In this document: one piece after another, positions 1 through 64,000 of the stretch
Layout: each line of letters starts with the position of its first letter
Position numbering within the stretch: position 1 is the stretch's first letter
IMG/VR virus record: IMGVR_UViG_3300020473_000011
Location: 124,001-188,000 of that record
Direction: 5' to 3' (one strand)
DNA: 64,000 nucleotides
Position numbers and translations under genes: made by a program
The notes under the pieces: generated by a model
Database searches by the model: none
What the model was told of the DNA's origin: nothing
What the model saw: only the letters and a program-made list of their open reading frames with translations

Positions 1-285
1 CCACGTGCCCATACCTATCCCTGTTGCTTTAGCGAGACGCACAGCGAACGCAGGCTCGATATTCACCTTCTCATTAAGGAAGTTAGACAGGTGCTTCGGC
101 GTGACGCCTAGGTGCTCGGCCACGGCTTTATTCGTCATATTGCCTACACGCGTTAGGCAATGGCGTTTAAAGAAATCAGACGGGTGTTTACGGAACCCAC
201 CGTCTGGGCGCTTCTTAACCTCTAGGCCGTCAAGCGGCAAACGAGGTGCCAGCTTAACGAAGTCAGGAAATGTAGAGTTAGTCAT
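1..285 (-). CDS. higA: HigA-family antitoxin / XRE HTH (3' end runs off the window)
   Basis: Not in the ORF track. Manual translation MTNSTFPDF...KHPSDFFKRHCLTRVGNMTNKAVAEHLGVTPKHLSNFLNEKVNIEPAFAVRLAKATGIGMGTW has the HigA pattern (HP, HTH, A.RLA...W). GGAGGT RBS at 291-296. Confidence 0.85.
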   Translation of the reverse strand, partial: MTNSTFPDFVKLAPRLPLDGLEVKKRPDGGFRKHPSDFFKRHCLTRVGNMTNKAVAEHLGVTPKHLSNFLNEKVNIEPAFAVRLAKATGIGMGTW

Positions 286-295
286 TGTGAACCTC

Positions 296-661
296 CTATG
301 GCTCGTTTTTGTGCAGTTGCACTTCGATTTTGTACAGGCGGTCAGGCTCTATCTCAAAGTCAGTCTTGATGTCGGACTTTGCCAGTACAGAGCCGAGTAC
401 GCAAACAAAGGTAATTGCAGCAAGTGGCTCAGCGCCGTTGATTGTGATCACCGCACAATAGCGGTCAGGATCAGACGCATCGTGATTGTATGAAGGAAGG
501 TCTTGCAGTTCCTCAATCTCTTGAATGGCATCAAGATCATTAAGGATGTCGTATGCCTTTACCTGTACAAGATACGGCGCGTCTATCAAACGGTACGAGT
601 CAGGCTGCTGTTCAAAGAACGCAGCTTCTAGGTCTTTCGAAATAAAGTGGATTACTGCCAA
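296..661 (-). CDS. Divergent HigB/RelE-like toxin
   Basis: Directly upstream of higA in toxin-first order. MAVIHFISKDLEAAFF and LNDLDAI.EIEELQDLPS resemble the HigB N-terminus; C-terminal His present. Confidence 0.6.
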   Translation of the reverse strand: MAVIHFISKDLEAAFFEQQPDSYRLIDAPYLVQVKAYDILNDLDAIQEIEELQDLPSYNHDASDPDRYCAVITINGAEPLAAITFVCVLGSVLAKSDIKTDFEIEPDRLYKIEVQLHKNEP

Positions 662-693
662 GTGTGTCGCCCTTATTTAGTTGATTATTGCTG

Positions 694-760
694 TTAACCT
701 TTGAGGTTATCTTAGCAAGGCACACGGGTACCGTCAATTAAAATTAACCTTAGAGGTTAT
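694..760. promoter_or_regulatory. Two palindromic operators (TAACCT-N3-AGGTTA) upstream of the higBA-like operon
   Basis: TTAACCTTTGAGGTTAT at 694-710 and TTAACCTTAGAGGTTAT at 744-760, 50 bp apart. Confidence 0.7.
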
Positions 761-929
761 CTTTTGGGTCTGACCCGAGGACAGACAGGTCAGCACCATT
801 AGGCTGTGCTACTTGGGTTACTGCAAGTTGTACTCTGTAATGTACAAGGCGATGTACAAAGCCGCTGGTTTCTACTTGGATGGGGTGAGCCTGCCCCGAG
901 GTCAGACGGGGCAAAAGAGGTGAACAGCC

Positions 930-2249
930 CTACTTAGGTTCGAACTGTTTGTGACAGGTGATGATATGGTCGGCCAAGACAGGGTCTAGTTTGTGCTCTT
1001 TGGCCAAGTCGCCGAATTTAGCGACTGCATTACGTACCTCGTCGATGATGGTCTCGGCGCGGCGCTTAGGCACATTACAGTACTGGGCAAACGCGTGTAT
1101 ATCATCCAGCGTATGACCAGCACTCTTACCATTCAGCGTCAGCTGGTGGCTCTTCGTCCAGCGCCCGCTAGGGTCGTATGAGAATGTCATATCGTAAGCA
1201 GGTGATAAAGACCACTGGCCACGTTTGTTCATCAAAAAGCCGAAGTTCTTAGAGTGGTCGTCAAAGTTAACTGCAAAGTGATTGAACACCGTGCGTCGAA
1301 ACTGTTGCTCAATATCAACTTGCGGTAGTCTTAATTCTCGCATCGACATAATCAATTGTTCGTAGCTATACGCGGCGACATCATCACGGTCGATATGCGC
1401 CAGCCCGCACCAGCTAACGAAATGTACCTTATTGCCACGCTCATCACGGTCGAAGCGCTCGGTAACAAAGTGGCGGGCGCTGCCATCATCCAGTAGCTCA
1501 CAATGCGCCATGTTGATCCCCGCCTCTGCGCACAGTAGCGAATAGATGTATTCAACCACCGTCATATCATTCGGGTCGACGCCGTCTCGGTCTTTATTAT
1601 TAGATATTCCATCGAACTTAATAAGATAGTAGCCAAAACCCTCGGGTGCTTTTACTTGGCCTGAGCGAACTTCGTTACGCTCTTTGTGCCATGCAATCAA
1701 TGCCTTTGCTCGTGCGCCACCAGCCCCTGACGTACCAACACGAATAGCATCACTTAGGTTATCATGCTGATCTGCGGCCAGTGTTGTCTGGAACGCTTCA
1801 CGCTCATTAACGATGTCATTCGCGAACTGGGCAAGGTCGGCCACGTCGAACGCTTCACTTGTTTCCAGTGCACGTGATGACGGGTCGAACTCAAGTGCAC
1901 CCATACCACGCTGACCGATGTAGCATAGTTTCTCTACAGGGTTCAACGAGTCGGGCTTGCGACCGTTCTTGGCCAACCACTGGTTAATGATTTTGTTACC
2001 GTAGGTATCAGGAAGGCTGTCTATGACCATTCCGTTAAGCCCACTGAACGTACGCTTTGAAATGTTATCGAAGACGTAGGGTTCATCCCTTAGTGGCATA
2101 ATAAGCGGTGCTACCTGTATACCACTTTTTTGAAAGCGTGGGTCGTATCGAAATACGGCCACGTCGTTGCGCTCATCCCATGCCAGTGCGCCTATGCGTG
2201 TGCCCCATAAGCGAACCGTTGCACTGTGAACAATTTTATTGCTCGACAT
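930..2249 (-). CDS. hipA: HipA-family Ser/Thr kinase toxin
   Basis: N-terminal coupled domain (LWGTRIGALAWDE...FRYDP), Gly-rich loop SGAGGARAK, YLIKFD, catalytic DDHSKNF, LSPAYD. Confidence 0.95.
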   Translation of the reverse strand: MSSNKIVHSATVRLWGTRIGALAWDERNDVAVFRYDPRFQKSGIQVAPLIMPLRDEPYVFDNISKRTFSGLNGMVIDSLPDTYGNKIINQWLAKNGRKPDSLNPVEKLCYIGQRGMGALEFDPSSRALETSEAFDVADLAQFANDIVNEREAFQTTLAADQHDNLSDAIRVGTSGAGGARAKALIAWHKERNEVRSGQVKAPEGFGYYLIKFDGISNNKDRDGVDPNDMTVVEYIYSLLCAEAGINMAHCELLDDGSARHFVTERFDRDERGNKVHFVSWCGLAHIDRDDVAAYSYEQLIMSMRELRLPQVDIEQQFRRTVFNHFAVNFDDHSKNFGFLMNKRGQWSLSPAYDMTFSYDPSGRWTKSHQLTLNGKSAGHTLDDIHAFAQYCNVPKRRAETIIDEVRNAVAKFGDLAKEHKLDPVLADHIITCHKQFEPK

Positions 2250-2326
2250 ACTTGATCCTTATACTGTATCTATGTACAGTAGTATTATTCAACGAAAACA
2301 ACTGTGATGCAACCTATTTCATTAAA

Positions 2327-2488
2327 TATCATATTTGATACTTAACTTAATTTTTAAACAGTAAAATGTCAAATATGACACTTAATACCCTTTAGTTCTT
2401 CCACTAAGGGGCGCTCTGCGTTCCTTTTCTTAAATATCATATATGATAATTAACGCTTCTTAATTGTTCTTATGTGTCATATATGCTA
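2327..2488. promoter_or_regulatory. Four 14-bp palindromic operators between divergent hipA and the HTH gene
   Basis: TATCATATTTGATA 2327, TGTCAAATATGACA 2367, TATCATATATGATA 2435, TGTCATATATGCTA 2475; two pairs, each 40 bp apart. Confidence 0.75.
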
Positions 2489-2524
2489 TATAACGTCCTA
2501 GACTAATTAAATGGAGCGAAGGCC

Positions 2525-2890
2525 ATGAACCTGACTCTTTTAACGAACAAACAAATCATTGCAGATCTCGCCGAGCGGGTTGATACACTACGTGTCCAAA
2601 ACGACATACAGGTGCGTGACCTTGTTGCGGCAGGTGTCAGTAGCAGTACCTATGCCCGTTTCTTGAAAGGCAATACAATCGGCTTGGATAAACTGATCAT
2701 CATTCTTCGTGAGATCGGCTGCTTAGAAGATCTGAACAAGCTGTGCAACGTCGTGACGATTGACCCGATTGCAGTAGTCGAGCAGCAAACGACGCGTAAG
2801 AAGCGTGTTGCTACGAAGTCTGACGCGATGGCCACCAGCGACGGTGACGACGATGAGGTGTTTGTGTGGGGTGAAGACGCCGACGATTAA
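2525..2890 (+). CDS. HipB-like XRE HTH antitoxin/regulator
   Basis: LAERVDTLR...AGVSSSTYARFLKGNTIGLDKLIIILREIG HTH, P..V...RKKRV motif and a C-terminal Trp tail (FVWGED); adjacent to hipA. Confidence 0.75.
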   Translation: MNLTLLTNKQIIADLAERVDTLRVQNDIQVRDLVAAGVSSSTYARFLKGNTIGLDKLIIILREIGCLEDLNKLCNVVTIDPIAVVEQQTTRKKRVATKSDAMATSDGDDDEVFVWGEDADD

Positions 2891-2932
2891 GGCATGCTGT
2901 TGCAGTACAAGCATGCCTTTGACCTGTTCGGT

Positions 2933-3031
2933 TTAGTCCCGTTTACACTTGTTGATTTCGATTCGGATAAGTTCAAGTAGAAGTAATGCAGAGGTACCAG
3001 CCAATAGATGTAATAGGCCAAAGGTTTCCAT
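2933..3031 (-). CDS. 32-aa hydrophobic peptide (type I toxin-like)
   Basis: Manual translation METFGLLHLLAGTSALLLLELIRIEINKCKRD; AAGGAA RBS; about 200 nt non-coding upstream. Confidence 0.5.
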   Translation of the reverse strand: METFGLLHLLAGTSALLLLELIRIEINKCKRD

Positions 3032-3196
3032 TTAGTGTTTCCTTAGTTGGGTGTCTTAGTATCGTGTTTCGTTCGGGTCAATGACCCTGTCTCAATCCCT
3101 GCGGTAATTATAAAAGTTTCTGTGCCTACAAACCATACGCTCGGTCAATGTTTCCGTCGAGTTTCATAAATAGTTCACATACGGCCAGTCAGTCAC

Positions 3197-3221
3197 AAAA
3201 AAGCCGTCACGTGGACGGCTT
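3197..3221 (-). terminator. Rho-independent terminator
   Basis: AAGCCGTC/GACGGCTT stem with a T-tract on the minus strand, downstream of 3246..3692. Confidence 0.7.
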
Positions 3222-3245
3222 CTTATCGTGTTGTAGGGCAGTCTA

Positions 3246-3692
3246 TTAAGACCACCAGCTACAACGTAAGCGCTCTTCTGGCGTATTCCAATGATTAAGC
3301 ATGATACCTTGGGCACGGGATGAAAGCTTAGGCTTCTTCTCTGGATCTGCTGATGGGTCAATCCAGCGCCACTTGCCGTTATCCGTATCACACGTACCAA
3401 CGTAGTAATTAAACAGTGAGTCACGTACGTCATTCATCGTGAAGCGTGTTGATACAAAGATATGTGTAACGTCTAGACCCATTGTGTCTTTAATGTGCTC
3501 GGCTTCTTCCTTCGGGCATTCAAAGACAAACCACGTTGGGGTCTTCTTTGTCTTCCATGGTTGCAGCAAGGCGATTGGCGATTTGTTACGGTCGGTCAAT
3601 ACTTCACGTACTGAGTTCGGTAAGAAGTAAGCGCCTTCTGAAAGTGTACGAAGTGCTTGTACAGTTGGGTTCTGGGTCATAGCAAGTCTCAA
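3246..3692 (-). CDS. Hypothetical protein
   Basis: 148-aa ORF; probable start at MTQNP after a GAGAC leader; terminator downstream. Confidence 0.65.
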   Translation of the reverse strand: MRLAMTQNPTVQALRTLSEGAYFLPNSVREVLTDRNKSPIALLQPWKTKKTPTWFVFECPKEEAEHIKDTMGLDVTHIFVSTRFTMNDVRDSLFNYYVGTCDTDNGKWRWIDPSADPEKKPKLSSRAQGIMLNHWNTPEERLRCSWWS

Positions 3693-3824
3693 ATCAAAAA
3701 GTAATTAGGAGTTGCTAGTATTGTACAAGAGTTTGTGTGGGAGTGCTACTATGTCTGTTCTGATTAAGTCTGTGTGCCCCGCGTCTGGCTGGCGGGGCTG
3801 GTGGACTGGGTCACGTCTGCTTGG

Positions 3825-4235
3825 TTAATTGTATATCGGTGACAGGTACTCGCGTATGTGACGTATACAGTCGGCGCGTAGTTCCCGCTGCTTACCCTCA
3901 TACAAGCCCTCCCCCGTTGATGGGACAGGATTTAGAAAACTACCACTGTAATGCTGCCATGTTGCAAAGATATGGCGTCTGTGTGCCTTATGCACGGTAC
4001 TGATGAAACCTGTCTCACCGCAAATGTTACGTACGTCTGACATGTCACCTGTACCCTCGGCGCGGTTAAGTAACACTTGTAGATTTAGGTCAAGCTTGCG
4101 TAACTTCTTGTGACATGACCTGTGGGTGCAGTTTGGTTCAAAGCATACAAAGCAAAGTGGGTCTTTCGTCAACGCGAGGATTTGGTCATCAGTCATGGTG
4201 GCCATGTTATCAGTGTCTCTTTTACTACTATTCAA
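3825..4235 (-). CDS. Hypothetical Cys/His-containing protein
   Basis: CFVC...C.H..C motif; likely start at MATMTD. Confidence 0.6.
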   Translation of the reverse strand: MNSSKRDTDNMATMTDDQILALTKDPLCFVCFEPNCTHRSCHKKLRKLDLNLQVLLNRAEGTGDMSDVRNICGETGFISTVHKAHRRHIFATWQHYSGSFLNPVPSTGEGLYEGKQRELRADCIRHIREYLSPIYN

Positions 4236-4275
4236 TAAAAATCATTGTACAATGATTTGGTTATAGTGTCTACAG

Positions 4276-4904
4276 AAAACGACTGCACCCGAGTGGTTTA
4301 CAGCTAGATCTAGTTTAGACGCGCATGACCCTGATCAACCCCGTACTGCCCTGCCAACGTCGCTGGTAAAAGAGAAAGAAAAGGAAGATAAGGAAAAGGC
4401 GCAGGGGTGTCCTCAAAAAGACGACTGCATAAAAGACGACTGCACGGGTGAGGCTCCGCGAACTGTGTTCCTTTAGTGGGTCGAGTGTTGTACAATGCAA
4501 TCTGACTTTTGTTATGAGACCTAGAGAGAGCAAGACTATGAGTACATTAAGCGCACATCAACTTTTAGAAGACCACGGCCTTACGGCTGAGCAGTTACTA
4601 GAAACAGGTAGCAGCCAGCAAAAGTTGATTGACCACTATACGAAGAACCTTGAAAAGGTGCTAAAGAGTCACGGTGCCACTAGCGATTACTTCACTAACG
4701 CCTTCTTTATGCTACAGGGTGTGAACATGGGCTTGAGTGTAGGCGAAGCTGCACGTTGGACAACCGATGAACTTGAGCGTCTTCACGACATCAAAATCGA
4801 CAACGCGTAATACCACCCTTCCCTAAAGATAGACCTTATCTAAAGGCAGTGCACTACTGGGCTGCCTTCTTTCCAAAAGACGACTGCATAAATGACGACT
4901 GCAC
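4276..4904 (+). repeat. Iteron-like GACGACTGCA direct repeats flanking a small gene
   Basis: AAAAGACGACTGCATAAA(A/T)GACGACTGCAC at 4416-4445 and 4875-4904; partial copy at 4276-4288; inverted partial copy at 5832-5843. Confidence 0.8.
4538..4810 (+). CDS. Hypothetical protein
   Basis: MSTLSAHQLLEDHG... with a GAGAG RBS; part of track ORF 4448..4810. Confidence 0.65.
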   Translation: MSTLSAHQLLEDHGLTAEQLLETGSSQQKLIDHYTKNLEKVLKSHGATSDYFTNAFFMLQGVNMGLSVGEAARWTTDELERLHDIKIDNA

Positions 4905-4935
4905 TGCGTGGTCACACACCATTGGTGTTGATGTG

Positions 4936-5088
4936 TCAGTCAACCTTCATTAGGACATAGACACCTGCCAGTACGCCGAAGAGGGCAAAGAGAAAGCTCG
5001 TGATTGATTCGTTGTACATGGCCATAATAAGGCCGATGCTGCCTACGATTAGACTAAAAAGTCCAAGCGCCGATACTAGAAAGCTCAT
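4936..5088 (-). CDS. Small two-TM membrane protein
   Basis: MSFLVSALGLFSLIVGSIGLIMAM...FLFALFGVLAGVYVLM. Confidence 0.55.
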   Translation of the reverse strand: MSFLVSALGLFSLIVGSIGLIMAMYNESITSFLFALFGVLAGVYVLMKVD

Positions 5089-5161
5089 AAGGATTACCTG
5101 TCTCGTGTAGTTCTCCCAGTCTAGCACCGTTTGGACATGCCTGCACCATTGGCTCTGTGAA

Positions 5162-5680
5162 CTAGCGTGCCAGTCCGTATACAAAAGCTGACCACCACAG
5201 GGCTGAGGCTAGTACAACGATTAGGTGTGGCTTAGCGGTGACCGCAGGCGTGTGCTGGGTGACCTTGGGGTCAGGCTCTTTTCCCATGTACTGGTCAAGC
5301 GCGCATGTACAACGCTTATACCATGTGCAGGTTTTGTTATGATGTACGTACATCAGTTTCTCAGGGCTGTTCCGCGTCAGCTCGTCCAGAATGACCTTAC
5401 CGAAGATAGACATTACCTGTCCCCTTGTTATTTGGCGGTTAATTGCGTCGGATGTCTTGCTATTAATTGTACAACGTAATTGGAGTAAATACACATTTAC
5501 TTCATTCACTGCGCCCGTATTTAAAGGGCTGTAGCGGTTCCTACTTTTTGTAAATGAAGCGAACACTTCCATACCACAGTCATAGGTAAGAGTCTCCCAC
5601 CAGCGAGCGCCTAAACCACTGCGGTGCAGGTGCTTTGCATAATTATTCATGCCGTATTCACCCCTAAAATAGCCCTGCAT
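5162..5680 (-). CDS. Hypothetical protein
   Basis: 172-aa ORF with a hydrophobic C-terminus. Confidence 0.55.
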   Translation of the reverse strand: MQGYFRGEYGMNNYAKHLHRSGLGARWWETLTYDCGMEVFASFTKSRNRYSPLNTGAVNEVNVYLLQLRCTINSKTSDAINRQITRGQVMSIFGKVILDELTRNSPEKLMYVHHNKTCTWYKRCTCALDQYMGKEPDPKVTQHTPAVTAKPHLIVVLASALWWSAFVYGLAR

Positions 5681-5910
5681 ATTTATTCAAATCGTTGTAC
5701 AAGACTTAGTGAATAGCTATTCACCTGTGGATAACTGGGGCGCAGCGCTTTTTGCTGTCGACAATACTGACCCACCTCCACATCAATCATTGTACAACAC
5801 TTCAATGGTGCAGACTTCTGTCCCCAGCCTATTTATGCAGTCGAGTGAATAGGACTTATCCACAGAAATCCGAGTGAATAACACCGATAAATAAGAGTGA
5901 ATAAAACGCC
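5681..5910. other. Candidate plasmid-type replication origin
   Basis: Perfect DnaA boxes TGTGGATAA 5726-5734 and TTATCCACA 5856-5864; (G)AGTGAATA repeats at 5708, 5843, 5872, 5895; lies where gene orientation diverges. Confidence 0.55.
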
Positions 5911-6061
5911 TCAATCCGTTGCTAATGACCTGCGTCTCACTGGTTCACACAATATAGCTTGAGTTATCACTAGTACAGGTGATACCCTTCGCACCCTGAA
6001 ACAGGGGGCTGGTCTTTTAAAAAGATGTGAGGCCGCCCGATGAACTTAAATTAACGTATAA

Positions 6062-7342
6062 ATGAGACGCAAGATGACTTGTAGAAATCACTGTAGTTAT
6101 CATGATGGTACCGACCCTACTTCAAATAAGGGTAATGGTAGGTATGTATGTGACCTTTGTGATAGTGAAACCCAGCTAAGCTGGTGGCCTTCGGTAGATG
6201 AGTTTTTCTATAGACCAAAAAGGCTTTCTCGTGGGCGTAAGGAATTTAAGGAAGCCGAGCACATCAAAGTGGGCTTTGACCCTGCGCGCAAGAGTGAACG
6301 CTACACAGGTCTTTACTACATACTGTGTGAGAACTCACAGCCTCTTACGTATGATGATGTACTCTGGGTGCAGCAACACACGACACCGCTTGAGCTGTTC
6401 GGCCACTACATCAGCCCTGACGAGTTCGACACCCATGATGAGGATGACGTTGCCTTGTGGCATAACCTTTGTGAAATCTACAGTGACTGGCCGACTGACC
6501 CCGAAAGCGAGGAAGGTGCTGCTAAGCGAGAGTGGTACTATGAAATCAGAGAGGGTACCAGCCCTTTCTTGTACGAGGCAGATTCTGTTCTTAGTGTGTA
6601 CAGCCTCGACGGGCATGGGCGTTATCCTGTGCCGAGTAACAAAGGGCAGCTCAGAGGTCTTGCCCTCGATATTGCCTACGACGAGCTAAACTTGATTGAG
6701 CATACTGATGCACAGGGCAACAACACCGACTACGGACTCGTTACCGAGTACGACACGACTAATTGCACATGCGAAGTAGATCGCGTCGAGTTGTCATTTG
6801 ACCCTCTGCAATGCGACGCAGCCTACAATGACAATATGACCGCAGGTGTGAGTGCTATCGCGTATGCACAAGAACCTACACGTAGCCAGAAGCACCCTTG
6901 TGGTACAGTCATTACGCATAAGCGTGTAAAGCCTGACACTGATACCTATCTTAGGGAGCTGTCGTCTATCGTAGAAGAACATCAATCCACCGTGGTTAGC
7001 GCTCTTGAACGCCTGAGTAAGCGTCTATCTGTCAATGAGGGCAAGCGTAGCCTTGTCGTCGTCGAGAACGTGTACCCTACTGCTGTTGCTGCCACAGATA
7101 CCGCCGAAATGGAGAAGCGTCGCGACGAAACCATAAAGCTTATGGCGCTCAGACAGGGTGTCCCCCTTGACCAAGTGGAATACACCCACACGGCACTGGA
7201 AATGGAATCAGCCCCCGTAGGTCAATGGGAGTTGTACACTGTGATAAAGGATAGAAGCTACCTGATAGTCACGGCACCCTATGCTACTAAGATAATACTG
7301 AGTGACAAGGGCTATAAGCCAAAGGCTGGTGGTCGTCTCTGA
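6062..7342 (+). CDS. Hypothetical acidic protein with N-terminal Cys/His motif
   Basis: 426-aa ORF, CRNHC...CDLC; no family recognised. Confidence 0.75.
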   Translation: MRRKMTCRNHCSYHDGTDPTSNKGNGRYVCDLCDSETQLSWWPSVDEFFYRPKRLSRGRKEFKEAEHIKVGFDPARKSERYTGLYYILCENSQPLTYDDVLWVQQHTTPLELFGHYISPDEFDTHDEDDVALWHNLCEIYSDWPTDPESEEGAAKREWYYEIREGTSPFLYEADSVLSVYSLDGHGRYPVPSNKGQLRGLALDIAYDELNLIEHTDAQGNNTDYGLVTEYDTTNCTCEVDRVELSFDPLQCDAAYNDNMTAGVSAIAYAQEPTRSQKHPCGTVITHKRVKPDTDTYLRELSSIVEEHQSTVVSALERLSKRLSVNEGKRSLVVVENVYPTAVAATDTAEMEKRRDETIKLMALRQGVPLDQVEYTHTALEMESAPVGQWELYTVIKDRSYLIVTAPYATKIILSDKGYKPKAGGRL

Positions 7343-7445
7343 GACGGCCTTATCTTACGCGAATAATTGAAACAGGTGGCCATTTTACAGCGATAAGCAC
7401 ACGGGTAATGGCGCACTGAGAACTAACCGAAAGGACATTGTCATC

Positions 7446-8246
7446 ATGACACAGAAGACCGACACTATACGCATGGTAAAGGTAAACCACCCTGCGAAGA
7501 ACCGAACGTATTACTTGACCGAAGGTAACTACCACTATCTCTTTGCGAGCCGTGGACACCTACCCCAGTCAGACCCTGCTGCGCATGAAAAGACACTGGA
7601 TGCGCAGTCCTCTGTTATCCTTGAAGACGGTGCGCTGTGGCTTAACCGTCTTTGGCCAGCGGCTACCGTCAATGAACTGATGGCGTTGATTGGCGAGCCT
7701 GCCCTGCCAAACGACCAGTCGCTGCCCTATAAGAGCGCCACGTATCAGGGTACCACGTACTTTATCACTGACGCTGTCTGGGATGAGCAAATAGCACCGA
7801 CCTTCGCGCGCCTTGGAAGCTTCCCTGTGGAACGCGCAGCGCTTTATTGTGACTATGCCTACAAAGCAGGGAGCACTGTGAAGTGTACGTATTCATGTGT
7901 CGTCGGGAGCTACCACCAAATCTTGCTACAGCTCAAAGCACTGGCCGAGGTCGTTGACCTTAACGAAGAGCCTGAGCTGGTACACATCGAGCCGTACAAG
8001 GAAACCTATACACTTGATGAGGTGAAGCAGCTACTGGACGAGAACACCGCACTTAAAAAAGATGTTGAGCGCTTAGAGACAAATCAGGTCTGGTACGTCA
8101 ATGCACTAGAAGCACTCTCACCGTTCCGCTATGCAGCCCACCAGCTGCTCACTGAGCCTGAGCGTTTGTCACACCGTGAAGCCCTTCAAAAGGTTCTCGA
8201 TATGGCCGAAGCTTATTTTGCGAAGAAGGATAGCCAGTCTAGCTAA
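7446..8246 (+). CDS. Hypothetical protein
   Basis: 266-aa ORF, AAGGA RBS, C-terminal coiled coil. Confidence 0.75.
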   Translation: MTQKTDTIRMVKVNHPAKNRTYYLTEGNYHYLFASRGHLPQSDPAAHEKTLDAQSSVILEDGALWLNRLWPAATVNELMALIGEPALPNDQSLPYKSATYQGTTYFITDAVWDEQIAPTFARLGSFPVERAALYCDYAYKAGSTVKCTYSCVVGSYHQILLQLKALAEVVDLNEEPELVHIEPYKETYTLDEVKQLLDENTALKKDVERLETNQVWYVNALEALSPFRYAAHQLLTEPERLSHREALQKVLDMAEAYFAKKDSQSS

Positions 8247-8327
8247 CACCCGCCGTGGCCTTGTACTCTATTGTGGTCAGTTGTACAATCAACTGACCCT
8301 AAACACTACTATAGAGACTGAGATACA

Positions 8328-8699
8328 ATGACATCACGCGCAAGTAAGATCCTTGAAACCCACCAGCACACGTTAAGCGAAGACGCTGCCAAGACGTATG
8401 CCCGTCAGCTTAGTGACGTAATCCCTAATTTTAATCATGCTGCAACGAGCCAGCGTGCTGACGCAGGCTACCTAGCCTTGGCACTACAGCACGGCTTAGC
8501 TGCCCAGCTAGAAGGGATTAAGGCCACAATCGAAGAGCTTTCAGACGAGTACTACGCTGACGACGTGAATGCCCAACGCAAACTATGGCTGCTTAAACAA
8601 GTTTTCGCTGAGTTAGATATAAAGCAGTCTAAGGTATCAAGCCTAGACCGCTTACTGACGGCTGCCTATAAGGGTGACTGGCCAGACGACCTCGCTTAA
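8328..8699 (+). CDS. Hypothetical protein (possible internal head protein)
   Basis: 123 aa; N-terminus MTSRASKILE...LSE resembles those of 23411..23755, 41168..41758 and 41805..42197. Confidence 0.7.
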   Translation: MTSRASKILETHQHTLSEDAAKTYARQLSDVIPNFNHAATSQRADAGYLALALQHGLAAQLEGIKATIEELSDEYYADDVNAQRKLWLLKQVFAELDIKQSKVSSLDRLLTAAYKGDWPDDLA

Positions 8700-8841
8700 A
8701 ACCTGCACCCCAGCCGTTTAGCTACAATTTGGGCTTGCCCGAATTGTACAACGGTGTATACTCTTAGCCCATTAGAATAGAAGCCTACCGCCTGATGTAC
8801 TCGTAGGCTTCCTTGCCGTAAAGACAACTAAGGGCTATTAC

Positions 8842-9522
8842 ATGACCGATAAAACGACCCTAGTAAAGCAACCTGTCATTGACGTCAGGTCGCTTAAACA
8901 CTATAAGTCCGTCACCGTGACGGAGTACCACCCGAAGACCATCACGGCGCAGTACTTCATCGAGAAGCCACTGTATGCTAAACACGTAAAGGCCGAGGTC
9001 TTCTCAGCCCTGTACAGAGGCAAGTCTGTCGCGTCGCTGATGGACTTAATGAGTCGCGTCGCATCCGTGGTGCGCGTGGGCAATAACATTATTAAGTGCC
9101 GTTATGATCTTGGCCACATGCTTGACGTATATCATGAACACAACGAAGCTGAAAACGCATTAGATGCTGCTATCTTTGGCGAAGCACAACTAGATACACA
9201 AACCGACAGCTCAGCTCCAAAGGTTGTGACGAAGTCAGACTATCTTGAAACGCTCTATAACATTACTCAGCGTAAGCATGCCTTCACAAGTATGGCCTAT
9301 GGGAATACCGACATCGACACGCTAACGAACCTGCTTGACTCGCTGCCTGCTCAATCAGAAGGTATGTACTTGATGAGCGACGTGGGTAAGCTCTTAGTGA
9401 GCCTGACGTCTAAGTCGCTGGTGGATGGCGCAGATTATGTGCTTGACTGCCTTATCGCGGAACTTGAAATAAAGGCGGTTAAGCTGCCACCCACTTTCAT
9501 TAAAACGGTAGATGAACTATGA
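8842..9522 (+). CDS. Hypothetical protein
   Basis: 226-aa ORF downstream of the TTGCCC-N16-TATACT promoter (8735-8762). Confidence 0.7.
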   Translation: MTDKTTLVKQPVIDVRSLKHYKSVTVTEYHPKTITAQYFIEKPLYAKHVKAEVFSALYRGKSVASLMDLMSRVASVVRVGNNIIKCRYDLGHMLDVYHEHNEAENALDAAIFGEAQLDTQTDSSAPKVVTKSDYLETLYNITQRKHAFTSMAYGNTDIDTLTNLLDSLPAQSEGMYLMSDVGKLLVSLTSKSLVDGADYVLDCLIAELEIKAVKLPPTFIKTVDEL

Positions 9523-9719
9523 AGCGACCACAATTAACCCCAGCACAGAAGTCATGCCTTATCGTGGTTTTCACTGATGGACAGTTCCGCTGTGCTAATA
9601 ACTATAAGCCTGCCCAGAAGCTAATAGCGCTGGGCTTAGTTGACTCGACCGAAGATAAGTTCGGTTCTGTCACACTTTTAAGAACGGAGAAGACTGTTGA
9701 GTACGCGCGCACTTTGTAA
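9519..9719 (+). CDS. Small hypothetical protein
   Basis: ATGA-coupled to the upstream gene. Confidence 0.6.
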   Translation: MKRPQLTPAQKSCLIVVFTDGQFRCANNYKPAQKLIALGLVDSTEDKFGSVTLLRTEKTVEYARTL

Positions 9720-10131
9720 CCCTATTATAGAAAGGTCTCATACTGAACACACCGTGGTGCTTTGTGACACGGATGACCTACGCGTGACCCGTGAGTCTCA
9801 TGCACGCTTCACGTACTTCACAATACAGTCTGTGTTCAAAAAAGAGCCTGTCTCTATTCAGTGCTATACCGATGCTGCTTACGTTAAACCACTGGCGGAG
9901 CGTATCAAGAAGCTGACGGCCAAAGGTTACTTCGACCCACACCCACATTCGATTAAACGTCTTGGCCAGTACTGTGCGTTCCTTGTTGTGAATAACAAGC
10001 TTGTTAAGTACCGTAATAGTCTCGACACTGTGATCCGCGCTTATTACGAAAGAGACACGAGCGCTCACTTCATGAGTTCATTAGAGTCCATCATGGGTGA
10101 TATGCCTAACCCAGCGGGACTAGACACTTAA
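9697..10131 (+). CDS. Hypothetical protein
   Basis: 144-aa ORF within the operon; start uncertain. Confidence 0.6.
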   Translation: MSTRALCNPIIERSHTEHTVVLCDTDDLRVTRESHARFTYFTIQSVFKKEPVSIQCYTDAAYVKPLAERIKKLTAKGYFDPHPHSIKRLGQYCAFLVVNNKLVKYRNSLDTVIRAYYERDTSAHFMSSLESIMGDMPNPAGLDT

Positions 10132-10280
10132 TCCAGATAATTACTCTAACCACCTTCCACCAGCCCTTTGCGGGACTATTACCCTGTCCCGCAGACTATT
10201 ACATCTAATAGCTGTTGAAATCGTTGTACAACGCTGCTAGTATGCAATTCATTACTTACTAAGACCGATAAGCGCACACA

Positions 10281-10847
10281 ATGAGCCATGTAGCACTCCC
10301 ACCAGCTAATTATGCTGAACTAGAACAGATGACCGCCACGCCAATTGAAGGTAGCGGCTGGGAAGAGCTGTTCGACTACACAACCTTCGAAGCAAAGATG
10401 TGCTACACAAACGTAGCAAAGGTCATGCTTAATAACCCTGACCGTGAACTACGCTACGTACTGGGCTATATCTGCTCAGGTAACTTAGCAAAGAACATCT
10501 ATATTGCACACGCATGGCTTGAAACGGCTGACGGCACGCTGCTTGACCCAACCTTCGACCTTGTTGAACGTAACCACTTAGACATGGATGATACCCGTTA
10601 CGTCTACTTCCCACGTATTAAGATGACGGAAGCTGAGTTTGATGCGTATTTGGAGAAGATGGAGCTTGAGCGCGGCGCAATGTACGCACCTGATCACAGT
10701 AACATTCAGACATCCCCTGAGCTGGTGGCTAAACTGGCACCGTTTGAAGATTGTGATGGGTTGACCCGTATGATTAACCATGTGGGTCACCACGACCTAG
10801 GCTGGTCTCAAGAAGAGCAGCGCTTCACAAAAGAAAGAGAGGATTAG
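10281..10847 (+). CDS. Transglutaminase/papain-like fold protein
   Basis: CYTN...YVLGY...HAWLE...LLDPT gives a Cys-His-Asp triad; promoter TTGAAA-N17-TAGTAT at 10215-10243. Confidence 0.6.
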   Translation: MSHVALPPANYAELEQMTATPIEGSGWEELFDYTTFEAKMCYTNVAKVMLNNPDRELRYVLGYICSGNLAKNIYIAHAWLETADGTLLDPTFDLVERNHLDMDDTRYVYFPRIKMTEAEFDAYLEKMELERGAMYAPDHSNIQTSPELVAKLAPFEDCDGLTRMINHVGHHDLGWSQEEQRFTKERED

Positions 10848-10848
10848 C

Positions 10849-11082
10849 ATGAGTACTGTACTGACTATAGTGGCTGCCCTTGCGTTGTATGGGGTCATCG
10901 TTGTGTGGCCACTGTCTAAAGATTTCCGACTAGCCCACAGGCACGTCGCGACAGGGTATTTACCACATGCAGTCAACCGCCGTTACCTTCGTAACACATA
11001 CATCATCAATATAGGACTTGCTGTGCTAATGGCGCTTATCTTCGCGTACATTACGTACGTCGTCTTGGCCACCAGCGCCTAG
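10849..11082 (+). CDS. Small two-TM membrane protein
   Basis: Two hydrophobic segments, GAGGA RBS, terminator at about 11100-11126. Confidence 0.65.
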   Translation: MSTVLTIVAALALYGVIVVWPLSKDFRLAHRHVATGYLPHAVNRRYLRNTYIINIGLAVLMALIFAYITYVVLATSA

Positions 11083-11149
11083 CACTTGCTAGAACGAACA
11101 GAGACCGCTTTTAAGGCGGTCTTTTTGTTTCTGGGTCTCAATGGTCGGC

Positions 11150-11740
11150 TTAGGCGTATTGAGCGGCTAGGACGTCGTATGAGTCGACGGTGTGGGCAAA
11201 CTCAGGGTCTAACTGGCAGTCTTCGTCAAATGGTTTGTTGTGCAGGCGAGCTGCAACGCGTCGAATACCTTTACTGGTTGGGAAGCCACCACACACCACG
11301 GGAGCTGTGAAGTACTTGCGGGCAATCGGTGCACCGTTCGGGTCAGCCATCACACTGTAGCGGTTGTAACGCTCGCTACGCTCTTCAAAGTAACACTCTA
11401 GGCGTTCGCCCAGCTCTTCGGTCATCATTTCAGCGTAGCCCTGTTTACGGTGCTCTGGTAGCACGTAGGCTGAGTAGAACGCATCACTGTAGTAGTGTAA
11501 GTCATCTTCATGGACGTGCCCGACGATTTGCTCCACCAGCATACACAAACCAATGATGCGGTTATCCAGTGTCAGGGTTACATAGTGTAAGTAACGTCGG
11601 TAGTCTTCTTTCGGGCGGTCGGCACGGCTGGCCATCACATAGTTCAGTGATTTTTCGTCAATGTATAGTTTGTTCTCTAAGATCAGGTGACCCAGTTCTT
11701 GGATGTCACCTTCTCCATACGCAAGTTGGAGTTCGGTCAT
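11150..11740 (-). CDS. GNAT-family acetyltransferase
   Basis: Motif A-like SAYVLPEHRKQGYAEMM. Confidence 0.75.
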   Translation of the reverse strand: MTELQLAYGEGDIQELGHLILENKLYIDEKSLNYVMASRADRPKEDYRRYLHYVTLTLDNRIIGLCMLVEQIVGHVHEDDLHYYSDAFYSAYVLPEHRKQGYAEMMTEELGERLECYFEERSERYNRYSVMADPNGAPIARKYFTAPVVCGGFPTSKGIRRVAARLHNKPFDEDCQLDPEFAHTVDSYDVLAAQYA

Positions 11741-12142
11741 CGTTTATGTCTCAAAGTATCGGTTCAATGCCCATCGGGCTAGTACACCGCCATAGTAGCT
11801 TGAGACCATCTTTTTCGCAATTAATTAAATCTTTTTCGAGGATTAATTGGTTAGAATAAAATCCCTGTATTTACGGTAGTTTTCCACCGAGTCCCTGATA
11901 CTATTATATAGAAAACCCTTTCATCACAGTGGGTTATAGCGTTTCAGCTGCTTGACTCTGCTTTTTGCTGTGGTACACCTAAAGTAAGCAAGGATAACGC
12001 GTACTTTACATAGGCGTTACTGTGCAATCGCTTAACGTAAAGACAGGCGGTACCAAGGCATGAACTAAAGTCGTTCCACCAGCTAGATTGCGCGGGTGGC
12101 TTTACCGAGGGATCCACTGTTGTGACAAAGGAGGGACTTACA

Positions 12143-12289
12143 GTGTTAGAGCTTTTAGTAACATTAGTAGTCGCGCTCGTACTGTGGTTTATACCCGCAC
12201 CGCACGTGAAGGATAACGAAACGTGTCGAGTGTGTGGAGGAATGCGACATGACGGCAGCGTCTGTGAAACAGACAACAATAAACAATAA
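12143..12289 (+). CDS. 48-aa membrane peptide with C-terminal CxxC-H-C motif (type I toxin-like)
   Basis: Manual translation (GTG start) MLELLVTLVVALVLWFIPAPHVKDNETCRVCGGMRHDGSVCETDNNKQ; AAGGAGG RBS; terminator at about 12311-12343. Confidence 0.7.
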   Translation: MLELLVTLVVALVLWFIPAPHVKDNETCRVCGGMRHDGSVCETDNNKQ

Positions 12290-12356
12290 ACAATAAGAAA
12301 CGGGAGTGGGAAGTGGTAGTTGCTTACGGGCTGCTACCCTTTTCGGCCTGCTTAAA

Positions 12357-12480
12357 TGAAAATGGGCTGACCCGTGGCCAACCCATTCAAATAAAGTACA
12401 GTCTGCGCTCACGGAGCAGACCTGTTGTTTAAGTATAAGTATAAGTAATCAGCTCATACTTATGCACCTAGATGCCCAAC
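12357..12480 (-). ncRNA. Putative sRNA 2
   Basis: Minus-strand promoter TTGCAA(12516-12511)-N18-TAGTAT(12492-12487); internal hairpin GTCTGC..GCAGAC; terminator AATGGGTTGGCC/GGTCAGCCCATTTT. Confidence 0.55.
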
Positions 12481-12538
12481 ACCCCTATACTAGTCTACAG
12501 AAATATCTTTTTGCAACTAATGACGAGTGACCTAAACG

Positions 12539-12625
12539 AAAAAGGCCAACCTTTCGGTCAGCCTCTTATCAATGCAGAGAAGGTTTCTCACGTCTTCTCT
12601 TGCCCCCGCTCGCGGAAGCAACACA
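12539..12625 (-). ncRNA. Putative antisense antitoxin sRNA 1
   Basis: Minus-strand promoter TTGCAA(12659-12654)-N17-TATGAT(12636-12631); its 5' end is complementary to 12904-12922; terminator AGGCTGACC-GAAA-GGTTGGCCTTTT. Confidence 0.75.
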
Positions 12626-13001
12626 AGCCCATCATAATCGCACTATCTTTATTTTGCAACATCATTCGGGACGCATACGGCTAAATTTTTTATAAATTAG
12701 TTGAACACTAACTAGGCAAAAAATCGAGAAAGCCGCAGACCCAAAGTGCCCAATGGTGCGTGTAAACCCCTGTCCTGCAACGAATTTAATCTGCAAAAAG
12801 CTTTCGTTGTACAATGGTTGTGGTATAATGGTTTTACTGTTTAGGCAGGAGGTGGCAGCCCTCTCAAGCTGTAGTTCGAGACTTTGAAAACGGGTAAGTA
12901 CCTGCTCGCGGAAGCAACACAATTTTTAGCGTTCCACCTGCTTTTAGAGTCGAACAAACGCTAACCGTGACAGTGAAAACCCATAGCAAAAGGATTCAAC
13001 T

Positions 13002-13190
13002 ATGTTTGATTCACTTGTTATGTTCCTAGCTGAGAATGGCTGGAATCTTTGGGGCGCTGTAGGCACTGTTATTGCAGTTGTCGATAAGCTGGTGGCTTTT
13101 TACTTCAAACGAGCTGATAACAAGCTGTGTAAGGAGTGCGAAAAGCCGAAGAAACATTGCCAATGCACACTAGGAGGTGATCAACACTAA
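13002..13190 (+). CDS. 62-aa membrane peptide with C-terminal CxxC-HCxC motif (putative type I toxin)
   Basis: Hydrophobic N-terminal half, CKEC...HCQC; extended -10 TGGTATAAT at 12821-12829 implies a ~170-nt leader; terminator at about 13205-13231. Confidence 0.75.
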   Translation: MFDSLVMFLAENGWNLWGAVGTVIAVVDKLVAFYFKRADNKLCKECEKPKKHCQCTLGGDQH

Positions 13191-13509
13191 CCGATAAACA
13201 CCACAGAGGGTAGTAGCCGCTGCCCTCTTTTTCTTAGTCATATCGACTTTTCGCGTTACCCAGTATAGCCCTTACCTTGTGACTTTTCCACACCGCAGTC
13301 CTGTTGCGTCGCCTGCAATGCACTTTTTGCAAACTTTCTGCACCATTGACCTTCCAATGTACAACAGTTCAGGTAGAATACCCGTGACTAATTTGAGACA
13401 AACCGCTGACACACAAGGTACTTAGACCTTGCTGTAGAGCTGTTTATGAGATATGAGACAAACCGACTATGAAACGATGCTACCCATGTAGCGTGTTAGG
13501 CGTTCCTGC

Positions 13510-13923
13510 GTGTGCAATGGTGATACGCTAATGGAAGATATACCAAGCCTAACTGAGTACTACCCACCGATGGACACGACCGAAGAACGTGTCGTTGATG
13601 CACTGCGCACGATACGCGAGCAGCTTAGCAATAACGAGTGGCGCTGTGAGCCTAGCAACGATGCCTGCTATACGCTGTATGTACGGGGCAACCTACGTGT
13701 GCGCCTAAACACAGTCTTAAAGACAATCACCTTTGAGAGCGTTAAAACCAACCGCCATCTTGTTTTGCGTATCGACGTGCAACACCGTAAGGATTTGTAC
13801 GACGCGTTTAGTCGCTACAGCCCGCCGCCCTATGTACCCGACCGCGATGGTGCTGACCTCGATGAATGGCTGACGTGCGTACATGAGAACCAGTACGGCC
13901 GTGCTGTCTACCAAGAATACTAA
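13510..13923 (+). CDS. Hypothetical protein
   Basis: 137-aa ORF, start uncertain. Confidence 0.6.
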   Translation: MCNGDTLMEDIPSLTEYYPPMDTTEERVVDALRTIREQLSNNEWRCEPSNDACYTLYVRGNLRVRLNTVLKTITFESVKTNRHLVLRIDVQHRKDLYDAFSRYSPPPYVPDRDGADLDEWLTCVHENQYGRAVYQEY

Positions 13924-13940
13924 TTGAACTGAGACCTTGA

Positions 13941-14318
13941 TTGATGAAGAAATTACTTTTAGCAGCTGCCTGCACCATTGGCCTTACGGGCTGCTTCTCT
14001 GATAAACCGAAGGTTGTCTACGTGGATAGCCAAACAGGCAAGACCCTGAGCGAGGCTGACATACAGCTACGTCCACGCATTGTATCTAACCGAGACTACA
14101 GCGTCGTGTGCTTGAACAACGTACTCTACTACCGCTATCAATACTTTAGACAGGCATCGCTTGCCCCTGTAATGGTACCTCTTGAAGGTGGCGCTGCTAA
14201 GGTGAAGCCCGAACACCTGCTCAAGAAATTAGAGACACCCGACCCATTCAACAAAGATGTCCCTGCCGAGCTGCCTGCTGACAGTGTCTATACACAGCTT
14301 GTGGGAGTGACGTGCTAA
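13941..14318 (+). CDS. Lipoprotein
   Basis: Signal peptide MKKLLLAAACTIGLTG-C (lipobox); paralog of 19572..19988. Confidence 0.8.
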   Translation: MMKKLLLAAACTIGLTGCFSDKPKVVYVDSQTGKTLSEADIQLRPRIVSNRDYSVVCLNNVLYYRYQYFRQASLAPVMVPLEGGAAKVKPEHLLKKLETPDPFNKDVPAELPADSVYTQLVGVTC

Positions 14319-14872
14319 TGATCTCAATCGTCAACGTATCGGATGAGTCCGCCCCGCTGGTGGGGGATAACCAGTACGAGCTGCGTATTAACAACAGAGT
14401 CATGACGACGTTTCAGCATGAGCGTAGCGTTGATGGCCTGTCACGCTGTTTACGTGATGCAGCTGACGCGATGGACGCTAAACTCGCGAAAGACGCTCAG
14501 CGCTTCAATGAGGACACGCTAAGGCAGCTGGCCGCTATTCTAAGTGACGGCGTCGCTGATAGCCCCTCTCAGGCACAAATCAAGAAAGCCAAGAGAAAAG
14601 CTGACAGGCCACCAGCGTCACCCAGTGAGGTGCTGTTCAAATTCTTTGCTGATCAAGGACTCACAATTGAGCAGGCAGCCGAGCGTATGGGTGTCTCAGT
14701 CATGATCCTTTACCGCCTAAAGTCATCGAACTCAATGTCGGTAAAGCTGGCGGTGATGCTTGAAGAGCATTTCAACATTAAGGCAAGTCAGCTGTTTTAC
14801 ATTGAAGAGCAGTACAAGCGCCATAAGCTGCAACGTGCCTTAGAGCGTGCCAAGCAGAGGGAAGAACTCTGA
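14312..14872 (+). CDS. Protein with C-terminal HigA-like XRE HTH domain
   Basis: SPSEVL...GLTIEQAAERMGVS...MSVKLAVMLEEHF...LF.IEEQY. Confidence 0.7.
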   Translation: MLMISIVNVSDESAPLVGDNQYELRINNRVMTTFQHERSVDGLSRCLRDAADAMDAKLAKDAQRFNEDTLRQLAAILSDGVADSPSQAQIKKAKRKADRPPASPSEVLFKFFADQGLTIEQAAERMGVSVMILYRLKSSNSMSVKLAVMLEEHFNIKASQLFYIEEQYKRHKLQRALERAKQREEL

Positions 14873-15192
14873 TGGGTGTTGTTGAGGATATGCGTAGCAT
14901 GATAGAGCTTACCGATGAACCTGCATGTGAAGACCTACAAACGTCACTGGGTGCAGGTGTATTCCTAAAGAAGTACCTTGAGTCATTAGGGTCTAACCCA
15001 ACGCAGGCTGCTGCCGTATTAGGCGTGAATAGCTCCACGACTAAGCGCCTGTGTGACGGCGGTGCCCTGACTATCGAAATGGCGGCCAAGCTGCATAAGT
15101 ATTATAACCTGTGTTCGTACGACTTGTTCGAACTGGAAGCGTCACGCAAGGCCACCAAGGCACGACAACTAATTGAACAAGGCTTAGTGTAA
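14872..15192 (+). CDS. HigA-like XRE HTH protein
   Basis: GVFLKKYLESLGSNPTQAAAVLGVNSSTTKRLCDGGALTIEMAAKL. Confidence 0.75.
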   Translation: MGVVEDMRSMIELTDEPACEDLQTSLGAGVFLKKYLESLGSNPTQAAAVLGVNSSTTKRLCDGGALTIEMAAKLHKYYNLCSYDLFELEASRKATKARQLIEQGLV

Positions 15193-15200
15193 GCCTTTAA

Positions 15201-15446
15201 TTGAGACGGGAAAGAGACATGACAAACAAGAGTAAAATAGCCCTAGGCATCCTATGCGTTGTCCTAGTTATCGGTGGTGTGAGCGCAGCAAGCCGTTATA
15301 TGTCGCGCTGGACATCAACGTTTAGTATTCAGCACAAGATTATTCAACCCAAGGCAGGCAAAGAGTGTGTTGTTGTCTCAACCACCAGCGCTGTTGCGAC
15401 AGACTGCTGGGATGTACCTGCGGCTAAGGTAGGAGGTCGTCACTGA
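15201..15446 (+). CDS. Small membrane-anchored protein
   Basis: N-terminal TM segment; C-x-VV...DCW. Confidence 0.6.
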   Translation: MRRERDMTNKSKIALGILCVVLVIGGVSAASRYMSRWTSTFSIQHKIIQPKAGKECVVVSTTSAVATDCWDVPAAKVGGRH

Positions 15447-16321
15447 TGGACACGAATGAGTTAGCAACCCGAATGAAGATGTACGAGCTGTCTACGCCTC
15501 ATCGGATCCCGAGCCTGATGCCGATTGTCGTCCGTTTGGATGGGCGTAGCTTTTCGACGTTTACGAAAGACATGAACCGTCCCTTTGATACACAGTTCCA
15601 TGAGGCGATGTGTGCTCTCACAGCCTTCTTAGTGGAGCGGACTAACGCAACCATTGGCTACACCCAGTCTGACGAAATCAGCCTTGTCTTTTTGAACACG
15701 AACTATAAGTCAGATCACCTCTTCGGTGGGCGTAAGCAGAAGATTGAGTCATTACTCGCTGGTATGGCCTCAGCCTTCTTCATGACACAAGTTCAGCAAT
15801 ACTGGCCAGATAAGCTGGTGGACTTCCCCCACTTTGATGCGCGTGCGGTTGCCTTCCCCAATGAAGTAGAAGCCTATAACTGTATTGTATGGCGCGAACA
15901 GGATGCAACTAAGAACAGCGTTCAGTTACTGGGTCAGTCCTACTATAAGCACAGCCGCTTGGTGTTGCTGTCTAACAAAGCGATTCAACACGCGCTCTTT
16001 ACTGAGCACAACGTTAATTGGAACGACCTAGAACCATGGCAAAAGCGCGGTACCTACTTTCAGCAACGTAAGGTAGACGGCGTTCGCTGTGCTGTGGCTC
16101 TCGATATGCCACCCATCACGCGTTGCAGTAATGCCATGGGTGTCTTGCTCCGAGGTGAGCAGCCTGCTGAGTTATTCATGAGCTGGCCAAAACCCCTTGA
16201 TACGAATGAGGCTCGTATGGAAGACGGTACGTTAGCTAGTCTTGAGAAGAGAAAGCAGCAAGTTCTTGCGTCTATGGGCGTGCCATCAGACATTATCGGT
16301 GCGAACGGAGGGTATAAGTAA
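15446..16321 (+). CDS. tRNA(His) guanylyltransferase Thg1-like protein
   Basis: VRLDGRSFSTFT, PFD, YTQSDEISL, FGGRKQK, FDAR, WREQDATKNS, KRG motifs. Confidence 0.95.
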   Translation: MDTNELATRMKMYELSTPHRIPSLMPIVVRLDGRSFSTFTKDMNRPFDTQFHEAMCALTAFLVERTNATIGYTQSDEISLVFLNTNYKSDHLFGGRKQKIESLLAGMASAFFMTQVQQYWPDKLVDFPHFDARAVAFPNEVEAYNCIVWREQDATKNSVQLLGQSYYKHSRLVLLSNKAIQHALFTEHNVNWNDLEPWQKRGTYFQQRKVDGVRCAVALDMPPITRCSNAMGVLLRGEQPAELFMSWPKPLDTNEARMEDGTLASLEKRKQQVLASMGVPSDIIGANGGYK

Positions 16322-17130
16322 TGTACAGCGCCCCTTATATCCCGTTACAGGTGACTATCGCTAGTGTGGCTGACCATTGGACGTTCCCAGTCTTACTAAA
16401 GATGTCACGTGATGTTGATCCCGCGCACAAACACAACGAGCGTGTCTGGGCAGTGTTCCCGACCTTCGAGAAAGCGATACCGTATGCCTCGGTTATTAAC
16501 GGTATTGCACTGCCACGCTACGACGCCGCAGGTAAGGAACTGGATTTAACTGACATGCTGGCACTGGCGCGTGACCACCTTGTCCACCAGCTGTCGCGTT
16601 TCTTGCTAACGGGTGCTGGCCATTTACAAGAACTGGTACCGCATACGCACGCGGACTACGCCGAGCAGTACCCTGCACTCTACCAAGGGTCGGATAACGT
16701 ATCGTTATACAAAGAGCGTATTACGTTACGCCCTGACGAGTTGGATTACACGTACTACGAACAGGGGAGCTTTGATTTTGAAAAGTTCGACGTCGTGAAC
16801 CTGTTAGCTAAAGAGCTGCTAGATGACGTAACCGTGTCGGCCTTCTGGCACGTGGATTTCACACCGAACCGTCTTGTCATGCGACGCGAGCACCTGACAG
16901 TGAGTCTGATTGGTCACACAGTGAGTGTTGAGGTCGGGTTACCTCATACGCAAAAGTGCGCGTTAGACTTCGATTTGTGGGAGACTGTACGTTTATACAG
17001 TATACTGCGCCGTAGGCACTTTCGTGAGAACGCGCGTTATGAAAAACGGTCTGCAAAGTACACAGGCCGCAGTACGTTCTATGCCCTGCGCCTACTTAAA
17101 TCAACACATAGGAACCCTAATGAACTTTGA
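16321..17130 (+). CDS. Hypothetical protein
   Basis: 269-aa ORF coupled to the Thg1-like gene. Confidence 0.7.
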   Translation: MYSAPYIPLQVTIASVADHWTFPVLLKMSRDVDPAHKHNERVWAVFPTFEKAIPYASVINGIALPRYDAAGKELDLTDMLALARDHLVHQLSRFLLTGAGHLQELVPHTHADYAEQYPALYQGSDNVSLYKERITLRPDELDYTYYEQGSFDFEKFDVVNLLAKELLDDVTVSAFWHVDFTPNRLVMRREHLTVSLIGHTVSVEVGLPHTQKCALDFDLWETVRLYSILRRRHFRENARYEKRSAKYTGRSTFYALRLLKSTHRNPNEL

Positions 17131-17332
17131 GCTGGCTCTTAAAGTTGAGCTGTACTTTGTTATCGGTGCGGTGCTGTATCTCATGTACACGCGCATCGAG
17201 CAGTACTTTCCGACAATGGCCGATGTTAACAAGCGGCTGACGTACGCCCTGCTCTTTTTCTTCTGGCCACTTATGGTCGTGGTACTGGCAGAGGAATATG
17301 TCAAAGGTAAACGCAACGGGGAAGACCAATGA
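17120..17332 (+). CDS. Small membrane protein
   Basis: MNFELALKVELYF...FFFWP; resembles the next gene (VEFY...CFWP). Confidence 0.6.
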   Translation: MNFELALKVELYFVIGAVLYLMYTRIEQYFPTMADVNKRLTYALLFFFWPLMVVVLAEEYVKGKRNGEDQ

Positions 17333-17679
17333 CGCTATACCAAGTATTGAGTAGTGACATGCTGATGAATGTCTTGATGGGTGTTGAGTTCTATGTGGCG
17401 CTGGCGTCATTGGTAAGTTTGTTCGTTAAGCACGAGGACTACCGACTCTACCCCATCCCTATGTGGACGACGACCCGCTATGCGACAGTACTGGTTTGCT
17501 TTTGGCCTGCTTTGCTGGTGGCACTACCGTTCCTTCGCTACAAGAATCGTAACCGAACGGCAGAGTCGGTTCGCAATGAGATCAAGAAACGGAACCTTGC
17601 TCGGAACGCTGCTATGTTCCGTCACCATGGGATGGACTTCACAGCTGACCTGCTTGAAGGCAAGCACAAGAACCTTTAG
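17329..17679 (+). CDS. Membrane protein
   Basis: Two TM segments with an FWP motif; ATGA-coupled. Confidence 0.65.
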   Translation: MTLYQVLSSDMLMNVLMGVEFYVALASLVSLFVKHEDYRLYPIPMWTTTRYATVLVCFWPALLVALPFLRYKNRNRTAESVRNEIKKRNLARNAAMFRHHGMDFTADLLEGKHKNL

Positions 17680-17681
17680 TT

Positions 17682-17726
17682 AGACACTGAGACACTGAGA
17701 CACTGAGACACTGAGACACTGAGACA
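17682..17726 (+). repeat. Tandem repeat (AGACACTG)x5.6 abutting a start codon
   Basis: Read directly from the sequence; the ATG follows at 17727. Confidence 0.95.
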
Positions 17727-18494
17727 ATGACCGATAAAACTGAGACACCGAAAACTGACCATGAACACGTGCTGACGCTTGTACAGAGCCTCTATAACCG
17801 TGCCTACGCTGACAAGCCTGATGCAGTACCTTTTGAGCCGAGTGATACACTAGCGGGTCTCATTGACCAGTTAGACAATATGCTGGTGGGTGTATTGGAT
17901 GAGCGTGAGGAACTTACCAAGGAGAACAAGCAGCTTCGTAAGAACCAGCTAGACCTCTTTGATTCACTCGATACGTCAAGCCATGAGCTAGCTTCATTAA
18001 TAGAGCACGTCAATAACGAACTAAGTAACAATATCAGTAGTGCCGATACAGAACCGCCTGAGTACCTAGATGCTGAAACCCCGTATAAAGCCTACCACTT
18101 GTTAATGGATATTCTGCCGTTTATCTCTACACATGGCGAAGATACGAACCATCTTGTGGAGCGTATGTATACGCGCCGTACAGCTTCTCACGCTAAACTG
18201 CCAACGCCACTACCAATCCATGACCCTGAAATGTATAAGCGCTGCGCAGAGAAGACGAAGCACGCTATCGACGAGTGGAGGCTACGCATTCATGCACATG
18301 ATCAAACTTACCTAGAAACAACATTGAAGTTCCGTGCGCTGGCCAGTACGCAGCTTCACCTGCTGTACCAACAAATGGCCTGCCCACATAACGACACCCG
18401 TGTGACAGAGTACCCTGACGTGCCCGATAAAACGTTCACGTGCGTTAAGTGTCATGCAAGCTACACCGACAGTGGAGCCACTAGCCATGAGTAA
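17727..18494 (+). CDS. Hypothetical protein (coiled coil, C-terminal Zn-ribbon-like)
   Basis: CPH...CVKC near the C-terminus. Confidence 0.7.
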   Translation: MTDKTETPKTDHEHVLTLVQSLYNRAYADKPDAVPFEPSDTLAGLIDQLDNMLVGVLDEREELTKENKQLRKNQLDLFDSLDTSSHELASLIEHVNNELSNNISSADTEPPEYLDAETPYKAYHLLMDILPFISTHGEDTNHLVERMYTRRTASHAKLPTPLPIHDPEMYKRCAEKTKHAIDEWRLRIHAHDQTYLETTLKFRALASTQLHLLYQQMACPHNDTRVTEYPDVPDKTFTCVKCHASYTDSGATSHE

Positions 18495-19002
18495 CCCGTT
18501 ATCGTCTGAGGGCTGGGGTCTGCTAGCAACGGCGCTGGCAGGTCAACACACCCGTGACAACGAACCTATCACGTTACGCACCAATGCCGTAACGGGTCAA
18601 CCTGTAACCCATTACAAGTGTCAGAACCGCTACCACTATGAAGCCGTTGAAGTCTTTCACACAGGTGACCTTATAACGGGCGAGGCTGTGCTCATTGACC
18701 TGCACAGTCAGAACAGTGACGCTTATAACAAAGCGATGCGCGCTGTAACTGGTGATACCCGTCAAATGAACATCGACTTTTCACCGTACATGCTGACGAA
18801 GTTCCTACAGACGTACTTTGATAACGAACAGCTTGAAGGTGTTCAGATGATTGAATATGCCAACGCCAATGATGGGTACCCTAACTGGTTGCTACGCTGG
18901 CGCGACGATTCGCTACCGAGTGGCCACCAGCGTAAGGTCTGGGTTGACTCGCTGACGTCGATGATACCCAACACCAATGCGCACCCTGTGGAAGTGCTGT
19001 GA
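18454..19002 (+). CDS. Hypothetical protein
   Basis: Likely start at MSNPLS after a GGAG RBS. Confidence 0.65.
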   Translation: MQATPTVEPLAMSNPLSSEGWGLLATALAGQHTRDNEPITLRTNAVTGQPVTHYKCQNRYHYEAVEVFHTGDLITGEAVLIDLHSQNSDAYNKAMRAVTGDTRQMNIDFSPYMLTKFLQTYFDNEQLEGVQMIEYANANDGYPNWLLRWRDDSLPSGHQRKVWVDSLTSMIPNTNAHPVEVL

Positions 19003-19553
19003 TGAGTAAGATTGTGCTAAACAAAGGGTGTCCTATCCTTGAGACGACCCTCAAGCTGCCCAAGCATTCAATTACGCTTGAGATATGTCACCCTGCTACA
19101 GGGAAAGAGTCGCAGCTCTCAGCTCAGCTCACCCACTTAGAACTAAAGCACATCTTTCCCGACTGGGAGGCCGAAGAGCTGCTTGATTATTACTGTGCGT
19201 GGCACCGTAAACCTCAGCCTATTGAGTTCGCCCCTGCCTATGTGATGTATGGGGCACCCGATAGTCGGGGCGTGAGTATTGTGGAAGTACATACGATGTA
19301 CATACAGCGTGAACCCCTCACAGGCGGTGCGCGTCTGGTATTCCCTATCAGTCCGCAGGATGTTACCTACTATCAAAGCCGCCTAGCGAATACCGTAAAG
19401 GCGTTGTTCCCTGAGTTCTATGCAAGGCAATCACTTGATCAGGCCAAGGCCATCATTGCAAAGCTTACAAAGCGTGCACCAACGCCTAGCCTAACCAAAC
19501 CTAAGCCACCACTTAAACGCTTGAGTAACGAGCGCTGGTGGCGTAACCAATAA
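18999..19553 (+). CDS. Hypothetical protein
   Basis: 184-aa coupled ORF. Confidence 0.65.
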   Translation: MMSKIVLNKGCPILETTLKLPKHSITLEICHPATGKESQLSAQLTHLELKHIFPDWEAEELLDYYCAWHRKPQPIEFAPAYVMYGAPDSRGVSIVEVHTMYIQREPLTGGARLVFPISPQDVTYYQSRLANTVKALFPEFYARQSLDQAKAIIAKLTKRAPTPSLTKPKPPLKRLSNERWWRNQ

Positions 19554-19571
19554 ACTAAACGAGACACAGAT

Positions 19572-19988
19572 ATGAGTACTTCAAAACTTACATGGCTTGC
19601 CTTTGCAGGTACCCTCTTTTCAGCAACCCTCTTATCAGGCTGTATTGAGTCTGAGGTTAAGTACGTTGATGTCAGTACTGGGAAACCCGTACTAGTCGAA
19701 AAGCTCACGCCAGTCTATACGGCTAAGAGTAACCCTAAAGCACCTGTTCCCCACACGAGAAGCCCAAGCCGTTACATCACCCGTGATGATGGTAGTGTCG
19801 TATACATAGATAAGTCAGGTGCCCCTCAGTTCAGTGGTCTTGAACGTATCTGTATTGATGGGATTGTGTATATTCGTGGTACCCATGTATTGACCCCTTA
19901 CATGACGGTCGATAAAGGGAACCATCCTTTTCTTGAAGAGAATGACAGTGGCTCGGCTATCAAGCTTAAAGGCGTAACGTGTAACTAA
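19572..19988 (+). CDS. Lipoprotein
   Basis: Lipobox LLSG-C; shares VKYVD.STGK, C.DG..Y and GVTC with 13941..14318. Confidence 0.8.
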   Translation: MSTSKLTWLAFAGTLFSATLLSGCIESEVKYVDVSTGKPVLVEKLTPVYTAKSNPKAPVPHTRSPSRYITRDDGSVVYIDKSGAPQFSGLERICIDGIVYIRGTHVLTPYMTVDKGNHPFLEENDSGSAIKLKGVTCN

Positions 19989-19995
19989 CCCTAGA

Positions 19996-20223
19996 GTGAG
20001 AGCACTGATGAAACGTGAGTATGAATCTATTCAGGTAACGGGGAGCTGTGATTCGGGTTGTGGCCAACCTGCAACACACTGGTTTGGTAACACATCGGCG
20101 GCTACCTGTGCAAAGGCTGAGTGTATTAAGCAGATGGAAGAACGCTATGCTGAGCACTGTGCCGAAATGGATGCCCAGTTTAAGCTTGAAGAAGAAATGC
20201 GGGACATGTACGGCTATGACTAA
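19996..20223 (+). CDS. Small Cys-rich protein
   Basis: CDSGC...C...C pattern. Confidence 0.6.
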   Translation: MRALMKREYESIQVTGSCDSGCGQPATHWFGNTSAATCAKAECIKQMEERYAEHCAEMDAQFKLEEEMRDMYGYD

Positions 20224-20235
20224 AGGCCAGCTCGT

Positions 20236-20688
20236 ATGTTAAAGCCATTAAAGGGCGACTTACTACAGTTTGCTGAGCATGGTTACTTTGATGTGGTCGT
20301 CCATGGGTGTAATTGCTTCTGTGAAATGGGCGCTGGGTTTGCCTATGCAGTAAAGACCCAGTACCCGAAAGCCCATCGGGCAGATAGGCAAACACTCAGG
20401 GGTGATCGTAACAAGCTTGGAACCTATACCAGTGCCAATGTCGGTCACTTTATTATCGTAAATGCGTATACCCAGTATCATTTTGAGGGAGAAGGCCAGC
20501 GTTTTGACTATGATGCTCTTAGAGACGTCATGAAACGCATCAAACAGGACTTTTCTGGTAAACGCATAGGTTACCCTCAAATTGGGGCTGGTTTCGCTGG
20601 TGGATGCTGGCGAGAGGCTTCAAAGATAATAAATAGGGAACTGAGAGGCGAAAAACACGGTGTAGTGGTCTTTCAGCGGCACAGATAG
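20236..20688 (+). CDS. Macrodomain (ADP-ribose processing) protein
   Basis: KGDLL, VVHGCNC...MGAGFA, NAYTQ, PQIGAGFAGG.W motifs. Confidence 0.9.
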   Translation: MLKPLKGDLLQFAEHGYFDVVVHGCNCFCEMGAGFAYAVKTQYPKAHRADRQTLRGDRNKLGTYTSANVGHFIIVNAYTQYHFEGEGQRFDYDALRDVMKRIKQDFSGKRIGYPQIGAGFAGGCWREASKIINRELRGEKHGVVVFQRHR

Positions 20689-20773
20689 CCCTTTTAGTGC
20701 CTTTTAGGGCTGTATAGACGGTGTTTTTCATGTAAAAGCCTGTGTTGCAGCCCTTTTAGTCTAAATTTAATCG

Positions 20774-20802
20774 TTGTACAATGATTTTTAGTGCGCTATA
20801 GT
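20774..20802 (+). promoter_or_regulatory. Sigma70-like promoter TTGTAC-N17-TATAGT
   Basis: The -35 lies inside the ATCGTTGTACAATGAT palindrome; same geometry at 21804, 22197 and 29316 (-). Confidence 0.75.
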
Positions 20803-20848
20803 GCCAAAACGAATCAAACATTCATTATTAACCAAGGGATAGATCACC

Positions 20849-21493
20849 ATGACTGAAAAAGACATGAATGATAGCTGGTTTAGTTATTTCCACAACCAAG
20901 CAACGGCAGCGCCACCAAATGGTACCCGTGTTCTTTATCCGTGGTTACACGGACGTGCTCAAGTAGAGTACACGATAACAGGTGCCCAAGAGCAAGGCGG
21001 CACAACTGCCTACAACATCACGTGCACGCATGTACCACGTGGCGATAGTAGCGCGTCGGTCGGTACACAGTACTCGGTACCACTCAAGTCGCTATACCCT
21101 ATAGACTACCATGACCCAGCTGCGATAGCCGTAGCTGATCAGTCTGCACCTAAAGTAGCGCTTTACCGTGTAATTGATGGTAAGCCCTTTATGCCACTGT
21201 ACTACAAGATAAACCCAACGACCGCGCTTGAGGAACTTGTACTTATTACACCTAACTATGAGTATGAGACCGAAGTCGTCACAATCCCGAATGAAGAACT
21301 TGCTGAGCGCCGCTTAGCTACCCGCTTTGTATGGGGAACGTCTGACGGGGCTGCCATTGCCAGTGCCCGTGCCAAACAAAGCGCCCTTAACGCAATGCAC
21401 GCTAAACGTATTGCTGATGAAGTAGCACGCCAACAAGGTATTGCTGCTGAGTGGATAGCCTCTATTAAAACGGTGAACAACCATGAAGTATGA
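20849..21493 (+). CDS. Hypothetical protein
   Basis: 214-aa ORF downstream of a promoter. Confidence 0.7.
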   Translation: MTEKDMNDSWFSYFHNQATAAPPNGTRVLYPWLHGRAQVEYTITGAQEQGGTTAYNITCTHVPRGDSSASVGTQYSVPLKSLYPIDYHDPAAIAVADQSAPKVALYRVIDGKPFMPLYYKINPTTALEELVLITPNYEYETEVVTIPNEELAERRLATRFVWGTSDGAAIASARAKQSALNAMHAKRIADEVARQQGIAAEWIASIKTVNNHEV

Positions 21494-21737
21494 TAATGCG
21501 GATGCAGTCGCAACTAAAATCGCGGTATCGTCACTGCTGGTGGGTGCAACTAAGAAAGCATTCGACATGGGCTTTGAGCAAATGCTGGCGGGTAAGGGTT
21601 GCATGACACAACAGGTCTTTTTCAGTTCTCTTAACTATGCAGGTCTGCGTAACTACCATAAGAAGACACTGTGGTCGGCCTATAAGTCAGGACGTTTCGA
21701 AGCACAGGTTGCGTTTGACCTTAAAACGAAGGTTTAG
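21483..21737 (+). CDS. Hypothetical protein
   Basis: 84-aa overlapping ORF. Confidence 0.6.
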   Translation: MKYDNADAVATKIAVSSLLVGATKKAFDMGFEQMLAGKGCMTQQVFFSSLNYAGLRNYHKKTLWSAYKSGRFEAQVAFDLKTKV

Positions 21738-21803
21738 CACTGGCCTGCTCTACTGCGTGCGTCGTTAATCACTACGGCGCAGCACTTTTCTTTAAAATAA
21801 TCG

Positions 21804-21832
21804 TTGTACAATGATTGTGTTTCAGCTATAGT
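21804..21832 (+). promoter_or_regulatory. Sigma70-like promoter TTGTAC-N17-TATAGT
   Basis: Read directly from the sequence. Confidence 0.75.
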
Positions 21833-21870
21833 GACCCTAAATCACTAATAATTACCGTAGGAACACTACC

Positions 21871-22041
21871 ATGCACATCGTTAGAGCCTTTGAAGAAGCA
21901 ACTAAGAGCCGTGACGCACTTGTCAGCAAGTTAACTAAGTTATCAATGGACGCTGCTGCGGCTGGCAACAAGGAACTACTCGACACATACCAAGAACTTA
22001 TCAAAGATGCGAACGCTATCATTGCGCCGTTCACTGAGTAG
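21871..22041 (+). CDS. 56-aa helical protein
   Basis: Not in the track. MHIVRAFEEATKSRDALVSKLTKLSMD...PFTE with its own promoter, AGGA RBS and a terminator at about 22064-22091. Confidence 0.7.
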   Translation: MHIVRAFEEATKSRDALVSKLTKLSMDAAAAGNKELLDTYQELIKDANAIIAPFTE

Positions 22042-22196
22042 TTAAGGCACCTAATAGCATAGAGAGGCGGGCACAAGTTGCTCGCCTTTTTGGTTTTAGG
22101 CCACCAGCACCTAGGCTTATACTAGGTAACTACTGAATAACCACCCTATTTTCACCTAATCCCCTGTCCCGCAGTTATTTATATCGAATAAAATCG

Positions 22197-22225
22197 TTGT
22201 ACAATGATTTATAAGCTGGTATAGT
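22197..22225 (+). promoter_or_regulatory. Sigma70-like promoter TTGTAC-N17-TATAGT
   Basis: Read directly from the sequence. Confidence 0.75.
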
Positions 22226-22264
22226 GGTCTCAAGTTAAGAATTGAACTACAGAGACCACTAGCA

Positions 22265-22633
22265 ATGATAAACCTTATTCCTACAGCACTAACAGTATTT
22301 GGCCGTGAAGCCGTACAAGCCCGTATCAAAGCAGGTGAGCGTCCTTCGGATATTCAGTTAGACGCGTTTGATCAACGCGATGCTACAATAAAAGCTTTGT
22401 TTGAGGCTATCGAATCTAACTTACCAAAGGGCACTTACTGTTCTGAGGCTGACCACCAACTTACCGTTGATGTCCGTAACGGTGAAGATATGGACGCAGC
22501 GCTGGCTAAGTTGAATGAGCTGGTGGAAACACACGGTCAGTTATTCAAGAAGCGCGGTTGTTCTTTCCAGCTCGTTGAGACCTTTGCTAACGTGACGATG
22601 TTTGAACTTAACTACAATAGAGACCACAGCTAA
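22265..22633 (+). CDS. Hypothetical protein
   Basis: 122-aa ORF downstream of a promoter. Confidence 0.7.
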   Translation: MINLIPTALTVFGREAVQARIKAGERPSDIQLDAFDQRDATIKALFEAIESNLPKGTYCSEADHQLTVDVRNGEDMDAALAKLNELVETHGQLFKKRGCSFQLVETFANVTMFELNYNRDHS

Positions 22634-22911
22634 TGACTGAACTATCAAAAGAACTGAATGACCTAGAAGCCTCAGCAAATGAAAAGGCAGAGGCATTCGC
22701 TACCAGTGAGAAGTGGGCAAAGCTTACTAATGGCCAAAAGAACCTACTTGCTTTGCTGGTGGATGCAGGTCAGTACGCAAACATTGAAGATGCAGCCTAT
22801 CAATTACGAACAAGTGTACAGTGGGTTCATCGCCATGCGTTAGGACTATCAGCGCTGGGACTTGCACGCCGTGAACTATCAAGCGGTCAGATCTGGTTAG
22901 CAGGTGCATAA
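22633..22911 (+). CDS. Winged-HTH-like protein
   Basis: LTNGQKNLLALL...IEDAAYQLRTSVQWVHRHALGLSALGLARR. Confidence 0.6.
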   Translation: MTELSKELNDLEASANEKAEAFATSEKWAKLTNGQKNLLALLVDAGQYANIEDAAYQLRTSVQWVHRHALGLSALGLARRELSSGQIWLAGA

Positions 22912-23352
22912 ATGCGTAAGTTGTTCATAGGCGCAGCACTGGCGTCAGTTTCTTTTCTTGGTTATTACAATGTGACCAACTACCAGTATGCGGAGAATAC
23001 CGAGTATGTCGGTACGGTAGTCAGTAAACCCCAGCCTGTGTGGGCGCGTTCAGATAAGCCTCACTATGGGAAGCACTACCATGTGAGCGTCGACTTTAAC
23101 GGCATCGGTGTGCAATCAGTGAATGTACCTTACAAGCAATATACGCAGCTAAAGACAGGTGATGTCTATCGTGTAAAACCGAAGTACTGGCCAGTCGTAG
23201 GTATCTTTAATTTTGAAGGAACACCGCAGGCCGCTGACAACCCTGCCCTTCACAAGACTAACGTACTCTTAATGCTGACGAGCCTACTCGTTCTAATAAT
23301 GGGTGGATTCTTTGTCGGGATATTAGGGCTGTTCAAGTATCTTGAGGACTAG
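22912..23352 (+). CDS. Membrane protein (two TMs flanking a beta domain)
   Basis: N- and C-terminal hydrophobic segments; Y.QLKTGD. Confidence 0.7.
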   Translation: MRKLFIGAALASVSFLGYYNVTNYQYAENTEYVGTVVSKPQPVWARSDKPHYGKHYHVSVDFNGIGVQSVNVPYKQYTQLKTGDVYRVKPKYWPVVGIFNFEGTPQAADNPALHKTNVLLMLTSLLVLIMGGFFVGILGLFKYLED

Positions 23353-23410
23353 CGTTAAGTTCATGTTGGTTATATACTGGCCAAGCTAATTGAGACTTTG
23401 AGGAACTACT

Positions 23411-23755
23411 ATGAGAACACGTGCAGGCCAACTACTGGCTAATATCAAACCACACCTAACCGAGAAAGCTGGTGGCATTATCGCTGACCTTAAAGCCCTC
23501 GGACTTACTATCAGTGATGAAGACACCCATGGCCGTCAGTGGTTCGAGCTTGATGCTGACCATAGACATAACCCTATTCACGATGTATTCCTAAAGAACG
23601 GCTGGCGCTTGACCTTCAATGGTAATGTGGCTGGTGGTGTTAAGCAGGCTGCTTATCAGCATGACGCGTTCGGCGGGGGCAATGCAGTGCTGCACTTTAA
23701 ACAGAATAAGGTCTACTTCCTGACTGTTAACTTTAAGCGTGATTACCGCGACTAA
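23411..23755 (+). CDS. Hypothetical protein (possible internal head protein)
   Basis: GAGGA RBS; N-terminus MRTRAGQLL...LTE. Confidence 0.7.
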   Translation: MRTRAGQLLANIKPHLTEKAGGIIADLKALGLTISDEDTHGRQWFELDADHRHNPIHDVFLKNGWRLTFNGNVAGGVKQAAYQHDAFGGGNAVLHFKQNKVYFLTVNFKRDYRD

Positions 23756-23770
23756 TCCCTTTGCAGAAAT

Positions 23771-23866
23771 AAAAAACCCGCGAATCACTCAAGGCTGGGA
23801 GCCTAAAGGTCGCGGGCATTAACTAACCGCGTTACTGGCCGACCGATAAACTAGCCAGCAACGAGC
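23771..23866 (-). ncRNA. Putative sRNA 3
   Basis: Minus-strand promoter TTGCAG(23899-23894)-N17-TATCAT(23876-23871); 11-bp 5' hairpin with G-U pairs and loop UUUAUCGGU; terminator CCCGCGA...TCGCGGG-TTTTTT. Confidence 0.65.
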
Positions 23867-24125
23867 ACTCATGATACTTCAACGACTTACCCACTGCAAG
23901 CCCCTACCATACTGTATGCGCAATACTTAAACACGTCCCGTAAGTATGTACTAGCGTACTTGCATACCCTTAGCCTAAAGTCCATAACCCTTTTCGACTC
24001 TTTTGTACTATTTCGTAAATGACAACGCTAGCCTAAACTGTTACAGTACAGGGCATTAGGTTGTGGATTAACGTGGGCTGAATTGTCACACTTGTTCACA
24101 GTACGTGAGTTAAAGGGGAACACTG

Positions 24126-24659
24126 GTGGTTCAAAAGCAGCTTCAAGGGTTTATCGAGAGCTTAGCTGACCAGTACAACTGTGACGAAAAAGTCATAGAG
24201 GTCATTGAAACATTTGCGCAGGAATTAACAGGCCAGCAAGTCGCTGACGTTATCAAGAATCTCGCCGAGCGTGACATCGTCGTGCCTGTCGAAATACAGC
24301 GCCCTGAGTGGCAGCGGCAGGTGCTACTAAACCGACAGGGCGCAGTCATCATCAACAATACAGGGCGAGCTATCGCAAGCAGCGCCGACTTATTTGAAGT
24401 CAAAGACTATGCGCACCTCGTTGGCCTGTGTAACGAACTAGGTTTCGAGCATTCGAGCATCACGAATACGCGAATGCTTGAGAGTGAGGCAACGCGCACA
24501 GAAGCGATTGTCTATGAGCTGACCTTCCGCACGGATGGCTACTACCTACTCCAAGGACATGTGTGGGTTCATAGCAACTTCGCAGACCTAGCTGAAAGAC
24601 TTAGCCAGTTCGACCCTCAAAACAACACACTCTTAACCAAAGACGACGGTACCAGCTAG
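24126..24659 (+). CDS. Hypothetical protein
   Basis: 177-aa ORF with an AAGGGG RBS; last gene before the non-coding repeat region. Confidence 0.7.
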   Translation: MVQKQLQGFIESLADQYNCDEKVIEVIETFAQELTGQQVADVIKNLAERDIVVPVEIQRPEWQRQVLLNRQGAVIINNTGRAIASSADLFEVKDYAHLVGLCNELGFEHSSITNTRMLESEATRTEAIVYELTFRTDGYYLLQGHVWVHSNFADLAERLSQFDPQNNTLLTKDDGTS

Positions 24660-26772
24660 GCGTCACGCCTACTTACTAAACCAAACTTGATACCTCTTAG
24701 ATTTACCTGCGTAGCACAGACGTGCTCGCGCGTGTGTCACGTAATCACGCCCACTACAAAGCAAACCCGATCACACTCGCCTCAATAAAGCTAACTATAC
24801 CCGCATGACCTCGGGTCAGAGTGCTAAGCGAACCGCAATTCGTTGTACAACACTTTCGTTTTTATAGTGGTATATACCCTGCCCTGTCCTCGGGTCAGAG
24901 TATAGAGAAGCTTTCGGGTGCCCTTTACGAACTTCCTACTGCCCCACCGATATTAGATAAACGCCTGTTTAAAGGTCACTATAGTGGTTCTTTGGCTTTC
25001 CGTAAGTGACCCGAGGTCACTTAGCTGTGGTAGTGGACTCGTATAAGCAGGTCTTAGTGAACACTGTACAACGTTTTATCTGTCGGATCGTAAGGCTAGC
25101 ACTCGGCTAGCTGCGCCTTCTCGACACTGCGGTTAACTAAGGGGTGCTTGTAATACATGGGGATGTGACCCAAGGTCAGGCTCAAAGGTCGAGGTGAGGG
25201 TCAACAGTCTCACCCAACTGGCAGCGTTGTACAAGCATTGCCTAAACCCCTGCGCCGCAGTGGGCTAATTTTTCGTACCGACGATGTGAGGGTTGAGGCG
25301 ACCGTACGCCAGAAAAACCTTTAATTTCATACAAACTCTATATGTATACGCCTAGACACACTGCAAAAGTAGGCGTCATGGTGTCGGCTGAACGGTTTAT
25401 TTTGGGTTACACACTGCGGCACAGGGGATTTCGTTGAATCAGAGTGTTAGGCAAAGTGAGCTAATACCTTATGTAGCAGGGGTATAGAGTGGAACCATAA
25501 TGACAACCCCTCGCTTCGCTCGGTTTAATCACGGCTTAGTCGCAGCTTTAATTACTAGTTTCCGTCGGTTCAGTAACGTTTTTGATGGCGGTTAGGGTTG
25601 TGCTGTTACTGATATTAGATGTGCATTGGTGCGTAGTCTGCTACTCATTAGTGGTTCTGCTTGTCGATTAGTGAGTAGAGTGTTACTCATAGTGAGAAGC
25701 TATTTGTGCCTATCTATTTACATTAATGGTTCTAGTATTGCTCTCTTGCTGTCTAGTTGTGGTCTTATAGTTGCGTCAGTTAATGGTGCTGGTTTGCATT
25801 CTCTGGTTTTACTTGGCGTTACTGAGTGTCTACTTTGGTTGCAAATATGATGCACGGTTATCGCATTGCTTGTATTGCTTGAGTGTATGTAGTTATGTAT
25901 AGGGGAAATGCAAACAGGGTTTTACTAACTTTCTAGTGTTGCAGTGATATTCCGCAACTGGGTAGTTGAACCTCAGTATAGGAAAAAGTGCGTGTGACCT
26001 CGGGTCATATTGGGGTGTTTTGTGTCTACTTTTGCGATTCTAGACACTGATTTCGGTCTGACCTCGGGTCATGGGTCACTATTTAGCGGTGTATTGTACA
26101 ATGCTTTGGGGTTGTGCCCTCGGGTCAGATAACCTTTAACTATATAGGTTTCTTGCCGAATCTCGGTATAACCGCACTGGCGGCGGCAGGTTAATAACAG
26201 TAGCGATGCCGCTTGTTAGTTCATAGTGTGACGTGGAATGTTTATAGTGAGCTTTATATGTGGTCGTACATTAATAGTAACGTGTATGTATACGTATATA
26301 GAATGAATAGTAGAATGTCTGGAATAGCTTATAGTAATAGGCTTGTATGTATCTATAGAATGTAATGTATATGTGCATACTAATATTATGTATGTGTACA
26401 TGTGTAATATAGTAGATGTAGTTATAGTGTCTATAGTGAGCATAGTGTTGTTCATAGTATTTATGTTCTTACTGAGGCAATGAGTTATCGACTATCCTGT
26501 GCGGGCGCGCAAGTGTTCTTTCTTTTTAGTGGAAGGTGGCTGCTTTCTTGTGTTGGCCTGCCCTCGGGTCAGGGTGCTTGTGGGTGTTCTTTTCGTTGTA
26601 CAATGGATTTTGACTGTCCTGTGCGGGGCGCTGCGGGCTTTTCTCGTATGAAGATGAGTGCTTGTGTGGGTTTTACTTTTTAGATGGCTTGTGGGGCGTC
26701 TGAGGGCGTTTTTACGTTTTTGAGGGGGTGTGGCGACTATCCTGTGCGGCCGCCAAGCGGAAGTAGAGGCGC

Positions 26773-27150
26773 TTAACGCGTCTCTACTGAGTTATTTTCT
26801 TGTTCTTTACTATCTATCTCTTCGAGCAGCGCCTCAAGGTAAGATAGGCGGAACGCAGCGCGTATGTCGTCCATCTTGAAGTCTAGCGCGCATAACTTGG
26901 TGAACAACTCGCGATGCTCGGTTACGAACTCACGTGTTAGCTCAATCGTATTTGAAATCATAGAAAGCACATACCCATCTACTAGTTCTAGATTGTCACC
27001 GATGTGCGTCATTAACTCGGCTTTCTTACCTGTGTTATGTAACGTGGCAATTTCAGTCATAAGTTTCCAGCGCGCTTCGCGTTGCTCTTCTGTTAGTTCC
27101 TGATTAGGCACTGTTATCGTATCGGTCGTCATAGTGTGGTTAGTCTCCAT
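26773..27150 (-). CDS. Hypothetical protein
   Basis: 125-aa ORF, last gene of the minus-strand operon. Confidence 0.65.
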   Translation of the reverse strand: METNHTMTTDTITVPNQELTEEQREARWKLMTEIATLHNTGKKAELMTHIGDNLELVDGYVLSMISNTIELTREFVTEHRELFTKLCALDFKMDDIRAAFRLSYLEALLEEIDSKEQENNSVETR

Positions 27151-27340
27151 GTGTTAGTAGTTCGTTTACGGCTTCTTCGGCAGCTACTATTACGGCGTGT
27201 TCGTTCTGGGTGTATTCATTATCGTACTCGCCGTCTAGGCCGCTTACCCATTCTTGCCATTCCGCTTCCGCAATCTCCTGATCTATCCTGTGCGAGGCGA
27301 AGATGCTTAACCATTTATCTTTGTAGTTACTTACGTGCAT
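27140..27340 (-). CDS. Small acidic hypothetical protein
   Basis: 66 aa, AAGG RBS. Confidence 0.6.
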   Translation of the reverse strand: MHVSNYKDKWLSIFASHRIDQEIAEAEWQEWVSGLDGEYDNEYTQNEHAVIVAAEEAVNELLTHGD

Positions 27341-27342
27341 TG

Positions 27343-27642
27343 TTACGCTACCTTACCCGTTTGAATATACGCGTCGATGGCTTCTTGTTGAGTCTTGGCG
27401 CAACAGCCTTCACCCATACCGATTATCTCGCGCATCGCCTCTGATTCGCCTAACGTACAATAGTGGTTATCACCGTCAGTCTTTAATAAAGAGCAGGGCG
27501 CTGTTGTTTGGCCAGTTACGGTCTTACCGACTGAGCATACTTCCGTTAAGCAGCAATACCCGCAGTGATTACAGGCTTGACCATATTTAGGCTTGCGCTC
27601 GACGGCGACCGTCATGACTTTAATTAAGTTACCTTTAAACAT
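27343..27642 (-). CDS. CxxCxxCC (YkgJ-like) metal-binding protein
   Basis: CNHCGYCC...PCSLL...YC...GCC. Confidence 0.7.
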   Translation of the reverse strand: MFKGNLIKVMTVAVERKPKYGQACNHCGYCCLTEVCSVGKTVTGQTTAPCSLLKTDGDNHYCTLGESEAMREIIGMGEGCCAKTQQEAIDAYIQTGKVA

Positions 27643-27662
27643 GAGTCTGTCCTCGGGTCAGA

Positions 27663-27932
27663 TTATTTAAGTGGGGTGGCTGAGAAGATTGGCTCGTACT
27701 CACGCTCTACTGTAAAGATACCTCGGCTCACACCTGTCGCATCAAAGATTTGAACTGTGCATGGCCAGCTTGCTTCATGGCCGTCATTGTCGTGATAGTG
27801 TTCTGCTGCGGCCTCTGCTACATACTGTGGGTACTCTTCAATATCCCAGTGTGTTAGGAAGCTGTCATCAGGCTCGTGATCGGGTTTGTCATTGTAGGGG
27901 ATGCTAAAGCCATATTTGTTTTCGTTGCTCAT
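27663..27932 (-). CDS. Acidic hypothetical protein
   Basis: 89 aa, AAGGA RBS. Confidence 0.65.
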   Translation of the reverse strand: MSNENKYGFSIPYNDKPDHEPDDSFLTHWDIEEYPQYVAEAAAEHYHDNDGHEASWPCTVQIFDATGVSRGIFTVEREYEPIFSATPLK

Positions 27933-28073
27933 TGTCTTCCTTTCTCTCTGACCTCGGGTCAGATTATTTATGACTGTCCTGTGCGGGGCGCTATCTCTTG
28001 GCGTCTGCCCTTGGGTCAGACCAGTCTAGTTTCGATTAGGGAGTTTGACCCGTCTGTCCTCGGGTCAGAGTAT

Positions 28074-28307
28074 TTACTTGATGTACTGCCTGATATGGCC
28101 GTCTTTGCACAGGGCTGTTAGATTACCCAGTTCGTCGAAGGCAAAGGCATGTACTTCAACACCAGCGCCTTCCTTACTATCTTGCTTGGTGATTTTACCA
28201 CCGCGAAGGTGTCTAGCCTTTAAGTAGGTTGCCAGCTTTTTGTCACTTACCCATTTCTCATCAAGCCCTTGTAGCGCTTCCTCAATTACCTGTGCTGTTA
28301 CTTTCAT
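28074..28307 (-). CDS. Hypothetical protein
   Basis: 77 aa, AAGGA RBS. Confidence 0.65.
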   Translation of the reverse strand: MKVTAQVIEEALQGLDEKWVSDKKLATYLKARHLRGGKITKQDSKEGAGVEVHAFAFDELGNLTALCKDGHIRQYIK

Positions 28308-28350
28308 AATCCTTAACCTATCTACTTAGAGTTAGATGCCTGCCCTCGGG

Positions 28351-28842
28351 TCAGACCGACTGTCCTGTGCGGGCGGCGCGTTGCGCTTTACTTCGTTGTA
28401 CAATGTTTCTTAGTGGGTCACGTAAGTCTATGACTACAGGGGCAAACTCGATGCACTCGAAGTCATGTACCCACTGTACGTTATCACCTAAATCAAGAGT
28501 GGCCTGTGTACGTTTTGCAACGACACTCACAAGATTCTTTGCATGGTCAGCATCTAAGTCCACATAATGGCCAAAGAAGCCGTCCTTTTCTATGCGGCCT
28601 GTGTAGGCTATGTAGTACTTGCCCGCAGTCTCCGCCATTTCGCGAACAGTGACAGTCCCGACTTCAACCAGTGTAAAGGTACCTATAGGGAAACTTGGGC
28701 GGTCAAATTCATCACTCGATACATCTTTAGGCACAAGTGCTCTATAAGTCTGACCCGCGTGGCACCGCGCAAACTCTTCATCGAAAAGTGCAGAGAGTAG
28801 CCGCCTGTCATCAGTGACCTTAATAACGGTTATCGTAGACAT
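28351..28842 (-). CDS. Hypothetical protein (paralog of 28870..29340)
   Basis: TITVIKVTDD...HAGQTYRA...FPIGTF vs TITHIKVTSD...HAGKTYRA...FPVGTF. Confidence 0.75.
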   Translation of the reverse strand: MSTITVIKVTDDRRLLSALFDEEFARCHAGQTYRALVPKDVSSDEFDRPSFPIGTFTLVEVGTVTVREMAETAGKYYIAYTGRIEKDGFFGHYVDLDADHAKNLVSVVAKRTQATLDLGDNVQWVHDFECIEFAPVVIDLRDPLRNIVQRSKAQRAARTGQSV

Positions 28843-28869
28843 GTGGTGTTATTCCTCTAGTGGACGCTA

Positions 28870-29253
28870 TTAACAAAACCAAGCAGGGGCGTACGCGTTT
28901 TCCCAGACAATTGCTGAGTTAGTTTCGCCCGCCACATCAACAGCAATCTCAAAGGCGTCAACACCCTCAAGCTCGTCAGTCTGGTCACTGAAACCAAAGT
29001 CGTCGGCGCTGCCTTCGAATGACACTTCGTAAAGCTCTTCTTCGTCGTGCATTTCAGTGATGATCACCTTACCTGTCGAAAGGTCTTCGAAAGTACCCAC
29101 TGGGAACTTAACTGTTGAGCACTCAGCCCAACCATCGTTTAAAACGGCACGGTACGTCTTACCTGCATGCTGTTCAGCGTAAGTAGCATCCCATACACGG
29201 GTTAAGGCTTCTTTGTCACTGGTTACCTTGATGTGGGTAATTGTTTTGTACAT
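28870..29253 (-). CDS. Hypothetical protein (paralog of 28351..28842)
   Basis: Start placed at MYKTIT because the TTGTAC-N17-TATAGT promoter lies at 29316-29288. Confidence 0.7.
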   Translation of the reverse strand: MYKTITHIKVTSDKEALTRVWDATYAEQHAGKTYRAVLNDGWAECSTVKFPVGTFEDLSTGKVIITEMHDEEELYEVSFEGSADDFGFSDQTDELEGVDAFEIAVDVAGETNSAIVWENAYAPAWFC

Positions 29254-29433
29254 AGTGTCGGTCTCATTTATATCGGTTAATGAGGCCACTATAGCAGCTT
29301 GATAATCGTTGTACAACGTTTTTATTTGGTTTAATTCCACTGTGGGGCAGGGGTTTTCGTGACTGTCCTGTGCGGGGCGCAGTAGGGCTGAATGTCAATG
29401 GTGCAGGCTGTCTGACCCGCACTCATTTTTTAT

Positions 29434-29775
29434 TTAGGCAGGCATGTCCTCTTCGATGATCAGAAGCTCATCATCAGGACAAAGCGCTGACACATCGTCG
29501 AGCTTACCCAGCTGCTTCGCGTCGTAAAGGTCTGTTAGTGGGCAACCTGTCATACCGACGGGCAGTACCTGACCCTTTTCCGAATAGAGATAGCTCACAA
29601 ACGGTGTCGACGTGCCTTTCGTCGTAATCTCGTAGATAGCAAAGCTGCCATGAATACTATCGTCGTCTGTAGGAATACGCACACGGTTACCGAACTTGAT
29701 CAGTGTTCCTGTGCTGTCACAAAACCCTGTGCACTGCTCCGCTGTATTACTCGTCATGTGTGTCACCTTATTCAT
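29434..29775 (-). CDS. Hypothetical protein (YopX-like start)
   Basis: EQCTGFCDSTGTLIKFGNRV resembles the YopX QxTGxxDxxGxxIxEGD motif. Confidence 0.5.
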   Translation of the reverse strand: MNKVTHMTSNTAEQCTGFCDSTGTLIKFGNRVRIPTDDDSIHGSFAIYEITTKGTSTPFVSYLYSEKGQVLPVGMTGCPLTDLYDAKQLGKLDDVSALCPDDELLIIEEDMPA

Positions 29776-30109
29776 ATAAAGGGGCTAAGTTGTTACGGGC
29801 TTCGGCTTTACGGATAGCTTCTGCTGCTCTTTCGGCGCTTAGGAAAGCATCTTCATCCATCGCACCGCTCTGTGCATAGGATGCAGCTACCTCTTCGCGT
29901 ACAGCATTAAATTCATTAAGCGTCAGTTTTACGTATTGGGTCTTACTAGCCCTGACGCGGTCTTCCTGATCGGGCTTGGTGTTGGCCTTATTCTTGACAT
30001 AGAATTTAGGTGCTCTAAGTTTTGACATACATAGCCCCTTATTTATAAACCATTGAGTAACGCGGGATGTAACCATAGCCACCTGTTGGGATGTATACTC
30101 GGCGGCCAC
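29768..30109 (-). CDS. Hypothetical protein
   Basis: Likely start at MSKLRAPK. Confidence 0.55.
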   Translation of the reverse strand: MAAEYTSQQVAMVTSRVTQWFINKGLCMSKLRAPKFYVKNKANTKPDQEDRVRASKTQYVKLTLNEFNAVREEVAASYAQSGAMDEDAFLSAERAAEAIRKAEARNNLAPLYE

Positions 30110-30332
30110 GAAAGCCTGCTTCTTCTGCTGCGTCTCTAATGCGAGACTTCCACGTGTTGTGGCTCAGGGTGATAGCGTTATCCTCGCTGAACTCTTCCGC
30201 AAGTTCTTGGTTATTTGCGTCAAGACCTTCCCAGCCCTTGCCATTCTCACTGCGCTTTCTTGCTGCCCAGTCGACTAACCACTGGATCTGTTCTTTCTTT
30301 GATGTTGGCTTTCTGCCATCGTATGCGGTCAT
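30039..30332 (-). CDS. Hypothetical protein
   Basis: 97 aa, AAGGA RBS. Confidence 0.6.
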   Translation of the reverse strand: MTAYDGRKPTSKKEQIQWLVDWAARKRSENGKGWEGLDANNQELAEEFSEDNAITLSHNTWKSRIRDAAEEAGFRGRRVYIPTGGYGYIPRYSMVYK

Positions 30333-30340
30333 GATAGTCC

Positions 30341-30604
30341 TTATAAAGGGGTTAAGTTGAGAAAGGCTGCATTGTCATTAATGCCACGCTCTCGTGCAAT
30401 TTTGTTAACAAGCTTAGCAAAGAGTGGGCTTGGTATATCACTCGCTTTGAGTGTCGCCATTTGATCACAATAACGGCACATGAAGTGCACGGAAGGCGGC
30501 ATCGTGTTTGACTCGCGAAAGTCATCAACTGCTAGACCCGTGCGCTGTGCACCACACTCGTTACAGGTGGCATTGATGGTCGGTATTCCAATCTTTAAAC
30601 TCAT
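30341..30604 (-). CDS. Zn-ribbon-like protein
   Basis: CNEC...CRYC. Confidence 0.6.
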   Translation of the reverse strand: MSLKIGIPTINATCNECGAQRTGLAVDDFRESNTMPPSVHFMCRYCDQMATLKASDIPSPLFAKLVNKIARERGINDNAAFLNLTPL

Positions 30605-30612
30605 TGGCTGCT

Positions 30613-30885
30613 CTAAGGTTTTGTTTTATCCACCCAGCCTTCACTAAGTCCCAAGAACTTAGTTAGACCACTCTTGGCATCTTGTACACGCTTATAGCTG
30701 CGGCCGTCTGAGCCGAACCAGCCATCATAGCTTTGGGTACCGTTATGGCGGTTAGCTGGGTCTACACGCAACCTAAAACCATCATGAGCGCTTCGAATGC
30801 TAAAGGTCTCATCATCACATTTTAGTTCTAGGTGTACATGTTTAGACATTTTCTTTACCTGTTTTGATAGCGATTGGCACCACAC
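30613..30885 (-). CDS. Hypothetical protein
   Basis: Likely start at MSKHVH. Confidence 0.55.
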   Translation of the reverse strand: MWCQSLSKQVKKMSKHVHLELKCDDETFSIRSAHDGFRLRVDPANRHNGTQSYDGWFGSDGRSYKRVQDAKSGLTKFLGLSEGWVDKTKP

Positions 30886-31411
30886 TAAATGTTCCCGTCA
30901 TACAGCTCGTACCATGATGGCCGACGGGGGCTGTATCTAGATAATCCGATAGTTCATCAGACACCACAAAATCCTCTTTGAAAGACAACGGGATCTGATC
31001 TTGCCAGCGCTCCATTGCGATACGGTCTTGCTCGGCTAAGTCTTTATCAAAGTAAATCGCTAGCCTTATAGGGCACTCTACATCACTACAGTACAAAGCG
31101 TAAACCTCTGGTGCACGTAACCCCTTAGCGAGGCCGTGGTAGTACTCTTTCATTGCTGGGAGTACGTCAGCCAGCGACAGGTGCTGTTCTGGGCAGCGCA
31201 CAAGTCCACTTGTAAACTCCTGCACAGCTGCAACTTTCACGGCAGTAGGGTTGTTTACGTTGGCCTCTACTTGAGCCTGTAGTGCGACTACGGTGCTTTG
31301 TAGCATGTCTACGTGGTCAAGTATGTCCTGAGCTTCTGCCCCCGTTAGGCGTATACCCATCCACGTATCGACGCTTACTTGGTGTCTTAATTTTTCTAGG
31401 CCGTTTTGCAT
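30842..31411 (-). CDS. Hypothetical protein
   Basis: 189-aa coupled ORF. Confidence 0.65.
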   Translation of the reverse strand: MQNGLEKLRHQVSVDTWMGIRLTGAEAQDILDHVDMLQSTVVALQAQVEANVNNPTAVKVAAVQEFTSGLVRCPEQHLSLADVLPAMKEYYHGLAKGLRAPEVYALYCSDVECPIRLAIYFDKDLAEQDRIAMERWQDQIPLSFKEDFVVSDELSDYLDTAPVGHHGTSCMTGTFSVVPIAIKTGKENV

Positions 31412-31644
31412 CAGTGCATTACCTTGTTATCTTTGCTTGGCGGCGCGCTAAAGCGCTCGTCCAGTTCTTTATCTTCGGCACCAGCCATCCAACTACGAAG
31501 GCGATGCCACTTTTCTTCGGTGCAGCTTTCGCACTGCTCGTAGTAGAATGCTTCTTCTGCGGTCATCGTCGCGCCACAATGACAGGGCGTCGGCAAGTAA
31601 TCGCGTTCGAACTCTTTTAGGGTTTGCTTATTCTTTGTTGCCAT
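31411..31644 (-). CDS. Small Zn-finger-like protein
   Basis: CHC...CESC. Confidence 0.6.
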   Translation of the reverse strand: MATKNKQTLKEFERDYLPTPCHCGATMTAEEAFYYEQCESCTEEKWHRLRSWMAGAEDKELDERFSAPPSKDNKVMH

Positions 31645-32005
31645 CAGCTTTCTCGTTTAGGCCAGCTAGAATTTCGCTGATACGTTCACGTAAGTCACAT
31701 TTGCCGTTCTCACTATCAATAAGAGCCATGCCAAGGTAACAGGCCATGGCCGTGTTAGCTGAACGCTTGATCTCGTCATGGTTCGACATATAAGCATTAC
31801 AAAAAGAATCAAAGCGCTCTACAATTTCAGGAAGGGCAGCCTCTGCGTTAAACTTGGCAAGGATAGGCAGTAAGCCCCACTCATCGTCAGGTACGTGCTG
31901 ATGTGAAATGTTTGAATCTGCTATGCTGTTACTCATTAATACACTGCTCCGCGCTGGCGTCGACGAGTTGGTCGAGTTTGTTGTTACGGTGTGCCTCATC
32001 GACAA
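31628..32005 (-). CDS. Hypothetical protein
   Basis: Likely start at MSNSIA. Confidence 0.55.
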   Translation of the reverse strand: MSMRHTVTTNSTNSSTPARSSVLMSNSIADSNISHQHVPDDEWGLLPILAKFNAEAALPEIVERFDSFCNAYMSNHDEIKRSANTAMACYLGMALIDSENGKCDLRERISEILAGLNEKADGNKE

Positions 32006-32513
32006 TGCGTTTGTAGATGTCTTGGCCTACCTTACTTTTAGATACACGCAGATTCATTAACGTTGCCATAGCCTGATCGTATTTATGAGCATCTATCAGC
32101 GGTTGTATTTCTTGCATACAAATAGCGTGTAGTTCTTCGTATGCCTTACCCAGTGACAATAAGTTATTATTCACCGCGTCAATGGCAGCGCTTAACTTAC
32201 GACGTTTGACGTAGCTATCGAACTCGTACATATCAATAATGTGTAGGTCATCAGTATGACCCTTACAGCGTACCTTTAAGCGATTGTCATTTATCAAAAC
32301 ATAGTAGAACTCAAGCTCTGCCCAAGTAACTGTTAGGACTGTCTTATTAACGGGGTAGCCACTTAGTATCTGTGACCAAGTAGCGTTAGGCGACTCATTA
32401 AAGAGGGTACGCAGCGCGGCCTCTTTGTCGAACTCATCTATTTTCATTAGCCTCTCCAAACTGAGGTGATTGTCTATTCCGATGCCGATGGCCTCTTCGA
32501 AATTAGGTTCCAC
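31929..32513 (-). CDS. Hypothetical protein
   Basis: 194-aa ORF. Confidence 0.65.
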   Translation of the reverse strand: MEPNFEEAIGIGIDNHLSLERLMKIDEFDKEAALRTLFNESPNATWSQILSGYPVNKTVLTVTWAELEFYYVLINDNRLKVRCKGHTDDLHIIDMYEFDSYVKRRKLSAAIDAVNNNLLSLGKAYEELHAICMQEIQPLIDAHKYDQAMATLMNLRVSKSKVGQDIYKRIVDEAHRNNKLDQLVDASAEQCINE

Positions 32514-33058
32514 TAAAGCGCCTCTTCGGGGATCTGAATATCAGACGTTTGCCCGAATTTACTCGAAACCATTGGCACATGTAAATGGCGTATTACGATT
32601 GGCAGCGACGTACGGAAGTCAAACACACACTGTGTGACATCCTTTGGTATCTCTCCGCCGTCACGTGTGGTGAAGACTTCGTCAATACCACGATGAATGC
32701 TCACAAGCTCATACGACTGACCATCATCCGCTTTAACGTACTTAAATTCGAAGCAGGCTTTTGAATGGGCTTCTATAACCTGACCGCCAAACAGTTCGAG
32801 TTCTTCTTCCATTCTCGCGTTGATGATTGTGTACACGATAGAAAGCTCGTCCGTCATTTTACCGTGCTCGTAGTTGACGTGAATACGTTGGTCGGCTGTG
32901 CTGATAATATCGGGGCGTATCGCACGGCTGCTGTAGTTAAACACGTGGTAAGTGTGCTCGTAGTTAACTACGCTTGAGCTGTCCAGCGTGTTTTGGATAA
33001 CTGTTGCATTTACGTCGTTTGGCAGCTGAAATCGAAATCGTAGGGTCGTTGCGTCCAT
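32513..33058 (-). CDS. Hypothetical protein
   Basis: 181-aa ORF, GAGGA RBS. Confidence 0.65.
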   Translation of the reverse strand: MDATTLRFRFQLPNDVNATVIQNTLDSSSVVNYEHTYHVFNYSSRAIRPDIISTADQRIHVNYEHGKMTDELSIVYTIINARMEEELELFGGQVIEAHSKACFEFKYVKADDGQSYELVSIHRGIDEVFTTRDGGEIPKDVTQCVFDFRTSLPIVIRHLHVPMVSSKFGQTSDIQIPEEAL

Positions 33059-33060
33059 GG

Positions 33061-33288
33061 TTAGTCCTCGTGTTGGCGCTGGTTGTGTAGCGCGATAATC
33101 TTTTCAGCTTTCATCACCACGTCGTTAGGGCGCTGGCCACTTAACGACATTGCGTGTACGGTTGCTATCGGTGCCGTTGTAACAGTGCTGTACGTAAAGG
33201 CACGCGTGCCAGCAAAGCTCTCTTTCAGCGCTTCCTCACTCGCTAATACGTTACCACCGTCTAGGTCAATGTATATCGTTGTACTCAT
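33061..33288 (-). CDS. Hypothetical protein
   Basis: 75-aa coupled ORF. Confidence 0.55.
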   Translation of the reverse strand: MSTTIYIDLDGGNVLASEEALKESFAGTRAFTYSTVTTAPIATVHAMSLSGQRPNDVVMKAEKIIALHNQRQHED

Positions 33289-33485
33289 AGCTGATTTACC
33301 TTTGCTTCTGGGTCTTTACGACCACCGTGACCACCATACTTACAATCGGTACACTCCAAGGATGTCTGGTATTCGCAGTCAAACTCTCGCGTCCATTCAT
33401 CCGTATAGCCGAGGCACTTAGGATGTTTTGCAGGTACTGAGGTGTCCAAGCTGGGCAAGATCTCGCTTAATAGGCGGTTCTTCAT
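33285..33485 (-). CDS. Small Cys-rich protein
   Basis: C...C...CTDC. Confidence 0.55.
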   Translation of the reverse strand: MKNRLLSEILPSLDTSVPAKHPKCLGYTDEWTREFDCEYQTSLECTDCKYGGHGGRKDPEAKVNQL

Positions 33486-33598
33486 TATTTGGGTCTCGGT
33501 CTCTATTATTAAATTTTAGTATCGCTGGTAAGATAGCAGACGTTTGTTTAAGTTACAAGCGTTGTACAACGAAAAGTTCTGTGGGACAGTCAATTTGG

Positions 33599-33805
33599 TT
33601 AAATTGCGGGCATGAAGACGCCACCACAGTAGCGGGTGGTCAGGTCGTTAATGAGTGCTTGCTCAGAGGGGGTTATTTTCGGGTGGTCTACGTACCGCCA
33701 GCGAGTTTCATACATCTGTATTGCATGGTCTGGCCGAATGTAGCGACCATGCTGATCCCACAGCAAGGAATCCAGCTGCGTGTATAGCTTGCGGTCAATC
33801 AGCAT
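33599..33805 (-). CDS. Small protein resembling partners of AbiEii-type nucleotidyltransferase toxins
   Basis: QLDSLLWD...AIQMYETRWRYVD...SEQALINDL...GGVF matches my recollection of the YERNWRHVD family; no search was run. Confidence 0.55.
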   Translation of the reverse strand: MLIDRKLYTQLDSLLWDQHGRYIRPDHAIQMYETRWRYVDHPKITPSEQALINDLTTRYCGGVFMPAI

Positions 33806-33808
33806 TCG

Positions 33809-34213
33809 TTAACGTACCATCAGGGCAATGCCTGCGGCTGCGAGTAGCCCGCCAATGATAAAGAAGCCATCGGCCATCCGTCGTATGACCTTTCGATAGT
33901 TGTATTGTAAGTACAAGCGCTCTTGATGTATGCCACCGCCTTCTTCGCCGTGGATATGGAATCGTATAGACTTACCGCGTTCAATGAGTTTTTCTAGGTG
34001 GTCGTCGTCCATAAAGCGTATGTACATGACGGATTCGCGCTCGGTGAAAGGTATGGTTTCCCAATCCAGTCTGTCCCACAAGTGTGAGTGTGGTAATAAG
34101 TGGTTTGTTCTGTCAATGCCATGTGGCGGGTGTATATAGTCGACTTGCAGGTCATCGACCATTTGTGGTGTTGGAAAGCGTCTGTAATACGCCAGTATTA
34201 TTCTTTTGAACAT
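33809..34213 (-). CDS. Hypothetical membrane-anchored protein
   Basis: C-terminal TM segment. Confidence 0.6.
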   Translation of the reverse strand: MFKRIILAYYRRFPTPQMVDDLQVDYIHPPHGIDRTNHLLPHSHLWDRLDWETIPFTERESVMYIRFMDDDHLEKLIERGKSIRFHIHGEEGGGIHQERLYLQYNYRKVIRRMADGFFIIGGLLAAAGIALMVR

Positions 34214-34415
34214 AGCGATGTCTTATCGGTTTTTCTAAGTACGGGTAAAAAGAGTGATTGTACAACCAATTTGGGCAAATGGTATTAAACCAACCAGTTG
34301 TACAATCACTTAAATAAGATGAGCGCCACCCTTGTTTATCCAGTAGGGAACAAACAATGGTTTGGTTCTGGTTGGGAACTATGTCTCATCTTATCCCTAA
34401 GTATCTCTCGGTGTC

Positions 34416-35501
34416 CTAGGGGGCGAGAACTATAGCAAGGTTCTTCATCAATTTCCAGCTGATTAACGACGGAATCCCGCTGCAACGCTCGTATTGTGAC
34501 TTGATTGGCGTCTCATTATCAAAGCCCCATGTATCGGGTACCGTTTGCAGGCGCAGACTCTCGCGAACAGTGAAGCGACGGCTTGACCCATCAGACATAC
34601 GCATGATCTGTGCAGCGTTCTTACCCATCGGACTCGACATAATGGTGCGTGATGGACGGTCTTTGCTGATCACAGACAGGAACGTCGTGCGGCCACCCGA
34701 TGAATAGTAGGCTCCAAGCATGAAGTCTTTTTGGTCTTGTTCAGGTAGATTACGCCAGTTACCACCTTCGGGAACCTTATGTACAAACGGTTTCTCATCG
34801 TTACGCAGTGTCCATTTCTCGTGGTACTCATGGTTATTGTGACCGTCGGGCGTCTCAGGTAAACCTTTTAGTGCATCGGCCAGCGTGAATTGCACAGGGC
34901 TTTTCTCTGGGAACTGGAACTCACCCTCAAGGTCTTTACGTACCCCAACGATAAAGACGCGCTCTCGGCGCTGGGGCACACCATACTCGGAGCAATCAAT
35001 AACTTGCCACTTAACTTTGAACTCGGTAGACAGGCGCTCAATCATTTCCTCAAAGAAAGGCATATTCTTGCGGTCAACGAGACCACGCACGTTTTCTATT
35101 AGGAACCCTTTAGGCTTCTTGTATAGGTAGCAATCAACGAGTAGTTCAGCAAGGTTACCATTCTTTTCGCAAGCAGCGCCGTTACCCTCTCCTGATCGTG
35201 ACCATGGTTTACAGGGGAATCCGCCTGTGTAGACGTCAGCATCAGGGATGTCGTCAAAGTTAAGTGTCTTTGCATTGAGTACAACGGCAACGTTGGCAAT
35301 GTTCTTGTTAAAGTTACGTACGGCGTGTTTGTTATTATCAAAGGCGAAGATTGTTTCAAAGCCTGCGTACTCTGTCCCAATTGCCCCCACACCTGCACCG
35401 CAGTAGAAGTCCACAACTGTTAACCCGTTCTTTGGTAACTGGGTCATTTGCTCACCATTAGGGCAGCCGTGCAGCTGCGCCTCGTGCACATAATTGTTCA
35501 T
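34416..35501 (-). CDS. C5-cytosine DNA methyltransferase (orphan)
   Basis: Motif I DFYCGAG, IV GGFPC, VI ENV, VIII PQRRERVF, IX RRFTVRE..RLQ. Confidence 0.95.
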   Translation of the reverse strand: MNNYVHEAQLHGCPNGEQMTQLPKNGLTVVDFYCGAGVGAIGTEYAGFETIFAFDNNKHAVRNFNKNIANVAVVLNAKTLNFDDIPDADVYTGGFPCKPWSRSGEGNGAACEKNGNLAELLVDCYLYKKPKGFLIENVRGLVDRKNMPFFEEMIERLSTEFKVKWQVIDCSEYGVPQRRERVFIVGVRKDLEGEFQFPEKSPVQFTLADALKGLPETPDGHNNHEYHEKWTLRNDEKPFVHKVPEGGNWRNLPEQDQKDFMLGAYYSSGGRTTFLSVISKDRPSRTIMSSPMGKNAAQIMRMSDGSSRRFTVRESLRLQTVPDTWGFDNETPIKSQYERCSGIPSLISWKLMKNLAIVLAP

Positions 35502-35834
35502 ATCTTGGTCTCATTTCTTAGTCAAATTAAGTAGCTCTCTGTAGCTACTTTTTTAAGTCTATCAGTTTTGTTTGTGAGGACCAACTAACTTGTTAGATCT
35601 TTACTGGTGGGGTTGTAGTGCGGGATTGCTGAGTATTTATACTCAAATCGTTGTACAAAACTACTTGCGGTGCAGGCGATTTCGTGTACACTATATACTC
35701 GTAAAAAGGCTAAAACGTGACTAGTAACTTGCCGTAAAAATGTACTAAGATAAAGGGACTAGCTTTGCGACCAGCACTTCAAGATCGTGTTAGCCGTTAG
35801 ATGGATTTAAGAAAAAGAATTAAGGTAGACCGAT

Positions 35835-36713
35835 ATGACACACGCAATGAACCCCGAAAATTTGGGGTTGTTAAAGAAGACCCTCGATTCGCTGCCCGAT
35901 GGCGTGCTGGTCGTTTCTCCTGACCGAAAAATTGTTTATGCGAATGACCGATTTATCGCTATGTGGGGGATCCCAAGCACCGTCATGGGGACTCATGACG
36001 ACAGCAAGATACTTGATTATGTTGAGGCGCAGGTCACTGACCTTGAGACTTTCCGAAAGCAGGTAGAGGATTTATACGAGACACGCCGCGAAACAGAAGA
36101 TGAGATCCATCTTACTGATGGCCGTGTTTTTCTCCGCCGAGGGACGTACCACGTTAATGCTGAGGGTGAGACCGCCCACATTTGGGTGTTCTCCGATATA
36201 ACCAGCCTAAAAGCATTTGAGCGCTGTTCGCTTACTGGCGTATTTAACCGCCGTAAGTTCGATGAAGAGTTCGGCTTGCGCCTGCTTGGCATGACAGACA
36301 AGGATATTATTGGCGTAGCGCTACTAGACCTTGATAACTTCAAGCAGTACAACGACAGCTATGGCCACCAGCAAGGCGACCGCTTACTTTCAGAGGTTGG
36401 ACGCTTGTTCCTTGGACGCCTACGTCGTAGAGGCGACACAGCTTATCGTATTGGGGGAGAAGAGTTCCTACTAGTCTGTAAGTGCCGCACTGAGCAACAC
36501 CTGTTTGATTTCATTGATTCAATACGCGCTGATGTTCAGCGCCTTGGCCGTGAGCATGAGAAGAACGCACCTTATAATGTCGTGACCTTTTCGGCAGGCG
36601 TTGGTTTCATACAGGGCAGCGCGAAGGCTGACTACGTGTTTGCCCAAGTAGATAAGGCGCTCTACGCGGCAAAAGAAAAAGGCCGCAACCAACTCGTAAG
36701 GGCTAAGATTTAG
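35835..36713 (+). CDS. PAS-GGDEF diguanylate cyclase
   Basis: PAS domain (LDSLPDGVLVV...YANDRF..MWG), LTGVFNRR, DLDNFKQYNDSYGHQQGD, RxxD I-site (RRGD) and GGEEF active site. Confidence 0.95.
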   Translation: MTHAMNPENLGLLKKTLDSLPDGVLVVSPDRKIVYANDRFIAMWGIPSTVMGTHDDSKILDYVEAQVTDLETFRKQVEDLYETRRETEDEIHLTDGRVFLRRGTYHVNAEGETAHIWVFSDITSLKAFERCSLTGVFNRRKFDEEFGLRLLGMTDKDIIGVALLDLDNFKQYNDSYGHQQGDRLLSEVGRLFLGRLRRRGDTAYRIGGEEFLLVCKCRTEQHLFDFIDSIRADVQRLGREHEKNAPYNVVTFSAGVGFIQGSAKADYVFAQVDKALYAAKEKGRNQLVRAKI

Positions 36714-36735
36714 TCCTTACCTTTCCCCAGACACG

Positions 36736-36766
36736 AAAAAGCCAGCATTACGCTGGCTCTCTTTTT
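36736..36766. terminator. Bidirectional terminator
   Basis: AAAAAGCCAGC-ATTAC-GCTGGCT...TTTTT between convergent genes. Confidence 0.75.
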
Positions 36767-36831
36767 CCTAAGCTAATCGCTGGGCAGCGATTGGCGGTAA
36801 AGTACCACCGAACTAGCTGCACGGCAAGTAG

Positions 36832-37344
36832 TTATGCGGCTTTTTGAAATTCAATGTCTTTAAGTGATTCAATTGTAGCCTTGCTTAGCTTAATGTCTTT
36901 TTGTGCATGAAATGCGACGGCTAACCAAACGAGCTTAAAGTTAGCCACACTCGGAACAGGTTTACCGAGCTGAGCTGCGTCCCACTCATCTTTAGACTCG
37001 AAGTCGCAAGCACATGCGCCTTCTAGATGCTCGGGAGCCTCGCGTTCAACCGTATGCCCATGCTTAGCCTCTTCGGTTTCTAAGTGTGTCCAAACCTTTT
37101 CCAGTAACTCGGTGTTACCTTCTTGTTCCATGATGTAGGCATCGACGTCTTGGCGTAGCAAGCCCATCACACGTTGTGCGAGGTCTTCCCAGTCTTCTGA
37201 GAGTGCATCAGCAAAGCGCCACGTATTCTCAACAGTAGGCTCTAGCATAAGCGTCGTGTAGATGCTCGAAGCACGGTCAAACCGCGCCTGTGCAAGCTGC
37301 TCGGGTGTCTGGCTATCACGTGTGTCGTCGGTCGGAAACATCAT
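36832..37344 (-). CDS. Hypothetical protein
   Basis: 170 aa, AAGGAG RBS. Confidence 0.7.
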   Translation of the reverse strand: MMFPTDDTRDSQTPEQLAQARFDRASSIYTTLMLEPTVENTWRFADALSEDWEDLAQRVMGLLRQDVDAYIMEQEGNTELLEKVWTHLETEEAKHGHTVEREAPEHLEGACACDFESKDEWDAAQLGKPVPSVANFKLVWLAVAFHAQKDIKLSKATIESLKDIEFQKAA

Positions 37345-37355
37345 AGTACAGCTCC

Positions 37356-37781
37356 TTAATGTACGTGCTTATGATCAGGGTTGTCACAACCGCACATGTG
37401 ATAGTCAACTCTGGACTGCTTCGGTATATTACGTAAGACCTCAAGAACACCTTCCATATCTACAGGTGTCAGCTGATAGTGGGTGAAGCTCATGTGGTCT
37501 TCCAAAATCTTATCGTCTGCGTCAAAGATGCGCAGTGCCATTGCACCTAGCTCATCGCCTTTTTTGATGATGAAGAACTCAACGGTGCTCCCGTCGGTAG
37601 ATTCTAAATACATACGGTAGGTGACCTCCGCTGCTCCAAAAGGAATACTACAGCGCGTGAAGTATGTTTGGGCATGCTTCAAGCCGATGTAAGTGCCCAG
37701 TACGTAGGTCGTGAAAGCCTCGGCCACTGGGTTCTCTCTGAACTCTGGGATCTCCGAGATATGAAAGTTTTGTTTAGACAT
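37356..37781 (-). CDS. Hypothetical protein
   Basis: 141 aa with a C-terminal HMCGC..DHKHVH tail. Confidence 0.7.
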   Translation of the reverse strand: MSKQNFHISEIPEFRENPVAEAFTTYVLGTYIGLKHAQTYFTRCSIPFGAAEVTYRMYLESTDGSTVEFFIIKKGDELGAMALRIFDADDKILEDHMSFTHYQLTPVDMEGVLEVLRNIPKQSRVDYHMCGCDNPDHKHVH

Positions 37782-37790
37782 AAGGTACCC

Positions 37791-38228
37791 TTAATCTTCT
37801 GTTGATGCGCAGTATATAATAGATAGCTTGCGGGTGTCAGGCTCGATACCGTGCATGCCGAAATTACGCGAGGCATCACCCGAGTTATCGTAAACATCCT
37901 CAACAGGAAACGTTTCTTTTAGTTGGTCAACATGAACGCAAATCGAACCTAGTTCCATCATGGCAGTTAGGATTGATTCTTGCTGGCCTGCTTCAAGAGC
38001 GCGGGCAAAAGTTCGGTAGTTTCTTTCGTCGGCGGTGCTTTTTGCAGCCTTGTTTATCTCGTTGCCTAGGATTGACTCAACAGCAACATCGTTACCACAG
38101 CCATTGTCTAGCGCGCTCGATAGTGATTCGGTGGCTTCAACCAGTGCGAGGGCAAGTGTCATCGGGTCTTGCTCTGCTAGTAACTTAATAGCGCGGGCTT
38201 TCTTGTCTTCAAATGTTTGACCTAACAT
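37791..38228 (-). CDS. Hypothetical protein
   Basis: 145 aa, AAGGA RBS. Confidence 0.7.
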   Translation of the reverse strand: MLGQTFEDKKARAIKLLAEQDPMTLALALVEATESLSSALDNGCGNDVAVESILGNEINKAAKSTADERNYRTFARALEAGQQESILTAMMELGSICVHVDQLKETFPVEDVYDNSGDASRNFGMHGIEPDTRKLSIIYCASTED

Positions 38229-38257
38229 AGTTAGTGTCCTTATCGGTTAGTTAATTT

Positions 38258-38476
38258 TTATAAGTACGGTGCGAAGAGTGCTGCTAGAAAGCACATTATA
38301 AGCGCAGCACAGTAATAGTCGACCATGTCAACTCGTTGCTTCTTGCGTGTCGGCGCTTTACTCTTCGTTACCGTTCGAGGCCGTGTCGGGGACACTGACC
38401 TTGGTACCACATAGCGTCTAGGTCGTACCTTTCTGGGTTTCGTCGGATCTGCGCTCGGTACTACTTTGCGCATCAT
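38258..38476 (-). CDS. Basic protein with a C-terminal TM
   Basis: Arg/Pro-rich N-terminus and hydrophobic tail. Confidence 0.55.
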   Translation of the reverse strand: MMRKVVPSADPTKPRKVRPRRYVVPRSVSPTRPRTVTKSKAPTRKKQRVDMVDYYCAALIMCFLAALFAPYL

Positions 38477-38490
38477 CAGGCGACCCCTTC

Positions 38491-38835
38491 TTAATCTTTG
38501 CGCACCCAGCCTATACTTAGTACATAGCGCGTGCCCTTTTCTACGCGGGTAACGCTATGTGAATACAGGTCAGGTCTGAATACTTTTAGTCTCGGCCAAT
38601 TAATTATACAGCTGCTACACTCGAAGTTACCACCGTTGGCTGCGTGCTTTAGAATGATGTTTACTCTAAAGTGACGCCCAGCCTTAACTGCATCAACATG
38701 AGGTTTAATCTCACTGTTCGCAGGAAAGCGTAATAGATAGCAGTCCGCTTTAATTAGCGTCGAACGAAAAAGTAGCATTCGCTGATAGCCTGACTCTTGT
38801 CGGCCGTTTATCCAGCGGAACAGTTCTTTAAACAA
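38491..38835 (-). CDS. 2OG-Fe(II) oxygenase
   Basis: HVD...GGNF...HSV...RYVLSIGW gives the HxD/H facial triad and the RxS-like 2OG site. Confidence 0.85.
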   Translation of the reverse strand: MFKELFRWINGRQESGYQRMLLFRSTLIKADCYLLRFPANSEIKPHVDAVKAGRHFRVNIILKHAANGGNFECSSCIINWPRLKVFRPDLYSHSVTRVEKGTRYVLSIGWVRKD

Positions 38836-39024
38836 AACCGTGCTCCTTCCGTTAGTCTCATATCACAACCCTAACGTTGTACAACGATTCTAAACTCCTG
38901 CGGCGCAGGTGTCAACGACGAATTTTAAAAATTATCACAAAGCATGCTTAAACGCTGATATACTGAACAGGCTGTATAGAGACAGCACTAGAAAAACATT
39001 AATTGAGACTAAAGAGGTACCCTT

Positions 39025-39534
39025 ATGGGAATTTTTTTCACGGGTTTTGCCCGCCATGGTAAAGACAGCGCGGCTGAAATCGTAAAGAAGCATTTTGGCT
39101 TAACGTTCGCTGCGTCGTCAGAGTTTGCATGCGACCTGTTTTTATTCGATAAGCTTAAAGATGAGTTTGGGTACGCGACAAAAGAGCAGTGCTTTGCGGA
39201 TCGTGTTAATCATCGTCAGCGATGGTTTGACGAAATTGTGGCGTTCAATTCACCTGACCTAGGCCGTCTAGGCGAGCTTATTTTTGAGAAGCACGACATC
39301 TACTGCGGGATCCGTAATCTCGACGAACTGAACGTATTACGTGAGAAAGGATTAGGCAATCTTGTTATCTGGGTTGATGCAACTGAGCGCCTAGGCTCGG
39401 TCGAGTCGGGAAGCAACACCATTGGCAAAGAGCACGCCGACATCATCATTGAAAACAATGGCACGCTCGAAGAGTTTGAAGAGAAGGTGTTCAACTTATT
39501 CGCATTACTCACGTCTAAGAAAGGTACCGTATGA
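39025..39534 (+). CDS. Deoxynucleoside monophosphate kinase-like P-loop protein
   Basis: GFARHGKDSAAE P-loop, GIR...E, DIIIENNGTLEE. Confidence 0.75.
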   Translation: MGIFFTGFARHGKDSAAEIVKKHFGLTFAASSEFACDLFLFDKLKDEFGYATKEQCFADRVNHRQRWFDEIVAFNSPDLGRLGELIFEKHDIYCGIRNLDELNVLREKGLGNLVIWVDATERLGSVESGSNTIGKEHADIIIENNGTLEEFEEKVFNLFALLTSKKGTV

Positions 39535-39959
39535 GCGCCATAGATATTAAACAATTAACCGAGGGTCACCTGAATGGTACTCGCGTCTGGGTCTGCCACT
39601 TCAATCAACCTGACCTTTTGAAGAAGCCTTTGCGGAATGTACCGCCGACTGAAATGCTGGTTGTGTCCAATGGCAACCTTCCTGAAAACAAGAAGATATA
39701 CTACTCGACCTGCCACCTGCGTCCACTCAGTAAAAAGGGCTTACCTACGTCGCGTATAGTTCCTATCTTTGATAACACGGGCTTTCGTGGCTACACGGGC
39801 ACACCGCTGCACGTCTTCGACAATAAAGAAGAGTGTATCAAGCAATGGCACCGTGACCTCGACGTCGTCCGCGCCAAGATCGACCATGAAATTGAAGTGG
39901 CTGCCAAGGTATGGGAAGACCGACTAGCGTCGCACCGTGAGCTTTACGTCGATGCGTAA
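39531..39959 (+). CDS. Hypothetical protein
   Basis: 142-aa coupled ORF. Confidence 0.7.
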   Translation: MSAIDIKQLTEGHLNGTRVWVCHFNQPDLLKKPLRNVPPTEMLVVSNGNLPENKKIYYSTCHLRPLSKKGLPTSRIVPIFDNTGFRGYTGTPLHVFDNKEECIKQWHRDLDVVRAKIDHEIEVAAKVWEDRLASHRELYVDA

Positions 39960-40227
39960 GGCTAGCGAAACAGGTGATGCCTTTGACTACGATAAGCCAA
40001 TTTGCGTTTATGTAGGGAAGTGGTCTTTGTGGCAGCGCCTTAGTATGGCTTGGCGTGCATTCCGTAAACCTGATGCTTACCGCGCAGCCCCAATTATAGG
40101 CTGTGCTATGTTAGACGGTACAGTGCAAGCTAACGTTGTTATGACGCATGAGGATAACTCTAAGCGTGAAGTTAGCTATGTGCTTGCGTACCGCCTTATA
40201 AATGATAAGGAAAGTGCAGGGGATTAG
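39937..40227 (+). CDS. Hypothetical protein
   Basis: Likely start at MRKASE. Confidence 0.55.
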   Translation: MSFTSMRKASETGDAFDYDKPICVYVGKWSLWQRLSMAWRAFRKPDAYRAAPIIGCAMLDGTVQANVVMTHEDNSKREVSYVLAYRLINDKESAGD

Positions 40228-40688
40228 GCTGGGGCGCGCTTGCGCCTCACTCTTCCTGATTGTTTACGATGAGCAGGCACCTCATTATTTGGTCGGTACC
40301 GTGCACACAGCTGAACAGTTAAATCACACATCGCGACATCGAACATCCCAATGTGACAATCATCAACTTGAATGCCTAGCTCACCTGCCAGCCACGCGTA
40401 GGCTTGTTTACGCTTCATGAGCTTGTCTTTCCAAAGAGGATCAAACGCACGATGCGCTCGACTCTTTGCGGCTCTAAGTTGAGCGTTAGCCAGTCGACCT
40501 AGTGGTCGTATACCGTTCCCGTCATCTAAATGGCAGCCAACATACGCGCCGCATTCTTTTTCGCATTGCCAAAAGTTTCTAAAGTGTAGGTCAGGGCGGT
40601 TGGGGTAGATCTCACGACCTGTCACAAGCTCAGCAAGTACGGTTTCACTTACTGTCGAACAGTAAGGACACGCTAACGGTTTTTTCAT
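40224..40688 (-). CDS. DUF3268-like zinc-finger protein
   Basis: CPYC...IYP.RPDL...CGAYVGCH...PLGRLAN..LR...AH.AFDPLW...AYAWLA...CHIGMFD. Confidence 0.85.
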   Translation of the reverse strand: MKKPLACPYCSTVSETVLAELVTGREIYPNRPDLHFRNFWQCEKECGAYVGCHLDDGNGIRPLGRLANAQLRAAKSRAHRAFDPLWKDKLMKRKQAYAWLAGELGIQVDDCHIGMFDVAMCDLTVQLCARYRPNNEVPAHRKQSGRVRRKRAPA

Positions 40689-40864
40689 GCACTGTCCCCT
40701 CGGTCAATAACGACGACTTGGCCAGACACTAGGCGCTCATAGATTTCAGTTGGTTTAAGCTTTGGTACGGGCACCCATCGGCCATCTTGTTTCTCAACAG
40801 CACCAACTGGGCGTATAACGCTTTCAGTTTGGCCACTGTACATGACGTGCATTGTTCGCTGCAT
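40685..40864 (-). CDS. 59-aa hypothetical protein
   Basis: Manual translation MQRTMHVMYSGQTESVIRPVGAVEKQDGRW...; ATGA-coupled to the next gene. Confidence 0.55.
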   Translation of the reverse strand: MQRTMHVMYSGQTESVIRPVGAVEKQDGRWVPVPKLKPTEIYERLVSGQVVVIDRGDSA

Positions 40865-41167
40865 AGCAGATTCTCATATCAGTCTCGATTGCGAAGCATT
40901 CTAACTCATGCGTCAGGTTTAGGAAAGTCAGGTTCCTCGCGTCGAAGGCGCTCGACAAAAGCACAGGCTGCCGCTAACCGTTCATGGTCATCAGCTGTCC
41001 ACTCATGCGGCTCTATTGGACAACCGACTGTCACGGTACCGTCGGTTAACTTTTCACGTACTTCATTGGCCAGTGGGTGCTCATTTATTGGGGTTGGTGT
41101 CATGGCAGTTGGTCTCCAAATAAAAAAAGCCCTAACACGTCGGCTAGGGCTTGGGCGGATCACTTGA

Positions 41168-41758
41168 TTACTTCCCGTAAGGCTCGTCTGAGAAGCCTTG
41201 TCGACGACGTGCGCCGTCCTTACCAATAACGACTTGACCTTCTTTGACGTACTTAGGAACGTCGTAGGCTGGTACAAGTGAGTATTGGTTTTTCAATGGG
41301 TGTGTCATGGCGATGTTTGGCATGACATAAGGAATGCGGTTGTTCTTGCGTGCAAGCTTTGCAAGGTCAGTCTTTGCAGATTTGAAGATCCAGTACTTAG
41401 GGTCTTGCTCTGAGGCGTCGGCCACATCAATGAACGGTACATCGGCTGGCGTGAAGGCACTATATAGTTCGACTTCGGTGTCGCCCTGAGACGCTGCAAC
41501 GAGTGGTGCAATAGTTGGCATCTGGTACTTTGCAAGTAATACAGCATTTGTGATTGCCAACTGTTTACTTGGTGCTTCTACAATAATGTTCTGCTCGCCA
41601 TCAGTCGTGTGAAACTTTACTTTGAAGAACATACGACGCTCACGCTTACCTGCAAGTGCTGCCTCATTTAGGGTCGTCACTGCGGCGGGCGTTAAGCTTT
41701 CTAATACTTGTGCAATTCGTGTAGTCATGGTTGTTATACCTCTTTCATTCTCATACAA
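41168..41758 (-). CDS. Hypothetical protein (possible internal head protein)
   Basis: Probable start MTTRIAQVLE...LNE after GAGG; followed by a terminator. Confidence 0.7.
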   Translation of the reverse strand: MYENERGITTMTTRIAQVLESLTPAAVTTLNEAALAGKRERRMFFKVKFHTTDGEQNIIVEAPSKQLAITNAVLLAKYQMPTIAPLVAASQGDTEVELYSAFTPADVPFIDVADASEQDPKYWIFKSAKTDLAKLARKNNRIPYVMPNIAMTHPLKNQYSLVPAYDVPKYVKEGQVVIGKDGARRRQGFSDEPYGK

Positions 41759-41804
41759 AAAAGGCTCGAATTAACGAGCCTTTCTTTACCACTTAGACGT
41801 GTAA

Positions 41805-42197
41805 TTACTTACGACGAGTCTTAGCAGCTTGACGAGCTTTCTTAGAAAGTGCTAGGTCAATCTTAGCAGCAACCCAGTTGCCTGTCTCGTCGTCGCGCTG
41901 TACGCTGTACTTAGGCTTATCAAGACCTTTGTTTAGCTTCGCCGCTTGCTTAACAGCCTTACGGTAGCTAGGGTCGCGCTTTAACTGTAGACGACGCTTT
42001 TTAGCAGCGATACGCTCTTGTGAAGACATGCGACGCTCTTCGATTTCAGCTTTAGCTTCGTCTGACTCAGCCTTTTCAAGCTCTTCTTCGATAGCAGCGT
42101 GCTCTGCTTCAAGTGTCACTAGCTCTTCTTCAAGTGCTACTACACCTTCTTCAATTGCGTGCTTCTCTAACATTTGACCAATGATTGTCTTAGACAT
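41805..42197 (-). CDS. Acidic coiled-coil/basic-tail protein (possible head core protein)
   Basis: Glu-rich N-terminal half, Lys/Arg-rich C-terminal half; terminator at about 41757-41784. Confidence 0.7.
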   Translation of the reverse strand: MSKTIIGQMLEKHAIEEGVVALEEELVTLEAEHAAIEEELEKAESDEAKAEIEERRMSSQERIAAKKRRLQLKRDPSYRKAVKQAAKLNKGLDKPKYSVQRDDETGNWVAAKIDLALSKKARQAAKTRRK

Positions 42198-42426
42198 CGT
42201 CTCATCCTCTATGTATACATAATTAATAGTTTAGCTATAACTAAATGGGTCGCGTTTATCTGTGTTTCCGCTTCCCGTTCGCGGCCTGCTTAAACGTTGT
42301 ACAAGCCGAGAATTACTAGGTAATTCAGTGTTTATACTATCGCATAAACTCGCCTTGGTTGGAAGCATTGTACAATAAAAAAATGTAAAAATATACGGTG
42401 TACAATGCCCCTCAATGGTGCGTGTT

Positions 42427-43467
42427 TTAGCTAAGTAGACATTCGACTAATGTATCAGTAACTGCAACACAGACACTTTCGTCGAAACTAGGTGATTGCT
42501 CCGCATTACTCGTCAAAAGTGTCGGGAACACATTCAGCCAGTCAGCCGTACCTGATGCCGTGTTTTTCTTAACCAATTCAAGAATTGATTCTGGCATATT
42601 GCCCTGTCGAACCAGCTCTTGCATTAAGGGTAATAGTGCACGGCGGTGAAGCGTTGGCAAATCCGCTAGTGCCTGCATGTCTTCAATAAGTGTCGGGTGT
42701 GTGGCTTGCCAACTCATCATAGCTTGGCGCGCGATGTTACTAACGTCTTGCAGTGACTCATAGTGCATAGCAGCACCTGCTTGAAGTACTTCACGTACAA
42801 CCGCTGGTAACTTACCGTATGGGTTGTCTTCGTGCCATGTCATTTCCATGACGTCTTCTTCACCATCAAGGTTAATCGAAGCACTGTCACTGAATGCTTC
42901 CCAGCGTAGTAACATTTCTTTGTACAATTCAGCTAGGTCACGTGCGAGTGTCTTCTCCGCGTCAGACGCGTCAGGTGGAAGATTGAACTTATCCTTATTG
43001 TCACCCAGCGCCTTACCGACTGCGGCTTTGCTCGGCGTTACCTTTGGCTTTTCGTCTTGCTCAGGCTCAGGCTTTTCCTTTGTGTCAGGCTTGGGTTTTT
43101 CTTTTTTCGGTTTAGGCTTCGGGAGTGTGCCATCAGCGGCTTGCTTTTCTTTACGCTGCTGATTGGCCTTTAGCTTCTTTTGCATAGCGCTTTCTTCATC
43201 TAGGTTTAAACTCTCTAGGTGGCGGTAGCGTTCAAGTAGTGCCTCAGCGCGGGGTAGGGCAAGTTTGCCTTCTTTGGTGAGCTTTGCGTCTTCGTCGTCA
43301 GCGAGTAAGCGCTTGAATATACCTGTTACGTAGGCATAAAAGTTTGAGTTCTCGGCGTTCTTGCCGTTCTTCGCCGCAATAGCGAGTGATTTTTTCCAGT
43401 AAGTCTCGACGTGGTCTACGTCAAGCTTTAGCGCCTTGGCGACGCTAACTACGAAATTATTGGCCAT
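42427..43467 (-). CDS. Hypothetical (putative virion) protein with a K/P/E-rich linker
   Basis: 346-aa ORF in the late block. Confidence 0.7.
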   Translation of the reverse strand: MANNFVVSVAKALKLDVDHVETYWKKSLAIAAKNGKNAENSNFYAYVTGIFKRLLADDEDAKLTKEGKLALPRAEALLERYRHLESLNLDEESAMQKKLKANQQRKEKQAADGTLPKPKPKKEKPKPDTKEKPEPEQDEKPKVTPSKAAVGKALGDNKDKFNLPPDASDAEKTLARDLAELYKEMLLRWEAFSDSASINLDGEEDVMEMTWHEDNPYGKLPAVVREVLQAGAAMHYESLQDVSNIARQAMMSWQATHPTLIEDMQALADLPTLHRRALLPLMQELVRQGNMPESILELVKKNTASGTADWLNVFPTLLTSNAEQSPSFDESVCVAVTDTLVECLLS

Positions 43468-43529
43468 GTATCTCAGTCTCGATTGTTGTTATAAAGTTGG
43501 CGGCCTCGTTAAAGACCGCCCACGGGCTA

Positions 43530-44222
43530 TCACAAATGTGCCTCGGGTAGATGGCTGCGCAACTGTGTGCGCAAGCCTTCGGGTACGTGGCAATCAGTGT
43601 AGCTTTTCACTTTCCAAGTAGCCTCTTGTGAAGCTCCTTGCGTACTCTTGTACAAACGTACTCGTTCGCCTAAGAGGTCTTTACCCTGTTGATTGTACAC
43701 GTCACAAACGTAATCATCGACAGAAATAAAGGATGTCTTTTTAGGATTATACAATAAGTCATCCACCTCATGTAGCGCGAACAACGTATGCTGCATAAAC
43801 GACAATAGCCTCTCAGCCAACTGTGAGTATACAACGCCTACATCCTGATCCAATGCCAACGTGGCCACATAGGCCACATAAGCATCATGAGCAGGCTTGT
43901 AGACGCGTGCCCATAGCAATTTAACCTTACTATCCATTAGGCTATGTTGCGCAACAGCTGATTGATATTGCGCCTGCACATCCATGGTGGCCTTCACCAG
44001 CGCGGTTCGGGTCTCTTCGTCAAACGTACCACTCGTACTTAGCTGCTTCTCAATTGTAAGCAGCCAAGTGAACCAATGCTCATAAAGGTTTAGTAAGATC
44101 TCTTGACTAGTCGCTTGGAAAGGAAAGTCTGCTCGCATTGTTTGGTTCAATGCGAACGTCTGATTTGCCTTAAAAGCTTCTAACCACTTGCTTGTAGTTA
44201 GGCTAAACGCGATCTTATCCAT
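43530..44222 (-). CDS. Hypothetical protein
   Basis: 230 aa, AAGGAG RBS. Confidence 0.7.
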   Translation of the reverse strand: MDKIAFSLTTSKWLEAFKANQTFALNQTMRADFPFQATSQEILLNLYEHWFTWLLTIEKQLSTSGTFDEETRTALVKATMDVQAQYQSAVAQHSLMDSKVKLLWARVYKPAHDAYVAYVATLALDQDVGVVYSQLAERLLSFMQHTLFALHEVDDLLYNPKKTSFISVDDYVCDVYNQQGKDLLGERVRLYKSTQGASQEATWKVKSYTDCHVPEGLRTQLRSHLPEAHL

Positions 44223-44233
44223 CGTGCTACTCC

Positions 44234-44764
44234 TTAACTCAGGGGCTTGTTGTAACGAGATACCGACGTGGCCATTAATAAGGTGGACAAGTTACGGATC
44301 TCCGATTGGATCACAGACAGCTCACGTAGTGGGTCAGCCATACGATCTTCAGACCGTTCTAACCAATCCAAGATAGAGCGCTGAGTCGCAGCATGCAGTG
44401 ACTCTGTGATCGTCTGGACAGATTTCTCTGCTAGTTTAAGTTGGGCTTGCAGCTCACGAAGCAATTCCTCGTTGTCCTCGCGGCCAACATCAAGCTTCTC
44501 AGCCTTGGCCTTGATACTATCGACAACCTCATGGATCGTGCTAATAGTGGTGATAGCATCGTCTAAGCGCGCAGCACGTTGCTCCCATGCGGGCATTAGC
44601 GTATCAAGCGACTTGAACAAGGGCACCAGCTTAAAGCGATATAACGCAGCAAAGGCAACTAAAGTTATGCACTGCAACAGCACGTCGATTTGCATCTCGA
44701 CCTGACCTGCTGCATTGGGCTTGAAAATGAAACCCAATAGGGCTTTTAACAGTTCTTCGAACAC
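44234..44764 (-). CDS. Membrane-anchored coiled-coil protein (possibly lysis-related)
   Basis: N-terminal hydrophobic segments followed by a long coiled coil. Confidence 0.6.
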   Translation of the reverse strand: MFEELLKALLGFIFKPNAAGQVEMQIDVLLQCITLVAFAALYRFKLVPLFKSLDTLMPAWEQRAARLDDAITTISTIHEVVDSIKAKAEKLDVGREDNEELLRELQAQLKLAEKSVQTITESLHAATQRSILDWLERSEDRMADPLRELSVIQSEIRNLSTLLMATSVSRYNKPLS

Positions 44765-44825
44765 TGGATATACCTCGTATAATCCGTAGGGTTCCCGATA
44801 GAACCCTACAGGTGATTAAACAGGT

Positions 44826-45890
44826 TTAGCCGCGTTTAAAGACAAACGTTAATGCGACATCGCTAAGTTGCGGGTCGCCTATGCTTGTAGACTTTAACAC
44901 GAGGCGTTCACCTACGTTAAACACAGTCTCAGGATATGTCGCAGTCACAGCCCCATTTGAGTTAATAGTAAGGATTCCAAGCTGGATAGACCCCTTATAG
45001 ACCTCAATACCAAGGGCACTCTTTGGTCTAGTCATACACTTACCCACGCAGTCCTCAAAGTTAGCTTTCAATGTTAGCCGCTGTGGTACCCTAAATTGGA
45101 GTAATCGCTCGCTAGAAGGAATGCCACCCTCTATGAATACTGATAAGTCATAGGACTCACCCACCAGCTCATTGATTCGGTTACCCTCGTCAGCCCCTAG
45201 AAATCTGTCGACTAAAACAGGGGAGTGAGAAACAGCCACCTTCGTTATCGGTAGATAACCTCCCTCATCTATCTTACAGTACGCATATTGGTACGGTGTC
45301 GGATCCGTAACGACCATGACCAACTCTTTCGCACCTCGCCCGCCGTGCTCGGCAGGGCGGTAGGTTAGCGATTCGACAATCGGAAATGAAGAACCCGTGT
45401 GACCCGCACGCAAAGTAAAAGTATACTCGTCGGAAGCTGACTCAAAATGGTCGGGTAACTCAATACGTAAGTAATTTATTACACGAGGCTGTCCGAAATC
45501 AGAATCATCATTTCCTATATTGTCAGTATTCTTGCCTGAATCTCTGGGGTGTGGGTACCAGTACTTTTCAGCCGTTGGGTTCGCCTCGTCGGTATGTAAG
45601 ACGTCTTCTTTCAGCACTGCATTCGAGTAGACTGATGACATGTTACGTATGATTGTCTCTAAATGACGAAGGTCGCCACGGTCGCCCGAAACAACCAGTG
45701 AGTTGATGTTATCAACCTGCTGGTTAAATTCGCCATCGTCATCCACATTGTCACCCGAAGCACTAACTTCAATCAGGTCACCTTGTCGGGACATGATGTA
45801 GCGCTTGTTCGGATCTAACACGTTCTTTTTACCGTCCCGTCCCATAAGGAATAGGTCACGCAAACTATGCTTACCTGACTTAGTTGTCAT
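44826..45890 (-). CDS. Putative virion structural protein (paralog of 45900..46952)
   Basis: Shared GDRGDLR..ETI.RN.S and YDLS.FI.G motifs. Confidence 0.75.
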   Translation of the reverse strand: MTTKSGKHSLRDLFLMGRDGKKNVLDPNKRYIMSRQGDLIEVSASGDNVDDDGEFNQQVDNINSLVVSGDRGDLRHLETIIRNMSSVYSNAVLKEDVLHTDEANPTAEKYWYPHPRDSGKNTDNIGNDDSDFGQPRVINYLRIELPDHFESASDEYTFTLRAGHTGSSFPIVESLTYRPAEHGGRGAKELVMVVTDPTPYQYAYCKIDEGGYLPITKVAVSHSPVLVDRFLGADEGNRINELVGESYDLSVFIEGGIPSSERLLQFRVPQRLTLKANFEDCVGKCMTRPKSALGIEVYKGSIQLGILTINSNGAVTATYPETVFNVGERLVLKSTSIGDPQLSDVALTFVFKRG

Positions 45891-45899
45891 ATAGTCCTC

Positions 45900-46952
45900 C
45901 TAGTAGCTGTCAGCCTCAACACGGTCGAAACTGAGTGTTGCTGATATATTACTTAGCTTGCTGTCGACATCTGATGGAGCTTTTAGGACAAGCCAGTCAC
46001 CTGCATCAAGGATCGTTTCTTCTATTTCGCTAAAAATCACAGCACCTGCTGCTGTGAAAGTTATACTCCCTATCTCAACGTCATTCAGCTGAACTGACAC
46101 GGTGGTATCGGCCGAAGGTAGTGTCGCGGGTGTGAAAAAGAAACCATCAAAGTTTCTGCGAATACGCAGCTGCTTTGGCACCGCCAATACATAAAGATAC
46201 TGATCGGCCGTCAAAGTGCCATCAATGAAAAGGCTCAGGTCGTACTCTTTGGCCACAAGGCTTTCTAAGTTACCTGCTTTGTCTTTTTCAAAGAAGCGTG
46301 GCACTGATTTGTCTCGAAGCATAAACACGACACCTGTTATTGGTGTTGCATTTAATGGATCAGGCTCGACGGGTTCTTCTCCCTCAGCTGGTGGCTCTAC
46401 CTCACCTAACGGCTCTTCATCACCCTGTACAATCTTAAAGAAACGGTACTTAGGCGCTGTCGTATCTACATCGACCGCTTGCGCTGTCGAGGCTGTGAAG
46501 GTATGCGTTACGGCGTCACCGATTTGCTCCCACACGACATTGTCGTTACTTCCATAGAGTGTGAATGACACTGACTTACCGTTGGTACCCACAATGCGAA
46601 CCTTATGACAGTAGGCAAGACCACCCACAGCAAAAGACGCGTTGTTGTTAACCTGTGCCGACATTGACTCAGGTGTGATCGTGTAAAGCTCACTCTGGTC
46701 TACCATACGGTTAAACAGTACCGATAGGTTACGCGTGATGGTCTCTATTTGACGCAGGTCACCACGGTCACCGAGCATCACAAGCGCGTTCGGGTCGTCG
46801 ATATAGCTATCGAAGTCGGCGGTGTCCGCTAGCGGCATAGCTTTAAGCGCTCCTGAACTAGTCAACGCATAGCGTTTACCTGCCTCAAGCTTTGTTGAAC
46901 CACCACCACGACGAATTACGAATAAGTCATTAAGTTTGTTTGTATTAGACAT
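45900..46952 (-). CDS. Putative virion structural protein with a discoidin-like segment
   Basis: FTLYGSNDNVVWEQI...YRFFKI; paralog of 44826..45890. Confidence 0.75.
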   Translation of the reverse strand: MSNTNKLNDLFVIRRGGGSTKLEAGKRYALTSSGALKAMPLADTADFDSYIDDPNALVMLGDRGDLRQIETITRNLSVLFNRMVDQSELYTITPESMSAQVNNNASFAVGGLAYCHKVRIVGTNGKSVSFTLYGSNDNVVWEQIGDAVTHTFTASTAQAVDVDTTAPKYRFFKIVQGDEEPLGEVEPPAEGEEPVEPDPLNATPITGVVFMLRDKSVPRFFEKDKAGNLESLVAKEYDLSLFIDGTLTADQYLYVLAVPKQLRIRRNFDGFFFTPATLPSADTTVSVQLNDVEIGSITFTAAGAVIFSEIEETILDAGDWLVLKAPSDVDSKLSNISATLSFDRVEADSY

Positions 46953-46983
46953 ACTGCCTCCTAACGTATGACAGTGACAGCGG

Positions 46984-48150
46984 TTAAGCTGTCACAATTT
47001 CTAGTTCGTCATTTGCAGCAAGGTCTACTAGTACTTCAATCGTGGTTTCATCGACGATGTTATACTCGTTCTTACGCAGAAGCTGACGATTAAGGTACAC
47101 AGTCACAAAGTTAGGTTTAATAACCACAGGCTCAGGTAGGCCACCCTCTCCATCGAAGGTGAAGGTGTGCATCGTATCAGAAGCTGAACTCACGTATTTT
47201 ACGTTTGAGTGCTTCATGATCATTTCTGACGCAATTTGTGCAACGAAGTCAAATTCACCCGTTTCACCGTTTTTCTTCTTAACGATAGTAGCGTCGCCAC
47301 TGGTATCGAACCAAATATCGTTCGTCCCTGCTGATTCTACGTCAGGCTCGATGTCGCCACCATACACGATGGTTTGTGTCATGGTTTCACCCGTAGCAGA
47401 CTTACCGCTTCGAAGGTTGGCCACCTCTACCTCAGTAAAGGTTTGCGCTGGGTGAGCTTCTAATGTTTCGATGTCTGGTGCGTCAACAATGTCTGACCAT
47501 TGGACAGTCGTTAGCTTTGACTCTAGGTCGGCTAGGCGTTGCGCTGTGATCTCAGGGTCAACGTTATTCTCTAGCATGTATTCAAGAATACCGATGCGGT
47601 CGCTGTTCTCTTGGATCCACGTACTTAGATTCGTACCGCCAACCGTCACACCTGATGCGTCAAGTATCACGTGGTCACTTGCTACATTTAAGTGTTGATT
47701 AAGCGTCAGCTTCTCTGCATAACCATCCGTCGTTTCAAGGCGTGGTACCCACAAATCTGAGTGAGCAAATACAACAACCTTACCCTTCATCGCTGTACCG
47801 AGTGTTAGCTCGAAGTGGTCATCGTCTACAAAGTTAGCATTGGCCTGCATTAGGCGACCGTTTTGGTCGTATACAAAGTAGATTAAGTCAGTCGTACCGT
47901 AGTTATGCGATACATTCCACACTTGTGCCGCAATCGCTTGATAGTGGACATGTGATGATTTTCTGTTCGTTAGTGGGAACCACGTCTCAACTCCACCAAG
48001 CGACGCGTAGATGTACAAAATACCATCTACCAATGCAAACTGTCCCGCAGACGGTGTAAGCGGGAACTCAGTCATATCGTCGAAACTTAGTGATGCGTTG
48101 CCGTGCATTCGCAGGTGCGTGCGTACAAGCAATTCTTGCGGTGCTGCCAT
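46984..48150 (-). CDS. Putative fibre/decoration protein
   Basis: WNVSHNYG module, WSDI, DIWFDT and VYLNRQLL...EY motifs typical of phage fibres. Confidence 0.7.
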   Translation of the reverse strand: MAAPQELLVRTHLRMHGNASLSFDDMTEFPLTPSAGQFALVDGILYIYASLGGVETWFPLTNRKSSHVHYQAIAAQVWNVSHNYGTTDLIYFVYDQNGRLMQANANFVDDDHFELTLGTAMKGKVVVFAHSDLWVPRLETTDGYAEKLTLNQHLNVASDHVILDASGVTVGGTNLSTWIQENSDRIGILEYMLENNVDPEITAQRLADLESKLTTVQWSDIVDAPDIETLEAHPAQTFTEVEVANLRSGKSATGETMTQTIVYGGDIEPDVESAGTNDIWFDTSGDATIVKKKNGETGEFDFVAQIASEMIMKHSNVKYVSSASDTMHTFTFDGEGGLPEPVVIKPNFVTVYLNRQLLRKNEYNIVDETTIEVLVDLAANDELEIVTA

Positions 48151-48221
48151 AACATCTGTTCCTATGTTAAGTAAGTTAAAGTGTTAAGTTCTCGTGCTCA
48201 TACTCATTAATCTTTTACTAC

Positions 48222-48491
48222 CTATTCTTTGGTAGTGGCTTCGCGACTGATCAGGTCTGCGTCTACGCCTATAATCCGTTGCACTACGTCTGGGTTGTCA
48301 TAACCCAGCGATACTTCGTATAACAGACTGAGTAATTCATACTGCTGCTGTACGAAGATTATCTGTTCTTCCATAGATGGCTGCTCGTCGCCATCCTTGT
48401 TTAGGTCGCCATTGAACTGCTTTATTTGTTTTTGTAGCTGGCGTACCCAGCCTGATAGTTGAACGTCTTTGGCATTTGCTGTTATACGCAT
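48222..48491 (-). CDS. Hypothetical protein
   Basis: 89-aa ORF in the operon. Confidence 0.6.
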   Translation of the reverse strand: MRITANAKDVQLSGWVRQLQKQIKQFNGDLNKDGDEQPSMEEQIIFVQQQYELLSLLYEVSLGYDNPDVVQRIIGVDADLISREATTKE

Positions 48492-48500
48492 GACTAGTAC

Positions 48501-48806
48501 CTACTGCTTGTTTAAAAGTTTTTGCTGACGCTCAAAGCGACGTTTGGCTTGTTTAAGCACAGGGTCTTCGGCCTGCATCTTTAGCAGCTTGGCATAGTCA
48601 ATCTTGCCCTCACCCAAGATAAGGCGCTCAAGACGCTCGTAGAAGCGTTTAAGGAAGGTGATAGCCTCAGATAAGTCTGAGGAAGATACGTTACCCGCAA
48701 TGATGGCCGCTTGTACTTCTTCTAGGGCTTCATCTAATGCGCGTAGGACATCTTCTTTTGTTCGTAAACCTGTAATTGGCTTACGGTAAAAATCGAAAGT
48801 AATCAT
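48501..48806 (-). CDS. Hypothetical protein
   Basis: 101-aa ORF in the operon. Confidence 0.6.
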   Translation of the reverse strand: MITFDFYRKPITGLRTKEDVLRALDEALEEVQAAIIAGNVSSSDLSEAITFLKRFYERLERLILGEGKIDYAKLLKMQAEDPVLKQAKRRFERQQKLLNKQ

Positions 48807-48903
48807 TGTACAACTGCCTCAGTAGTCTCATAAAAAGAAAGGGGCGGGCACCTTCGCACCTGCCCCTCGCTAGATAGCTTACGCTAGGCTACTAACCCAA
48901 GGC

Positions 48904-51204
48904 TTACGCCGTAGGATCAGTAAACTGACGGATAGCATCAACTGACACTTTAACGTTTGCCGCAGCTGATAACGTTACTGTGATTTCGTTGTTGCTCTCT
49001 TCCGTTACAAGCGCCAAGTCATTGTAGAACTTGCCGTCTTCACGCTGGATCCAAACTGTGATGTCCACAATCGGCGCATCTAGGTTGTGCTGGATGCTGT
49101 GCACAAGCGATTCGCCTGCTGATACATACGAGAACTTGTTCGCGTTAAGCTGTGACACAACGTTAGATGTGTCTGTCGCCGCTTTAACAAGACCTGCGTT
49201 TAGTGCCGCATCCAAGTCAACCACAGCACCAAAGATGCTTGCTGAATCCTGTAGGTACGTTGTTGCACTTGTGTCAGGCATAGCGCCTGTTACAAGTAGA
49301 CCTGCACCTGCTCGGATAGCCGTATCTTCTGACGCACGGTCTGAGATTTCTTGAGCTAGACCATCAGCTACTACTTTAAGCTGCGTATCTAAGATCATAT
49401 CAGCGTCTTTCAATGACGTTGCTGTGTTAACGTAGTTCGCTTCTGGTACAGCTACAAACGTGCCATCTTCTTCAAGACCTGCACCCGTCTGAGTTGTATT
49501 AAGCTCATTTTGAAGAGCTGTGTCAGCATCACCACGTGCTGTTACTTCGGCAGTCAGGCCATCAGCCACAGCTTTTAGCTCGGCATCTAGCTTCACGGTA
49601 GAACCATGGATAGATGTTTCAGCCGCAATGTAGTTTGCACCTGTCGCTGGAACGTAGTTACCTGCGGTATCAACACCAACACCAGCTTGCGTCAGGTCTA
49701 ACTCAGACTGTAGATTACTTGACGCGTTCAGTACTTCGTCTGCTACGCGTAGACCGTCGGCGGTCTTAACAAGCGTTGTACCATCAATCTTCACTTCAAG
49801 CTTAGAAGCAGCCGTCGTAGAAGCTGTCATACCATCTTCTGTAGTAAATAGACCCGCGCCGAAGTCAATACCGATCTCATCTTCTGGTGTCTCAACAATA
49901 CCTGCACCGAAGTTTAGGAATAGTTCGTTACCTTGTTTTGAGATACCAGCGCCTGCGATAACTTGACCTGCACCCGAGAACTGCTCGAAGTTAAGTTCTG
50001 ACACGCCGACCTCTACAAGGCCATCGGTGATCAGTACATAACCGTTGTTCTCCGTTACCGTACCTTCTTCAACAAACGTAAAGAAGCCACTAGTTACTTC
50101 AACATCTTCGTTTGCATCTTCTGAGCGCTCCCACGCGCCTTCGGCAGCAATGTAGATACCATTTTCAGCTGGGTTAGTCTGACCCATTAACAATACGCGG
50201 TCGCCTGCAACGGTCTGAACGTCATCTACGATAAGTAGGCCACTAGTCACAATGTCGATGTTGTCTAGTGCACCAACACGTACCGACTTCTTAACGTCAA
50301 GACCTGTCGCTACTGAGTCAACGTATGCCTTGTTAGTTAAGTCATCAGCTTCCTGTGGCGCATAAGAAGACTTAACGGCGTTATCACCCATGTTCAGGTT
50401 ACCCGTCATCGTATCGCCAGCTTTGTTCACGCGCTCAGCTACGGCTGCGTCATTGGCTGTCTTGTACGACGCTAGGGCATCACCAACTTTCTTTACTTCT
50501 GCATCTAGCAGCGTATCGGCAGCTTTCAAGCTGGCAGTTTCACCTGCGCTTGTGAAGTCCGCCGTTTTAAGGAAGTTTGAGGCTTCATTAGGCGCATAGG
50601 CACCTGAGGCTTCAAGACCTGCTGCGGCCTGCGTCGCATCTAGTTCGTCTTGAATACTCTGTGATGACACTGAACTTGCTTCGGCATTGGCGTCGATTTG
50701 TGCAACCATCGCGTCTAATGACGATTTTAGTGTACCTGCTGCTAAAGTGAAGAAACCTTTCTCACCTGTAGCGCCTTCGTAACCGATTGCGTTAGCGCCT
50801 TTACCAGCCGCAGTATCAGCTAAGTCGGCTGTAGCCTTCTTCTCTGCATCAATGGCTTGTACAAGTGCATCAAGTGCTACGTCAAGCGTACCAGCTGCAA
50901 CCGTAAACGAACCGTTAGCGCCTGCGGCACCGTCGTAGCCAACTTTCTTAGCACCCGAAGCATCGGCTTCTGTAGAGGCAAGCTCTACTAGGAACGCTGC
51001 GAACTCTTCGCCTGTTTGGAAAGTCAGTGTCTGCTGAGCACCACCGCTGTCTGTGACAGACATGCGATATACTTTGTCGGTACCGTTATACCAAATGCGG
51101 CCTTCATCTGGTGCAATTGGGTCGGCATTTAGGTTTTCGATAACTAGGTTTTCAAACGCGGCATTCGCTGCCAGCGTAATACCGTGATAAATTGGATATG
51201 TCAT
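48904..51204 (-). CDS. Ala-rich fibre protein with internal repeats
   Basis: Repeats ELD.TQ.GAGL...G.Y...NY...TS...AD..LD..LK; NKAYVD; GDRVLL.GQT...ENGIY domain; C-terminal HNL module. Confidence 0.8.
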   Translation of the reverse strand: MTYPIYHGITLAANAAFENLVIENLNADPIAPDEGRIWYNGTDKVYRMSVTDSGGAQQTLTFQTGEEFAAFLVELASTEADASGAKKVGYDGAAGANGSFTVAAGTLDVALDALVQAIDAEKKATADLADTAAGKGANAIGYEGATGEKGFFTLAAGTLKSSLDAMVAQIDANAEASSVSSQSIQDELDATQAAAGLEASGAYAPNEASNFLKTADFTSAGETASLKAADTLLDAEVKKVGDALASYKTANDAAVAERVNKAGDTMTGNLNMGDNAVKSSYAPQEADDLTNKAYVDSVATGLDVKKSVRVGALDNIDIVTSGLLIVDDVQTVAGDRVLLMGQTNPAENGIYIAAEGAWERSEDANEDVEVTSGFFTFVEEGTVTENNGYVLITDGLVEVGVSELNFEQFSGAGQVIAGAGISKQGNELFLNFGAGIVETPEDEIGIDFGAGLFTTEDGMTASTTAASKLEVKIDGTTLVKTADGLRVADEVLNASSNLQSELDLTQAGVGVDTAGNYVPATGANYIAAETSIHGSTVKLDAELKAVADGLTAEVTARGDADTALQNELNTTQTGAGLEEDGTFVAVPEANYVNTATSLKDADMILDTQLKVVADGLAQEISDRASEDTAIRAGAGLLVTGAMPDTSATTYLQDSASIFGAVVDLDAALNAGLVKAATDTSNVVSQLNANKFSYVSAGESLVHSIQHNLDAPIVDITVWIQREDGKFYNDLALVTEESNNEITVTLSAAANVKVSVDAIRQFTDPTA

Positions 51205-51230
51205 ATCAAGTAGGTCCTTGCGGTGTCAAA

Positions 51231-53486
51231 TTAAATGTGAAACTCAACGTCAACCCACCCAGTCATTGCCTCGGTGAGCGTAACCACAAAACTCGTCTCA
51301 TTGACCACTTCGATTGAAGCGTACATAGGTCTACCCGAACTATTGTACAATCTTTCATTAAATGGTGCACCTATAAATTCGTGCTCCACCACCCAAACTT
51401 GCTGGGGTGTCTCAAAGTAGTAGCGTCTATAGACCGACGGTCTCGCTTCGCCAAATCGCTCAGTAAGCTGCTGGTCTACCATATCAGGTAGTGAAGCTGT
51501 CATTTGCAGATTTACGACGTTAGGTATTGTGTTATTCACTAACGCGTCAAGTTCTGGCTGTAGTGCTTCTTGCACCGTATTTTCTACTAGGCTAGGTAGC
51601 ACCGTTTCTAGCTGGTCTGCGACCTGCTGCTCGACAATTGGCGGTATAATTGCGTTAGCTGTGCTCTCGACCTCAGACCCTATCATAGGCAAGATCGTAC
51701 CGTTTAGCGCCTCAGTAATAAGAGTATCAGCCCGTGCATCAACCCGTGTCTCGATAGCCGCAGTAATAAAGCCGTCCTCTGCAAGGGCTATCTGTAAATT
51801 CGTGAATACCTGCTCTTGTACGGCCTCGGGTAGTACTGCATCAAGTACCTGTGCTATCTCACTCGGTAGTAGTGCTGGTAATTGCAGCTGTAGCTCGGCT
51901 GATACAGCCTCAGCTAGGTTCTCTAACAGTACGCCTTGCGCTAAGCTTGGAAAGGCTTCGCTGATGGTTGTCTCAACGGCCTCTTGAAGCTTACCGTTAA
52001 TGAGTTCCCATATTTCCTCGGCAGTCATGCTGCCACTTTCGAGGTCAAGCCCTGCCAGCGCTGCTGAGATAAGGCCGTTTGCCTGAGTCTCACTCAGACC
52101 CGACACGAGTCTCCAAATGTTATCCTCAGTGAGCACTGATGCTAGTTCAGTAGCGACGACCTCTGATGACTGTAGCCCTGACACTTCCTGTATAATTGGC
52201 CAGATAGTTTCCGCGTTGAGATAACCCTCGACGATGCTAGTTGCTTGATTACCCGCAGGGTCTCGCAACAGTGGCCAAAGCGTCTCCGCTGTGAGGTTAG
52301 CCTGCATTTCAGCTTGAACTGCATTTGGTACGACCGCGTCGACGTAGCCGCTCACAACCTCGTCGAGCGTTAAGTCAAGGTGTGCCTTAACCGCCGATGG
52401 AATTTGCAACGACACCTCGTCTCTTACAAAGACAGGCAGATCCGTCGCTAGCTTTTCAGCGACGGATTGGTCAATCTCGCTTTCTAAAGACGCAAGAATT
52501 GTTTCGCTGCTACTAGTGATCCCTTCCTGAATCGCATTAGGTAACTGCTCGGCAATCTTCGATTCAACAATAGGCGTCGCATACGTATTAATCGCCTCTG
52601 GCAGAATTGACTCAAGGGCTGTTTCAATAAGGCTCGGTAAACTACTGTCAATAAGTGCTACGACTTCGTCAGGCGTTAGCGACTGGTCGGCCGCAAGCGC
52701 CTCAGCTATACGTGCCTCAAACTCTGAGCGTAAGTCGTTCTGCAATGTCGTTAGTAAAGGCGTAACAATGCCTTGTGTGCGCTCATCAAAAAATGGGTAG
52801 ACGTTGCTCGTCATGTAGCCTTCGATGGCTACAGGTAAGCGTGCGTCAATAAGGCTATTGACCTGTTCTTCTGATAAGCCTGAGCCACCTTCACCGCCTG
52901 TGCCACTCCCTGTCGCAGCCGCGATACGGCGGTCTACTTCTGGGAAGATTGTACTTAGCGAATAATCATCCAAGATAGAAGGAAGCACGTCATTTAGTAC
53001 GACAGGTATTGCATCGGGAAGCTGTATGCTTATTTCGCTGGCTACGATTTCTTTTGTAGTGTTTGTTACGTAATCAACAGCAAAGTAAAGGTTTTGGTCT
53101 ACGTAGTCTTTAACGTCACCAATTGATACGGCGGTTCGTAGTTGAACTTGGTCAGGCCACGTTGCAAGGTCGTCAATATCCCATAGCGATAGAGACTCAC
53201 CTAGGTAGGGGTTATTTTCAAAGTACGTGCGCACATCACTCATAAAGGTGACAGTGCTATTGAACTCTACATTGTTTCCTTGTGCGAAGATTTGAGCGAC
53301 ATAGTCACCTACATAAGAGACGACTGTGCCCGCGTTAACCGCGCGCAAGGCTTGTTCTGATGCAGTAATGTCAACACTGTATTCAAGGATGACATTAGAA
53401 TCAAAAGTAAAGTAGTGCTCGCCGCTCCATTCATAATCGGAAAAGCTATCTACATCACTTCCTGATCCATAATCTAAACTTGCCAT
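51231..53486 (-). CDS. Very acidic helical-repeat virion protein
   Basis: Repeated LP..V/I...V/I motifs; C-terminal W.VEH module shared with neighbouring genes. Confidence 0.75.
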   Translation of the reverse strand: MASLDYGSGSDVDSFSDYEWSGEHYFTFDSNVILEYSVDITASEQALRAVNAGTVVSYVGDYVAQIFAQGNNVEFNSTVTFMSDVRTYFENNPYLGESLSLWDIDDLATWPDQVQLRTAVSIGDVKDYVDQNLYFAVDYVTNTTKEIVASEISIQLPDAIPVVLNDVLPSILDDYSLSTIFPEVDRRIAAATGSGTGGEGGSGLSEEQVNSLIDARLPVAIEGYMTSNVYPFFDERTQGIVTPLLTTLQNDLRSEFEARIAEALAADQSLTPDEVVALIDSSLPSLIETALESILPEAINTYATPIVESKIAEQLPNAIQEGITSSSETILASLESEIDQSVAEKLATDLPVFVRDEVSLQIPSAVKAHLDLTLDEVVSGYVDAVVPNAVQAEMQANLTAETLWPLLRDPAGNQATSIVEGYLNAETIWPIIQEVSGLQSSEVVATELASVLTEDNIWRLVSGLSETQANGLISAALAGLDLESGSMTAEEIWELINGKLQEAVETTISEAFPSLAQGVLLENLAEAVSAELQLQLPALLPSEIAQVLDAVLPEAVQEQVFTNLQIALAEDGFITAAIETRVDARADTLITEALNGTILPMIGSEVESTANAIIPPIVEQQVADQLETVLPSLVENTVQEALQPELDALVNNTIPNVVNLQMTASLPDMVDQQLTERFGEARPSVYRRYYFETPQQVWVVEHEFIGAPFNERLYNSSGRPMYASIEVVNETSFVVTLTEAMTGWVDVEFHI

Positions 53487-53599
53487 TCACAATCTCACAT
53501 TCTCATATTAAGCGGCCGCCGAAGCGACCGCATCACCAAAGCACTTGTTTAGTTCAGTTCTAATGTCCCTCGCATAACGCGTGCTTCACGTCCCACGGA

Positions 53600-53809
53600 T
53601 TAACCGCGTGGCGTGCTTGGGTAAAGCTTGCGAAGTTCGCAAAGCTCTAGGTCGTGGCGGTAACAACAAGAATTTGAGTAAGCTACTTCCCACTCAGTTA
53701 AGTCTTTGTCTGTTTCAAAGAAGAAACGACGGTTTTCAAATTTTTGTAGTACACAACCTTGCATTTTCATAAACGCCGCAAGGCCAAGACGATGTGTGCT
53801 GATCACCAT
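53600..53809 (-). CDS. Small hypothetical protein
   Basis: AGGAG RBS; LGLAAFMKMQG...FFFE. Confidence 0.6.
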   Translation of the reverse strand: MVISTHRLGLAAFMKMQGCVLQKFENRRFFFETDKDLTEWEVAYSNSCCYRHDLELCELRKLYPSTPRG

Positions 53810-53917
53810 AACTGGCTCCTATCATTCAATTCGGTATAAAAGATTACGTCTCACTTTCACATTTACTACGCGCAATCATATTTGCGTGACCTTGGCGCAA
53901 TATCGCCCTCAATCTCA

Positions 53918-54550
53918 CTATTTGTACAAGATGTAGATCCCATACAAGTTTCTTTTCGTGCTGCCTGCCACTGCACCTGCATTGACAGGAAGGGTTAGTC
54001 TAAGCTGTATCTTTGAGAACCCATCGGATGCGCGTATTTCTGTGTCAGCATCAATGCTGTACCACGTATCTTCATCGTTAATGCGGACTTCGATAACCAT
54101 GTCTTCGTAGTTAGGGATGGTCGACACCCAAAAACGTCTAGGCATTCTATCTTTATAGTATCGGCTAGATACTGCTAAGCGTCGTGTGACTAGCTTTGCT
54201 AGCCCGTTGGACGTATCAAACTCTGCATTATAGGGTTCGAGTGTACAATTCTCTGAGCTTTCCATATCGATCAGTTGCAGCTCGTCAAACTTTATGAGTT
54301 CCAGTAACGGCAAACCCGACACGAGCGAAACGTAGGTCGAGTAGCTGTACACCAGATAAGGTACCAATAGTAGATCACGGTCGCGCATTGCTTTTTTCAG
54401 CAAGGCTTCGTCCACCATTGGGATCCCGTTAAAACGCAAAGTATTGTTCGCGTCGGAGTCCAGACTATCAAGCACGCGTTGGTTCGGATGACGATGGTCA
54501 CGGCTACCCGTTTTAGACGGTATAACAACGGTTTTTCTGCTTACAGTCAT
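53918..54550 (-). CDS. Putative structural protein
   Basis: HRHPNQRVLDSL motif; C-terminus similar to that of 54719..55585. Confidence 0.65.
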   Translation of the reverse strand: MTVSRKTVVIPSKTGSRDHRHPNQRVLDSLDSDANNTLRFNGIPMVDEALLKKAMRDRDLLLVPYLVYSYSTYVSLVSGLPLLELIKFDELQLIDMESSENCTLEPYNAEFDTSNGLAKLVTRRLAVSSRYYKDRMPRRFWVSTIPNYEDMVIEVRINDEDTWYSIDADTEIRASDGFSKIQLRLTLPVNAGAVAGSTKRNLYGIYILYK

Positions 54551-54718
54551 GTCTCATTACTCTCGATGTCTCAGTTCTTTTGTACAATGTCTACAGCGTT
54601 GGACTGCCCTATAACAGCGGTTAGTCCCGAACTAGTAAAAACTCTACTCGTTCTATTGTACAACGATTGCGTTAAGCTAAGCTACCGAATATCGGCCGCA
54701 AGTTGCAAAAAACGCACT

Positions 54719-55585
54719 TTAGTTATGTACAATGACATAACCATTAAATGTTCTACGCATTGGGTCGCCATTAGCAGGTGCGTAAATAAAGCGTAGAGTG
54801 ATTGTGTCGCTACCCTTCGTAAAGATCACACCACCAGTGAAGCTTTCCCACCGTGTACCACCATCGAGTGAATACTCGATGTTTAAATTGTTAGTATCAG
54901 GTAGCATCGCAATGTGCACAGAATTTGCCGTCGTACGCTCAAGCAACCTGTGCTCGATAGTCTGTAAGATTGGCGCTTCTGCGGTACCTGCTGTGAGGTC
55001 TACCCTAAACGGTGCATGTTCAAAACCTTTCGACTTTTCAACGTTGATGCCTTCTGTGGTCTGGAAATCATCAATTACGGCATAATCCAAGTTATAGCGC
55101 TGTGCTGCATACGACGCGTAAGCACGTAGTAGCATTGCATTTGTGTCCCCGTCACCACTAGGTATCGTACGTCCTAGGCTATCAGGGTCACCGATAAGCG
55201 CACGCTGATTAGGCGTATTAGCCTCAACAAGCTTATTGTTTACATGACGCTCTTGCGCGGCTAACTTACCGTACATTGTCTCTAAGCGCTGTATGTTCGG
55301 GTACTTAATCGTAGCACCCGCCACCAGTTGGCTAGGAATAACCAAGTTGTTATAGGCCATTAAGATCCACCAGTACTCGGTAGAGCCAAATAACTTATAA
55401 GCGATGACGTCAGGGCGACCTTCGTCTTCTACAACAACGTAGGTACCTGCCATCGGCATACGTGCCAACTCTGCAAGAAAGTGCGAGTCTAAGATGTCGT
55501 ACACGCCACCTTTTTCACTGTAGCGTATCAACTTCTCTGGCGCATAGCGCTTTTCGGTCTGTTTGTTTATGTCAATGTAAAACAA
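54719..55585 (-). CDS. Baseplate wedge protein, T4 gp53/LysM-like N-terminus
   Basis: EGRPDVIAYKLFGSTEYWWILMAYNN...GATIKYP. Confidence 0.8.
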   Translation of the reverse strand: MFYIDINKQTEKRYAPEKLIRYSEKGGVYDILDSHFLAELARMPMAGTYVVVEDEGRPDVIAYKLFGSTEYWWILMAYNNLVIPSQLVAGATIKYPNIQRLETMYGKLAAQERHVNNKLVEANTPNQRALIGDPDSLGRTIPSGDGDTNAMLLRAYASYAAQRYNLDYAVIDDFQTTEGINVEKSKGFEHAPFRVDLTAGTAEAPILQTIEHRLLERTTANSVHIAMLPDTNNLNIEYSLDGGTRWESFTGGVIFTKGSDTITLRFIYAPANGDPMRRTFNGYVIVHN

Positions 55586-55589
55586 ATGC

Positions 55590-56018
55590 CTAGTCCTCTA
55601 ATACTAACCATACGAGTTCGGCGCTGACCTCAATCGGCTCGTCGTACGGGTTGGCCACTTCAATGTAAAGCTTGCCACTTGGGAAGCGGTCTTTATTTGC
55701 TAGGGTAGGGTGGCGGTTGTTACCCCACACAGTCCCTAGCGTGTCAAAGACTGCCCCTTCATACGTTAAGTAATTGGGGTAAGCCAAAAACTCAAAGGGA
55801 TTCACATCTGAGAAATCACTCGTACCGAAGACCCTGATCAAACACGGTTCGCTAACAGCCAGCTTCAATAACGTGATAGACCTTCCCATCGACATGCTTA
55901 GTCGCTCGTACTGCTTAGGGTAGATAATCCCAGTAGAGAACCTGTCTTCACGTCGGTACGCTGCGCCACCGCCGCCGCTACCGCCTCGTGATATTTGAAA
56001 GTCATTTAATAACGCCAT
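55590..56018 (-). CDS. Putative structural protein
   Basis: 142-aa ORF in the baseplate block. Confidence 0.65.
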   Translation of the reverse strand: MALLNDFQISRGGSGGGGAAYRREDRFSTGIIYPKQYERLSMSMGRSITLLKLAVSEPCLIRVFGTSDFSDVNPFEFLAYPNYLTYEGAVFDTLGTVWGNNRHPTLANKDRFPSGKLYIEVANPYDEPIEVSAELVWLVLED

Positions 56019-56112
56019 TGGGCAATACCTGTTTTAAATGAGTTCTAAGATGAAAAAGGGAGGGGCAAGCAGTGCCCACCCATCCCATATATGTTCAGCG
56101 TGGGATGGCGTA

Positions 56113-59100
56113 TTAGTACGCCATCGCTCTTAGGTTAGCTACGACTGGACGGTGAAGCGCCGAGCCTGACAGTACAAGCATGATTCGAGTCTTGTCGTCA
56201 TTAAAGTCTGACGCTTTGTACTCGTACTCGTATAAGTCAGTGTCTAGCTGTGACTTCTCAGGGTTAATCATTTCAACCCATTGAGAACTACCGCTTGACT
56301 CGTCTTGGTAGTAAACCGAGACGGCTGCTTCGCCTTTCAGTTCTGCTTCAAACTTAACTGAAAGCGTACTTGGGTCGTCGCCTGCGCGGAAACTACGCGT
56401 ACAGTACACGGCTTTCCCTGCTTGCGATCCCAGCATCATTAGAAGCTCTGGCCACATCAGCGGCGTTAGATGCTTCGTACCTGTCAGCTTGGCTTTAACC
56501 GCGATAGAACCTGACACCTCTTCGTTAAGACGTAGTGGGGTGTTTTCGTTCATATCATAGTTACGACCATCCTCATCGGTGAACGTAATTGTGATGTTGC
56601 TGTCCTGTGACGGACGCATCGTACCACCTACTACCATGGCATCTGATAGCTTGTTCACGTTGAAGCTGCCTAGCGGGATCTCACGCTCAGTGTTCACGAA
56701 CTCAGCACGTAGTAAGCGGAACGTTAAGTCTGCTGACTGGTGCGGTGTCCACGTTGTCGCATTCGAAGACGAAAGCATTACACCGATTTGGTAAGCCTGC
56801 GCACTGATCACCTGACCGTCTTCTGATACACCACCTAGTTCAGCGATGGCCATTTCGTGGTCTGGGTCATCTGTAAGTACTACGAACGCATACTCAGTAC
56901 CTGCTTCAATGAATGTTGGGTCAAACGTAATACGCGTCCAACCGTGCTTAGCAGGGTTTGCGTATGACTCTGGCTTACCATCAATCACAGGGTCTTGAAT
57001 GTGGTGCGTATTCGTATCATAAAGCAGTAGGTCTTGCGGGTTAACGCGTACTTCTGCAATCGTCTTATCAGGAATACCTACTGATGTCGTACGTAATTGA
57101 ACAACGATTTGGTCGCTACCAATTGTCGTCATCTTAATGTCTACGCCTGACATGTAGTGGTCTTCTTTCAGCGTGAATGTCTGTGCTAGTGGATCCCAGC
57201 GCTGGAAGCCACCTGAGAACTTAGTTTGCCATTCTTCTGTCGTAACCGTACCTTTGCCTGTGAAGCTTGCTTGAGCCTCTGTGCCAAGCGTACCTTTCAC
57301 ATCAACTAGCTTACGGCCAGCTGTGAACGTGTTACCTTCAATTGAAATCTTACCTTTGATTACACCGTTGTTGTCAGCAACAACTGGGTTACCATCAACT
57401 TCAAGTACAGGCATTGTAACTTCGTCAAACGTTAAGCTTTGGATTTGCTCAGTCGGGCGGAAGCCTTCAATTGTGAACTCGATGTCCAGTGCACGAAGGA
57501 ACTCTAGTGCGCGCGTTGTCTCACCCACTTTAGCCGAACTTACGTTACCTTGGAATTTAAAGCCGTATACGCCGTGGTTCACAACTGTTGAGTTGATTGA
57601 GCCACCTGACTTCAAGTTCATCTTAGTTTCTGTCCAAACGTCAACCGCTGGCACCAGTGTCATTTTAGCTGGGATTGGCTTAAATGCCGCATAAGGGTTC
57701 ACCTTCATTGAGCCTGTCATTTCTGTTTGCTCAACTGGGTTACCAGCATCAATTAGTACCGTGTGCTCATATTCAAGCGTCCAAGGTTTTGTTTCCTTGG
57801 TTGGGTTCAAGCCGTTCGGGTTCATGTCGATAGGCAAGATAAGCTCTTCACGGGCAGGGTTGATTGTTGCACGAGCATCAATGTCACCATCTTGGCCAAT
57901 GATTAAGTTTTCCATACCTAAGTCACGCATGTCGTCGTCAAGCATTGGGTCTACGAATAAGCCATGCGTAGCACTTGGTGCATTACGAGAGGTGTCACTC
58001 TTTAAGCGCTCTAATGCGACTAAGTCATACAAGTCTGAGATACTGCGCTGCATCTTGTTCAGGTCTTGCATCTTAACAACTTTTACGCCGTCAAGTTTAA
58101 GCTCTGGGTCTTCCCACCACGTATGATAGATTTCAGCCAGTGATAATGCTTTGTTTGGTAGTGTTGGCGCTCTAGGTGGCGCAAAAGCACTCGCCATACC
58201 ACGCGCAAGCGTAAGCTGACCTTCTGGGTTTAAGTACAGACGGTCAATACGCGGCATACGCCAGCGGTAGTCAACAGAGATATATAGTTGGTCACCTGCA
58301 ATCTCGTCTACTTCTGCAAGCTCAACAGGTTGGCCATTCGGGCTATCAACAGGCACGATGTTAGCTGGAATGTCGAAACCTTTACGGTCACCCGTCGCTG
58401 TCACAAATGAGGTAATGTCCGTGTAGTAGATAAACTCCACGAAGAACGTACCACCCTTGCCAGGTCCCTCACTAAGCCAGTAAATAACAGACTCATTGGT
58501 GCCGCCGTTACCGTATTCCCAGTCAATACCTTTCTGGTATTCAGTGCCTGCGCCATTATGAACACGCGTGATAGCTTGAACCGACGTAACACCTACAGGG
58601 TTCTCATTGATGTCACCTAAGTCACCCACGTTACGACGTGATAGCTGGTGATTTGTCACCTTCGCAGGTGCAATAACTTCAATGATTTCCTCAACAGGTC
58701 CAAAATCAAGTGCCACCGTCATCGTGCTGTCAGCACGCGGTACAAAGCCCACAGGCTCAGCATTTGTCTGGTATGTTGTAGCTGCATTCATGTACTCACG
58801 ACGTAAGTCGTGCAGTAGGTCAATCTCACGGCCACCAACGTGTGCACGGCCTGATGAAATCGAGTAAGTCGTCGTGTCTTTGGTATCGTCCCACGTGAAG
58901 TTATCAAGACGTACATCTAAGCCGTTTACAGCATAGTTACCGTGTGCGTCTACATCATAGCGAACGATTGTACCGATAAGCTCTTGGGCTTCGTCAGACA
59001 GTAGTGCTTCTTCTTCAAGTACAGCACCTTCTGAGATCTTATACACCTCATAGAAAGTACCTTTCGCGTCAGGGTCATACGACGTGCCCCACTTAGCGAC

Positions 59101-59871
59101 TGCGTCAGGTGATGTTAGGTCTTGGTCACCACCAACCTCTGCACCTGAGTTATCTACCCATACACCGAAGCTGATCACACCCGATGCCGACCCCATTAGT
59201 TGTGGTGACTCAGGCACGTAGATAACAGCACCATTTACATACATGGCGGCAGCTTCTGCGCGGATAGTAATGTCACCACCGACAGGTGTTGACGTGTAAA
59301 GTGAACCGCCTGATAGTAACTGGCCGTTACGTAGTAACGCGTTACCTAGACCCTTAACCCATTGAGAAACTGCTTTAAGCAGCTTAGGGTGGGCATCAGC
59401 ATCCATATTATGCTCGTCGATGTCGACTGAGTCTTCGTACTGGAATACAAACAAGTCACTGATGTTAATGTTCGTTAGCGTCACGATTAGACGAAGCGAG
59501 ATCGAGCCATCGAAGTAGTACGTTAGTGCCTGTGACGGCTGACCTAGCGCAAGTAGGAACTCTTGCGGCACTTCTTCGCTAGACTCACCGAATAGGTAAA
59601 TCTCACCGATTTCTTTATCTTCATTTGTAGCGTTCGGCGGAATATTACAGATAAACTCAATTGAGTTATCTGATATTACCCGACGTGACGTGACAGGTGC
59701 TTCAAACCATAGGTTGCCCACTGAGTCAGTGTCACGGCTTGGTGATAGCGAACCTTTGTTTGTGGAAATCGCAAACTTAGTAGGGTAGATGTTCCAACCT
59801 TCTTTGTTCGCAGCATTGATGGTCTTACTCAGACCCTCATTTGTTATGACTCCAATTACGGCCATGCTCAT
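56113..59871 (-). CDS. Large baseplate/tail-associated protein, DUF4815-like
   Basis: GLFVDPMLDD, VNPYAAF, DPLAQTF, GVMLSSSNATTWTPHQSADLTFRL motifs. Confidence 0.85.
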   Translation of the reverse strand: MSMAVIGVITNEGLSKTINAANKEGWNIYPTKFAISTNKGSLSPSRDTDSVGNLWFEAPVTSRRVISDNSIEFICNIPPNATNEDKEIGEIYLFGESSEEVPQEFLLALGQPSQALTYYFDGSISLRLIVTLTNINISDLFVFQYEDSVDIDEHNMDADAHPKLLKAVSQWVKGLGNALLRNGQLLSGGSLYTSTPVGGDITIRAEAAAMYVNGAVIYVPESPQLMGSASGVISFGVWVDNSGAEVGGDQDLTSPDAVAKWGTSYDPDAKGTFYEVYKISEGAVLEEEALLSDEAQELIGTIVRYDVDAHGNYAVNGLDVRLDNFTWDDTKDTTTYSISSGRAHVGGREIDLLHDLRREYMNAATTYQTNAEPVGFVPRADSTMTVALDFGPVEEIIEVIAPAKVTNHQLSRRNVGDLGDINENPVGVTSVQAITRVHNGAGTEYQKGIDWEYGNGGTNESVIYWLSEGPGKGGTFFVEFIYYTDITSFVTATGDRKGFDIPANIVPVDSPNGQPVELAEVDEIAGDQLYISVDYRWRMPRIDRLYLNPEGQLTLARGMASAFAPPRAPTLPNKALSLAEIYHTWWEDPELKLDGVKVVKMQDLNKMQRSISDLYDLVALERLKSDTSRNAPSATHGLFVDPMLDDDMRDLGMENLIIGQDGDIDARATINPAREELILPIDMNPNGLNPTKETKPWTLEYEHTVLIDAGNPVEQTEMTGSMKVNPYAAFKPIPAKMTLVPAVDVWTETKMNLKSGGSINSTVVNHGVYGFKFQGNVSSAKVGETTRALEFLRALDIEFTIEGFRPTEQIQSLTFDEVTMPVLEVDGNPVVADNNGVIKGKISIEGNTFTAGRKLVDVKGTLGTEAQASFTGKGTVTTEEWQTKFSGGFQRWDPLAQTFTLKEDHYMSGVDIKMTTIGSDQIVVQLRTTSVGIPDKTIAEVRVNPQDLLLYDTNTHHIQDPVIDGKPESYANPAKHGWTRITFDPTFIEAGTEYAFVVLTDDPDHEMAIAELGGVSEDGQVISAQAYQIGVMLSSSNATTWTPHQSADLTFRLLRAEFVNTEREIPLGSFNVNKLSDAMVVGGTMRPSQDSNITITFTDEDGRNYDMNENTPLRLNEEVSGSIAVKAKLTGTKHLTPLMWPELLMMLGSQAGKAVYCTRSFRAGDDPSTLSVKFEAELKGEAAVSVYYQDESSGSSQWVEMINPEKSQLDTDLYEYEYKASDFNDDKTRIMLVLSGSALHRPVVANLRAMAY

Positions 59872-59968
59872 TCCTCTGCTATTTCAAGCGTTGCACTTGA
59901 GTTGTACAACGCATATCAATGTCTCAATACTTTATTAAGTATACAGTATCGTTCTAATCGTTGTACAA

Positions 59969-61183
59969 CTAGATGACCACTGTTCTTAATTTACGTACCC
60001 TTGGTAAATCACGTGCGGTGCCTTCAAGCTCCAACTTAACGCGGATGGTGTCACCCGATACGTCATCAAGCTTATAAGTACGTTCGATAAACCCGTCTTC
60101 TAGCGACACGCTGCCAGCCAGTGGCAACTCTTTCCACTCGCTGCCGATTGCATAGAATGCTTTGACCTTTGAGGTAATACCTGTACGAGACTCAAAGCTA
60201 ACGCGTACGTCAGCATTATCGCCTAATGGGATGTGCTTCGTTACGTAGTCGCCTGTCTCAACAACACCAGCACTTACAAGCGTTAAGCCCGTTAGAACCG
60301 TCGGTGATTTACTTGAAGTACCTGTCAGCTCTAATTTAGCCTCGGCTTTACCCGTGATCTTAGTAGGCAGTGATGTGATAGAGTCCTCTTTCAAGCGGTA
60401 CTGAGTACGGCCGTCAGGCATCATCAGTACGATAGCTGCGTCGGTCTCTTCATCAACACGGTCAGCGTTGAACTGCGCGTGGATAAGGTCAGCGTTATAC
60501 AAGTCGAAGGTACCTAATGAGTAACTACGCTTATTTGTGCTGTAAACAGCTTCGTGCAGGGTGAAACGCATATCAGTCTTCTGGTGTGGCGTCCATGTTG
60601 ACGCGTTAGAAGATGATAAGAGTGTCCCAATCTGGAAAGCTTGTGCCTTAATCCACTTGTCGTTACGTTGGTCGTACTCGCCAAGTGTCGCCACCTCTAC
60701 TTCCCAATGTGCGTCGTCGGCCATCAAGATGAAACAGTACTCAACACCGCGCTGTAAGCGGATAGGATCAAACGCAATACGTGTGTGCTTGTTGTTATCA
60801 ACGTTAGTAACTTCATCAAGTTCCACACGCTGACGTCTAAGGATCGTCTGCGTCGGTATACCGTTCTCACACGTACGGATGTCGAGGGTCATTGGCGTAT
60901 CGCCTTTCACCTTAACCCATACGTCAACAGCGGCTAGATCCACATCACGGTCAAACGTGAACGTTTGCGCTAGTGGGTCGTAACGCTGGTACGTTACCAG
61001 CGTGTTTGTCACGATGTTCTGCACCTCAGAGATCTGAGCGGTACCCTGACCCGTGAAAGAGGTTAGGGCAGTCGTGCCCATATCACCGTCTACACGTACT
61101 TCGTGTGTACCAGCCTTTTGATTAGCTGGGATTTTGAAGGAACCACGGATGGCTCCTTTTTCATCTGCAATAAATTCTGCCAT
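59969..61183 (-). CDS. C-terminal half of a second DUF4815-like protein
   Basis: DPLAQTF and GTLLSSSNASTWTPHQKTDMRF align with the C-terminus of 56113..59871. Confidence 0.85.
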   Translation of the reverse strand: MAEFIADEKGAIRGSFKIPANQKAGTHEVRVDGDMGTTALTSFTGQGTAQISEVQNIVTNTLVTYQRYDPLAQTFTFDRDVDLAAVDVWVKVKGDTPMTLDIRTCENGIPTQTILRRQRVELDEVTNVDNNKHTRIAFDPIRLQRGVEYCFILMADDAHWEVEVATLGEYDQRNDKWIKAQAFQIGTLLSSSNASTWTPHQKTDMRFTLHEAVYSTNKRSYSLGTFDLYNADLIHAQFNADRVDEETDAAIVLMMPDGRTQYRLKEDSITSLPTKITGKAEAKLELTGTSSKSPTVLTGLTLVSAGVVETGDYVTKHIPLGDNADVRVSFESRTGITSKVKAFYAIGSEWKELPLAGSVSLEDGFIERTYKLDDVSGDTIRVKLELEGTARDLPRVRKLRTVVI

Positions 61184-61205
61184 GTCTCAATTTACCTACT
61201 CAGTC

Positions 61206-64000
61206 TTAACCAATGTTGCCTTTGTTTGAGTGCGAAAGCACTTCAAATGAACATGGCTGGCTTAGTGCTGCAAAGCCCCATGAACACGGCTTCTTAAATA
61301 CCTTTAGCGCTGCGTGGTCGTCTAGGCTAAAGCTGAATGTACTAGCTGGCTCGATAGCACGCTCGCCCATCTTCGATGCTGAAACCTTGAAGGTATTGCC
61401 TTTACGCTCGATTTGAATAGTTGACCCGTCAGGGAATGTTGACCACACACCTTTCTTGTCAATTGATTCATGTCGGTTTTGGTTCTCAAAAAGATTAACC
61501 TGACCCGACTGACCCGCGTTGATGATTAGACGCCATGCGCTCTTACCTTCACGCGTAGCACGAAGTGCCATTAACGTATGTGTTTTACCGCTCACCGTAA
61601 GGCTCGCTAGAACAACACCTACCCAGTCATCGTCGCCATTTGTACCGCGTACGCGTACTGTCGCGTCGTAGTTATCAAATGTGTCTGGTGACGTTAAGGT
61701 GACGTATGTGCCGCTGTTTGCACCGTAATTAACACGGCCACCTTTAAGGCTCCATGGTGTTAGCTCATTAGGGCGTGCGCCACTTGAACTGTATGAGCCA
61801 CGTTGCCAGTCAGTCACAGCTTTGCTTGCACCGTCATAAAGAGGACGCGTATCTAGTTCACTATTACTACCCGCAAGTAGCGTTGTATCAAGTGGTGGTA
61901 AACCAAATGAGTCTAGCGACGGTGTCACATCGGTAGAACCGAACTTAATGCCTGAAACCTTTTCGTTTGGCTTAAAGCCTGCGATTTCGAAGCTAACACG
62001 TAGCTCACGTAAGTGTGGAAGCTCTTCTGTGCGCTCTACCAAGTTCTGTTTAGTGTTAGAACCTGTAAGACGCGTCAGTGTCGACGCACTTGTATTAAAC
62101 ATACGGCTAAACGTCGAAGAACGAACCCTTTCAGTACGCGTACGTGTTTGTGTGATCGTACGACGTAAGTTCTGCGATACCGTCCAGTTATCCAGCGCAG
62201 GCGATAACTTAATCGCTGGCGGGATTGGGTCGAACGCTGAGTACGGGTTCACTTTCATCGACGATGACGAAAGATTCTGCGATAGAACTGTACGTAGCGT
62301 GTAAGGCAGCATTGCTAGACCGTTAGGTGCATCGTTTTTACTGATGTCTTTCGTGTCCATCGTATGCACGTCAGAAGAAAGCGTAAGCTCGCCTGCTGCT
62401 GAGTTAACCATCGCTGTTTGAATAGCGCCACCATCACGTTGACTGTCGTCGACAAACGCATCGACAAAGATACCACGCTTCGTACGTGGGTCGTCGCCTG
62501 CTGCCATGCGAGCAATACGCTCTTCGGCCATCATATCGAATAAGTTCGTGATGTTCTGCTTCATAGCCGTCAGCTCATCAGCACGGATAGCAACTACGCC
62601 TGTGTTCTGCACAGCTGGGTTAATGCCCGATGTCCAGTGATGGCCAAGCTCAGCAATCGCGAGTGTGCCCGCTGGTGCTTTCGGAGCCGATAATGCGCGA
62701 GTGTCGCCTTTACCACGAATACGGTTAATCGCACCATTACGCTCAAGGACAATAAGGTCTTTACGCGGTAGTAGTGTTTCGTACTCAATGTGGAAGTTAG
62801 ACCCAACAATGGCACCCTCAAAGGTAAAGCCTGACTCAAGTACATCACTTTCTGGGATTGTGCGCTCAACGATGTGCTCACAGTCAATTGTGAATAGTGA
62901 CCCCGTTGGCGGCTCGGCACCTAGTGGTGACCAATCAATTAGGCTTCCCTTAATTAGGAAGTCTCGACCTTCTAAAAATGATGATGTACCGTAGCGAATG
63001 CTGTGTACCGTCAGTAAGTTTTCAACGATAAAGTCGCTAGTGCCTGACACTTGGCCACGCTCTATACCCAGCGTCGAACGCTTCGTATACGTCACCTTCA
63101 CAGGTTCGTGCGTTGCAATTGGCATATTATCAACGACAACACCCATCTGGCCTTTTTCATCTGGTTGGAACTGGTGAAGCTCTGCAACTACGCGCTCAGT
63201 ATCAGGGTCAAAGTTGTAAGTGCGCTCAACGATACGTGGCTGGTCTATCTCAGTACCATCAATGTGTGCTTTACCTTCACCGATCTGAACCACATAGTGG
63301 CTATCACCAGTCTCTGTAATGCGCACATCCATACCGTGTACGACGTAGCTACCGTTTGCATCGCGGTCATAACGCGCAACGCTCGTATGCACAGGCTCTT
63401 CTTTGATTGTCCCATCAGTTAGGGTCATCAAGAAGCCATCTTGGATAATGTGAACTTCATGATAGGCGTCGCCTGCTGCTGAGTAGCGTGTACCCCATGA
63501 CAGCGTCTCTTCGCCTTTCTCATCAACACCTGTCCAGATACCTAACGATACCGTGCCACTTAGCGGAATCGCGAAGCTTGCGGCTGGTACGCGTTTAAGG
63601 ATGCCCTTATGGTAGAACTTAGCGTCGTCCACTTGTGCTGTGCCACTTTTGCGGTCGATATAAACGGCACCGCCGCTTGATACTTGATTTTCCACAAGAA
63701 TAGCGTCACCCAGTGACTTGATCTGATCCGACAACGCACCGAATAGCTCTTGGTGAGCATCGCTGTTTTGGTTGTGGTCTTCAATGCTACGATGGCCTGC
63801 ATACTTAATTTCAAATACTTGTGAAGCCTGTACGTTCGCGAGTGTTACGTGCATACGCAACGTGATCGTACCGTCTTTAAAGTAAGTGATAGTGTCGGTT
63901 GGCTGGCCTACTGCAAGTAGAAATTCAGACTGGTCTTCTGAGTTCTCACCAAATAGGTAGATTTCATTGATGCGCTCGTCCGTCTCAATTACCTGTGGCG
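61206..64000 (-). CDS. N-terminal part of the second DUF4815-like protein with an appended lectin-like domain (starts beyond the window)
   Basis: The frame stays open beyond 63860 (INEIYLFGE...EFLLAVGQP, matching 56113..59871); RYDRDANGSY, GIFVDAFVDD, VNPYSAF; C-terminal DDDWVGVV domain. Confidence 0.85.
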   Translation of the reverse strand, partial: PQVIETDERINEIYLFGENSEDQSEFLLAVGQPTDTITYFKDGTITLRMHVTLANVQASQVFEIKYAGHRSIEDHNQNSDAHQELFGALSDQIKSLGDAILVENQVSSGGAVYIDRKSGTAQVDDAKFYHKGILKRVPAASFAIPLSGTVSLGIWTGVDEKGEETLSWGTRYSAAGDAYHEVHIIQDGFLMTLTDGTIKEEPVHTSVARYDRDANGSYVVHGMDVRITETGDSHYVVQIGEGKAHIDGTEIDQPRIVERTYNFDPDTERVVAELHQFQPDEKGQMGVVVDNMPIATHEPVKVTYTKRSTLGIERGQVSGTSDFIVENLLTVHSIRYGTSSFLEGRDFLIKGSLIDWSPLGAEPPTGSLFTIDCEHIVERTIPESDVLESGFTFEGAIVGSNFHIEYETLLPRKDLIVLERNGAINRIRGKGDTRALSAPKAPAGTLAIAELGHHWTSGINPAVQNTGVVAIRADELTAMKQNITNLFDMMAEERIARMAAGDDPRTKRGIFVDAFVDDSQRDGGAIQTAMVNSAAGELTLSSDVHTMDTKDISKNDAPNGLAMLPYTLRTVLSQNLSSSSMKVNPYSAFDPIPPAIKLSPALDNWTVSQNLRRTITQTRTRTERVRSSTFSRMFNTSASTLTRLTGSNTKQNLVERTEELPHLRELRVSFEIAGFKPNEKVSGIKFGSTDVTPSLDSFGLPPLDTTLLAGSNSELDTRPLYDGASKAVTDWQRGSYSSSGARPNELTPWSLKGGRVNYGANSGTYVTLTSPDTFDNYDATVRVRGTNGDDDWVGVVLASLTVSGKTHTLMALRATREGKSAWRLIINAGQSGQVNLFENQNRHESIDKKGVWSTFPDGSTIQIERKGNTFKVSASKMGERAIEPASTFSFSLDDHAALKVFKKPCSWGFAALSQPCSFEVLSHSNKGNIG

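What the first reader, a model, noticed from the sequence alone, without database searches (positions are those of the whole stretch)
3721..59968. Window-wide TTGTACAA palindrome regulon overlapping promoters
Seen: about 35 copies by eye, against roughly 1-2 expected for an 8-mer. Most are intergenic and often extend to ATCGTTGTACAA(T/C)GAT: 3721, 4245, 4488, 5695, 5790, 8281, 8744, 10224, 12807, 20774, 21804, 22197, 24843, 25227, 26094, 26596, 28396, 29309, 33562, 34258, 34298, 35651, 38877, 42297, 42368, 48806, 54580, 54656, 59902, 59961. It serves as the -35 (TTGTAC-N17-TATAGT at 20774, 21804, 22197, 29316-), sits in the spacer (8744, 10224, 12807), or supplies a TACAAT -10. Inference: the varying position favours an operator for a master repressor, like the dispersed C1 operators of P1, over a phage-specific promoter element.
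Basis: partly seen in the sequence, partly recalled or inferred. Interest (0 to 1): 0.75.

Follow-up and report, generated by a model that had tools for sequence, protein, structure and literature searches.

The report
Genome-wide palindromic operator in jumbo phage
An 8-base palindrome, TTGTACAA, sits in front of most genes of an uncultured giant marine phage and its relatives, and is most likely the docking site of one phage-made regulator that controls nearly the whole genome.

Summary
TTGTACAA occurs 36 times in the window against 1.9 expected, and 149 times in the 281.6-kb virus record, where it ties as the commonest 8-mer. It is the invariant core of an 18-bp dyad, AAATCR-TTGTACAA-YGATT. 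The flanks stay mirror-symmetric even when sites are oriented by transcription.

About 62% of sites lie in the 11% of the genome that is intergenic. Sites are nearly absent between convergent genes, and 118 of 149 lie within 200 nt upstream of a start codon.

The motif is clade-specific. Three relatives carry it, two of them in Pseudoalteromonas assemblies. It sits at orthologous positions despite about 70% DNA identity (Fisher p = 8e-11), and the host chromosome lacks it.

It overlaps sigma-70-type promoters in several registers: spacer, -35 and -10. No phage RNA polymerase or sigma factor was found.

Best reading: an operator network for a phage-encoded dimeric regulator, probably a repressor. 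The binding protein was not identified and the sign of regulation is inferred, not shown. An activator or dual switch of the Mot-box or phi29 p4 kind remains a serious rival.

The parts
3721..3728 (.). TTGTACAA site, core only
   Evidence: Intergenic, 40 nt upstream of the (-) gene 3246-3680.
4245..4252 (.). Site with the full palindrome AAATCA-TTGTACAA-TGATTT
   Evidence: Intergenic, 39 nt upstream of the (-) gene 3825-4205.
4488..4495 (.). Site in a divergent promoter region
   Evidence: It lies at the start of the (-) ORF 4310-4495 and 42 nt upstream of the (+) gene 4538-4810.
5467..5474 (.).
   Evidence: Function uncertain.
5695..5702 (.). Site in a divergent spacer, left half-flank AAATCG
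   Evidence: 44 nt upstream of the (-) gene 5162-5650.
5790..5797 (.). Site inside the doubtful small ORF 5709-5852
   Evidence: 139 nt upstream of the (-) gene 5162-5650, with GCACCATTGA next to it on the minus strand.
8281..8288 (.). Core-only site
   Evidence: Intergenic, 39 nt upstream of the (+) gene 8328-8699.
8744..8751 (+). Class A site: motif inside the spacer of TTGCCC-N16-TATACT (8735-8762)
   Evidence: 90 nt upstream of the (+) gene 8842-9522.
10224..10231 (+). Class A site: motif inside the spacer of TTGAAA-N17-TAGTAT (10215-10243)
   Evidence: 49 nt upstream of the (+) gene 10281-10847.
12807..12814 (+). Site in the spacer upstream of the extended -10 TGgTATAAT (12821-12829)
   Evidence: Read directly from the sequence. 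It lies inside a doubtful (-) ORF.
20774..20781 (+). Class B site: full palindrome in the -35 position, TTGTAC-N17-TATAGT (-10 at 20797-20802)
   Evidence: 67 nt upstream of the gene 20849-21493, with a terminator-like hairpin just upstream.
21804..21811 (+). Class B site: TTGTAC-N17-TATAGT (-10 at 21827-21832)
   Evidence: A metatranscriptome contig runs 21835-22066: it starts 3 nt after the -10 hexamer and ends where the terminator-like hairpin seen begins.
22197..22204 (+). Class B site: TTGTAC-N17-TATAGT with a TGn extension (-10 at 22220-22225)
   Evidence: 60 nt upstream of the gene 22265-22633.
24843..24850 (.). Site inside the small ORF 24821-25009
   Evidence: It lies at the edge of the region rich in the second palindrome family.
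25227..25234 (.). Site in the long non-coding stretch 25010-25703
26094..26101 (.). Site in the non-coding stretch 25851-26772
26596..26603 (.). Site in the non-coding stretch 25851-26772
28396..28403 (.). Site 88 nt upstream of the (-) gene 28074-28307
   Evidence: It lies in the 3' part of the (-) ORF 28351-28842; flanks match 3 of 4 on each side.
29309..29316 (-). Class B site on the minus strand (TTGTAC-N17-TATAGT)
   Evidence: It lies near the called start of the (-) ORF 28870-29340.
33562..33569 (.). Site 76 nt upstream of the (-) gene 33285-33485
   Evidence: Flanks match 3 of 4 on each side.
34258..34265 (.). Proximal member of a pair spaced 40 bp
   Evidence: 95 nt upstream of the (-) gene 33809-34162.
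34298..34305 (.). Distal member of the pair
   Evidence: 135 nt upstream of the (-) gene 33809-34162.
35651..35658 (.). Site in the divergent spacer between the C5 DNA methylase (-) and PAS-GGDEF (+) genes
   Evidence: 149 nt and 176 nt from the two start codons.
38877..38884 (.). Site in a divergent spacer, flanks ACG/CGAT
   Evidence: 41 nt upstream of the (-) gene 38491-38835 and 140 nt upstream of the (+) gene 39025-39534.
42297..42304 (.). Proximal member of a pair spaced 71 bp
   Evidence: 99 nt upstream of the (-) gene 41805-42197.
42368..42375 (.). Distal member of the pair
   Evidence: 170 nt upstream of the (-) gene 41805-42197.
42920..42927 (.).
   Evidence: Function uncertain.
43648..43655 (.). 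Site inside the (-) gene 43530-44222
   Evidence: 180 nt upstream of the next (-) gene's start; poor flanks.
48806..48813 (.). Site overlapping the start codon of the (-) gene 48501-48806
   Evidence: the minus strand reads CAG-TTGTACAA-TG. Left flank is TAATCA.
50857..50864 (.). Site deep inside the (-) gene 48904-51204, no flank match
   Evidence: The best candidate for one of the 1-2 chance copies expected.
51343..51350 (.). Site in the 3' end of the (-) gene 51231-53486
   Evidence: 138 nt upstream of the start of the (-) gene 48904-51204.
53922..53929 (.). Site at the 3' end of the (-) gene 53918-54550
   Evidence: 112 nt upstream of the 69-aa gene 53600-53809.
54580..54587 (.). Proximal member of a pair spaced 76 bp
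   Evidence: 29 nt upstream of the (-) gene 53918-54550. Degenerate (TTGTACGA) in the relative.
54656..54663 (.). Distal member of the pair
   Evidence: 105 nt upstream of the (-) gene 53918-54550. Conserved in the P. umbrosa contig at 103 nt.
59902..59909 (.). Proximal member of a pair spaced 59 bp, before the DUF4815 gene 56113-59865
   Evidence: 36 nt upstream of the start; conserved at 37 nt in the relative.
59961..59968 (.). Distal member of the pair
   Evidence: 95 nt upstream of the start, conserved at 96 nt in the relative. A conserved GATACTGTATACT lies downstream.

Best explanation
What it is. TTGTACAA is the invariant centre of an 18-bp dyad-symmetric protein-binding site, consensus AAATCR-TTGTACAA-YGATT. 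It marks most transcription units of an uncultured jumbo myophage lineage associated with Pseudoalteromonas. The record here is 281.6 kb and estimated 67% complete.

What binds it. The site is read by a phage-encoded, two-fold-symmetric (dimeric) DNA-binding regulator, not by RNA polymerase itself.

How it works. The phage appears to use host sigma-70 RNA polymerase. The site lies on or inside the core promoter in several registers:
- in the 17-nt spacer of near-consensus early promoters;
- in place of the -35 in TGnTATAGT promoters;
- over the -10;
- as pairs 22-76 bp apart before late operons.
Occupancy would therefore block polymerase. One protein could then silence or shut down early, replication, tRNA and structural genes together. 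Accessory and maintenance genes (hipA, toxin-antitoxin cassettes, the recombinase-like gene) lack the site and would escape.

Shown versus inferred. Shown: existence, symmetry, promoter association, conservation, restriction to the phage, and overlap with sigma-70-like elements. Inferred: that a phage protein binds, that it represses, and that this serves persistence or lysogeny rather than temporal shut-off.

Confidence. The 0.5 given here is for the full repressor statement. The weaker claim, that this is the operator of a phage-encoded symmetric regulator of either sign, I put at about 0.8.
For: - Enrichment. 36 copies against 1.9 expected in the window. 149 genome-wide, tied as the commonest 8-mer.
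- Strict core. Near-matches with one core change are mostly genic, so they look like noise.
- Placement. 92 of 149 sites lie in the 11% of the genome that is intergenic. A site is present in 48 of 81 co-directional and 17 of 26 divergent spacers of at least 100 nt, but in only 2 of 31 convergent spacers. 118 of 149 lie within 200 nt upstream of a start codon, against 28% of random positions.
- Symmetry. In 65 sites oriented by transcription, five flank positions on each side are non-random (p from 1e-6 to 1e-14). The two sides are mirror images (chi-square p 0.36-0.98). This holds in both the late and the early subsets.
- Registers. -10-like hexamers are enriched at +13 and +23. This gives two coherent promoter classes, A and B; 8 of 11 class B promoters carry a TGn extension. 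Other registers are also seen.
- Conservation. There are 102 copies on the 202.6-kb P. umbrosa contig at about 65-74% DNA identity. There are 9 per 22 kb in both the 400-kb ENA contig and the P. citrea contig, and none in relatives with 43-48% sheath identity. Orthologous upstream regions agree: both have a site in 21 cases, one only in 7 and 6, neither in 67 (Fisher p = 8e-11). Distances to ATG and pair spacings are conserved.
- Phage-restricted. 33 of 35 YRTTGTACAAYR in the 6.2-Mb host assembly lie on the phage contig.
- No own polymerase. No RNA polymerase beta, sigma-70 region 2 or T7-type polymerase was detected. The part of the P. umbrosa contig that has no counterpart in this record encodes replication genes only. 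T4-type late boxes are not enriched.
- Motif-less promoters. Strong sigma-70-like promoters without the motif precede hipA, an HTH gene and the integrase-like gene. Toxin-antitoxin insertions in the relative also lack it.
Against: - No binding protein was identified. The seven HTH_3 genes of the record have no orthologue in the relative that shares the motif.
- Only about 25-30 of the 149 sites sit in a recognisable sigma-70 promoter. Generic promoter matches are no more frequent than in shuffled sequence.
- In many promoters, notably in the relative at offsets +17/18, the motif stands where a -35 is missing. Activators use that geometry too.
- Late operons show no other recognisable promoter, so the motif could itself be needed for initiation there.
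- Eight contiguous invariant base pairs are unusual for a classical HTH dimer.
- Temperate status is unproven. The recombinase hit is below the Pfam cut-off, and jumbo virulent phages often persist in isolates.
- Metatranscriptome contigs cover two of the three class B sites. That could be read-through or DNA carry-over, so it gives no clear transcription-start evidence.
Confidence: 0.5

Rival explanations
1. Activator site or dual switch. A dimeric phage protein binds the palindrome and recruits or re-targets host RNA polymerase at promoters that lack a -35. This would work like the T4 MotA box at -30, the Mu Mor/C or P2 Ogr dyads, or phi29 p4. The same protein may at the same time shut off early promoters where the site lies in the spacer.
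For: - Class B promoters have the palindrome exactly where the -35 should be, centred near -31.5, with a uniform 57-67 nt to the ATG.
- In the relative the commonest register is +17/18 with no -35 hexamer.
- Late operons have no other conserved promoter-like element and no TATAAATA enrichment.
- The phage has T4-like morphogenesis genes: the baseplate family in this clade, the prohead protease on the P. umbrosa contig, and a Gp23-type capsid protein only in a distant relative.
- Stem-loop plus promoter cassettes resemble the PeSL/PmSL cassettes of T4-type phages.
Against: - Class A promoters already have near-consensus -35 and -10 hexamers at a 16-17 nt spacing, with the site filling the spacer (centre about -21.5). 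A protein bound there would clash with polymerase.
- 8 of 11 class B promoters have TGn extended -10 elements and a TTG in the -35 position, so they should fire without help.
- Registers differ by 5-10 bp between promoters, unlike the fixed Mot-box spacing.
- No MotA or AsiA homologue was found. The only hint is a weak fold resemblance of a 69-aa protein (Foldseek probability about 0.3, VIA Z below 5).
Confidence: 0.27
2. The motif is itself the promoter of a phage-specific sigma factor or RNA polymerase, analogous to the strict 8-bp T4 late box TATAAATA. That enzyme would be encoded in the missing third of the genome or be too divergent to detect.
For: - The 8-bp core is strictly invariant while the flanks are weaker.
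- It is the only enriched element before late genes, at a conserved distance to the ATG.
- The record is only 67% complete.
Against: - The flanks are mirror-symmetric in unidirectional contexts, so every such promoter would fire both ways.
- The motif lies inside the spacer of complete sigma-70 promoters.
- No polymerase or sigma factor was found in this record.
- None was found among the ten large proteins tested from the part of the relative's contig that this record lacks.
- Sites are often paired at 22-76 bp.
Confidence: 0.08
3. Binding site of a host (Pseudoalteromonas) transcription factor that the phage has co-opted.
For: Palindromic operators are typical of bacterial regulators, and the phage depends on the host transcription machinery.
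Against: - In the 6.2-Mb P. umbrosa assembly only 2 of 35 extended sites lie outside the phage contig.
- The bare 8-mer is not enriched off the phage contig: 230 in the whole assembly against 147 for the reversed control, with 102 of the 230 on the phage contig.
- A host factor with no host regulon is unlikely.
Confidence: 0.04
4. Not a transcription signal at all. It could be a repeat spread by recombination cassettes, a methylation or restriction-related site (the core contains GTAC and TGTACA, and a C5 methylase is encoded), a hairpin or terminator, or a packaging or replication signal.
For: - Class A and B cassettes are near-identical repeats that could spread by recombination, as PeSLs do.
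- A C5 DNA methyltransferase lies in the window.
Against: - Core-only sites sit in otherwise diverged spacers and are conserved at orthologous positions, so selection acts on the 8-mer itself.
- The RNA hairpin is weak, from -5 to 0 kcal/mol, and sites avoid convergent spacers where terminators belong.
- Restriction-type palindromes are normally depleted rather than 20-fold enriched, and they are not promoter-bound (my own knowledge).
Confidence: 0.06

Closest known systems
Dispersed C1 operators of phage P1 (from my own knowledge)
   Same: One phage repressor acts on many operators scattered round a large genome. The operators overlap promoters of otherwise independent lytic operons. P1 is an element that persists without integrating.
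   Different: P1 operators are asymmetric 17-mers and number roughly 15-20 in 94 kb. Here the site is a perfect dyad with an 8-bp invariant core and about 150 copies in 281 kb. No C1-like gene was found, and neither a plasmid-prophage state nor repression was shown.
Stoperators of Cluster A mycobacteriophages (L5 gp71, Bxb1; PMC9283540, PMC6550527)
   Same: Tens of repressor sites are spread over the whole genome, which gives genome-wide silencing by one protein.
   Different: Stoperators are asymmetric 13-mers bound by a monomer. They are oriented with transcription and stop elongation inside transcription units. The present sites are symmetric, promoter-proximal and five times more numerous.
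T4 middle promoters (MotA box at -30 plus a sigma-70 -10) and the PeSL/PmSL cassettes of T4-type phages (PMC2839356, PMC4122927)
   Same: Class B promoters have a phage-specific box in place of the -35 at a fixed distance from a -10. Both class A and B sit in terminator-hairpin plus promoter cassettes before small ORFan genes.
   Different: The Mot box is an asymmetric 9-mer at one register, bound by monomeric MotA together with AsiA. Here the box is a dyad found in at least four registers and before all gene classes, late ones included. No MotA or AsiA was found.
phi29 p4, and SPO1 TF1 (an HU-family protein), as phage switch proteins (from my own knowledge)
   Same: A small phage DNA-binding protein represses early promoters, and p4 also activates late ones. 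An HU homologue with three motif copies upstream is encoded here.
   Different: Those systems have a handful of sites. HU-type proteins read DNA shape rather than eight contiguous bases. No link between the HU homologue and the motif was tested.

Membership tests
P1 C1-type dispersed operator network | Many operators scattered over the genome that overlap promoters of separate operons | tested here: met
   149 sites, spread evenly, promoter-proximal. A subset overlaps sigma-70-like hexamers.
P1 C1-type dispersed operator network | Asymmetric 17-bp operator consensus | tested here: not met
   The site is a dyad with mirror-symmetric flanks.
P1 C1-type dispersed operator network | A cognate repressor gene, and demonstrated repression in a prophage state | not testable with these tools
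   No binder was identified. Relatives occur in isolate assemblies, but that is not proof of lysogeny.
Cluster A mycobacteriophage stoperators | Asymmetric 13-bp site in one orientation relative to transcription, acting within transcription units | tested here: not met
   The site is symmetric, and 118 of 149 copies lie upstream of start codons.
T4-type middle promoter (Mot box) | Box at one fixed distance (centre about -30) from a sigma-70 -10 | tested here: not met
   This holds only for the 11 class B sites. Other registers are +3, +13, +17/18, -34 and -40.
T4-type middle promoter (Mot box) | MotA and AsiA homologues are encoded | tested here: inconclusive
   None was seen in about 70 proteins scanned. 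The record is 67% complete. The only hint is a weak fold hit to the MotA C-terminal domain for a 69-aa protein.
T4-type late promoter | TATAAATA enriched upstream of late genes | tested here: not met
   10 copies on both strands against about 12 expected, and not placed before structural genes.
PeSL-type promoter-terminator cassette | A stem-loop followed by a sigma-70 early promoter, repeated before small variable genes | tested here: met
   Class A and B cassettes are preceded by a GC-rich hairpin plus a T-run and followed by a shared leader box. This is seen by inspection. The cassettes lie in the 58-166 kb part that is absent from the relative.
PeSL-type promoter-terminator cassette | The cassettes mediate recombinational gene shuffling | not tested
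   No pair of near-identical genomes was available for comparison.
Intrinsic (bidirectional) terminator | A stable GC-rich hairpin with a T-run, placed at gene ends | tested here: not met
   Folding energy is -5 to 0 kcal/mol. Only 2 of 31 convergent spacers carry a site.

The most novel reading that the evidence does not exclude
A lineage of roughly 0.3-0.4-Mb jumbo phages with T4-like morphogenesis genes is held in a quiescent, carried state in Pseudoalteromonas isolates. A single master regulator does this through more than 200 palindromic operators, one at almost every promoter. The regulator would belong to a DNA-binding family not recognised by current profiles and would read eight contiguous base pairs. 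This would be the first whole-genome silencing system described for a jumbo phage, and a mechanism for the 'persistent' jumbo-phage infections now being found in isolate assemblies.
Probability: 0.3. Interest if true: 0.8.

Novelty: new variant of a known kind. Interest (0 to 1): 0.62.

Why it matters
Jumbo phages are usually regarded as strictly lytic, with transcription programmes run by their own polymerases or by cascades. Here a giant phage apparently uses host sigma-70 polymerase and carries one symmetric operator at most of its promoters. The operator is conserved across relatives that turn up inside cultured Pseudoalteromonas isolates.

If the binder is a repressor, this explains how a genome with dozens of independent strong promoters can be silenced at once. 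It also offers a concrete, testable mechanism for the persistent jumbo-phage infections recently reported in isolate collections.

If the binder is an activator or switch, this is a new, palindromic counterpart of the T4 Mot system.

Either way the motif is useful in three practical ways:
- as a promoter map for an otherwise unannotatable genome;
- as a bait for finding a new regulator family;
- as a diagnostic signature for this phage clade.

Tried and rejected
- Close relatives by DNA. Phage and plasmid collections gave no near match. IMG/VR scans with the extended motif and with a baseplate-region protein found only chance or remote hits.
- Literature on the bare motif. The search is swamped by Gateway cloning primers. 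Nothing turned up on Pseudoalteromonas jumbo phages or on DUF5659.
The proteins at 14318-14872 and 14872-15192 are sub-threshold HTH_3 matches, and 22633-22911 has no hit. None of the seven HTH_3 genes has an orthologue in the P. umbrosa contig. The one weak homologue there is an antitoxin inside an inserted toxin-antitoxin cassette.
- The DUF5659-like 69-aa protein (53600-53809), the most conserved orthologue at 95.7%. It gave a confident model (pLDDT 89) but no significant structural match: Foldseek E at least 0.39, VIA Z at most 4.6. The MotA C-terminal domain appears only among the weak hits. Homologues are widespread, including a 758-aa protein in which HMMER reports 12 matched stretches. 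There is no evidence that it binds DNA.
- The HU homologue with three sites upstream was considered but not tested. HU-type shape readout fits an invariant 8-bp core poorly.
- TACAAT as a real -10. No partner -35 is enriched, and the TG is one base out of register for an extended -10.
- Helical phasing of paired sites. Weak and not convincing: Rayleigh p 0.03-0.12, and the orthologous pairs counted are not independent.
- Transcription-start inference from public RNA runs. Only assembled contigs were available. Their ends partly coincide with breaks seen in a run of an isolate that appears to be DNA (its kind is not on record), and only one contig start (21835) is informative.
- The 400-kb ENA contig could not be searched whole.
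- No complex prediction was run, because no candidate binder justified it.

Full report
**What the window is.** The window is bases 124,001-188,000 of a single 281,557-bp IMG/VR virus record. The record is linear, estimated 67% complete by CheckV, and 47.7% G+C.

- It encodes a tail sheath, tube, T4-type baseplate proteins and two DUF4815/VrlC-like giant proteins, plus 14 tRNAs.
- Most of its proteins match no PHROG or Pfam family.
- By tail-sheath similarity the nearest relatives are three contigs in Pseudoalteromonas isolate assemblies: P. umbrosa B95 at 86% identity on a 202.6-kb contig, and P. citrea and P. sp. J010 at 69%. A 400,011-bp ENA metagenome contig is 75% identical.
- Near-identical DNA also occurs in marine metagenomes, in two marine metatranscriptomes and in runs labelled as single organisms.

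- TTGTACAA occurs 36 times in the window, against 1.86 +/- 1.24 expected. No shuffle exceeds 6.
Six copies inside called ORFs were missed.
- Across the whole record there are 149 copies, evenly spread. Counted with both strands pooled, TTGTACAA ties with the overlapping GTTGTACA as the commonest 8-mer.
- A position-weight scan adds about 35 one-mismatch candidates. These are mostly inside genes, so the 8-bp core is effectively invariant in real sites.

**Anatomy.**

- The core is flanked by a weaker dyad, giving AAATCR-TTGTACAA-YGATT.
- 20 of the 149 sites are perfect 16-mers, ATC(G/A)TTGTACAA(C/T)GAT, and 40 are near-perfect. These concentrate at 80-160 kb, among small ORFan genes. Sites before structural genes are mostly core-only and often paired.
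- The key test used 65 sites lying between co-directional genes, oriented with transcription. Five positions on each flank differ from background (p from 1e-6 to 1e-14). The upstream flank equals the complemented downstream flank (chi-square p 0.36-0.98).
- The same symmetry appears separately in the late and early subsets when this genome and the P. umbrosa contig are pooled.
- An asymmetric reader such as sigma or RNA polymerase would not impose this. A two-fold-symmetric DNA-binding protein would.

**Where the sites sit.** Gene positions come from my own crude ORF-based calls: 402 genes covering 89% of the record.

- 92 of 149 sites are fully intergenic, against 11% intergenic sequence.
- Among spacers of at least 100 nt, 48 of 81 co-directional and 17 of 26 divergent spacers carry a site. 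Only 2 of all 31 convergent spacers do.
- 118 of 149 sites lie within 200 nt upstream of a start codon, against 28% of random positions. The median distance to the ATG is 72 nt.
- Sites also precede the tRNA clusters.
- Neighbouring sites within 130 bp are 2.6 times more frequent than a Poisson model predicts. Helical phasing of these pairs is not convincing.
- The element is therefore bound to promoter regions. It is not a terminator: folding energy is -5 to 0 kcal/mol.

**Relation to sigma-70 elements.** -10-like hexamers are enriched at offsets +13 and +23 from the first T of the motif, and trivially at +3, because TTGTACAAT contains TACAAT. Two coherent architectures emerge.

- Class A reads TTGACA/TTGCAA-tca-TTGTACAA-cgat-n-TATACT. 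The palindrome fills the 16-17-nt spacer of near-consensus promoters. There are about ten copies in the 105-124 kb block of 39 small minus-strand genes, plus window sites 8744 and 10224. Site 12807 has a similar geometry: the motif lies upstream of TGgTATAAT.
- Class B reads AAAATCG-TTGTACAA-TGATTT-N9-TATAGT. TTGTAC stands in the -35 position. 8 of 11 copies have a TGn extended -10, and the distance to the ATG is a uniform 57-67 nt. Window sites 20774, 21804, 22197 and 29309 (minus strand) belong here.
- Both classes follow a GC-rich hairpin with a T-run and precede a shared leader box, CTAACCGAT(A/T)A. They thus resemble the PeSL/PmSL promoter-terminator cassettes of T4-type phages (PMC4122927).
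- Other registers occur as well. Relative to the first base of the -10 hexamer, the motif also starts 34, 40 or 62 nt upstream. In the P. umbrosa contig the commonest arrangement is a -10-like hexamer beginning 17-18 nt after the motif's first base, with no -35 hexamer.
- Only about a quarter of site-orientations have a good sigma-70 promoter within +/-70 nt. That compares with 5.5% of random 148-nt windows scored on one strand only.
- Generic consensus matches in the window are no commoner than in shuffled sequence. Promoter calls away from classes A and B are therefore soft.

**Does the phage have its own polymerase?**

- No RNA polymerase beta, sigma-70 region 2 or T7-type polymerase was detected in the record. 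The T7-type search also found nothing in its control genomes, so that one result shows little.
- The 32-105 kb part of the P. umbrosa contig has no DNA-level match in this record and may correspond to its missing part. It encodes ribonucleotide reductase, PolA, DnaB-like, SNF2 and DEAD helicases, a ligase, a processivity factor and a T4-type prohead protease, each preceded by the motif. No polymerase appeared among the ten largest proteins tested.
- The T4 late box TATAAATA is not enriched.
- Host sigma-70 polymerase is therefore the likely enzyme. TTGTACAA is the only strongly enriched upstream element apart from ribosome-binding-site-like words.

**Conservation.**

- The P. umbrosa contig is only 65-74% identical in DNA over the shared genes, with a median of 66% protein identity over 101 reciprocal-best orthologues. 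It still carries 102 copies.
- The 22-kb tail regions of the ENA contig and the P. citrea contig carry 9 copies each. Two more distant relatives (sheath 43-48% identical) carry none.
- For the 101 orthologues, presence of a site upstream agrees strongly: both 21, this record only 7, relative only 6, neither 67 (odds ratio 33, Fisher p = 8e-11).
- In alignments of spacers 26-84% identical, the 8-mer, its distance to the ATG and the pair spacings (22, 34, 44-45, 59, 76 bp) are conserved.
- The flanks drift between genomes: ATCR/YGAT here, YR/YR in P. umbrosa, TA/TT in P. citrea. The core does not change.
- In the 6.2-Mb P. umbrosa assembly, 33 of 35 YRTTGTACAAYR lie on the phage contig. The reader of the site therefore has no host regulon and is most simply phage-encoded.

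**Which protein binds?** Not identified.

None has an orthologue in the P. umbrosa contig. The single weak homologue there is an antitoxin in an inserted toxin-antitoxin cassette that itself lacks the motif.
- An HU homologue conserved between the two genomes (record coordinates 3950-4228) has three sites upstream here and two in the relative. HU-type shape readout fits eight invariant base pairs poorly.
- The most conserved orthologue is a DUF5659-like 69-aa protein at 53600-53809. It folds confidently but matches nothing solved.
- Eight contiguous palindromic base pairs suggest a beta-sheet reader of the ribbon-helix-helix kind, or some other non-classical reader. This is inference only.

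**Sign of regulation.** For repression:

- Class A promoters are complete without help, yet the site occupies their spacer.
- Class B promoters have TTG plus an extended -10.
- Sites also lie over the -10, downstream of likely starts, and in pairs.
- Strong sigma-70-like promoters without the motif precede hipA, an HTH gene and a 622-aa protein with a sub-threshold tyrosine-recombinase hit. These are the sort of genes expected to stay on in a carried state.

For activation or a dual switch:

- The site stands where a -35 is missing in many promoters.
- No alternative late promoter is visible.

The single informative RNA datum is a metatranscriptome contig at 21835-22066. It begins 3 nt after the class B -10 hexamer and ends where a terminator-like hairpin begins. 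This supports the class B promoter but does not give the sign.

Presence in isolate assemblies suggests carriage. It does not prove lysogeny, because virulent jumbo phages persist in isolates (bioRxiv 10.1101/2024.12.31.630880).

**Verdict.**

- The finding is real, genome-wide and clade-wide.
- I put about 0.8 on 'operator of a phage-encoded symmetric regulator'.
- Within that, about 0.5 overall goes to a repressor network and about 0.27 to an activator or dual switch.
- The remainder is split between a direct promoter for an unseen phage polymerase, a host factor, and non-transcriptional roles.
- It works like the dispersed operators of P1 or the stoperators of L5. It is not a member of either system, because it fails on symmetry, length, copy number and the absence of a homologous repressor. 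I rate it a new variant of a known kind.

Noticed in passing
window 24806-28353 (13 loci), plus 771-783 and 892-904: A second palindrome family, TGACC-N3-GGTCA (pattern TGACCYNRGGDCA), has 14 loci in the window against 0 expected. They cluster in a largely non-coding stretch. The whole record has 18. The P. umbrosa contig has 11, again clustered (195.9-198.2 kb). This could be an origin, a centromere or a second operator set.
   Followed up: partly
window 930-2249 (-), 2525-2890 (+), spacer 2250-2524: A HipA-like kinase (HipA_C 5e-48) faces a divergent 121-aa gene with a weak HTH_3 hit. Repeated TATCATAT(N)TGATA-type palindromes lie in the 275-nt spacer. There is no TTGTACAA here.
   Followed up: partly
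window-wide, e.g. 17682-17730: (T)GAGAC lies 10-13 nt before the start codon of 75 of the 402 called genes, as if it were an unusual ribosome-binding or leader word. The 8-nt unit AGACACTG is repeated six times directly before the ATG at 17727.
   Followed up: partly
downstream of class A/B -10 hexamers, e.g. G000 117883, 111853, 114877, 41474, 120312: A conserved leader box, CTAACCGAT(A/T)A, begins about 8-10 nt after the -10 hexamer and lies 19-35 nt before start codons. Function unknown.
   Followed up: partly
window 34416-35501 (-), 35835-36713 (+), 11150-11740 (-), 38491-38835 (-): Accessory genes: a C5 cytosine DNA methyltransferase, a PAS-GGDEF diguanylate cyclase, a GNAT acetyltransferase-like protein and a 2OG-Fe(II) oxygenase-like protein. 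Together with the thymidylate-synthase-like and long dUTPase genes elsewhere in the record, they hint at DNA modification.
   Followed up: no
window 53600-53809 (-): A DUF5659-like 69-aa protein is the most conserved orthologue between this record and the P. umbrosa contig (95.7%). Its model is confident (pLDDT 89) but has no solved structural match. Relatives are widespread in viruses.
   Followed up: yes
G000 3950-4228 (L006:3950-4228), outside the window: A phage HU/IHF-family protein (Bac_DNA_binding 6e-30) has three TTGTACAA copies upstream. It is conserved in the relative, which has two copies upstream.
   Followed up: partly
G000 6586-8454 (L006), outside the window: A 622-aa protein has a sub-threshold Phage_integrase domain (E = 1.4e-5) and is 69% identical in the P. 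umbrosa contig. It could be a recombinase, resolvase or telomere resolvase. It has no PDB sequence match.
   Followed up: partly
P. umbrosa contig G001:C26 166011-167473: Toxin-antitoxin-like cassettes are inserted between late genes: one gene with an HTH (antitoxin-like) and a pair of small genes that look like antitoxin and toxin, judged from sequence and arrangement only. The corresponding spot in this record holds two unrelated plus-strand genes. It looks like a hot spot for accessory gene insertions, and these insertions lack the motif.
   Followed up: partly
window 20000-26000: Two marine metatranscriptome runs hold patchy, 100%-identical contigs over 20740-21493, 21835-22066, 22105-22986, 23442-23594 and 24356-25134. 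This suggests the phage was transcriptionally active in that sample.
   Followed up: partly
G000-wide, e.g. window 5802 (-), 13341 (+), 29395 (-), 42412 (-): GCACCATT(GA) is one of the commonest words in the genome (AATGGTGC 49 times). The longer form CACCATTGA has 16 copies, several of them next to TTGTACAA sites. Unexplained.
   Followed up: partly

What the first reader, a model, noticed from the sequence alone, without database searches (positions are those of the whole stretch)
5681..5910. DnaA-box/iteron origin in a phage: phage-plasmid lifestyle
Seen: two perfect, oppositely oriented DnaA boxes, four (G)AGTGAATA repeats (one within the palindrome GTGAATAGCTATTCAC), two TTGTACAA boxes and divergent flanking genes. 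Known: DnaA boxes plus iterons typify theta plasmid origins such as P1 oriR. Inference: together with several TA loci and a virion module, the element replicates as a plasmid prophage. Neither flanking ORF (5162..5680, 6062..7342) resembles a Rep I recognise, so one may be a new initiator.
Basis: partly seen in the sequence, partly recalled or inferred. Interest (0 to 1): 0.65.

Follow-up and report, generated by a model that had tools for sequence, protein, structure and literature searches.

The report
Conserved DnaA-box origin-like element, huge phage
A ~450-bp non-coding stretch holding the only two perfect DnaA boxes of a ~420-kb circular marine phage-like replicon is conserved motif by motif in diverged relatives while the genes beside it come and go, so it is most likely a replication origin fired by the host initiator DnaA, but neither neighbouring ORF is its initiator.

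Summary
The two TTATCCACA boxes are the only perfect ones in the 281.5-kb record and in about 50 kb more of the replicon. The real unit is larger, window 5462-5905. It is conserved in blocks across four variants, while the spacers and the 150 bp downstream are scrambled.

Three parts of the interpretation fail.
- TTGTACAA is a genome-wide promoter or operator palindrome (149 copies), not an origin motif.
- The left ORF (5162-5680) is probably not a gene.
- The 426-aa right ORF is missing in two variants that keep the element, so it is an expressed accessory gene, not the cognate Rep.

The invariant core of the "iterons", GTGAATA, is the reverse complement of positions 2-8 of the DnaA consensus. 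They are more likely weak DnaA boxes than Rep iterons.

A plasmid-like lifestyle gains support. The genome is a circular or permuted 419.6-kb molecule. It has a ParA ATPase next to a 15-bp tandem array, T4-type tail genes, and a syntenic relative that is a plasmid in a cultured Pseudoalteromonas.

The best reading is a host-DnaA-dependent origin. Origin function overall is about 0.7; this Rep-less version is about 0.5. Nothing has been tested experimentally.

The parts
5462..5510 (.). Block 1, an invariant AT-rich 49-mer. It holds TTGTACAA-1 (5467-5474), the inverted repeat GTAAAT-acac-ATTTAC (5485-5500), and an R5M-like box TCATTCACT (5502-5510). It contains the least stable duplex of the region.
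   Evidence: 45 of 49 columns are invariant in four variants. The 40-mer at 5460 has dG -43.7, beyond the genome's 99th percentile of -45.7. In variant C a 578-bp insertion separates it from the rest.
5636..5689 (+). Two direct 14-bp AT-rich repeats, TGCATAATTATTCA (5636-5649) and TGCATATTTATTCA (5676-5689). They are candidate unwinding-element repeats beside the left DnaA box.
   Evidence: Repeat family D5. They are 13/14 to 14/14 invariant in four variants, while the spacer between them varies in length. The second least stable 40-mer starts at 5680.
5695..5702 (.). TTGTACAA-2, a copy of the genome-wide palindrome aATCGTTGTACAAyGATt.
   Evidence: Invariant in four variants. The motif has 149 copies in the genome.
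5708..5725 (.). Palindrome AGTGAATAG/CTATTCACC, two inverted copies of the repeat.
   Evidence: (I21). It is perfect in A and B, has 1 mismatch in C, and has decayed in D.
5726..5734 (-). Left consensus DnaA box (TTATCCACA on the minus strand).
   Evidence: It is perfect in A, B and C, and has one mismatch (TGTTGATAA) in D.
5756..5765 (.). Invariant TGTCGACAAT block with no known binding protein.
   Evidence: 10 of 10 columns are invariant in four variants, with variable flanks.
5790..5811 (.). TTGTACAA-3 (5790-5797) plus the invariant CAATGGTGC (5803-5811).
   Evidence: An AATGGTGCAG motif also lies beside TTGTACAA elsewhere in the genome.
5832..5904 (.). Right cluster. It runs TTTATGCAG, repeat 1 AGTGAATAG (5844-5852, box-like on minus), the consensus DnaA box TTATCCACA (5856-5864, plus) followed by GAAATC, repeat 2 AGTGAATAA (5873-5881), a degenerate copy GAT(A/G)AATAA (5886-5894), and repeat 3 AGTGAATAA (5896-5904).
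   Evidence: The right box, GAAATC and the GTGAATA cores are invariant in all four variants and in fragments L004 and L005. Start-to-start spacings are 29 and 23 bp. There are no substitutions here in the run variants.
5905..6061 (+). Variable spacer and leader of the rightward transcript. The RNA contig starts at about 5996.
   Evidence: Only 7% of columns are invariant. Positions 5943-5982 are hypervariable, and the metatranscriptome contig begins at 5996.
6062..7342 (+). 426-aa orphan ORF with N-terminal Cys pairs. It is an expressed accessory gene, not a conserved partner of the element.
   Evidence: It has only 3 relatives in 5.8e9 and 1.8e9 proteins. RNA contigs cover it. It is absent in variants C and D. 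It has no Pfam, PHROG, PDB or Atlas match, and AF2 gave pLDDT 39.
7446..8246 (+). 266-aa orphan ORF. It is the only right-hand neighbour kept in all four variants (78%, 46%, 45% identity). Its function is unknown.
   Evidence: It has no family, PDB or Atlas match, and AF2 gave pLDDT 46.6.
5162..5680 (-). 172-aa ORF, probably spurious, at least over its N-terminal 72 codons.
   Evidence: It overlaps conserved non-coding blocks. Frame-breaking indels occur in variants B and D, and no ORF is called there. A 578-bp insertion interrupts it in variant C. Its codon score is 0.052, against 0.146 +/- 0.095 for ORFs of this size. No RNA contig covers it. It has no relatives outside near-identical copies.

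Best explanation
Window 5462-5905 is a self-contained, non-coding cis-acting module of a roughly 419.6-kb circular phage-like replicon. It most likely works as a replication origin fired by the host initiator DnaA.

Inferred mechanism:
1. DnaA sits on the two consensus boxes (5726-5734 and 5856-5864).
2. From there it recruits further DnaA to the GTGAATA repeats. These are read here as lower-affinity boxes, because TTATTCAC[T/A] matches 7-8 of 9 positions of TTATNCACA.
3. The complex opens one of the adjacent invariant AT-rich stretches: the 14-mer repeats at 5636-5689, or block 1 at 5462-5510.
4. The host helicase and replisome are then loaded.

The three invariant TTGTACAA palindromes would place the module under the replicon's genome-wide TTGTACAA-binding regulator.

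Shown: the motifs, their uniqueness, their block-wise conservation, the independence of the module from its flanking genes, and the lack of RNA contigs over it.

Inferred: DnaA binding, unwinding, and origin activity.
For: 1. These are the only two perfect DnaA boxes in 281.5 kb plus about 50 kb more, and they lie 139 bp apart.
2. Footprint across four variants (A window, C L015, B L003, D L017). The right box plus GAAATC, the three GTGAATA cores, three TTGTACAA copies, TGTCGACAAT, CAATGGTGC, TTTATGCAG, the 14-mers and block 1 are 89-100% invariant. Spacers are 0-38% invariant, and the next 157 bp are 7%. The adjacent 426-aa and 266-aa proteins are only 42-46% identical between the same variants.
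3. The module stays while its flanks change. The left neighbours differ in B and D. A 578-bp insertion sits in C. The 426-aa gene is present in A and B and absent in C and D. This fits an autonomous cis site, not a promoter tied to one gene.
4. The invariant repeat core GTGAATA is the reverse complement of positions 2-8 of TTATNCACA (consensus from PMC5716108). The chance of that is about 1.5e-3. The repeat unit is 9 bp with unconserved flanks.
5. The least stable duplex of the neighbourhood lies in invariant AT-rich blocks.
6. Six-frame family searches of the 281.5-kb record found no DnaB, PolA, PolB, PolIII-alpha, Rep3, RPA, phage O or DnaA domain IV. Precomputed Pfam labels of called genes show none of these in about 50 kb more of the replicon. 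Host-dependent initiation is therefore plausible.
7. Genes locally diverge from this point. The 110-130 kb stretch is on the minus strand, and 130-150 kb on the plus strand.
8. Metatranscriptome contigs cover 5996-8000 and none cover 4000-5995.
9. A related Pseudoalteromonas plasmid has its own DnaA-box cluster, which includes TTATTCACA.
Against: - There is no functional test.
- The cumulative GC skew of the record has its broad maximum, not a minimum, around this place. Global gene orientation converges on the central third. In this genome the skew follows transcription, so this is weak evidence against.
- The weak boxes mostly point opposite to the strong box beside them. They are not the head-to-tail arrays with 2-bp spacing seen in E. 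coli oriC.
- The left box and the palindrome have decayed in variant D.
- Block 1 can be moved 580 bp away, as in variant C, so its role as the unwinding element is doubtful.
- About 90 kb of the replicon (roughly 320-410 kb) was not seen. It may encode a Rep, a replisome or another origin.
- A second candidate cis site, the 15-bp tandem array beside parA, exists.
- Relaxed DnaA-box density alone is not significant.
Confidence: 0.5

Rival explanations
1. This is an iteron-type theta origin as in P1 oriR, F oriS or pSC101. The GTGAATA repeats are bound by a replicon-encoded Rep as monomers on the three direct repeats and as a dimer on the palindrome. DnaA acts as helper. The Rep would not be the 426-aa ORF. 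It would be the 266-aa neighbour or a gene elsewhere.
For: Three direct repeats lie at 29- and 23-bp spacing, about two helical turns. Two 19-nt units are 84% alike. An inverted pair of the same half-site forms a palindrome, as in Rep autoregulatory operators. DnaA boxes flank the repeats and AT-rich blocks are present. These features match the general iteron-origin build reviewed in PMC4980987. The 266-aa orphan is the one neighbour kept in all variants.
Against: Only a 7-9-bp core is conserved between copies and between variants, against 17-22 bp for known iterons. That core equals the DnaA-box core. No Rep3, RPA or phage-O family gene is in the record. The 426-aa gene is dispensable. The 266-aa protein has diverged to 45% identity while the repeats are unchanged, and it has no recognisable DNA-binding fold. 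The palindrome has decayed in variant D.
Confidence: 0.2
2. This is a transcription-control region, not an origin. DnaA and the TTGTACAA-binding regulator, plus other factors, set the expression of the rightward operon (426-aa and 266-aa genes onward) or of a switch between life-cycle states.
For: Three copies of the genome-wide promoter or operator palindrome lie in the module and are invariant. The rightward genes are transcribed from about 5996. DnaA is a known transcription factor (general knowledge). The palindrome overlaps a TTGTAC-N17-TATTCA promoter-like arrangement.
Against: None of the three TTGTACAA copies has a TANNNT at 16-18 bp. The 90 bp between the module and the RNA start are hypervariable. 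The gene downstream differs between variants while the module is unchanged. No RNA contig covers the module or the left side.
Confidence: 0.15
3. This is a DnaA-modulating decoy, like DARS or datA. A compact box cluster would titrate host DnaA or change its nucleotide state, to steer host replication for the phage's benefit.
For: In the right cluster a full-consensus box is flanked by weaker boxes in opposite orientation at 3- and 8-bp gaps. This recalls the DARS core, where a consensus box II sits head-to-head with box I at a 5-bp gap (PMC6868365).
Against: The third box is also opposite in orientation, whereas DARS box III is head-to-tail with box II. Most of the conserved module (block 1, the 14-mers, TGTCGACAAT and others) has no counterpart in DARS or datA. 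No sequence similarity was tested or found.
Confidence: 0.05
4. This is another kind of cis site: a packaging (pac/cos) site, a recombination site (attP-like), or a partition site whose repeats bind terminase, integrase arm domains or a centromere protein.
For: Repeats together with AT-rich DNA are also typical of such sites. Tyrosine recombinases exist in the genome.
Against: None of these site types needs conserved consensus DnaA boxes. No terminase, integrase or ParB-type gene is adjacent. A better centromere candidate, the 15-bp array next to parA, lies elsewhere. Assemblies show no host junction.
Confidence: 0.04

Closest known systems
P1 plasmid-prophage origin oriR and related iteron origins (F oriS, pSC101, RK2 oriV)
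   Same: It has consensus DnaA boxes at both sides, short direct repeats on one helical face, an inverted copy of the repeat, and AT-rich DNA. It sits on a replicon that also carries virion genes, ParA and a toxin kinase (HipA).
   Different: There is no adjacent or detectable Rep gene. The repeat core is 7-9 bp rather than 17-22 bp, and it equals the DnaA-box core. There is no GATC at all in 5400-6100, whereas P1 oriR carries Dam sites by general knowledge. There is no second iteron array for copy control.
Bacterial oriC (E. coli type: DUE plus DnaA-oligomerisation region)
   Same: Two full-consensus boxes bracket a region of about 140 bp. There are several 7-8/9 boxes, including an R5M-like TCATTCACT. 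AT-rich repeats flank one strong box. No plasmid initiator is needed in this reading.
   Different: The weak boxes are mostly antiparallel to the neighbouring strong box and are not spaced by 2 bp. There are no GATC sites. Extra invariant blocks of unknown partners are present, and so are three copies of a replicon-specific palindrome. The element lies on a phage-like replicon, not beside dnaA or gidA.
Ori-like gap of Pseudoalteromonas sp. SCSIO 43201 plasmid NZ_CP072685.1 (118.0-119.4 kb)
   Same: It belongs to a relative: a syntenic ParA module with 44% identity and the same dense TTGTACAA motif. It is a long gene-free stretch with a DnaA-box cluster that includes TTATTCACA.
   Different: Its four boxes all point the same way. 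It has many AAAATCAnnGGT-type iterons and GATC sites. The protein downstream (365 aa) is unrelated to the window's ORFs. There is no sequence similarity to the window module.
DARS1/DARS2 DnaA-reactivating sequences
   Same: It is a compact cluster in which a consensus box is flanked by weaker, oppositely oriented boxes.
   Different: The orientation pattern of the third box differs, and so do the spacings. The module is far larger and has many other conserved blocks.

Membership tests
Iteron-plasmid theta origin (P1 oriR / F oriS type) | A cognate Rep initiator gene (winged-helix Rep family) next to the iterons | tested here: not met
   The flanking ORFs have no Pfam, PHROG, PDB or Atlas match. 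Rep3_N, RPA and Phage_rep_O are absent from the 281.5-kb record. The 426-aa ORF is absent in two variants.
Iteron-plasmid theta origin (P1 oriR / F oriS type) | Several direct repeats of 17-22 bp in helical phase | tested here: inconclusive
   Three direct copies lie at 29- and 23-bp spacing, and two 19-nt units are 84% alike. Only a 7-9-bp core is conserved across copies and variants. Iteron lengths are taken from PMC4980987.
Iteron-plasmid theta origin (P1 oriR / F oriS type) | Host DnaA boxes within the origin | tested here: met
   Two consensus boxes are present. The right one is invariant in all variants.
Iteron-plasmid theta origin (P1 oriR / F oriS type) | Autonomous replication of the isolated fragment | not testable with these tools
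   This needs a mini-replicon assay.
oriC-type DnaA-only origin | High-affinity consensus boxes plus arrays of low-affinity boxes able to hold a DnaA oligomer | tested here: inconclusive
   There are two 9/9 boxes and eight 7-8/9 TTATTCAC-type sites. Their orientations are mixed and their spacings are unlike E. coli oriC. The relaxed density is not above shuffles.
oriC-type DnaA-only origin | AT-rich unwinding element next to a strong box | tested here: inconclusive
   Invariant AT-rich 14-mer repeats and the second least stable 40-mer lie 25-90 bp left of the left box. The least stable 40-mer lies in block 1, about 215 bp away. Unwinding cannot be tested here.
Phage-plasmid (P1-like lifestyle) | Virion genes on the replicon | tested here: inconclusive
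   A T4-type tail sheath, baseplate wedge, gp5-like spike, P2 gpI-like protein and tail fibres were found. Capsid, portal and terminase were not located in the parts scanned.
Phage-plasmid (P1-like lifestyle) | Plasmid maintenance functions (partition, replication) | tested here: inconclusive
   A 392-aa ParA-type ATPase (AAA_31 7.7e-19, CbiA 5.4e-16) lies 4.2 kb upstream of a 15-bp tandem array. No ParB_N was found in the record. Replication rests on the present unproven origin.
Phage-plasmid (P1-like lifestyle) | Extrachromosomal circular state in the host | tested here: inconclusive
   Three assemblies of 419.5-419.6 kb exist. Two break at the 15-bp array. One is permuted and bridges the array with a scaffold gap. 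No host flanks were seen. A syntenic relative is a complete circular plasmid of an isolate. Circularly permuted virion DNA would give the same assemblies.

The most novel reading that the evidence does not exclude
This is a roughly 420-kb tailed phage that persists as a ParA-partitioned circular plasmid. It replicates from a Rep-less, oriC-like origin driven only by host DnaA, gated by a replicon-wide TTGTACAA regulator. That would make it by far the largest phage-plasmid, and one that has copied the chromosomal rather than the iteron-plasmid initiation logic.
Probability: 0.2. Interest if true: 0.8.

Novelty: new variant of a known kind. Interest (0 to 1): 0.6.

Why it matters
Huge phages are usually thought to bring their own replication machinery. 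Known phage-plasmids are much smaller and use a Rep with iterons.

This 420-kb marine replicon appears to lack recognisable polymerase, helicase and initiator genes over most of its length. If it initiates at a conserved cluster of host DnaA boxes, it would show two things. Host-initiator-dependent, chromosome-style initiation can support a virus-sized megareplicon. And the phage-plasmid lifestyle would extend into the megaphage size range in the ocean.

The module is small (about 450 bp) and sharply delimited by comparative footprinting. The claim can therefore be tested directly with a mini-replicon and DnaA binding assays.

Tried and rejected
- Megablast of 4200-7400 against phages and plasmids gave no match. 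tblastn of the 426-aa ORF against phages gave none.
- Exact-pattern scans of viral, genome and metagenome contigs found only the same element and one fragment. Related-locus scans with the 426-aa alignment found nothing.
- The exhaustive protein search gave three hits. One, P0005, is a repetitive protein matched through its repeats and was rejected.
- AlphaFold models of the 426-aa and 266-aa proteins had pLDDT 39 and 46.6. No fold search was run on them, because low-confidence models give meaningless matches.
- PDB profile searches and Atlas look-ups gave only noise.
- Rfam found nothing in 4800-6300. A small-RNA reading of block 1 plus hairpin was dropped: the hairpin is not conserved in D and no RNA contig covers it.
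- A second relaxed DnaA-box cluster, at 232.3 kb of the record, lies inside a 3108-aa ORF and was rejected as chance.
- GC skew gives no origin signal and follows transcription.
- dN/dS for ORF 5162-5680 was impossible, because the two close copies differ at only 2 of 519 sites.
- A PHROG 'DNA polymerase' hit (record 266,955-268,019) is only a Pol-beta-like nucleotidyltransferase palm.
- I first took the 94-aa gene left of the module in L003 for a HigB toxin. Pfam shows the N4 gp49 / Sf6 gp66 family instead.
- Walking beyond the record reached only about 320 kb, plus the last 9 kb of the 419.6-kb map. About 90 kb remain unseen.

Full report
**Where the window lies.** The window is bases 124,001-188,000 of a 281,557-bp IMG/VR virus record that CheckV rates 67% complete. 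Three independent assemblies give 419.5-419.6-kb contigs of the same element. Two of them start or end in a 15-bp tandem array (TACTGACCATTGACC, at least 9 copies), which is also the first 137 bp of this record. The third, a Tara scaffold of 419,624 bp, is permuted: the record's start lies near its middle, and the array is bridged by a scaffold gap. The replicon is therefore a circular, or circularly permuted, molecule of about 419.6 kb. MAG bins label close copies Aestuariibacter sp.. The stretch was found in 9 studies, including marine and seawater metagenomes.

**The observation.**
- TTATCCACA lies at 5856-5864 and its complement at 5726-5734.
- AGTGAATA starts at 5708, 5844, 5873 and 5896.
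- The first of these is half of an 18-bp palindrome.
- TTGTACAA lies at 5695 and 5790.

The two consensus DnaA boxes are the only ones in the whole record, and none occurs in about 50 kb of further sequence from the replicon. Two random sites falling within 139 bp of each other in 281 kb has a chance of about 1e-3. A looser count of boxes matching 8 of 9 positions makes this the densest 300-bp window of the genome, but shuffled genomes reach the same density. The looser count is therefore not evidence by itself.

**TTGTACAA is not an origin motif.**
- It occurs 149 times in the record against about 4 expected.
- It is the core of a longer palindrome, aATCGTTGTACAAyGATt.
- 63% of copies lie in the 11.6% of the genome that is non-coding.
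- 99 of 149 lie within 150 bp upstream of a gene start.
- Only 27 have a -10-like hexamer at 16-18 bp, against 13.6 expected; the commonest is TATAGT.

It is a replicon-wide promoter or operator element. A third copy lies at 5467. None of the three copies here has a -10 at the right spacing.

**Comparative footprint.** Protein look-ups and one DNA-pattern scan recovered four variants of the locus:
- A: the window and L002, 96% identical.
- C: L015/L016, close to A.
- B: L003, L004 and L005.
- D: L017-L019.

The B and D cores are 71-73% identical to A.

It spans window 5462-5905. Scored column by column, these elements are 89-100% invariant:
- the right DnaA box plus the following GAAATC
- the GTGAATA cores of the three direct repeats
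- all three TTGTACAA copies
- TGTCGACAAT
- CAATGGTGC
- TTTATGCAG
- the 14-mer TGCATATTTATTCA
- a 49-bp AT-rich block at 5462-5510

Spacers are 0-38% invariant and vary in length. The 157 bp between the module and the next gene are 7% invariant. The left DnaA box is perfect in A, B and C and has one mismatch in D, where the palindrome has also decayed. The neighbouring proteins are only 42-46% identical between the same variants. This is purifying selection on individual DNA sites.

**The module is independent of its neighbours.**

*The 426-aa ORF (6062-7342).* It is an orphan with three relatives in the two large protein collections. It is present in A and B. It is absent in C and D, where the module sits about 150 bp upstream of the 266-270-aa gene. 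A Logan contig from a run labelled as an organism shows the same join directly: 5914 is joined to 7351 with 58 other bases between.

*The left ORF (5162-5680).* Several observations argue that it is not a gene:
- It overlaps the conserved blocks.
- Its frame is broken by indels in B and D, where no gene is called.
- It is split by a 578-bp insertion in C.
- Its codon score is about one standard deviation below that of ORFs of its size.
- It has no relatives beyond near-identical copies.

*RNA evidence.* In a metatranscriptome, four contigs at 100% identity cover 5996-8000 and none cover 4000-5995. The 426-aa and 266-aa genes are therefore expressed from a start near 5996. The module and the left ORF are not seen as RNA, although contigs show presence better than absence. 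The 426-aa protein is an expressed accessory gene, not the module's cognate initiator. The 266-aa orphan is the only neighbour kept in all variants. Family scans, PDB profile search, Atlas and AlphaFold (pLDDT 46.6) say nothing about its function.

**What the repeats are.** Between copies and between variants, only a 7-bp core with a variable base on each side is conserved. That core, GTGAATA, is the reverse complement of TATTCAC, which is positions 2-8 of the DnaA consensus TTATNCACA (consensus from PMC5716108). A random 7-mer would match that closely about 1.5 times in 1000.
- Read as DnaA boxes, the copies score 7-8 of 9. One copy in variant B reaches CTATTCACA.
- A further invariant site, TCATTCACT (5502-5510), resembles what I recall as the E. 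coli R5M box; that is memory, not a test.
- A related Pseudoalteromonas plasmid has a same-orientation box cluster that includes TTATTCACA.

Known iterons are 17-22 bp and co-vary with their Rep (PMC4980987). I therefore favour weak DnaA boxes. The iteron reading keeps real support: the spacings of 29 and 23 bp, two 19-nt units 84% alike, and an inverted pair resembling a Rep operator.

**Origin or something else.**

*For an origin:*
- The boxes are unique and conserved.
- Many conserved sites of different kinds are packed into 450 bp.
- The invariant AT-rich stretches include the least stable duplexes of the neighbourhood. The 40-mer at 5460 is beyond the genome's 99th percentile, and the next is at 5680.
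- The module is autonomous from its flanking genes.
- Gene orientation diverges locally at this point.
- Six-frame family searches of the 281.5-kb record found no DnaB, PolA, PolB, PolIII-alpha, Rep3, RPA, phage O or DnaA domain IV. Precomputed Pfam labels of called genes show none in about 50 kb more.

*Against an origin:*
- Cumulative GC skew shows a maximum, not a minimum, here. In this genome skew follows transcription.
- The weak boxes are mostly antiparallel to the strong ones.
- Block 1 tolerates being moved 580 bp away in variant C.
- About 90 kb of the replicon were not seen.
- Nothing has been tested at the bench.

*The rivals:*
- A pure transcription-control region is less likely. 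The stretch between the module and the RNA start is hypervariable, and the downstream gene differs between variants.
- A DARS-like DnaA-modulating element is a low-probability alternative. It is suggested by the weak-strong-weak antiparallel triplet (PMC6868365).
- A packaging, recombination or partition site would not need consensus DnaA boxes.

**Lifestyle.** The tail module is real:
- a T4-type sheath (phrog_23, 3.9e-73; 39% identity to sheaths of large Rhizobium phages annotated as tail sheath)
- five sheath-like paralogues
- a baseplate wedge protein
- a gp5-like spike
- a P2 gpI-like protein
- tail fibres

I did not locate capsid, portal or terminase genes in what I could scan.

Plasmid-type features were found outside the window:
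- A 392-aa ParA-type ATPase, followed by a 665-aa orphan, lies 4.2 kb upstream of the 15-bp array. The array is a good centromere candidate.
- The only plasmid hit of this ParA is a complete 128-kb circular plasmid of a cultured Pseudoalteromonas. That plasmid is syntenic around parA and equally rich in TTGTACAA.
- HipA, tyrosine recombinases and many cell-type accessory genes are present.

A phage-plasmid is thus a reasonable reading, but it is not shown. Circularly permuted virion DNA would give the same assemblies.

**Verdict.** The element is best described as a conserved, autonomous DnaA-box module, most likely a host-DnaA-dependent origin. Origin function of either kind is about 0.7; the Rep-less version is about 0.5. 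Neither flanking ORF is its initiator. It is a new variant of a known kind.

Noticed in passing
whole record; in the window e.g. 4245, 5467, 5695, 5790, 20774, 21804, 22197: The palindrome aATCGTTGTACAAyGATt occurs 149 times in 281.5 kb, against about 4 expected. It is mostly intergenic and upstream of genes, and a subset sits as TTGTAC-N17-TATAGT. It looks like the binding site of a replicon-wide regulator or a special promoter class. The related Pseudoalteromonas plasmid NZ_CP072685.1 is equally rich in it.
   Followed up: partly
record bases 1-137 (outside the window); L023:8810-8889 and L023:3390-6575: A tandem array of the 15-bp unit TACTGACCATTGACC (at least 9 copies) breaks most assemblies. 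A 392-aa ParA-type ATPase and a 665-aa orphan lie just upstream. Together they look like a candidate partition locus with its centromere. The array is also a rival site for an origin.
   Followed up: partly
window 24660-26772: A 2.1-kb ORF-poor stretch lies at the point where gene orientation flips. It carries about 7 copies of the palindromic hairpin motif TGACCTCGGGTCA, several TTGTACAA copies and other repeats. No Rfam family and no tRNA match it.
   Followed up: partly
window 17682-17730: An 8-bp unit, AGACACTG, is repeated 6 times in tandem between two genes.
   Followed up: no
window 4416-4444 and 4875-4903: Two copies of a short 15-bp double repeat (AAAAGACGACTGCAT x2) flank the conserved 90-aa gene at 4538-4810. 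The same word recurs in another intergenic gap of the record (84.4-84.8 kb).
   Followed up: no
window 930-2249 (-), 2525-2890 (+): A full-length HipA-type kinase toxin (HipA_C 4.9e-48) lies close to small HTH genes. It is conserved in variants A and C, about 3.5 kb left of the module.
   Followed up: no
window 15446-16321, 34416-35501, 35835-36713: Cell-type accessory genes are present: a Thg1-like tRNA-His guanylyltransferase, a C-5 cytosine DNA methylase, and a PAS-GGDEF diguanylate cyclase. Beyond the record's end lie NAD-salvage genes, a Dam-type methylase and a PspA cluster.
   Followed up: no
record 240,154-249,007 and 211,543-213,420 (outside the window): Five paralogous sheath-like proteins (phrog_12249) occur in addition to one T4-type tail sheath. 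A 3108-aa ORF lies at 230,609-239,935.
   Followed up: no
window 56113-59871 (-), 61206-63860 (-): There is a VrlC-like 1252-aa protein, about 30% identical to proteins of Acidithiobacillus, Wolbachia WO and Aeromonas phages. There is also a DUF4815 protein with a tail-fibre-like C-terminus.
   Followed up: no
L015:5012-5542 (variant C): A 578-bp insertion carrying a 176-aa orphan ORF and two more TTGTACAA copies sits inside the module, between block 1 with its hairpin and the rest. The two halves of the module can therefore be separated.
   Followed up: partly

Follow-up and report, generated by a model that had tools for sequence, protein, structure and literature searches.

A peptide gene and a small-RNA unit that may be the uncoupled halves of a second cassette beside an antisense-RNA/peptide pair in a marine jumbo phage

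Introduction

When two genes for small membrane peptides and two small-RNA units stand side by side in a phage genome, do they make up two working pairs, or one pair together with the separated parts of another? Type I toxin-antitoxin-like modules occur on chromosomes, plasmids and prophages. In tisB/istR-1, a divergent, trans-encoded sRNA pairs far upstream of the ribosome-binding site, within a long 5′ UTR. Tandem duplicates are found among such systems: zor-orz (zorO/orzO and zorP/orzP) is a tandem duplicated pair (PMC3919570), and agrA is a tandem copy of agrB that has partly degenerated and is apparently without function (PMC3567139). In the literature we found no family of type I toxin-antitoxin-like modules described in large virulent-type marine or jumbo phages.

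The locus analysed here lies in a stretch of 64,000 nucleotides (the window). It corresponds to bases 124001-188000 of an IMG/VR virus record that has 281.5 kb and a completeness rating of 67%. Public assemblies carry the same phage as a 419-kb contig, ERZ842402 NODE_284656, and we therefore regard it as a marine jumbo phage. Some seawater metagenomes contain 36-89% of the sequence words sampled from the region. A 1262-bp spacer, with the gene of a GNAT-like acetyltransferase on one side and that of the peptide P2 on the other, hosts the features of interest (Table 1). The initial annotation read their order as P1> <sRNA2 <sRNA1 P2> and proposed a two-peptide/two-sRNA cassette. The layout itself, two small Cys-tailed peptides predicted to be membrane-bound and two tandem minus-strand sRNA-like units, was confirmed, and every feature was found in the sequence where it had been placed. 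Small early-type genes surround the locus in this genome of roughly 420 kb, and no lysis genes were identified in its immediate neighbourhood.

Results

The relatives of the locus were reached through homologues of the GNAT-like protein (58-64% identity). In each of them one cassette, with either a P1-type or a P2-type peptide, separates the GNAT-like gene from the following gene (131-137 aa), and an sRNA gene adjoins the GNAT-like gene and shares its orientation. Five relatives (L019, L020, L022, L025 and L026) encode a P2-like peptide (62-64 aa, 53-56% identical, CxxC-x5-CxC). In another, L023, a P1-like peptide is the sole peptide at the locus and is accompanied by its own sRNA, with a 21-bp match. 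The family sRNAs share a promoter (TTGCAA, 17-18 nt, TAnnAT), a second hairpin with the loop CGUGAGAAAC, the core UGAGAAAC of which is invariant in 5/5 members (L019 reads CCUGAGAAAC), and a terminator built from GGCUNNCC and GGUUGGCC and followed by a U-run. Compensatory changes affect 4/7 pairs of the 7-bp stem of the second hairpin. A covariance model of this sRNA family, R1, was built in the present analysis.

We then compared sRNAs with leaders in a matrix of the pairs from five cassettes, those of the window phage (sRNA1/P2), L019, L023, L025 and L026. The 5′ end of each sRNA can form 17-24 Watson-Crick base pairs with the leader of its own peptide. This helix begins at sRNA nucleotide 2-5, and its target site stops 73-79 nt short of the start codon. 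When sRNA and leader are not cognate, the helix has 6-9 bp. The seed varies from phage to phage, always co-varying with its own leader, and the five cassettes, alike in architecture and locus, hold four distinct seed/leader codes. This co-variation is strong comparative evidence for what would be an antisense pairing like that of tisB/istR-1, zorO/orzO and dinQ/agrB. In the window phage, a 22-nt repeat makes sRNA1 antisense to the P2 leader at 21/22 nt, and the resulting 20-bp helix was equalled in 0/200 shuffles. Only sRNA1/P2 in this phage shows the family pairing.

The phage peptide/sRNA cassette family is new. We found no relation of the locus in sequence, Rfam or Pfam to any known type I family, and Rfam gave 0 matches at its curated threshold anywhere in the 64-kb window. 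A distant blastn search of GenBank phages with the region returned no similar DNA, searches of IMG/VR with the GNAT-like protein and with the P1 and P2 alignments returned 0 relatives, and a protein scan of GTDB genomes found nothing; a 17-mer of the sRNA1 seed occurred in IMG/VR in a single, unrelated contig. P2 has sub-threshold holin matches in PHROGs (phrog_4237, E = 6.7e-4) and in Pfam (PF04971, E = 0.025, 15 bits against a cut-off of 26). Phage holins are, like P2, small phage membrane proteins; P2 is at most a candidate member of these families, and P1 matches nothing in Pfam or PHROGs.

Table 1. Features of the locus, in window coordinates (minus-strand promoters and terminators are given in the direction of transcription).
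Feature	Position	Strand	Description
GNAT-like acetyltransferase gene	11150-11740	minus	weak Pfam matches
Third sRNA-type promoter	11820-11792	minus	TTGCGA, 17 nt, TACTAT; ~45 nt upstream of the GNAT-like gene
Candidate extended -10 for a P1 transcript	11896-11904	plus	TGATACTAT; same in L011, bases just upstream changed
Counterpart of the L023 peptide promoter	11952-11979	plus	TTGACT, 16 nt, TACACC here; from alignments
P1 leader	11980-12142	plus	blocks homologous to the L023 leader
P1 Shine-Dalgarno	12128-12134	plus	AAGGAGG, 8 nt ahead of GTG
P1 ORF	12143-12289	plus	GTG start, 48 aa; predicted single-helix membrane peptide, CxxC-x9-C tail
Hairpin and CTTTTCGG 3′ of P1	12315-12346 (stem 12315-12338)	plus	weak terminator
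sRNA2	~12485-12354	minus	predicted structured RNA of ~125-130 nt, three hairpins and terminator
179-bp unit	12360-12538		present in the window phage, absent in L011; bounded by direct repeats TAAAYGAAAAWGG
sRNA2 terminator hairpin	12388-12360	minus	T-rich tail on the minus strand only
TGCTCCGTGAGC in sRNA2	12407-12418	minus	reverse complement of the plus-strand letters there
sRNA2 promoter	12516-12487	minus	promoter-like site read from sequence: TTGCAA (12516-12511), 18 nt, TAGTAT (12492-12487)
sRNA1	12533-12627	minus	family member; promoter 12659-12631
sRNA1 target in P2 leader	12901-12922	plus	22 bp with G-U pairs; ends 79 nt before the P2 start
P2	13002-13190	plus	62 aa, CxxC-x6-CxC

Is P1 then a gene at all? 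The length of its ORF is uninformative, because the spacer also contains ORFs of 70-111 aa by chance. The attributes with which P1 had been proposed, an AAGGAGG site, a hydrophobic helix and the tail CRVC-x4-H-x4-C, are all present. Residues 4-18 are hydrophobic (Kyte-Doolittle 2.78 over 15 residues), and P1, as a small hydrophobic peptide of <60 aa, has the size typical of type I toxin-antitoxin peptides. It has a clear orthologue in L023, a peptide of 47 aa that aligns with it free of gaps over 46 residues and has in common with it VTLV, LW, PAP, the three Cys, Asp37 and Ser39, together with the hydrophobic helix and the CxxC-x9-C spacing. The ungapped BLOSUM62 score of the two peptides is 90, compared with 19 ± 4 for shuffles (0/5000 as good), and BLASTP gives E = 7e-4. 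Given this orthologue and the alignment score, we regard P1 as a genuine and conserved type of peptide, which occupies the slot as an alternative to the P2 type. The peptides of the window phage, of L023 and of a second strain, L011 (a metagenome-assembled contig from NCBI), have 47-49 aa, a helix of the form VTLV..LW.[IV]PAP, the CxxC-x9-C tail and a Shine-Dalgarno sequence (GGGAGAG in L011, AGGAG in L023), and the genes of this type are flanked by the GNAT-like gene and the 131-137-aa gene.

The P1-type peptide is very rare: when 1.84 billion representative proteins were searched with a profile, the L023 peptide was the only other member, and a scan of JGI metagenomes with P1 found only a copy identical to that of the window. 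Look-alikes of P1 in a protein atlas all scored <0.9 and were uninformative. In a comparison of profiles of the P1 and P2 families the Cys tail alone aligned (67% probability), and it is possible that the two families descend from a common ancestor. A C-C-H-C metal site that had been proposed for the tail of P1 does not hold up in that form: the three Cys are invariant, but His35 is Gln in L023. Asp37, which is invariant, could replace His35 as a ligand. No zinc-ribbon match for P1 was found in Pfam.

As judged by comparison with L023 and P2, the promoter and the terminator of P1 look degraded or weakened. The L023 peptide is preceded by TTGTAA, 16 nt, TACAAT, and in the -10 counterpart of the window, TACACC, the final T is gone. 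The initial annotation gave P1 a terminator of its own. A hairpin does follow the stop codon, but as a terminator it is weak, because the U-run is short and is paired into the stem; it folds at -23.6 kcal/mol (z about -2.2 to -2.5), compared with the clean terminators of P2 and L023 (z = -4.1 and -4.4), and none of the 4 changes between L011 and the window in this hairpin is compensating. A further hairpin has the start codon within it. Strong in L023 (-12.1 kcal/mol, z = -3.1), it is no better than shuffles in the window P1 and in L011, and it was set aside.

The second minus-strand unit is present as annotated, with a promoter that fits the family pattern. This promoter is homologous to the sRNA promoter of L023 (local alignment, z = 7.3; 0/500 shuffles as good), the -10 elements being identical. 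The minus strand of sRNA2 folds at -43.3 kcal/mol (z = -3.95; plus strand, -36.0), as strongly as sRNA1 (z = -3.67). The third promoter copy, next to the GNAT-like gene, is homologous to the promoter and start of sRNA2 (local alignment, z = 5.3; 1/500 shuffles as good), and it occupies the place where the relatives keep a whole sRNA gene.

Two likenesses of sRNA2 to sRNA1 had been put forward, and each stands in part. The terminator stem is indeed related, but its arms are in swapped order, GGUUGGCC-ACG-GGUCAGCC compared with GGCUNNCC-loop-GGUUGGCC in the family. It accounts for most of the match of sRNA2 to the R1 model, a full-length match on the minus strand that ranks second in the window at 18 bits and E = 0.012. 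Since opposite-strand terminators of the relatives reach 18-21 bits with the same model, this score gives weak support. The segment TGCTCCGTGAGC is likewise where it was reported, but its resemblance to the sRNA1 seed is marginal (14/17 columns with 2 gaps; 71/2000 shuffles score as well), and it sits in an internal hairpin loop, whereas every family seed is at the 5′ end. The family second hairpin with the loop CGUGAGAAAC is absent from sRNA2, which has only CGUGAG, in a different hairpin, and the body of sRNA2 cannot be aligned to sRNA1.

Pairing was judged by helix tests and by tests in 24-nt windows, not on whole-molecule duplexes; folding of the latter returned long, meaningless duplexes. 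The initial annotation had found no long stretch of sRNA2 that matches the P1 leader, and this was upheld: sRNA2 forms 6-8 Watson-Crick base pairs with every leader in the matrix, its longest match with G-U pairs allowed is 10 bp, and the best local energies of its duplexes with the P1 or P2 mRNA fall within those of shuffles. Conversely, the P1 leader forms 6-7 bp with every sRNA in the matrix, and the slot in it where an sRNA target would lie (~12045-12066, with its 3′ end 73-79 nt before the start) matches no sRNA. A short-match BLAST of the P1 mRNA against the 281-kb record found no repeated or complementary segment elsewhere. The antisense-RNA feature of type I systems is thus found in sRNA1/P2 and not in P1, either locally or in the 281-kb record. 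A same-sense likeness of the P1 leader to the sRNA2 5′ end or to the 5′ UTR of the GNAT-like gene was also considered and gave z about 0 in a shuffle test.

The target of sRNA2 might instead lie outside the locus, and a genome-wide search for it had been suggested. No site with ≤4 mismatches in 20 nt to the complement of the sRNA2 5′ end exists in the 281-kb record (the full contig has ~419 kb). The complement of the sRNA2 seed occurs in IMG/VR as an exact 19-mer in two contigs, both from the same phage and thus one independent match; we rejected it as chance, because it has the same sense as the mRNA of a tail protein and no pairing is possible. A 16-mer of the seed complement gave only chance-level matches in GTDB genomes. 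These results make it unlikely that sRNA2 is a functional trans-acting RNA directed at the remaining third of the phage genome, at a host mRNA or, for seed-specific cross-silencing, at the leader of a peptide in a related phage that competes with it. Such a role would nevertheless agree with its intact promoter and terminator and its strong fold, with its variable presence among strains, as is often seen with accessory functions, and with the highly variable and specific seeds of the family, among which an extra seed could address another cassette.

To the L023 comparison at the level of relatives, L011 adds one at the level of strains; the databases provide one diverged strain (L011, with a pS of ~0.16 to the window phage in neighbouring genes) and one P1-type relative (L023). 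L011 lacks exactly the 179-bp unit, which is the entire sRNA2 unit, and retains P1, there an ORF of 49 aa that starts with ATG. The sRNA2 unit appears to be much older than the split of the strains, because its body cannot be aligned to sRNA1 and the window phage and L011 differ by only 5-15%; its absence from L011 is therefore most likely a loss, by deletion between the flanking repeats. The working two-pair cassette envisaged at the outset is not borne out by these data, as sRNA2 pairs with neither the P1 nor the P2 mRNA beyond chance and L011 has P1 without sRNA2.

The two halves of the locus also differ in how they change between the strains. In sRNA1 0/86 positions are substituted and in the P2 promoter and leader 1/211 (together 1/297 nt). 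P1 diverges by 6.5% in the leader, 5.4% in the coding sequence and 10% at the 3′ end, about the rate of the spacer. Its pN and pS are 0.046 and 0.061 (pN/pS 0.76), compared with 0.016 and 0.157 (0.10) for ten pooled neighbours. The 5 non-synonymous and 2 synonymous changes depart from the ratio of the neighbours (binomial P ~0.013) and fit neutrality, with 7 changes only in the count. P1 thus seems to be under relaxed constraint, drifting almost neutrally between the strains.

This drift, the degenerate -10 and terminator, and the deletion of sRNA2 in L011 could mean that both elements are dead, P1 being an untranslated pseudogene and the sRNA2 unit an untranscribed leftover of an old cassette. 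P1 is called as a gene at none of the nine contig places listed, of 22 contigs with P2, and no RNA contig or run covers P1/sRNA2, which would fit as well. We consider this reading unlikely, since both strains keep the ORF, a Shine-Dalgarno sequence and a start codon although they differ here by 8 substitutions and a 4-nt deletion, and sRNA2 has a fold with z = -3.95 and a promoter as good as the presumably active one of L023.

Transcripts of the region were sought in public RNA data. In two metatranscriptome runs from one marine sample, discrete contigs match genes of the region. The deepest of them, 12850-13203, spans the leader and the coding sequence of P2 and reaches to the terminator, and a further contig starts at 13386, 7 nt past a TAGAAT -10. 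Positions 11404-12849, including the 5′ part of the GNAT-like gene, are uncovered by these contigs. No RNA runs holding 11905-12530 were found, and two eukaryote-labelled RNA runs contained no phage reads. The absence of RNA contigs counts as a weak negative, because small RNAs drop out of contigs and coverage is lacking for part of the GNAT-like gene as well.

The RNA data bear on one more way in which P1 and sRNA2 could form a working pair. An RNA that continued past the P1 terminator would be the exact antisense of sRNA2 and then of sRNA1, and control would come from convergence and not from a 5′ seed; bsrG/SR4 and txpA/RatA of Bacillus are such 3′-overlapping systems. In favour of this, the hairpins of the convergent P1 and sRNA2 are ~10 nt apart, P1 ends in a weak terminator, and sRNA2 has both a good fold and a promoter. 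Yet the read-through RNA is seen in neither the metatranscriptome contigs nor the RNA runs, L011 retains P1 without sRNA2, and the family members with a clear partner are all divergent, with a 5′ seed against the leader. A convergent pair is, in our view, very unlikely.

Discussion

We give somewhat better than even chances to the reading that P1 and sRNA2 are the uncoupled halves of a second cassette and not a working second pair. In the standard cassette of the family, an sRNA of ~90-110 nt lies beside the GNAT-like gene, and the gene of a small Cys-tailed membrane peptide with a long leader is divergent from the sRNA gene. The sRNA would pair through its first 17-24 nt with the leader ~75 nt upstream of the start codon. 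As in tisB/istR-1, zorO/orzO and dinQ/agrB, the pairing probably either keeps ribosomes from loading or leads to cleavage, and it would set when or whether the peptide is made. Most economically, recombination or duplication between a P1-type and a P2-type cassette would have placed two of them in tandem; later, the components on the P1 side would have become uncoupled, the sRNA place beside the GNAT-like gene shrinking to a bare promoter and sRNA2 being left stranded without a target.

On this uncoupling reading, P1 is a genuine second peptide type that is probably still translatable, and it would act at the membrane. It may even be fully functional and merely fast-evolving, because its ORF is intact and the strong Shine-Dalgarno sequence, the start codon and all residues shared with L023 are kept. 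From the family-type promoter, the related terminator and the stable fold we infer that sRNA2 is probably still transcribed. Its 5′ end is unmatched and the unit is dispensable, so it would be a partner left stranded from a P1-type cassette or else a tandem copy of sRNA1 that has degenerated, in the latter case perhaps comparable to agrA. The strong fold and intact-looking promoter of sRNA2 are unexpected for a decaying relic.

Among known systems, dinQ/agrA-agrB of Escherichia coli may be taken as the closest functional analogue of <sRNA2 <sRNA1 P2>, and the comparison with agrA/agrB made in the initial annotation was apt: two tandem sRNAs, one of them degenerate, are divergent from a membrane-peptide gene. 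The E. coli system shares with the locus a single-helix membrane peptide, a long leader (which is processed) and pairing through the sRNA 5′ end (PMC3567139), with agrB corresponding to sRNA1 (good match) and agrA to sRNA2 (poor match). However, agrA still matches 25/31 nt, compared with ≤10 bp with G-U pairs for sRNA2, and the present locus is in a phage, has an extra peptide gene (P1) and shows no evident LexA control. The zor-orz duplication, which had also been invoked, differs in that both its pairs are near-identical and cognate, whereas the second pair of the window phage is not cognate. With tisB/istR-1 and zorO/orzO the phage family has in common a divergent, trans-encoded sRNA that is complementary over ~18-21 nt to a long 5′ UTR, far ahead of the ribosome-binding site (for zorO/orzO, PMC3919570); its peptides differ from theirs in their Cys-rich tails (CxxC-x9-C or CxxC-x5/6-CxC).

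The family amounts to a natural orthogonality table of seed/leader codes at one locus, and the window phage shows, in one genome, what would be the aftermath of uncoupling, an orphan peptide and an orphan RNA. This bears on how pair specificity evolves and how orphan antisense RNAs may gain new targets, and on the role of small Cys-tailed membrane peptides in jumbo-phage infection. A more speculative and decidedly unlikely view is that the cassettes are "addressed", with hypervariable seed/leader codes swapped at one locus, sRNA2 targeting the leader of a competitor or a host mRNA, and P1 being a fast-evolving effector. If this were true, sRNA2 would be a spare address allowing seed-specific interference in co-infection, and P1 would have been freed from RNA control.

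Toxin/antisense-RNA pairs on phage-derived DNA, as at the present locus, include bsrG/SR4 of SPβ and ralR/ralA of rac. Both are in temperate or cryptic prophages, whereas the locus is in a jumbo phage and no homology to them was found. In ralR/ralA the antisense RNA ralA is trans-encoded, with 16 nt of complementarity, and the toxin RalR is a DNase (PMC4041452), unlike the peptides of the window phage, which are predicted to be membrane peptides.

Exchange of peptide–sRNA cassettes among related phages

In four related phages (L019, L023, L025 and L026), the locus that corresponds to 11740-13200 of the window carries either a P1-type peptide (P1 being the 48-aa membrane peptide) or a P2-type peptide (P2 being the 62-aa one), each with its own sRNA, and cassettes of peptide gene and sRNA have therefore been exchanged there. 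Between phages, both seed and leader vary in sequence; inside each cassette they co-vary.

We also found that the second hairpin of the sRNA is conserved among the five members of the family aligned (alignment A5; window 12576-12602, minus strand). Its loop is CGUGAGAAAC, with an invariant core UGAGAAAC, and four of the seven pairs of its stem show compensatory changes. This pattern in the aligned sequences suggests that, separately from the seed, the hairpin contacts a protein or an RNA loop, and that this contact is conserved. The terminators of sRNA1, whose seed pairs with the P2 leader, and of the predicted sRNA2 have swapped arms (12357-12372 and 12556-12571): GGUUGGCC is both the 5′ arm of the sRNA2 terminator and the 3′ arm of the sRNA1 terminator, and the exact complement of the 5′ arm of the latter (GGCUGACC) is the sRNA2 3′ arm.

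Translation starts

Substitutions between strains are concentrated in the translation-start region of P1 (12115-12145), where 10 of 31 nt differ between the window and the sister strain L011, against about 5% in flanking sequence; the positions changed include the SD and the start codon (GTG in the window, ATG in L011). Two motifs that recur genome-wide, (T)TGAGAC(A) and ACTAACCGATA, closely precede many start codons, and one gene has five tandem copies of CTGAGACA ahead of its ATG. Classical GGAG or AGGA is found in only about one-fifth of long ORFs.

Transcription signals

Metatranscriptome contigs begin at position 13386 in two runs. TAGAAT (13374-13379) lies 7 nt before this position and is itself preceded by TGTACAA (region 13357-13386). 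Position 13386 is thus probably the transcription start of the gene after P2, whose start is 13510 or 13570. A promoter-like minus-strand site (TGGAAA, 17 nt, TATACT) reads back into the terminator and coding region of P2, and could drive a cis-antisense RNA to the 3′ end of P2.

The genome contains well over 100 copies of the palindromic motif TCGTTGTACAA(T/C)GATT, mostly at intergenic sites. Often TTGTAC is followed at a distance of 17 nt by a TATAGT-like −10, and ~25-35 nt upstream there is often a GC hairpin (CTGCGGCGCAG); the spacing to the −10 is just 11 nt at P2 and at the next gene. Motif, −10 and hairpin together resemble a promoter or operator module common to the whole phage genome.

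Other notable genes of the window are listed below with these sites; among them is a phage-encoded HipA-like kinase gene, HipA being a type II toxin family.

Sites and genes in the window
Feature	Position	Strand	Pfam match
Upstream start-codon motifs (examples)	11747-11758; 13389-13400		
Palindromic motif (example sites)	12803-12819; 20774; 21804; 22197; 29309		
Promoter-like site	13262-13290	minus	
HipA-like kinase	930-2249	minus	HipA_C 4.9e-48; Couple_hipA 4.5e-18
Thg1-like tRNA-His guanylyltransferase	15446-16321		
C-5 cytosine DNA methylase	34416-35501		
DUF4815 proteins (two, very large)	56113-59871; 61206-63860
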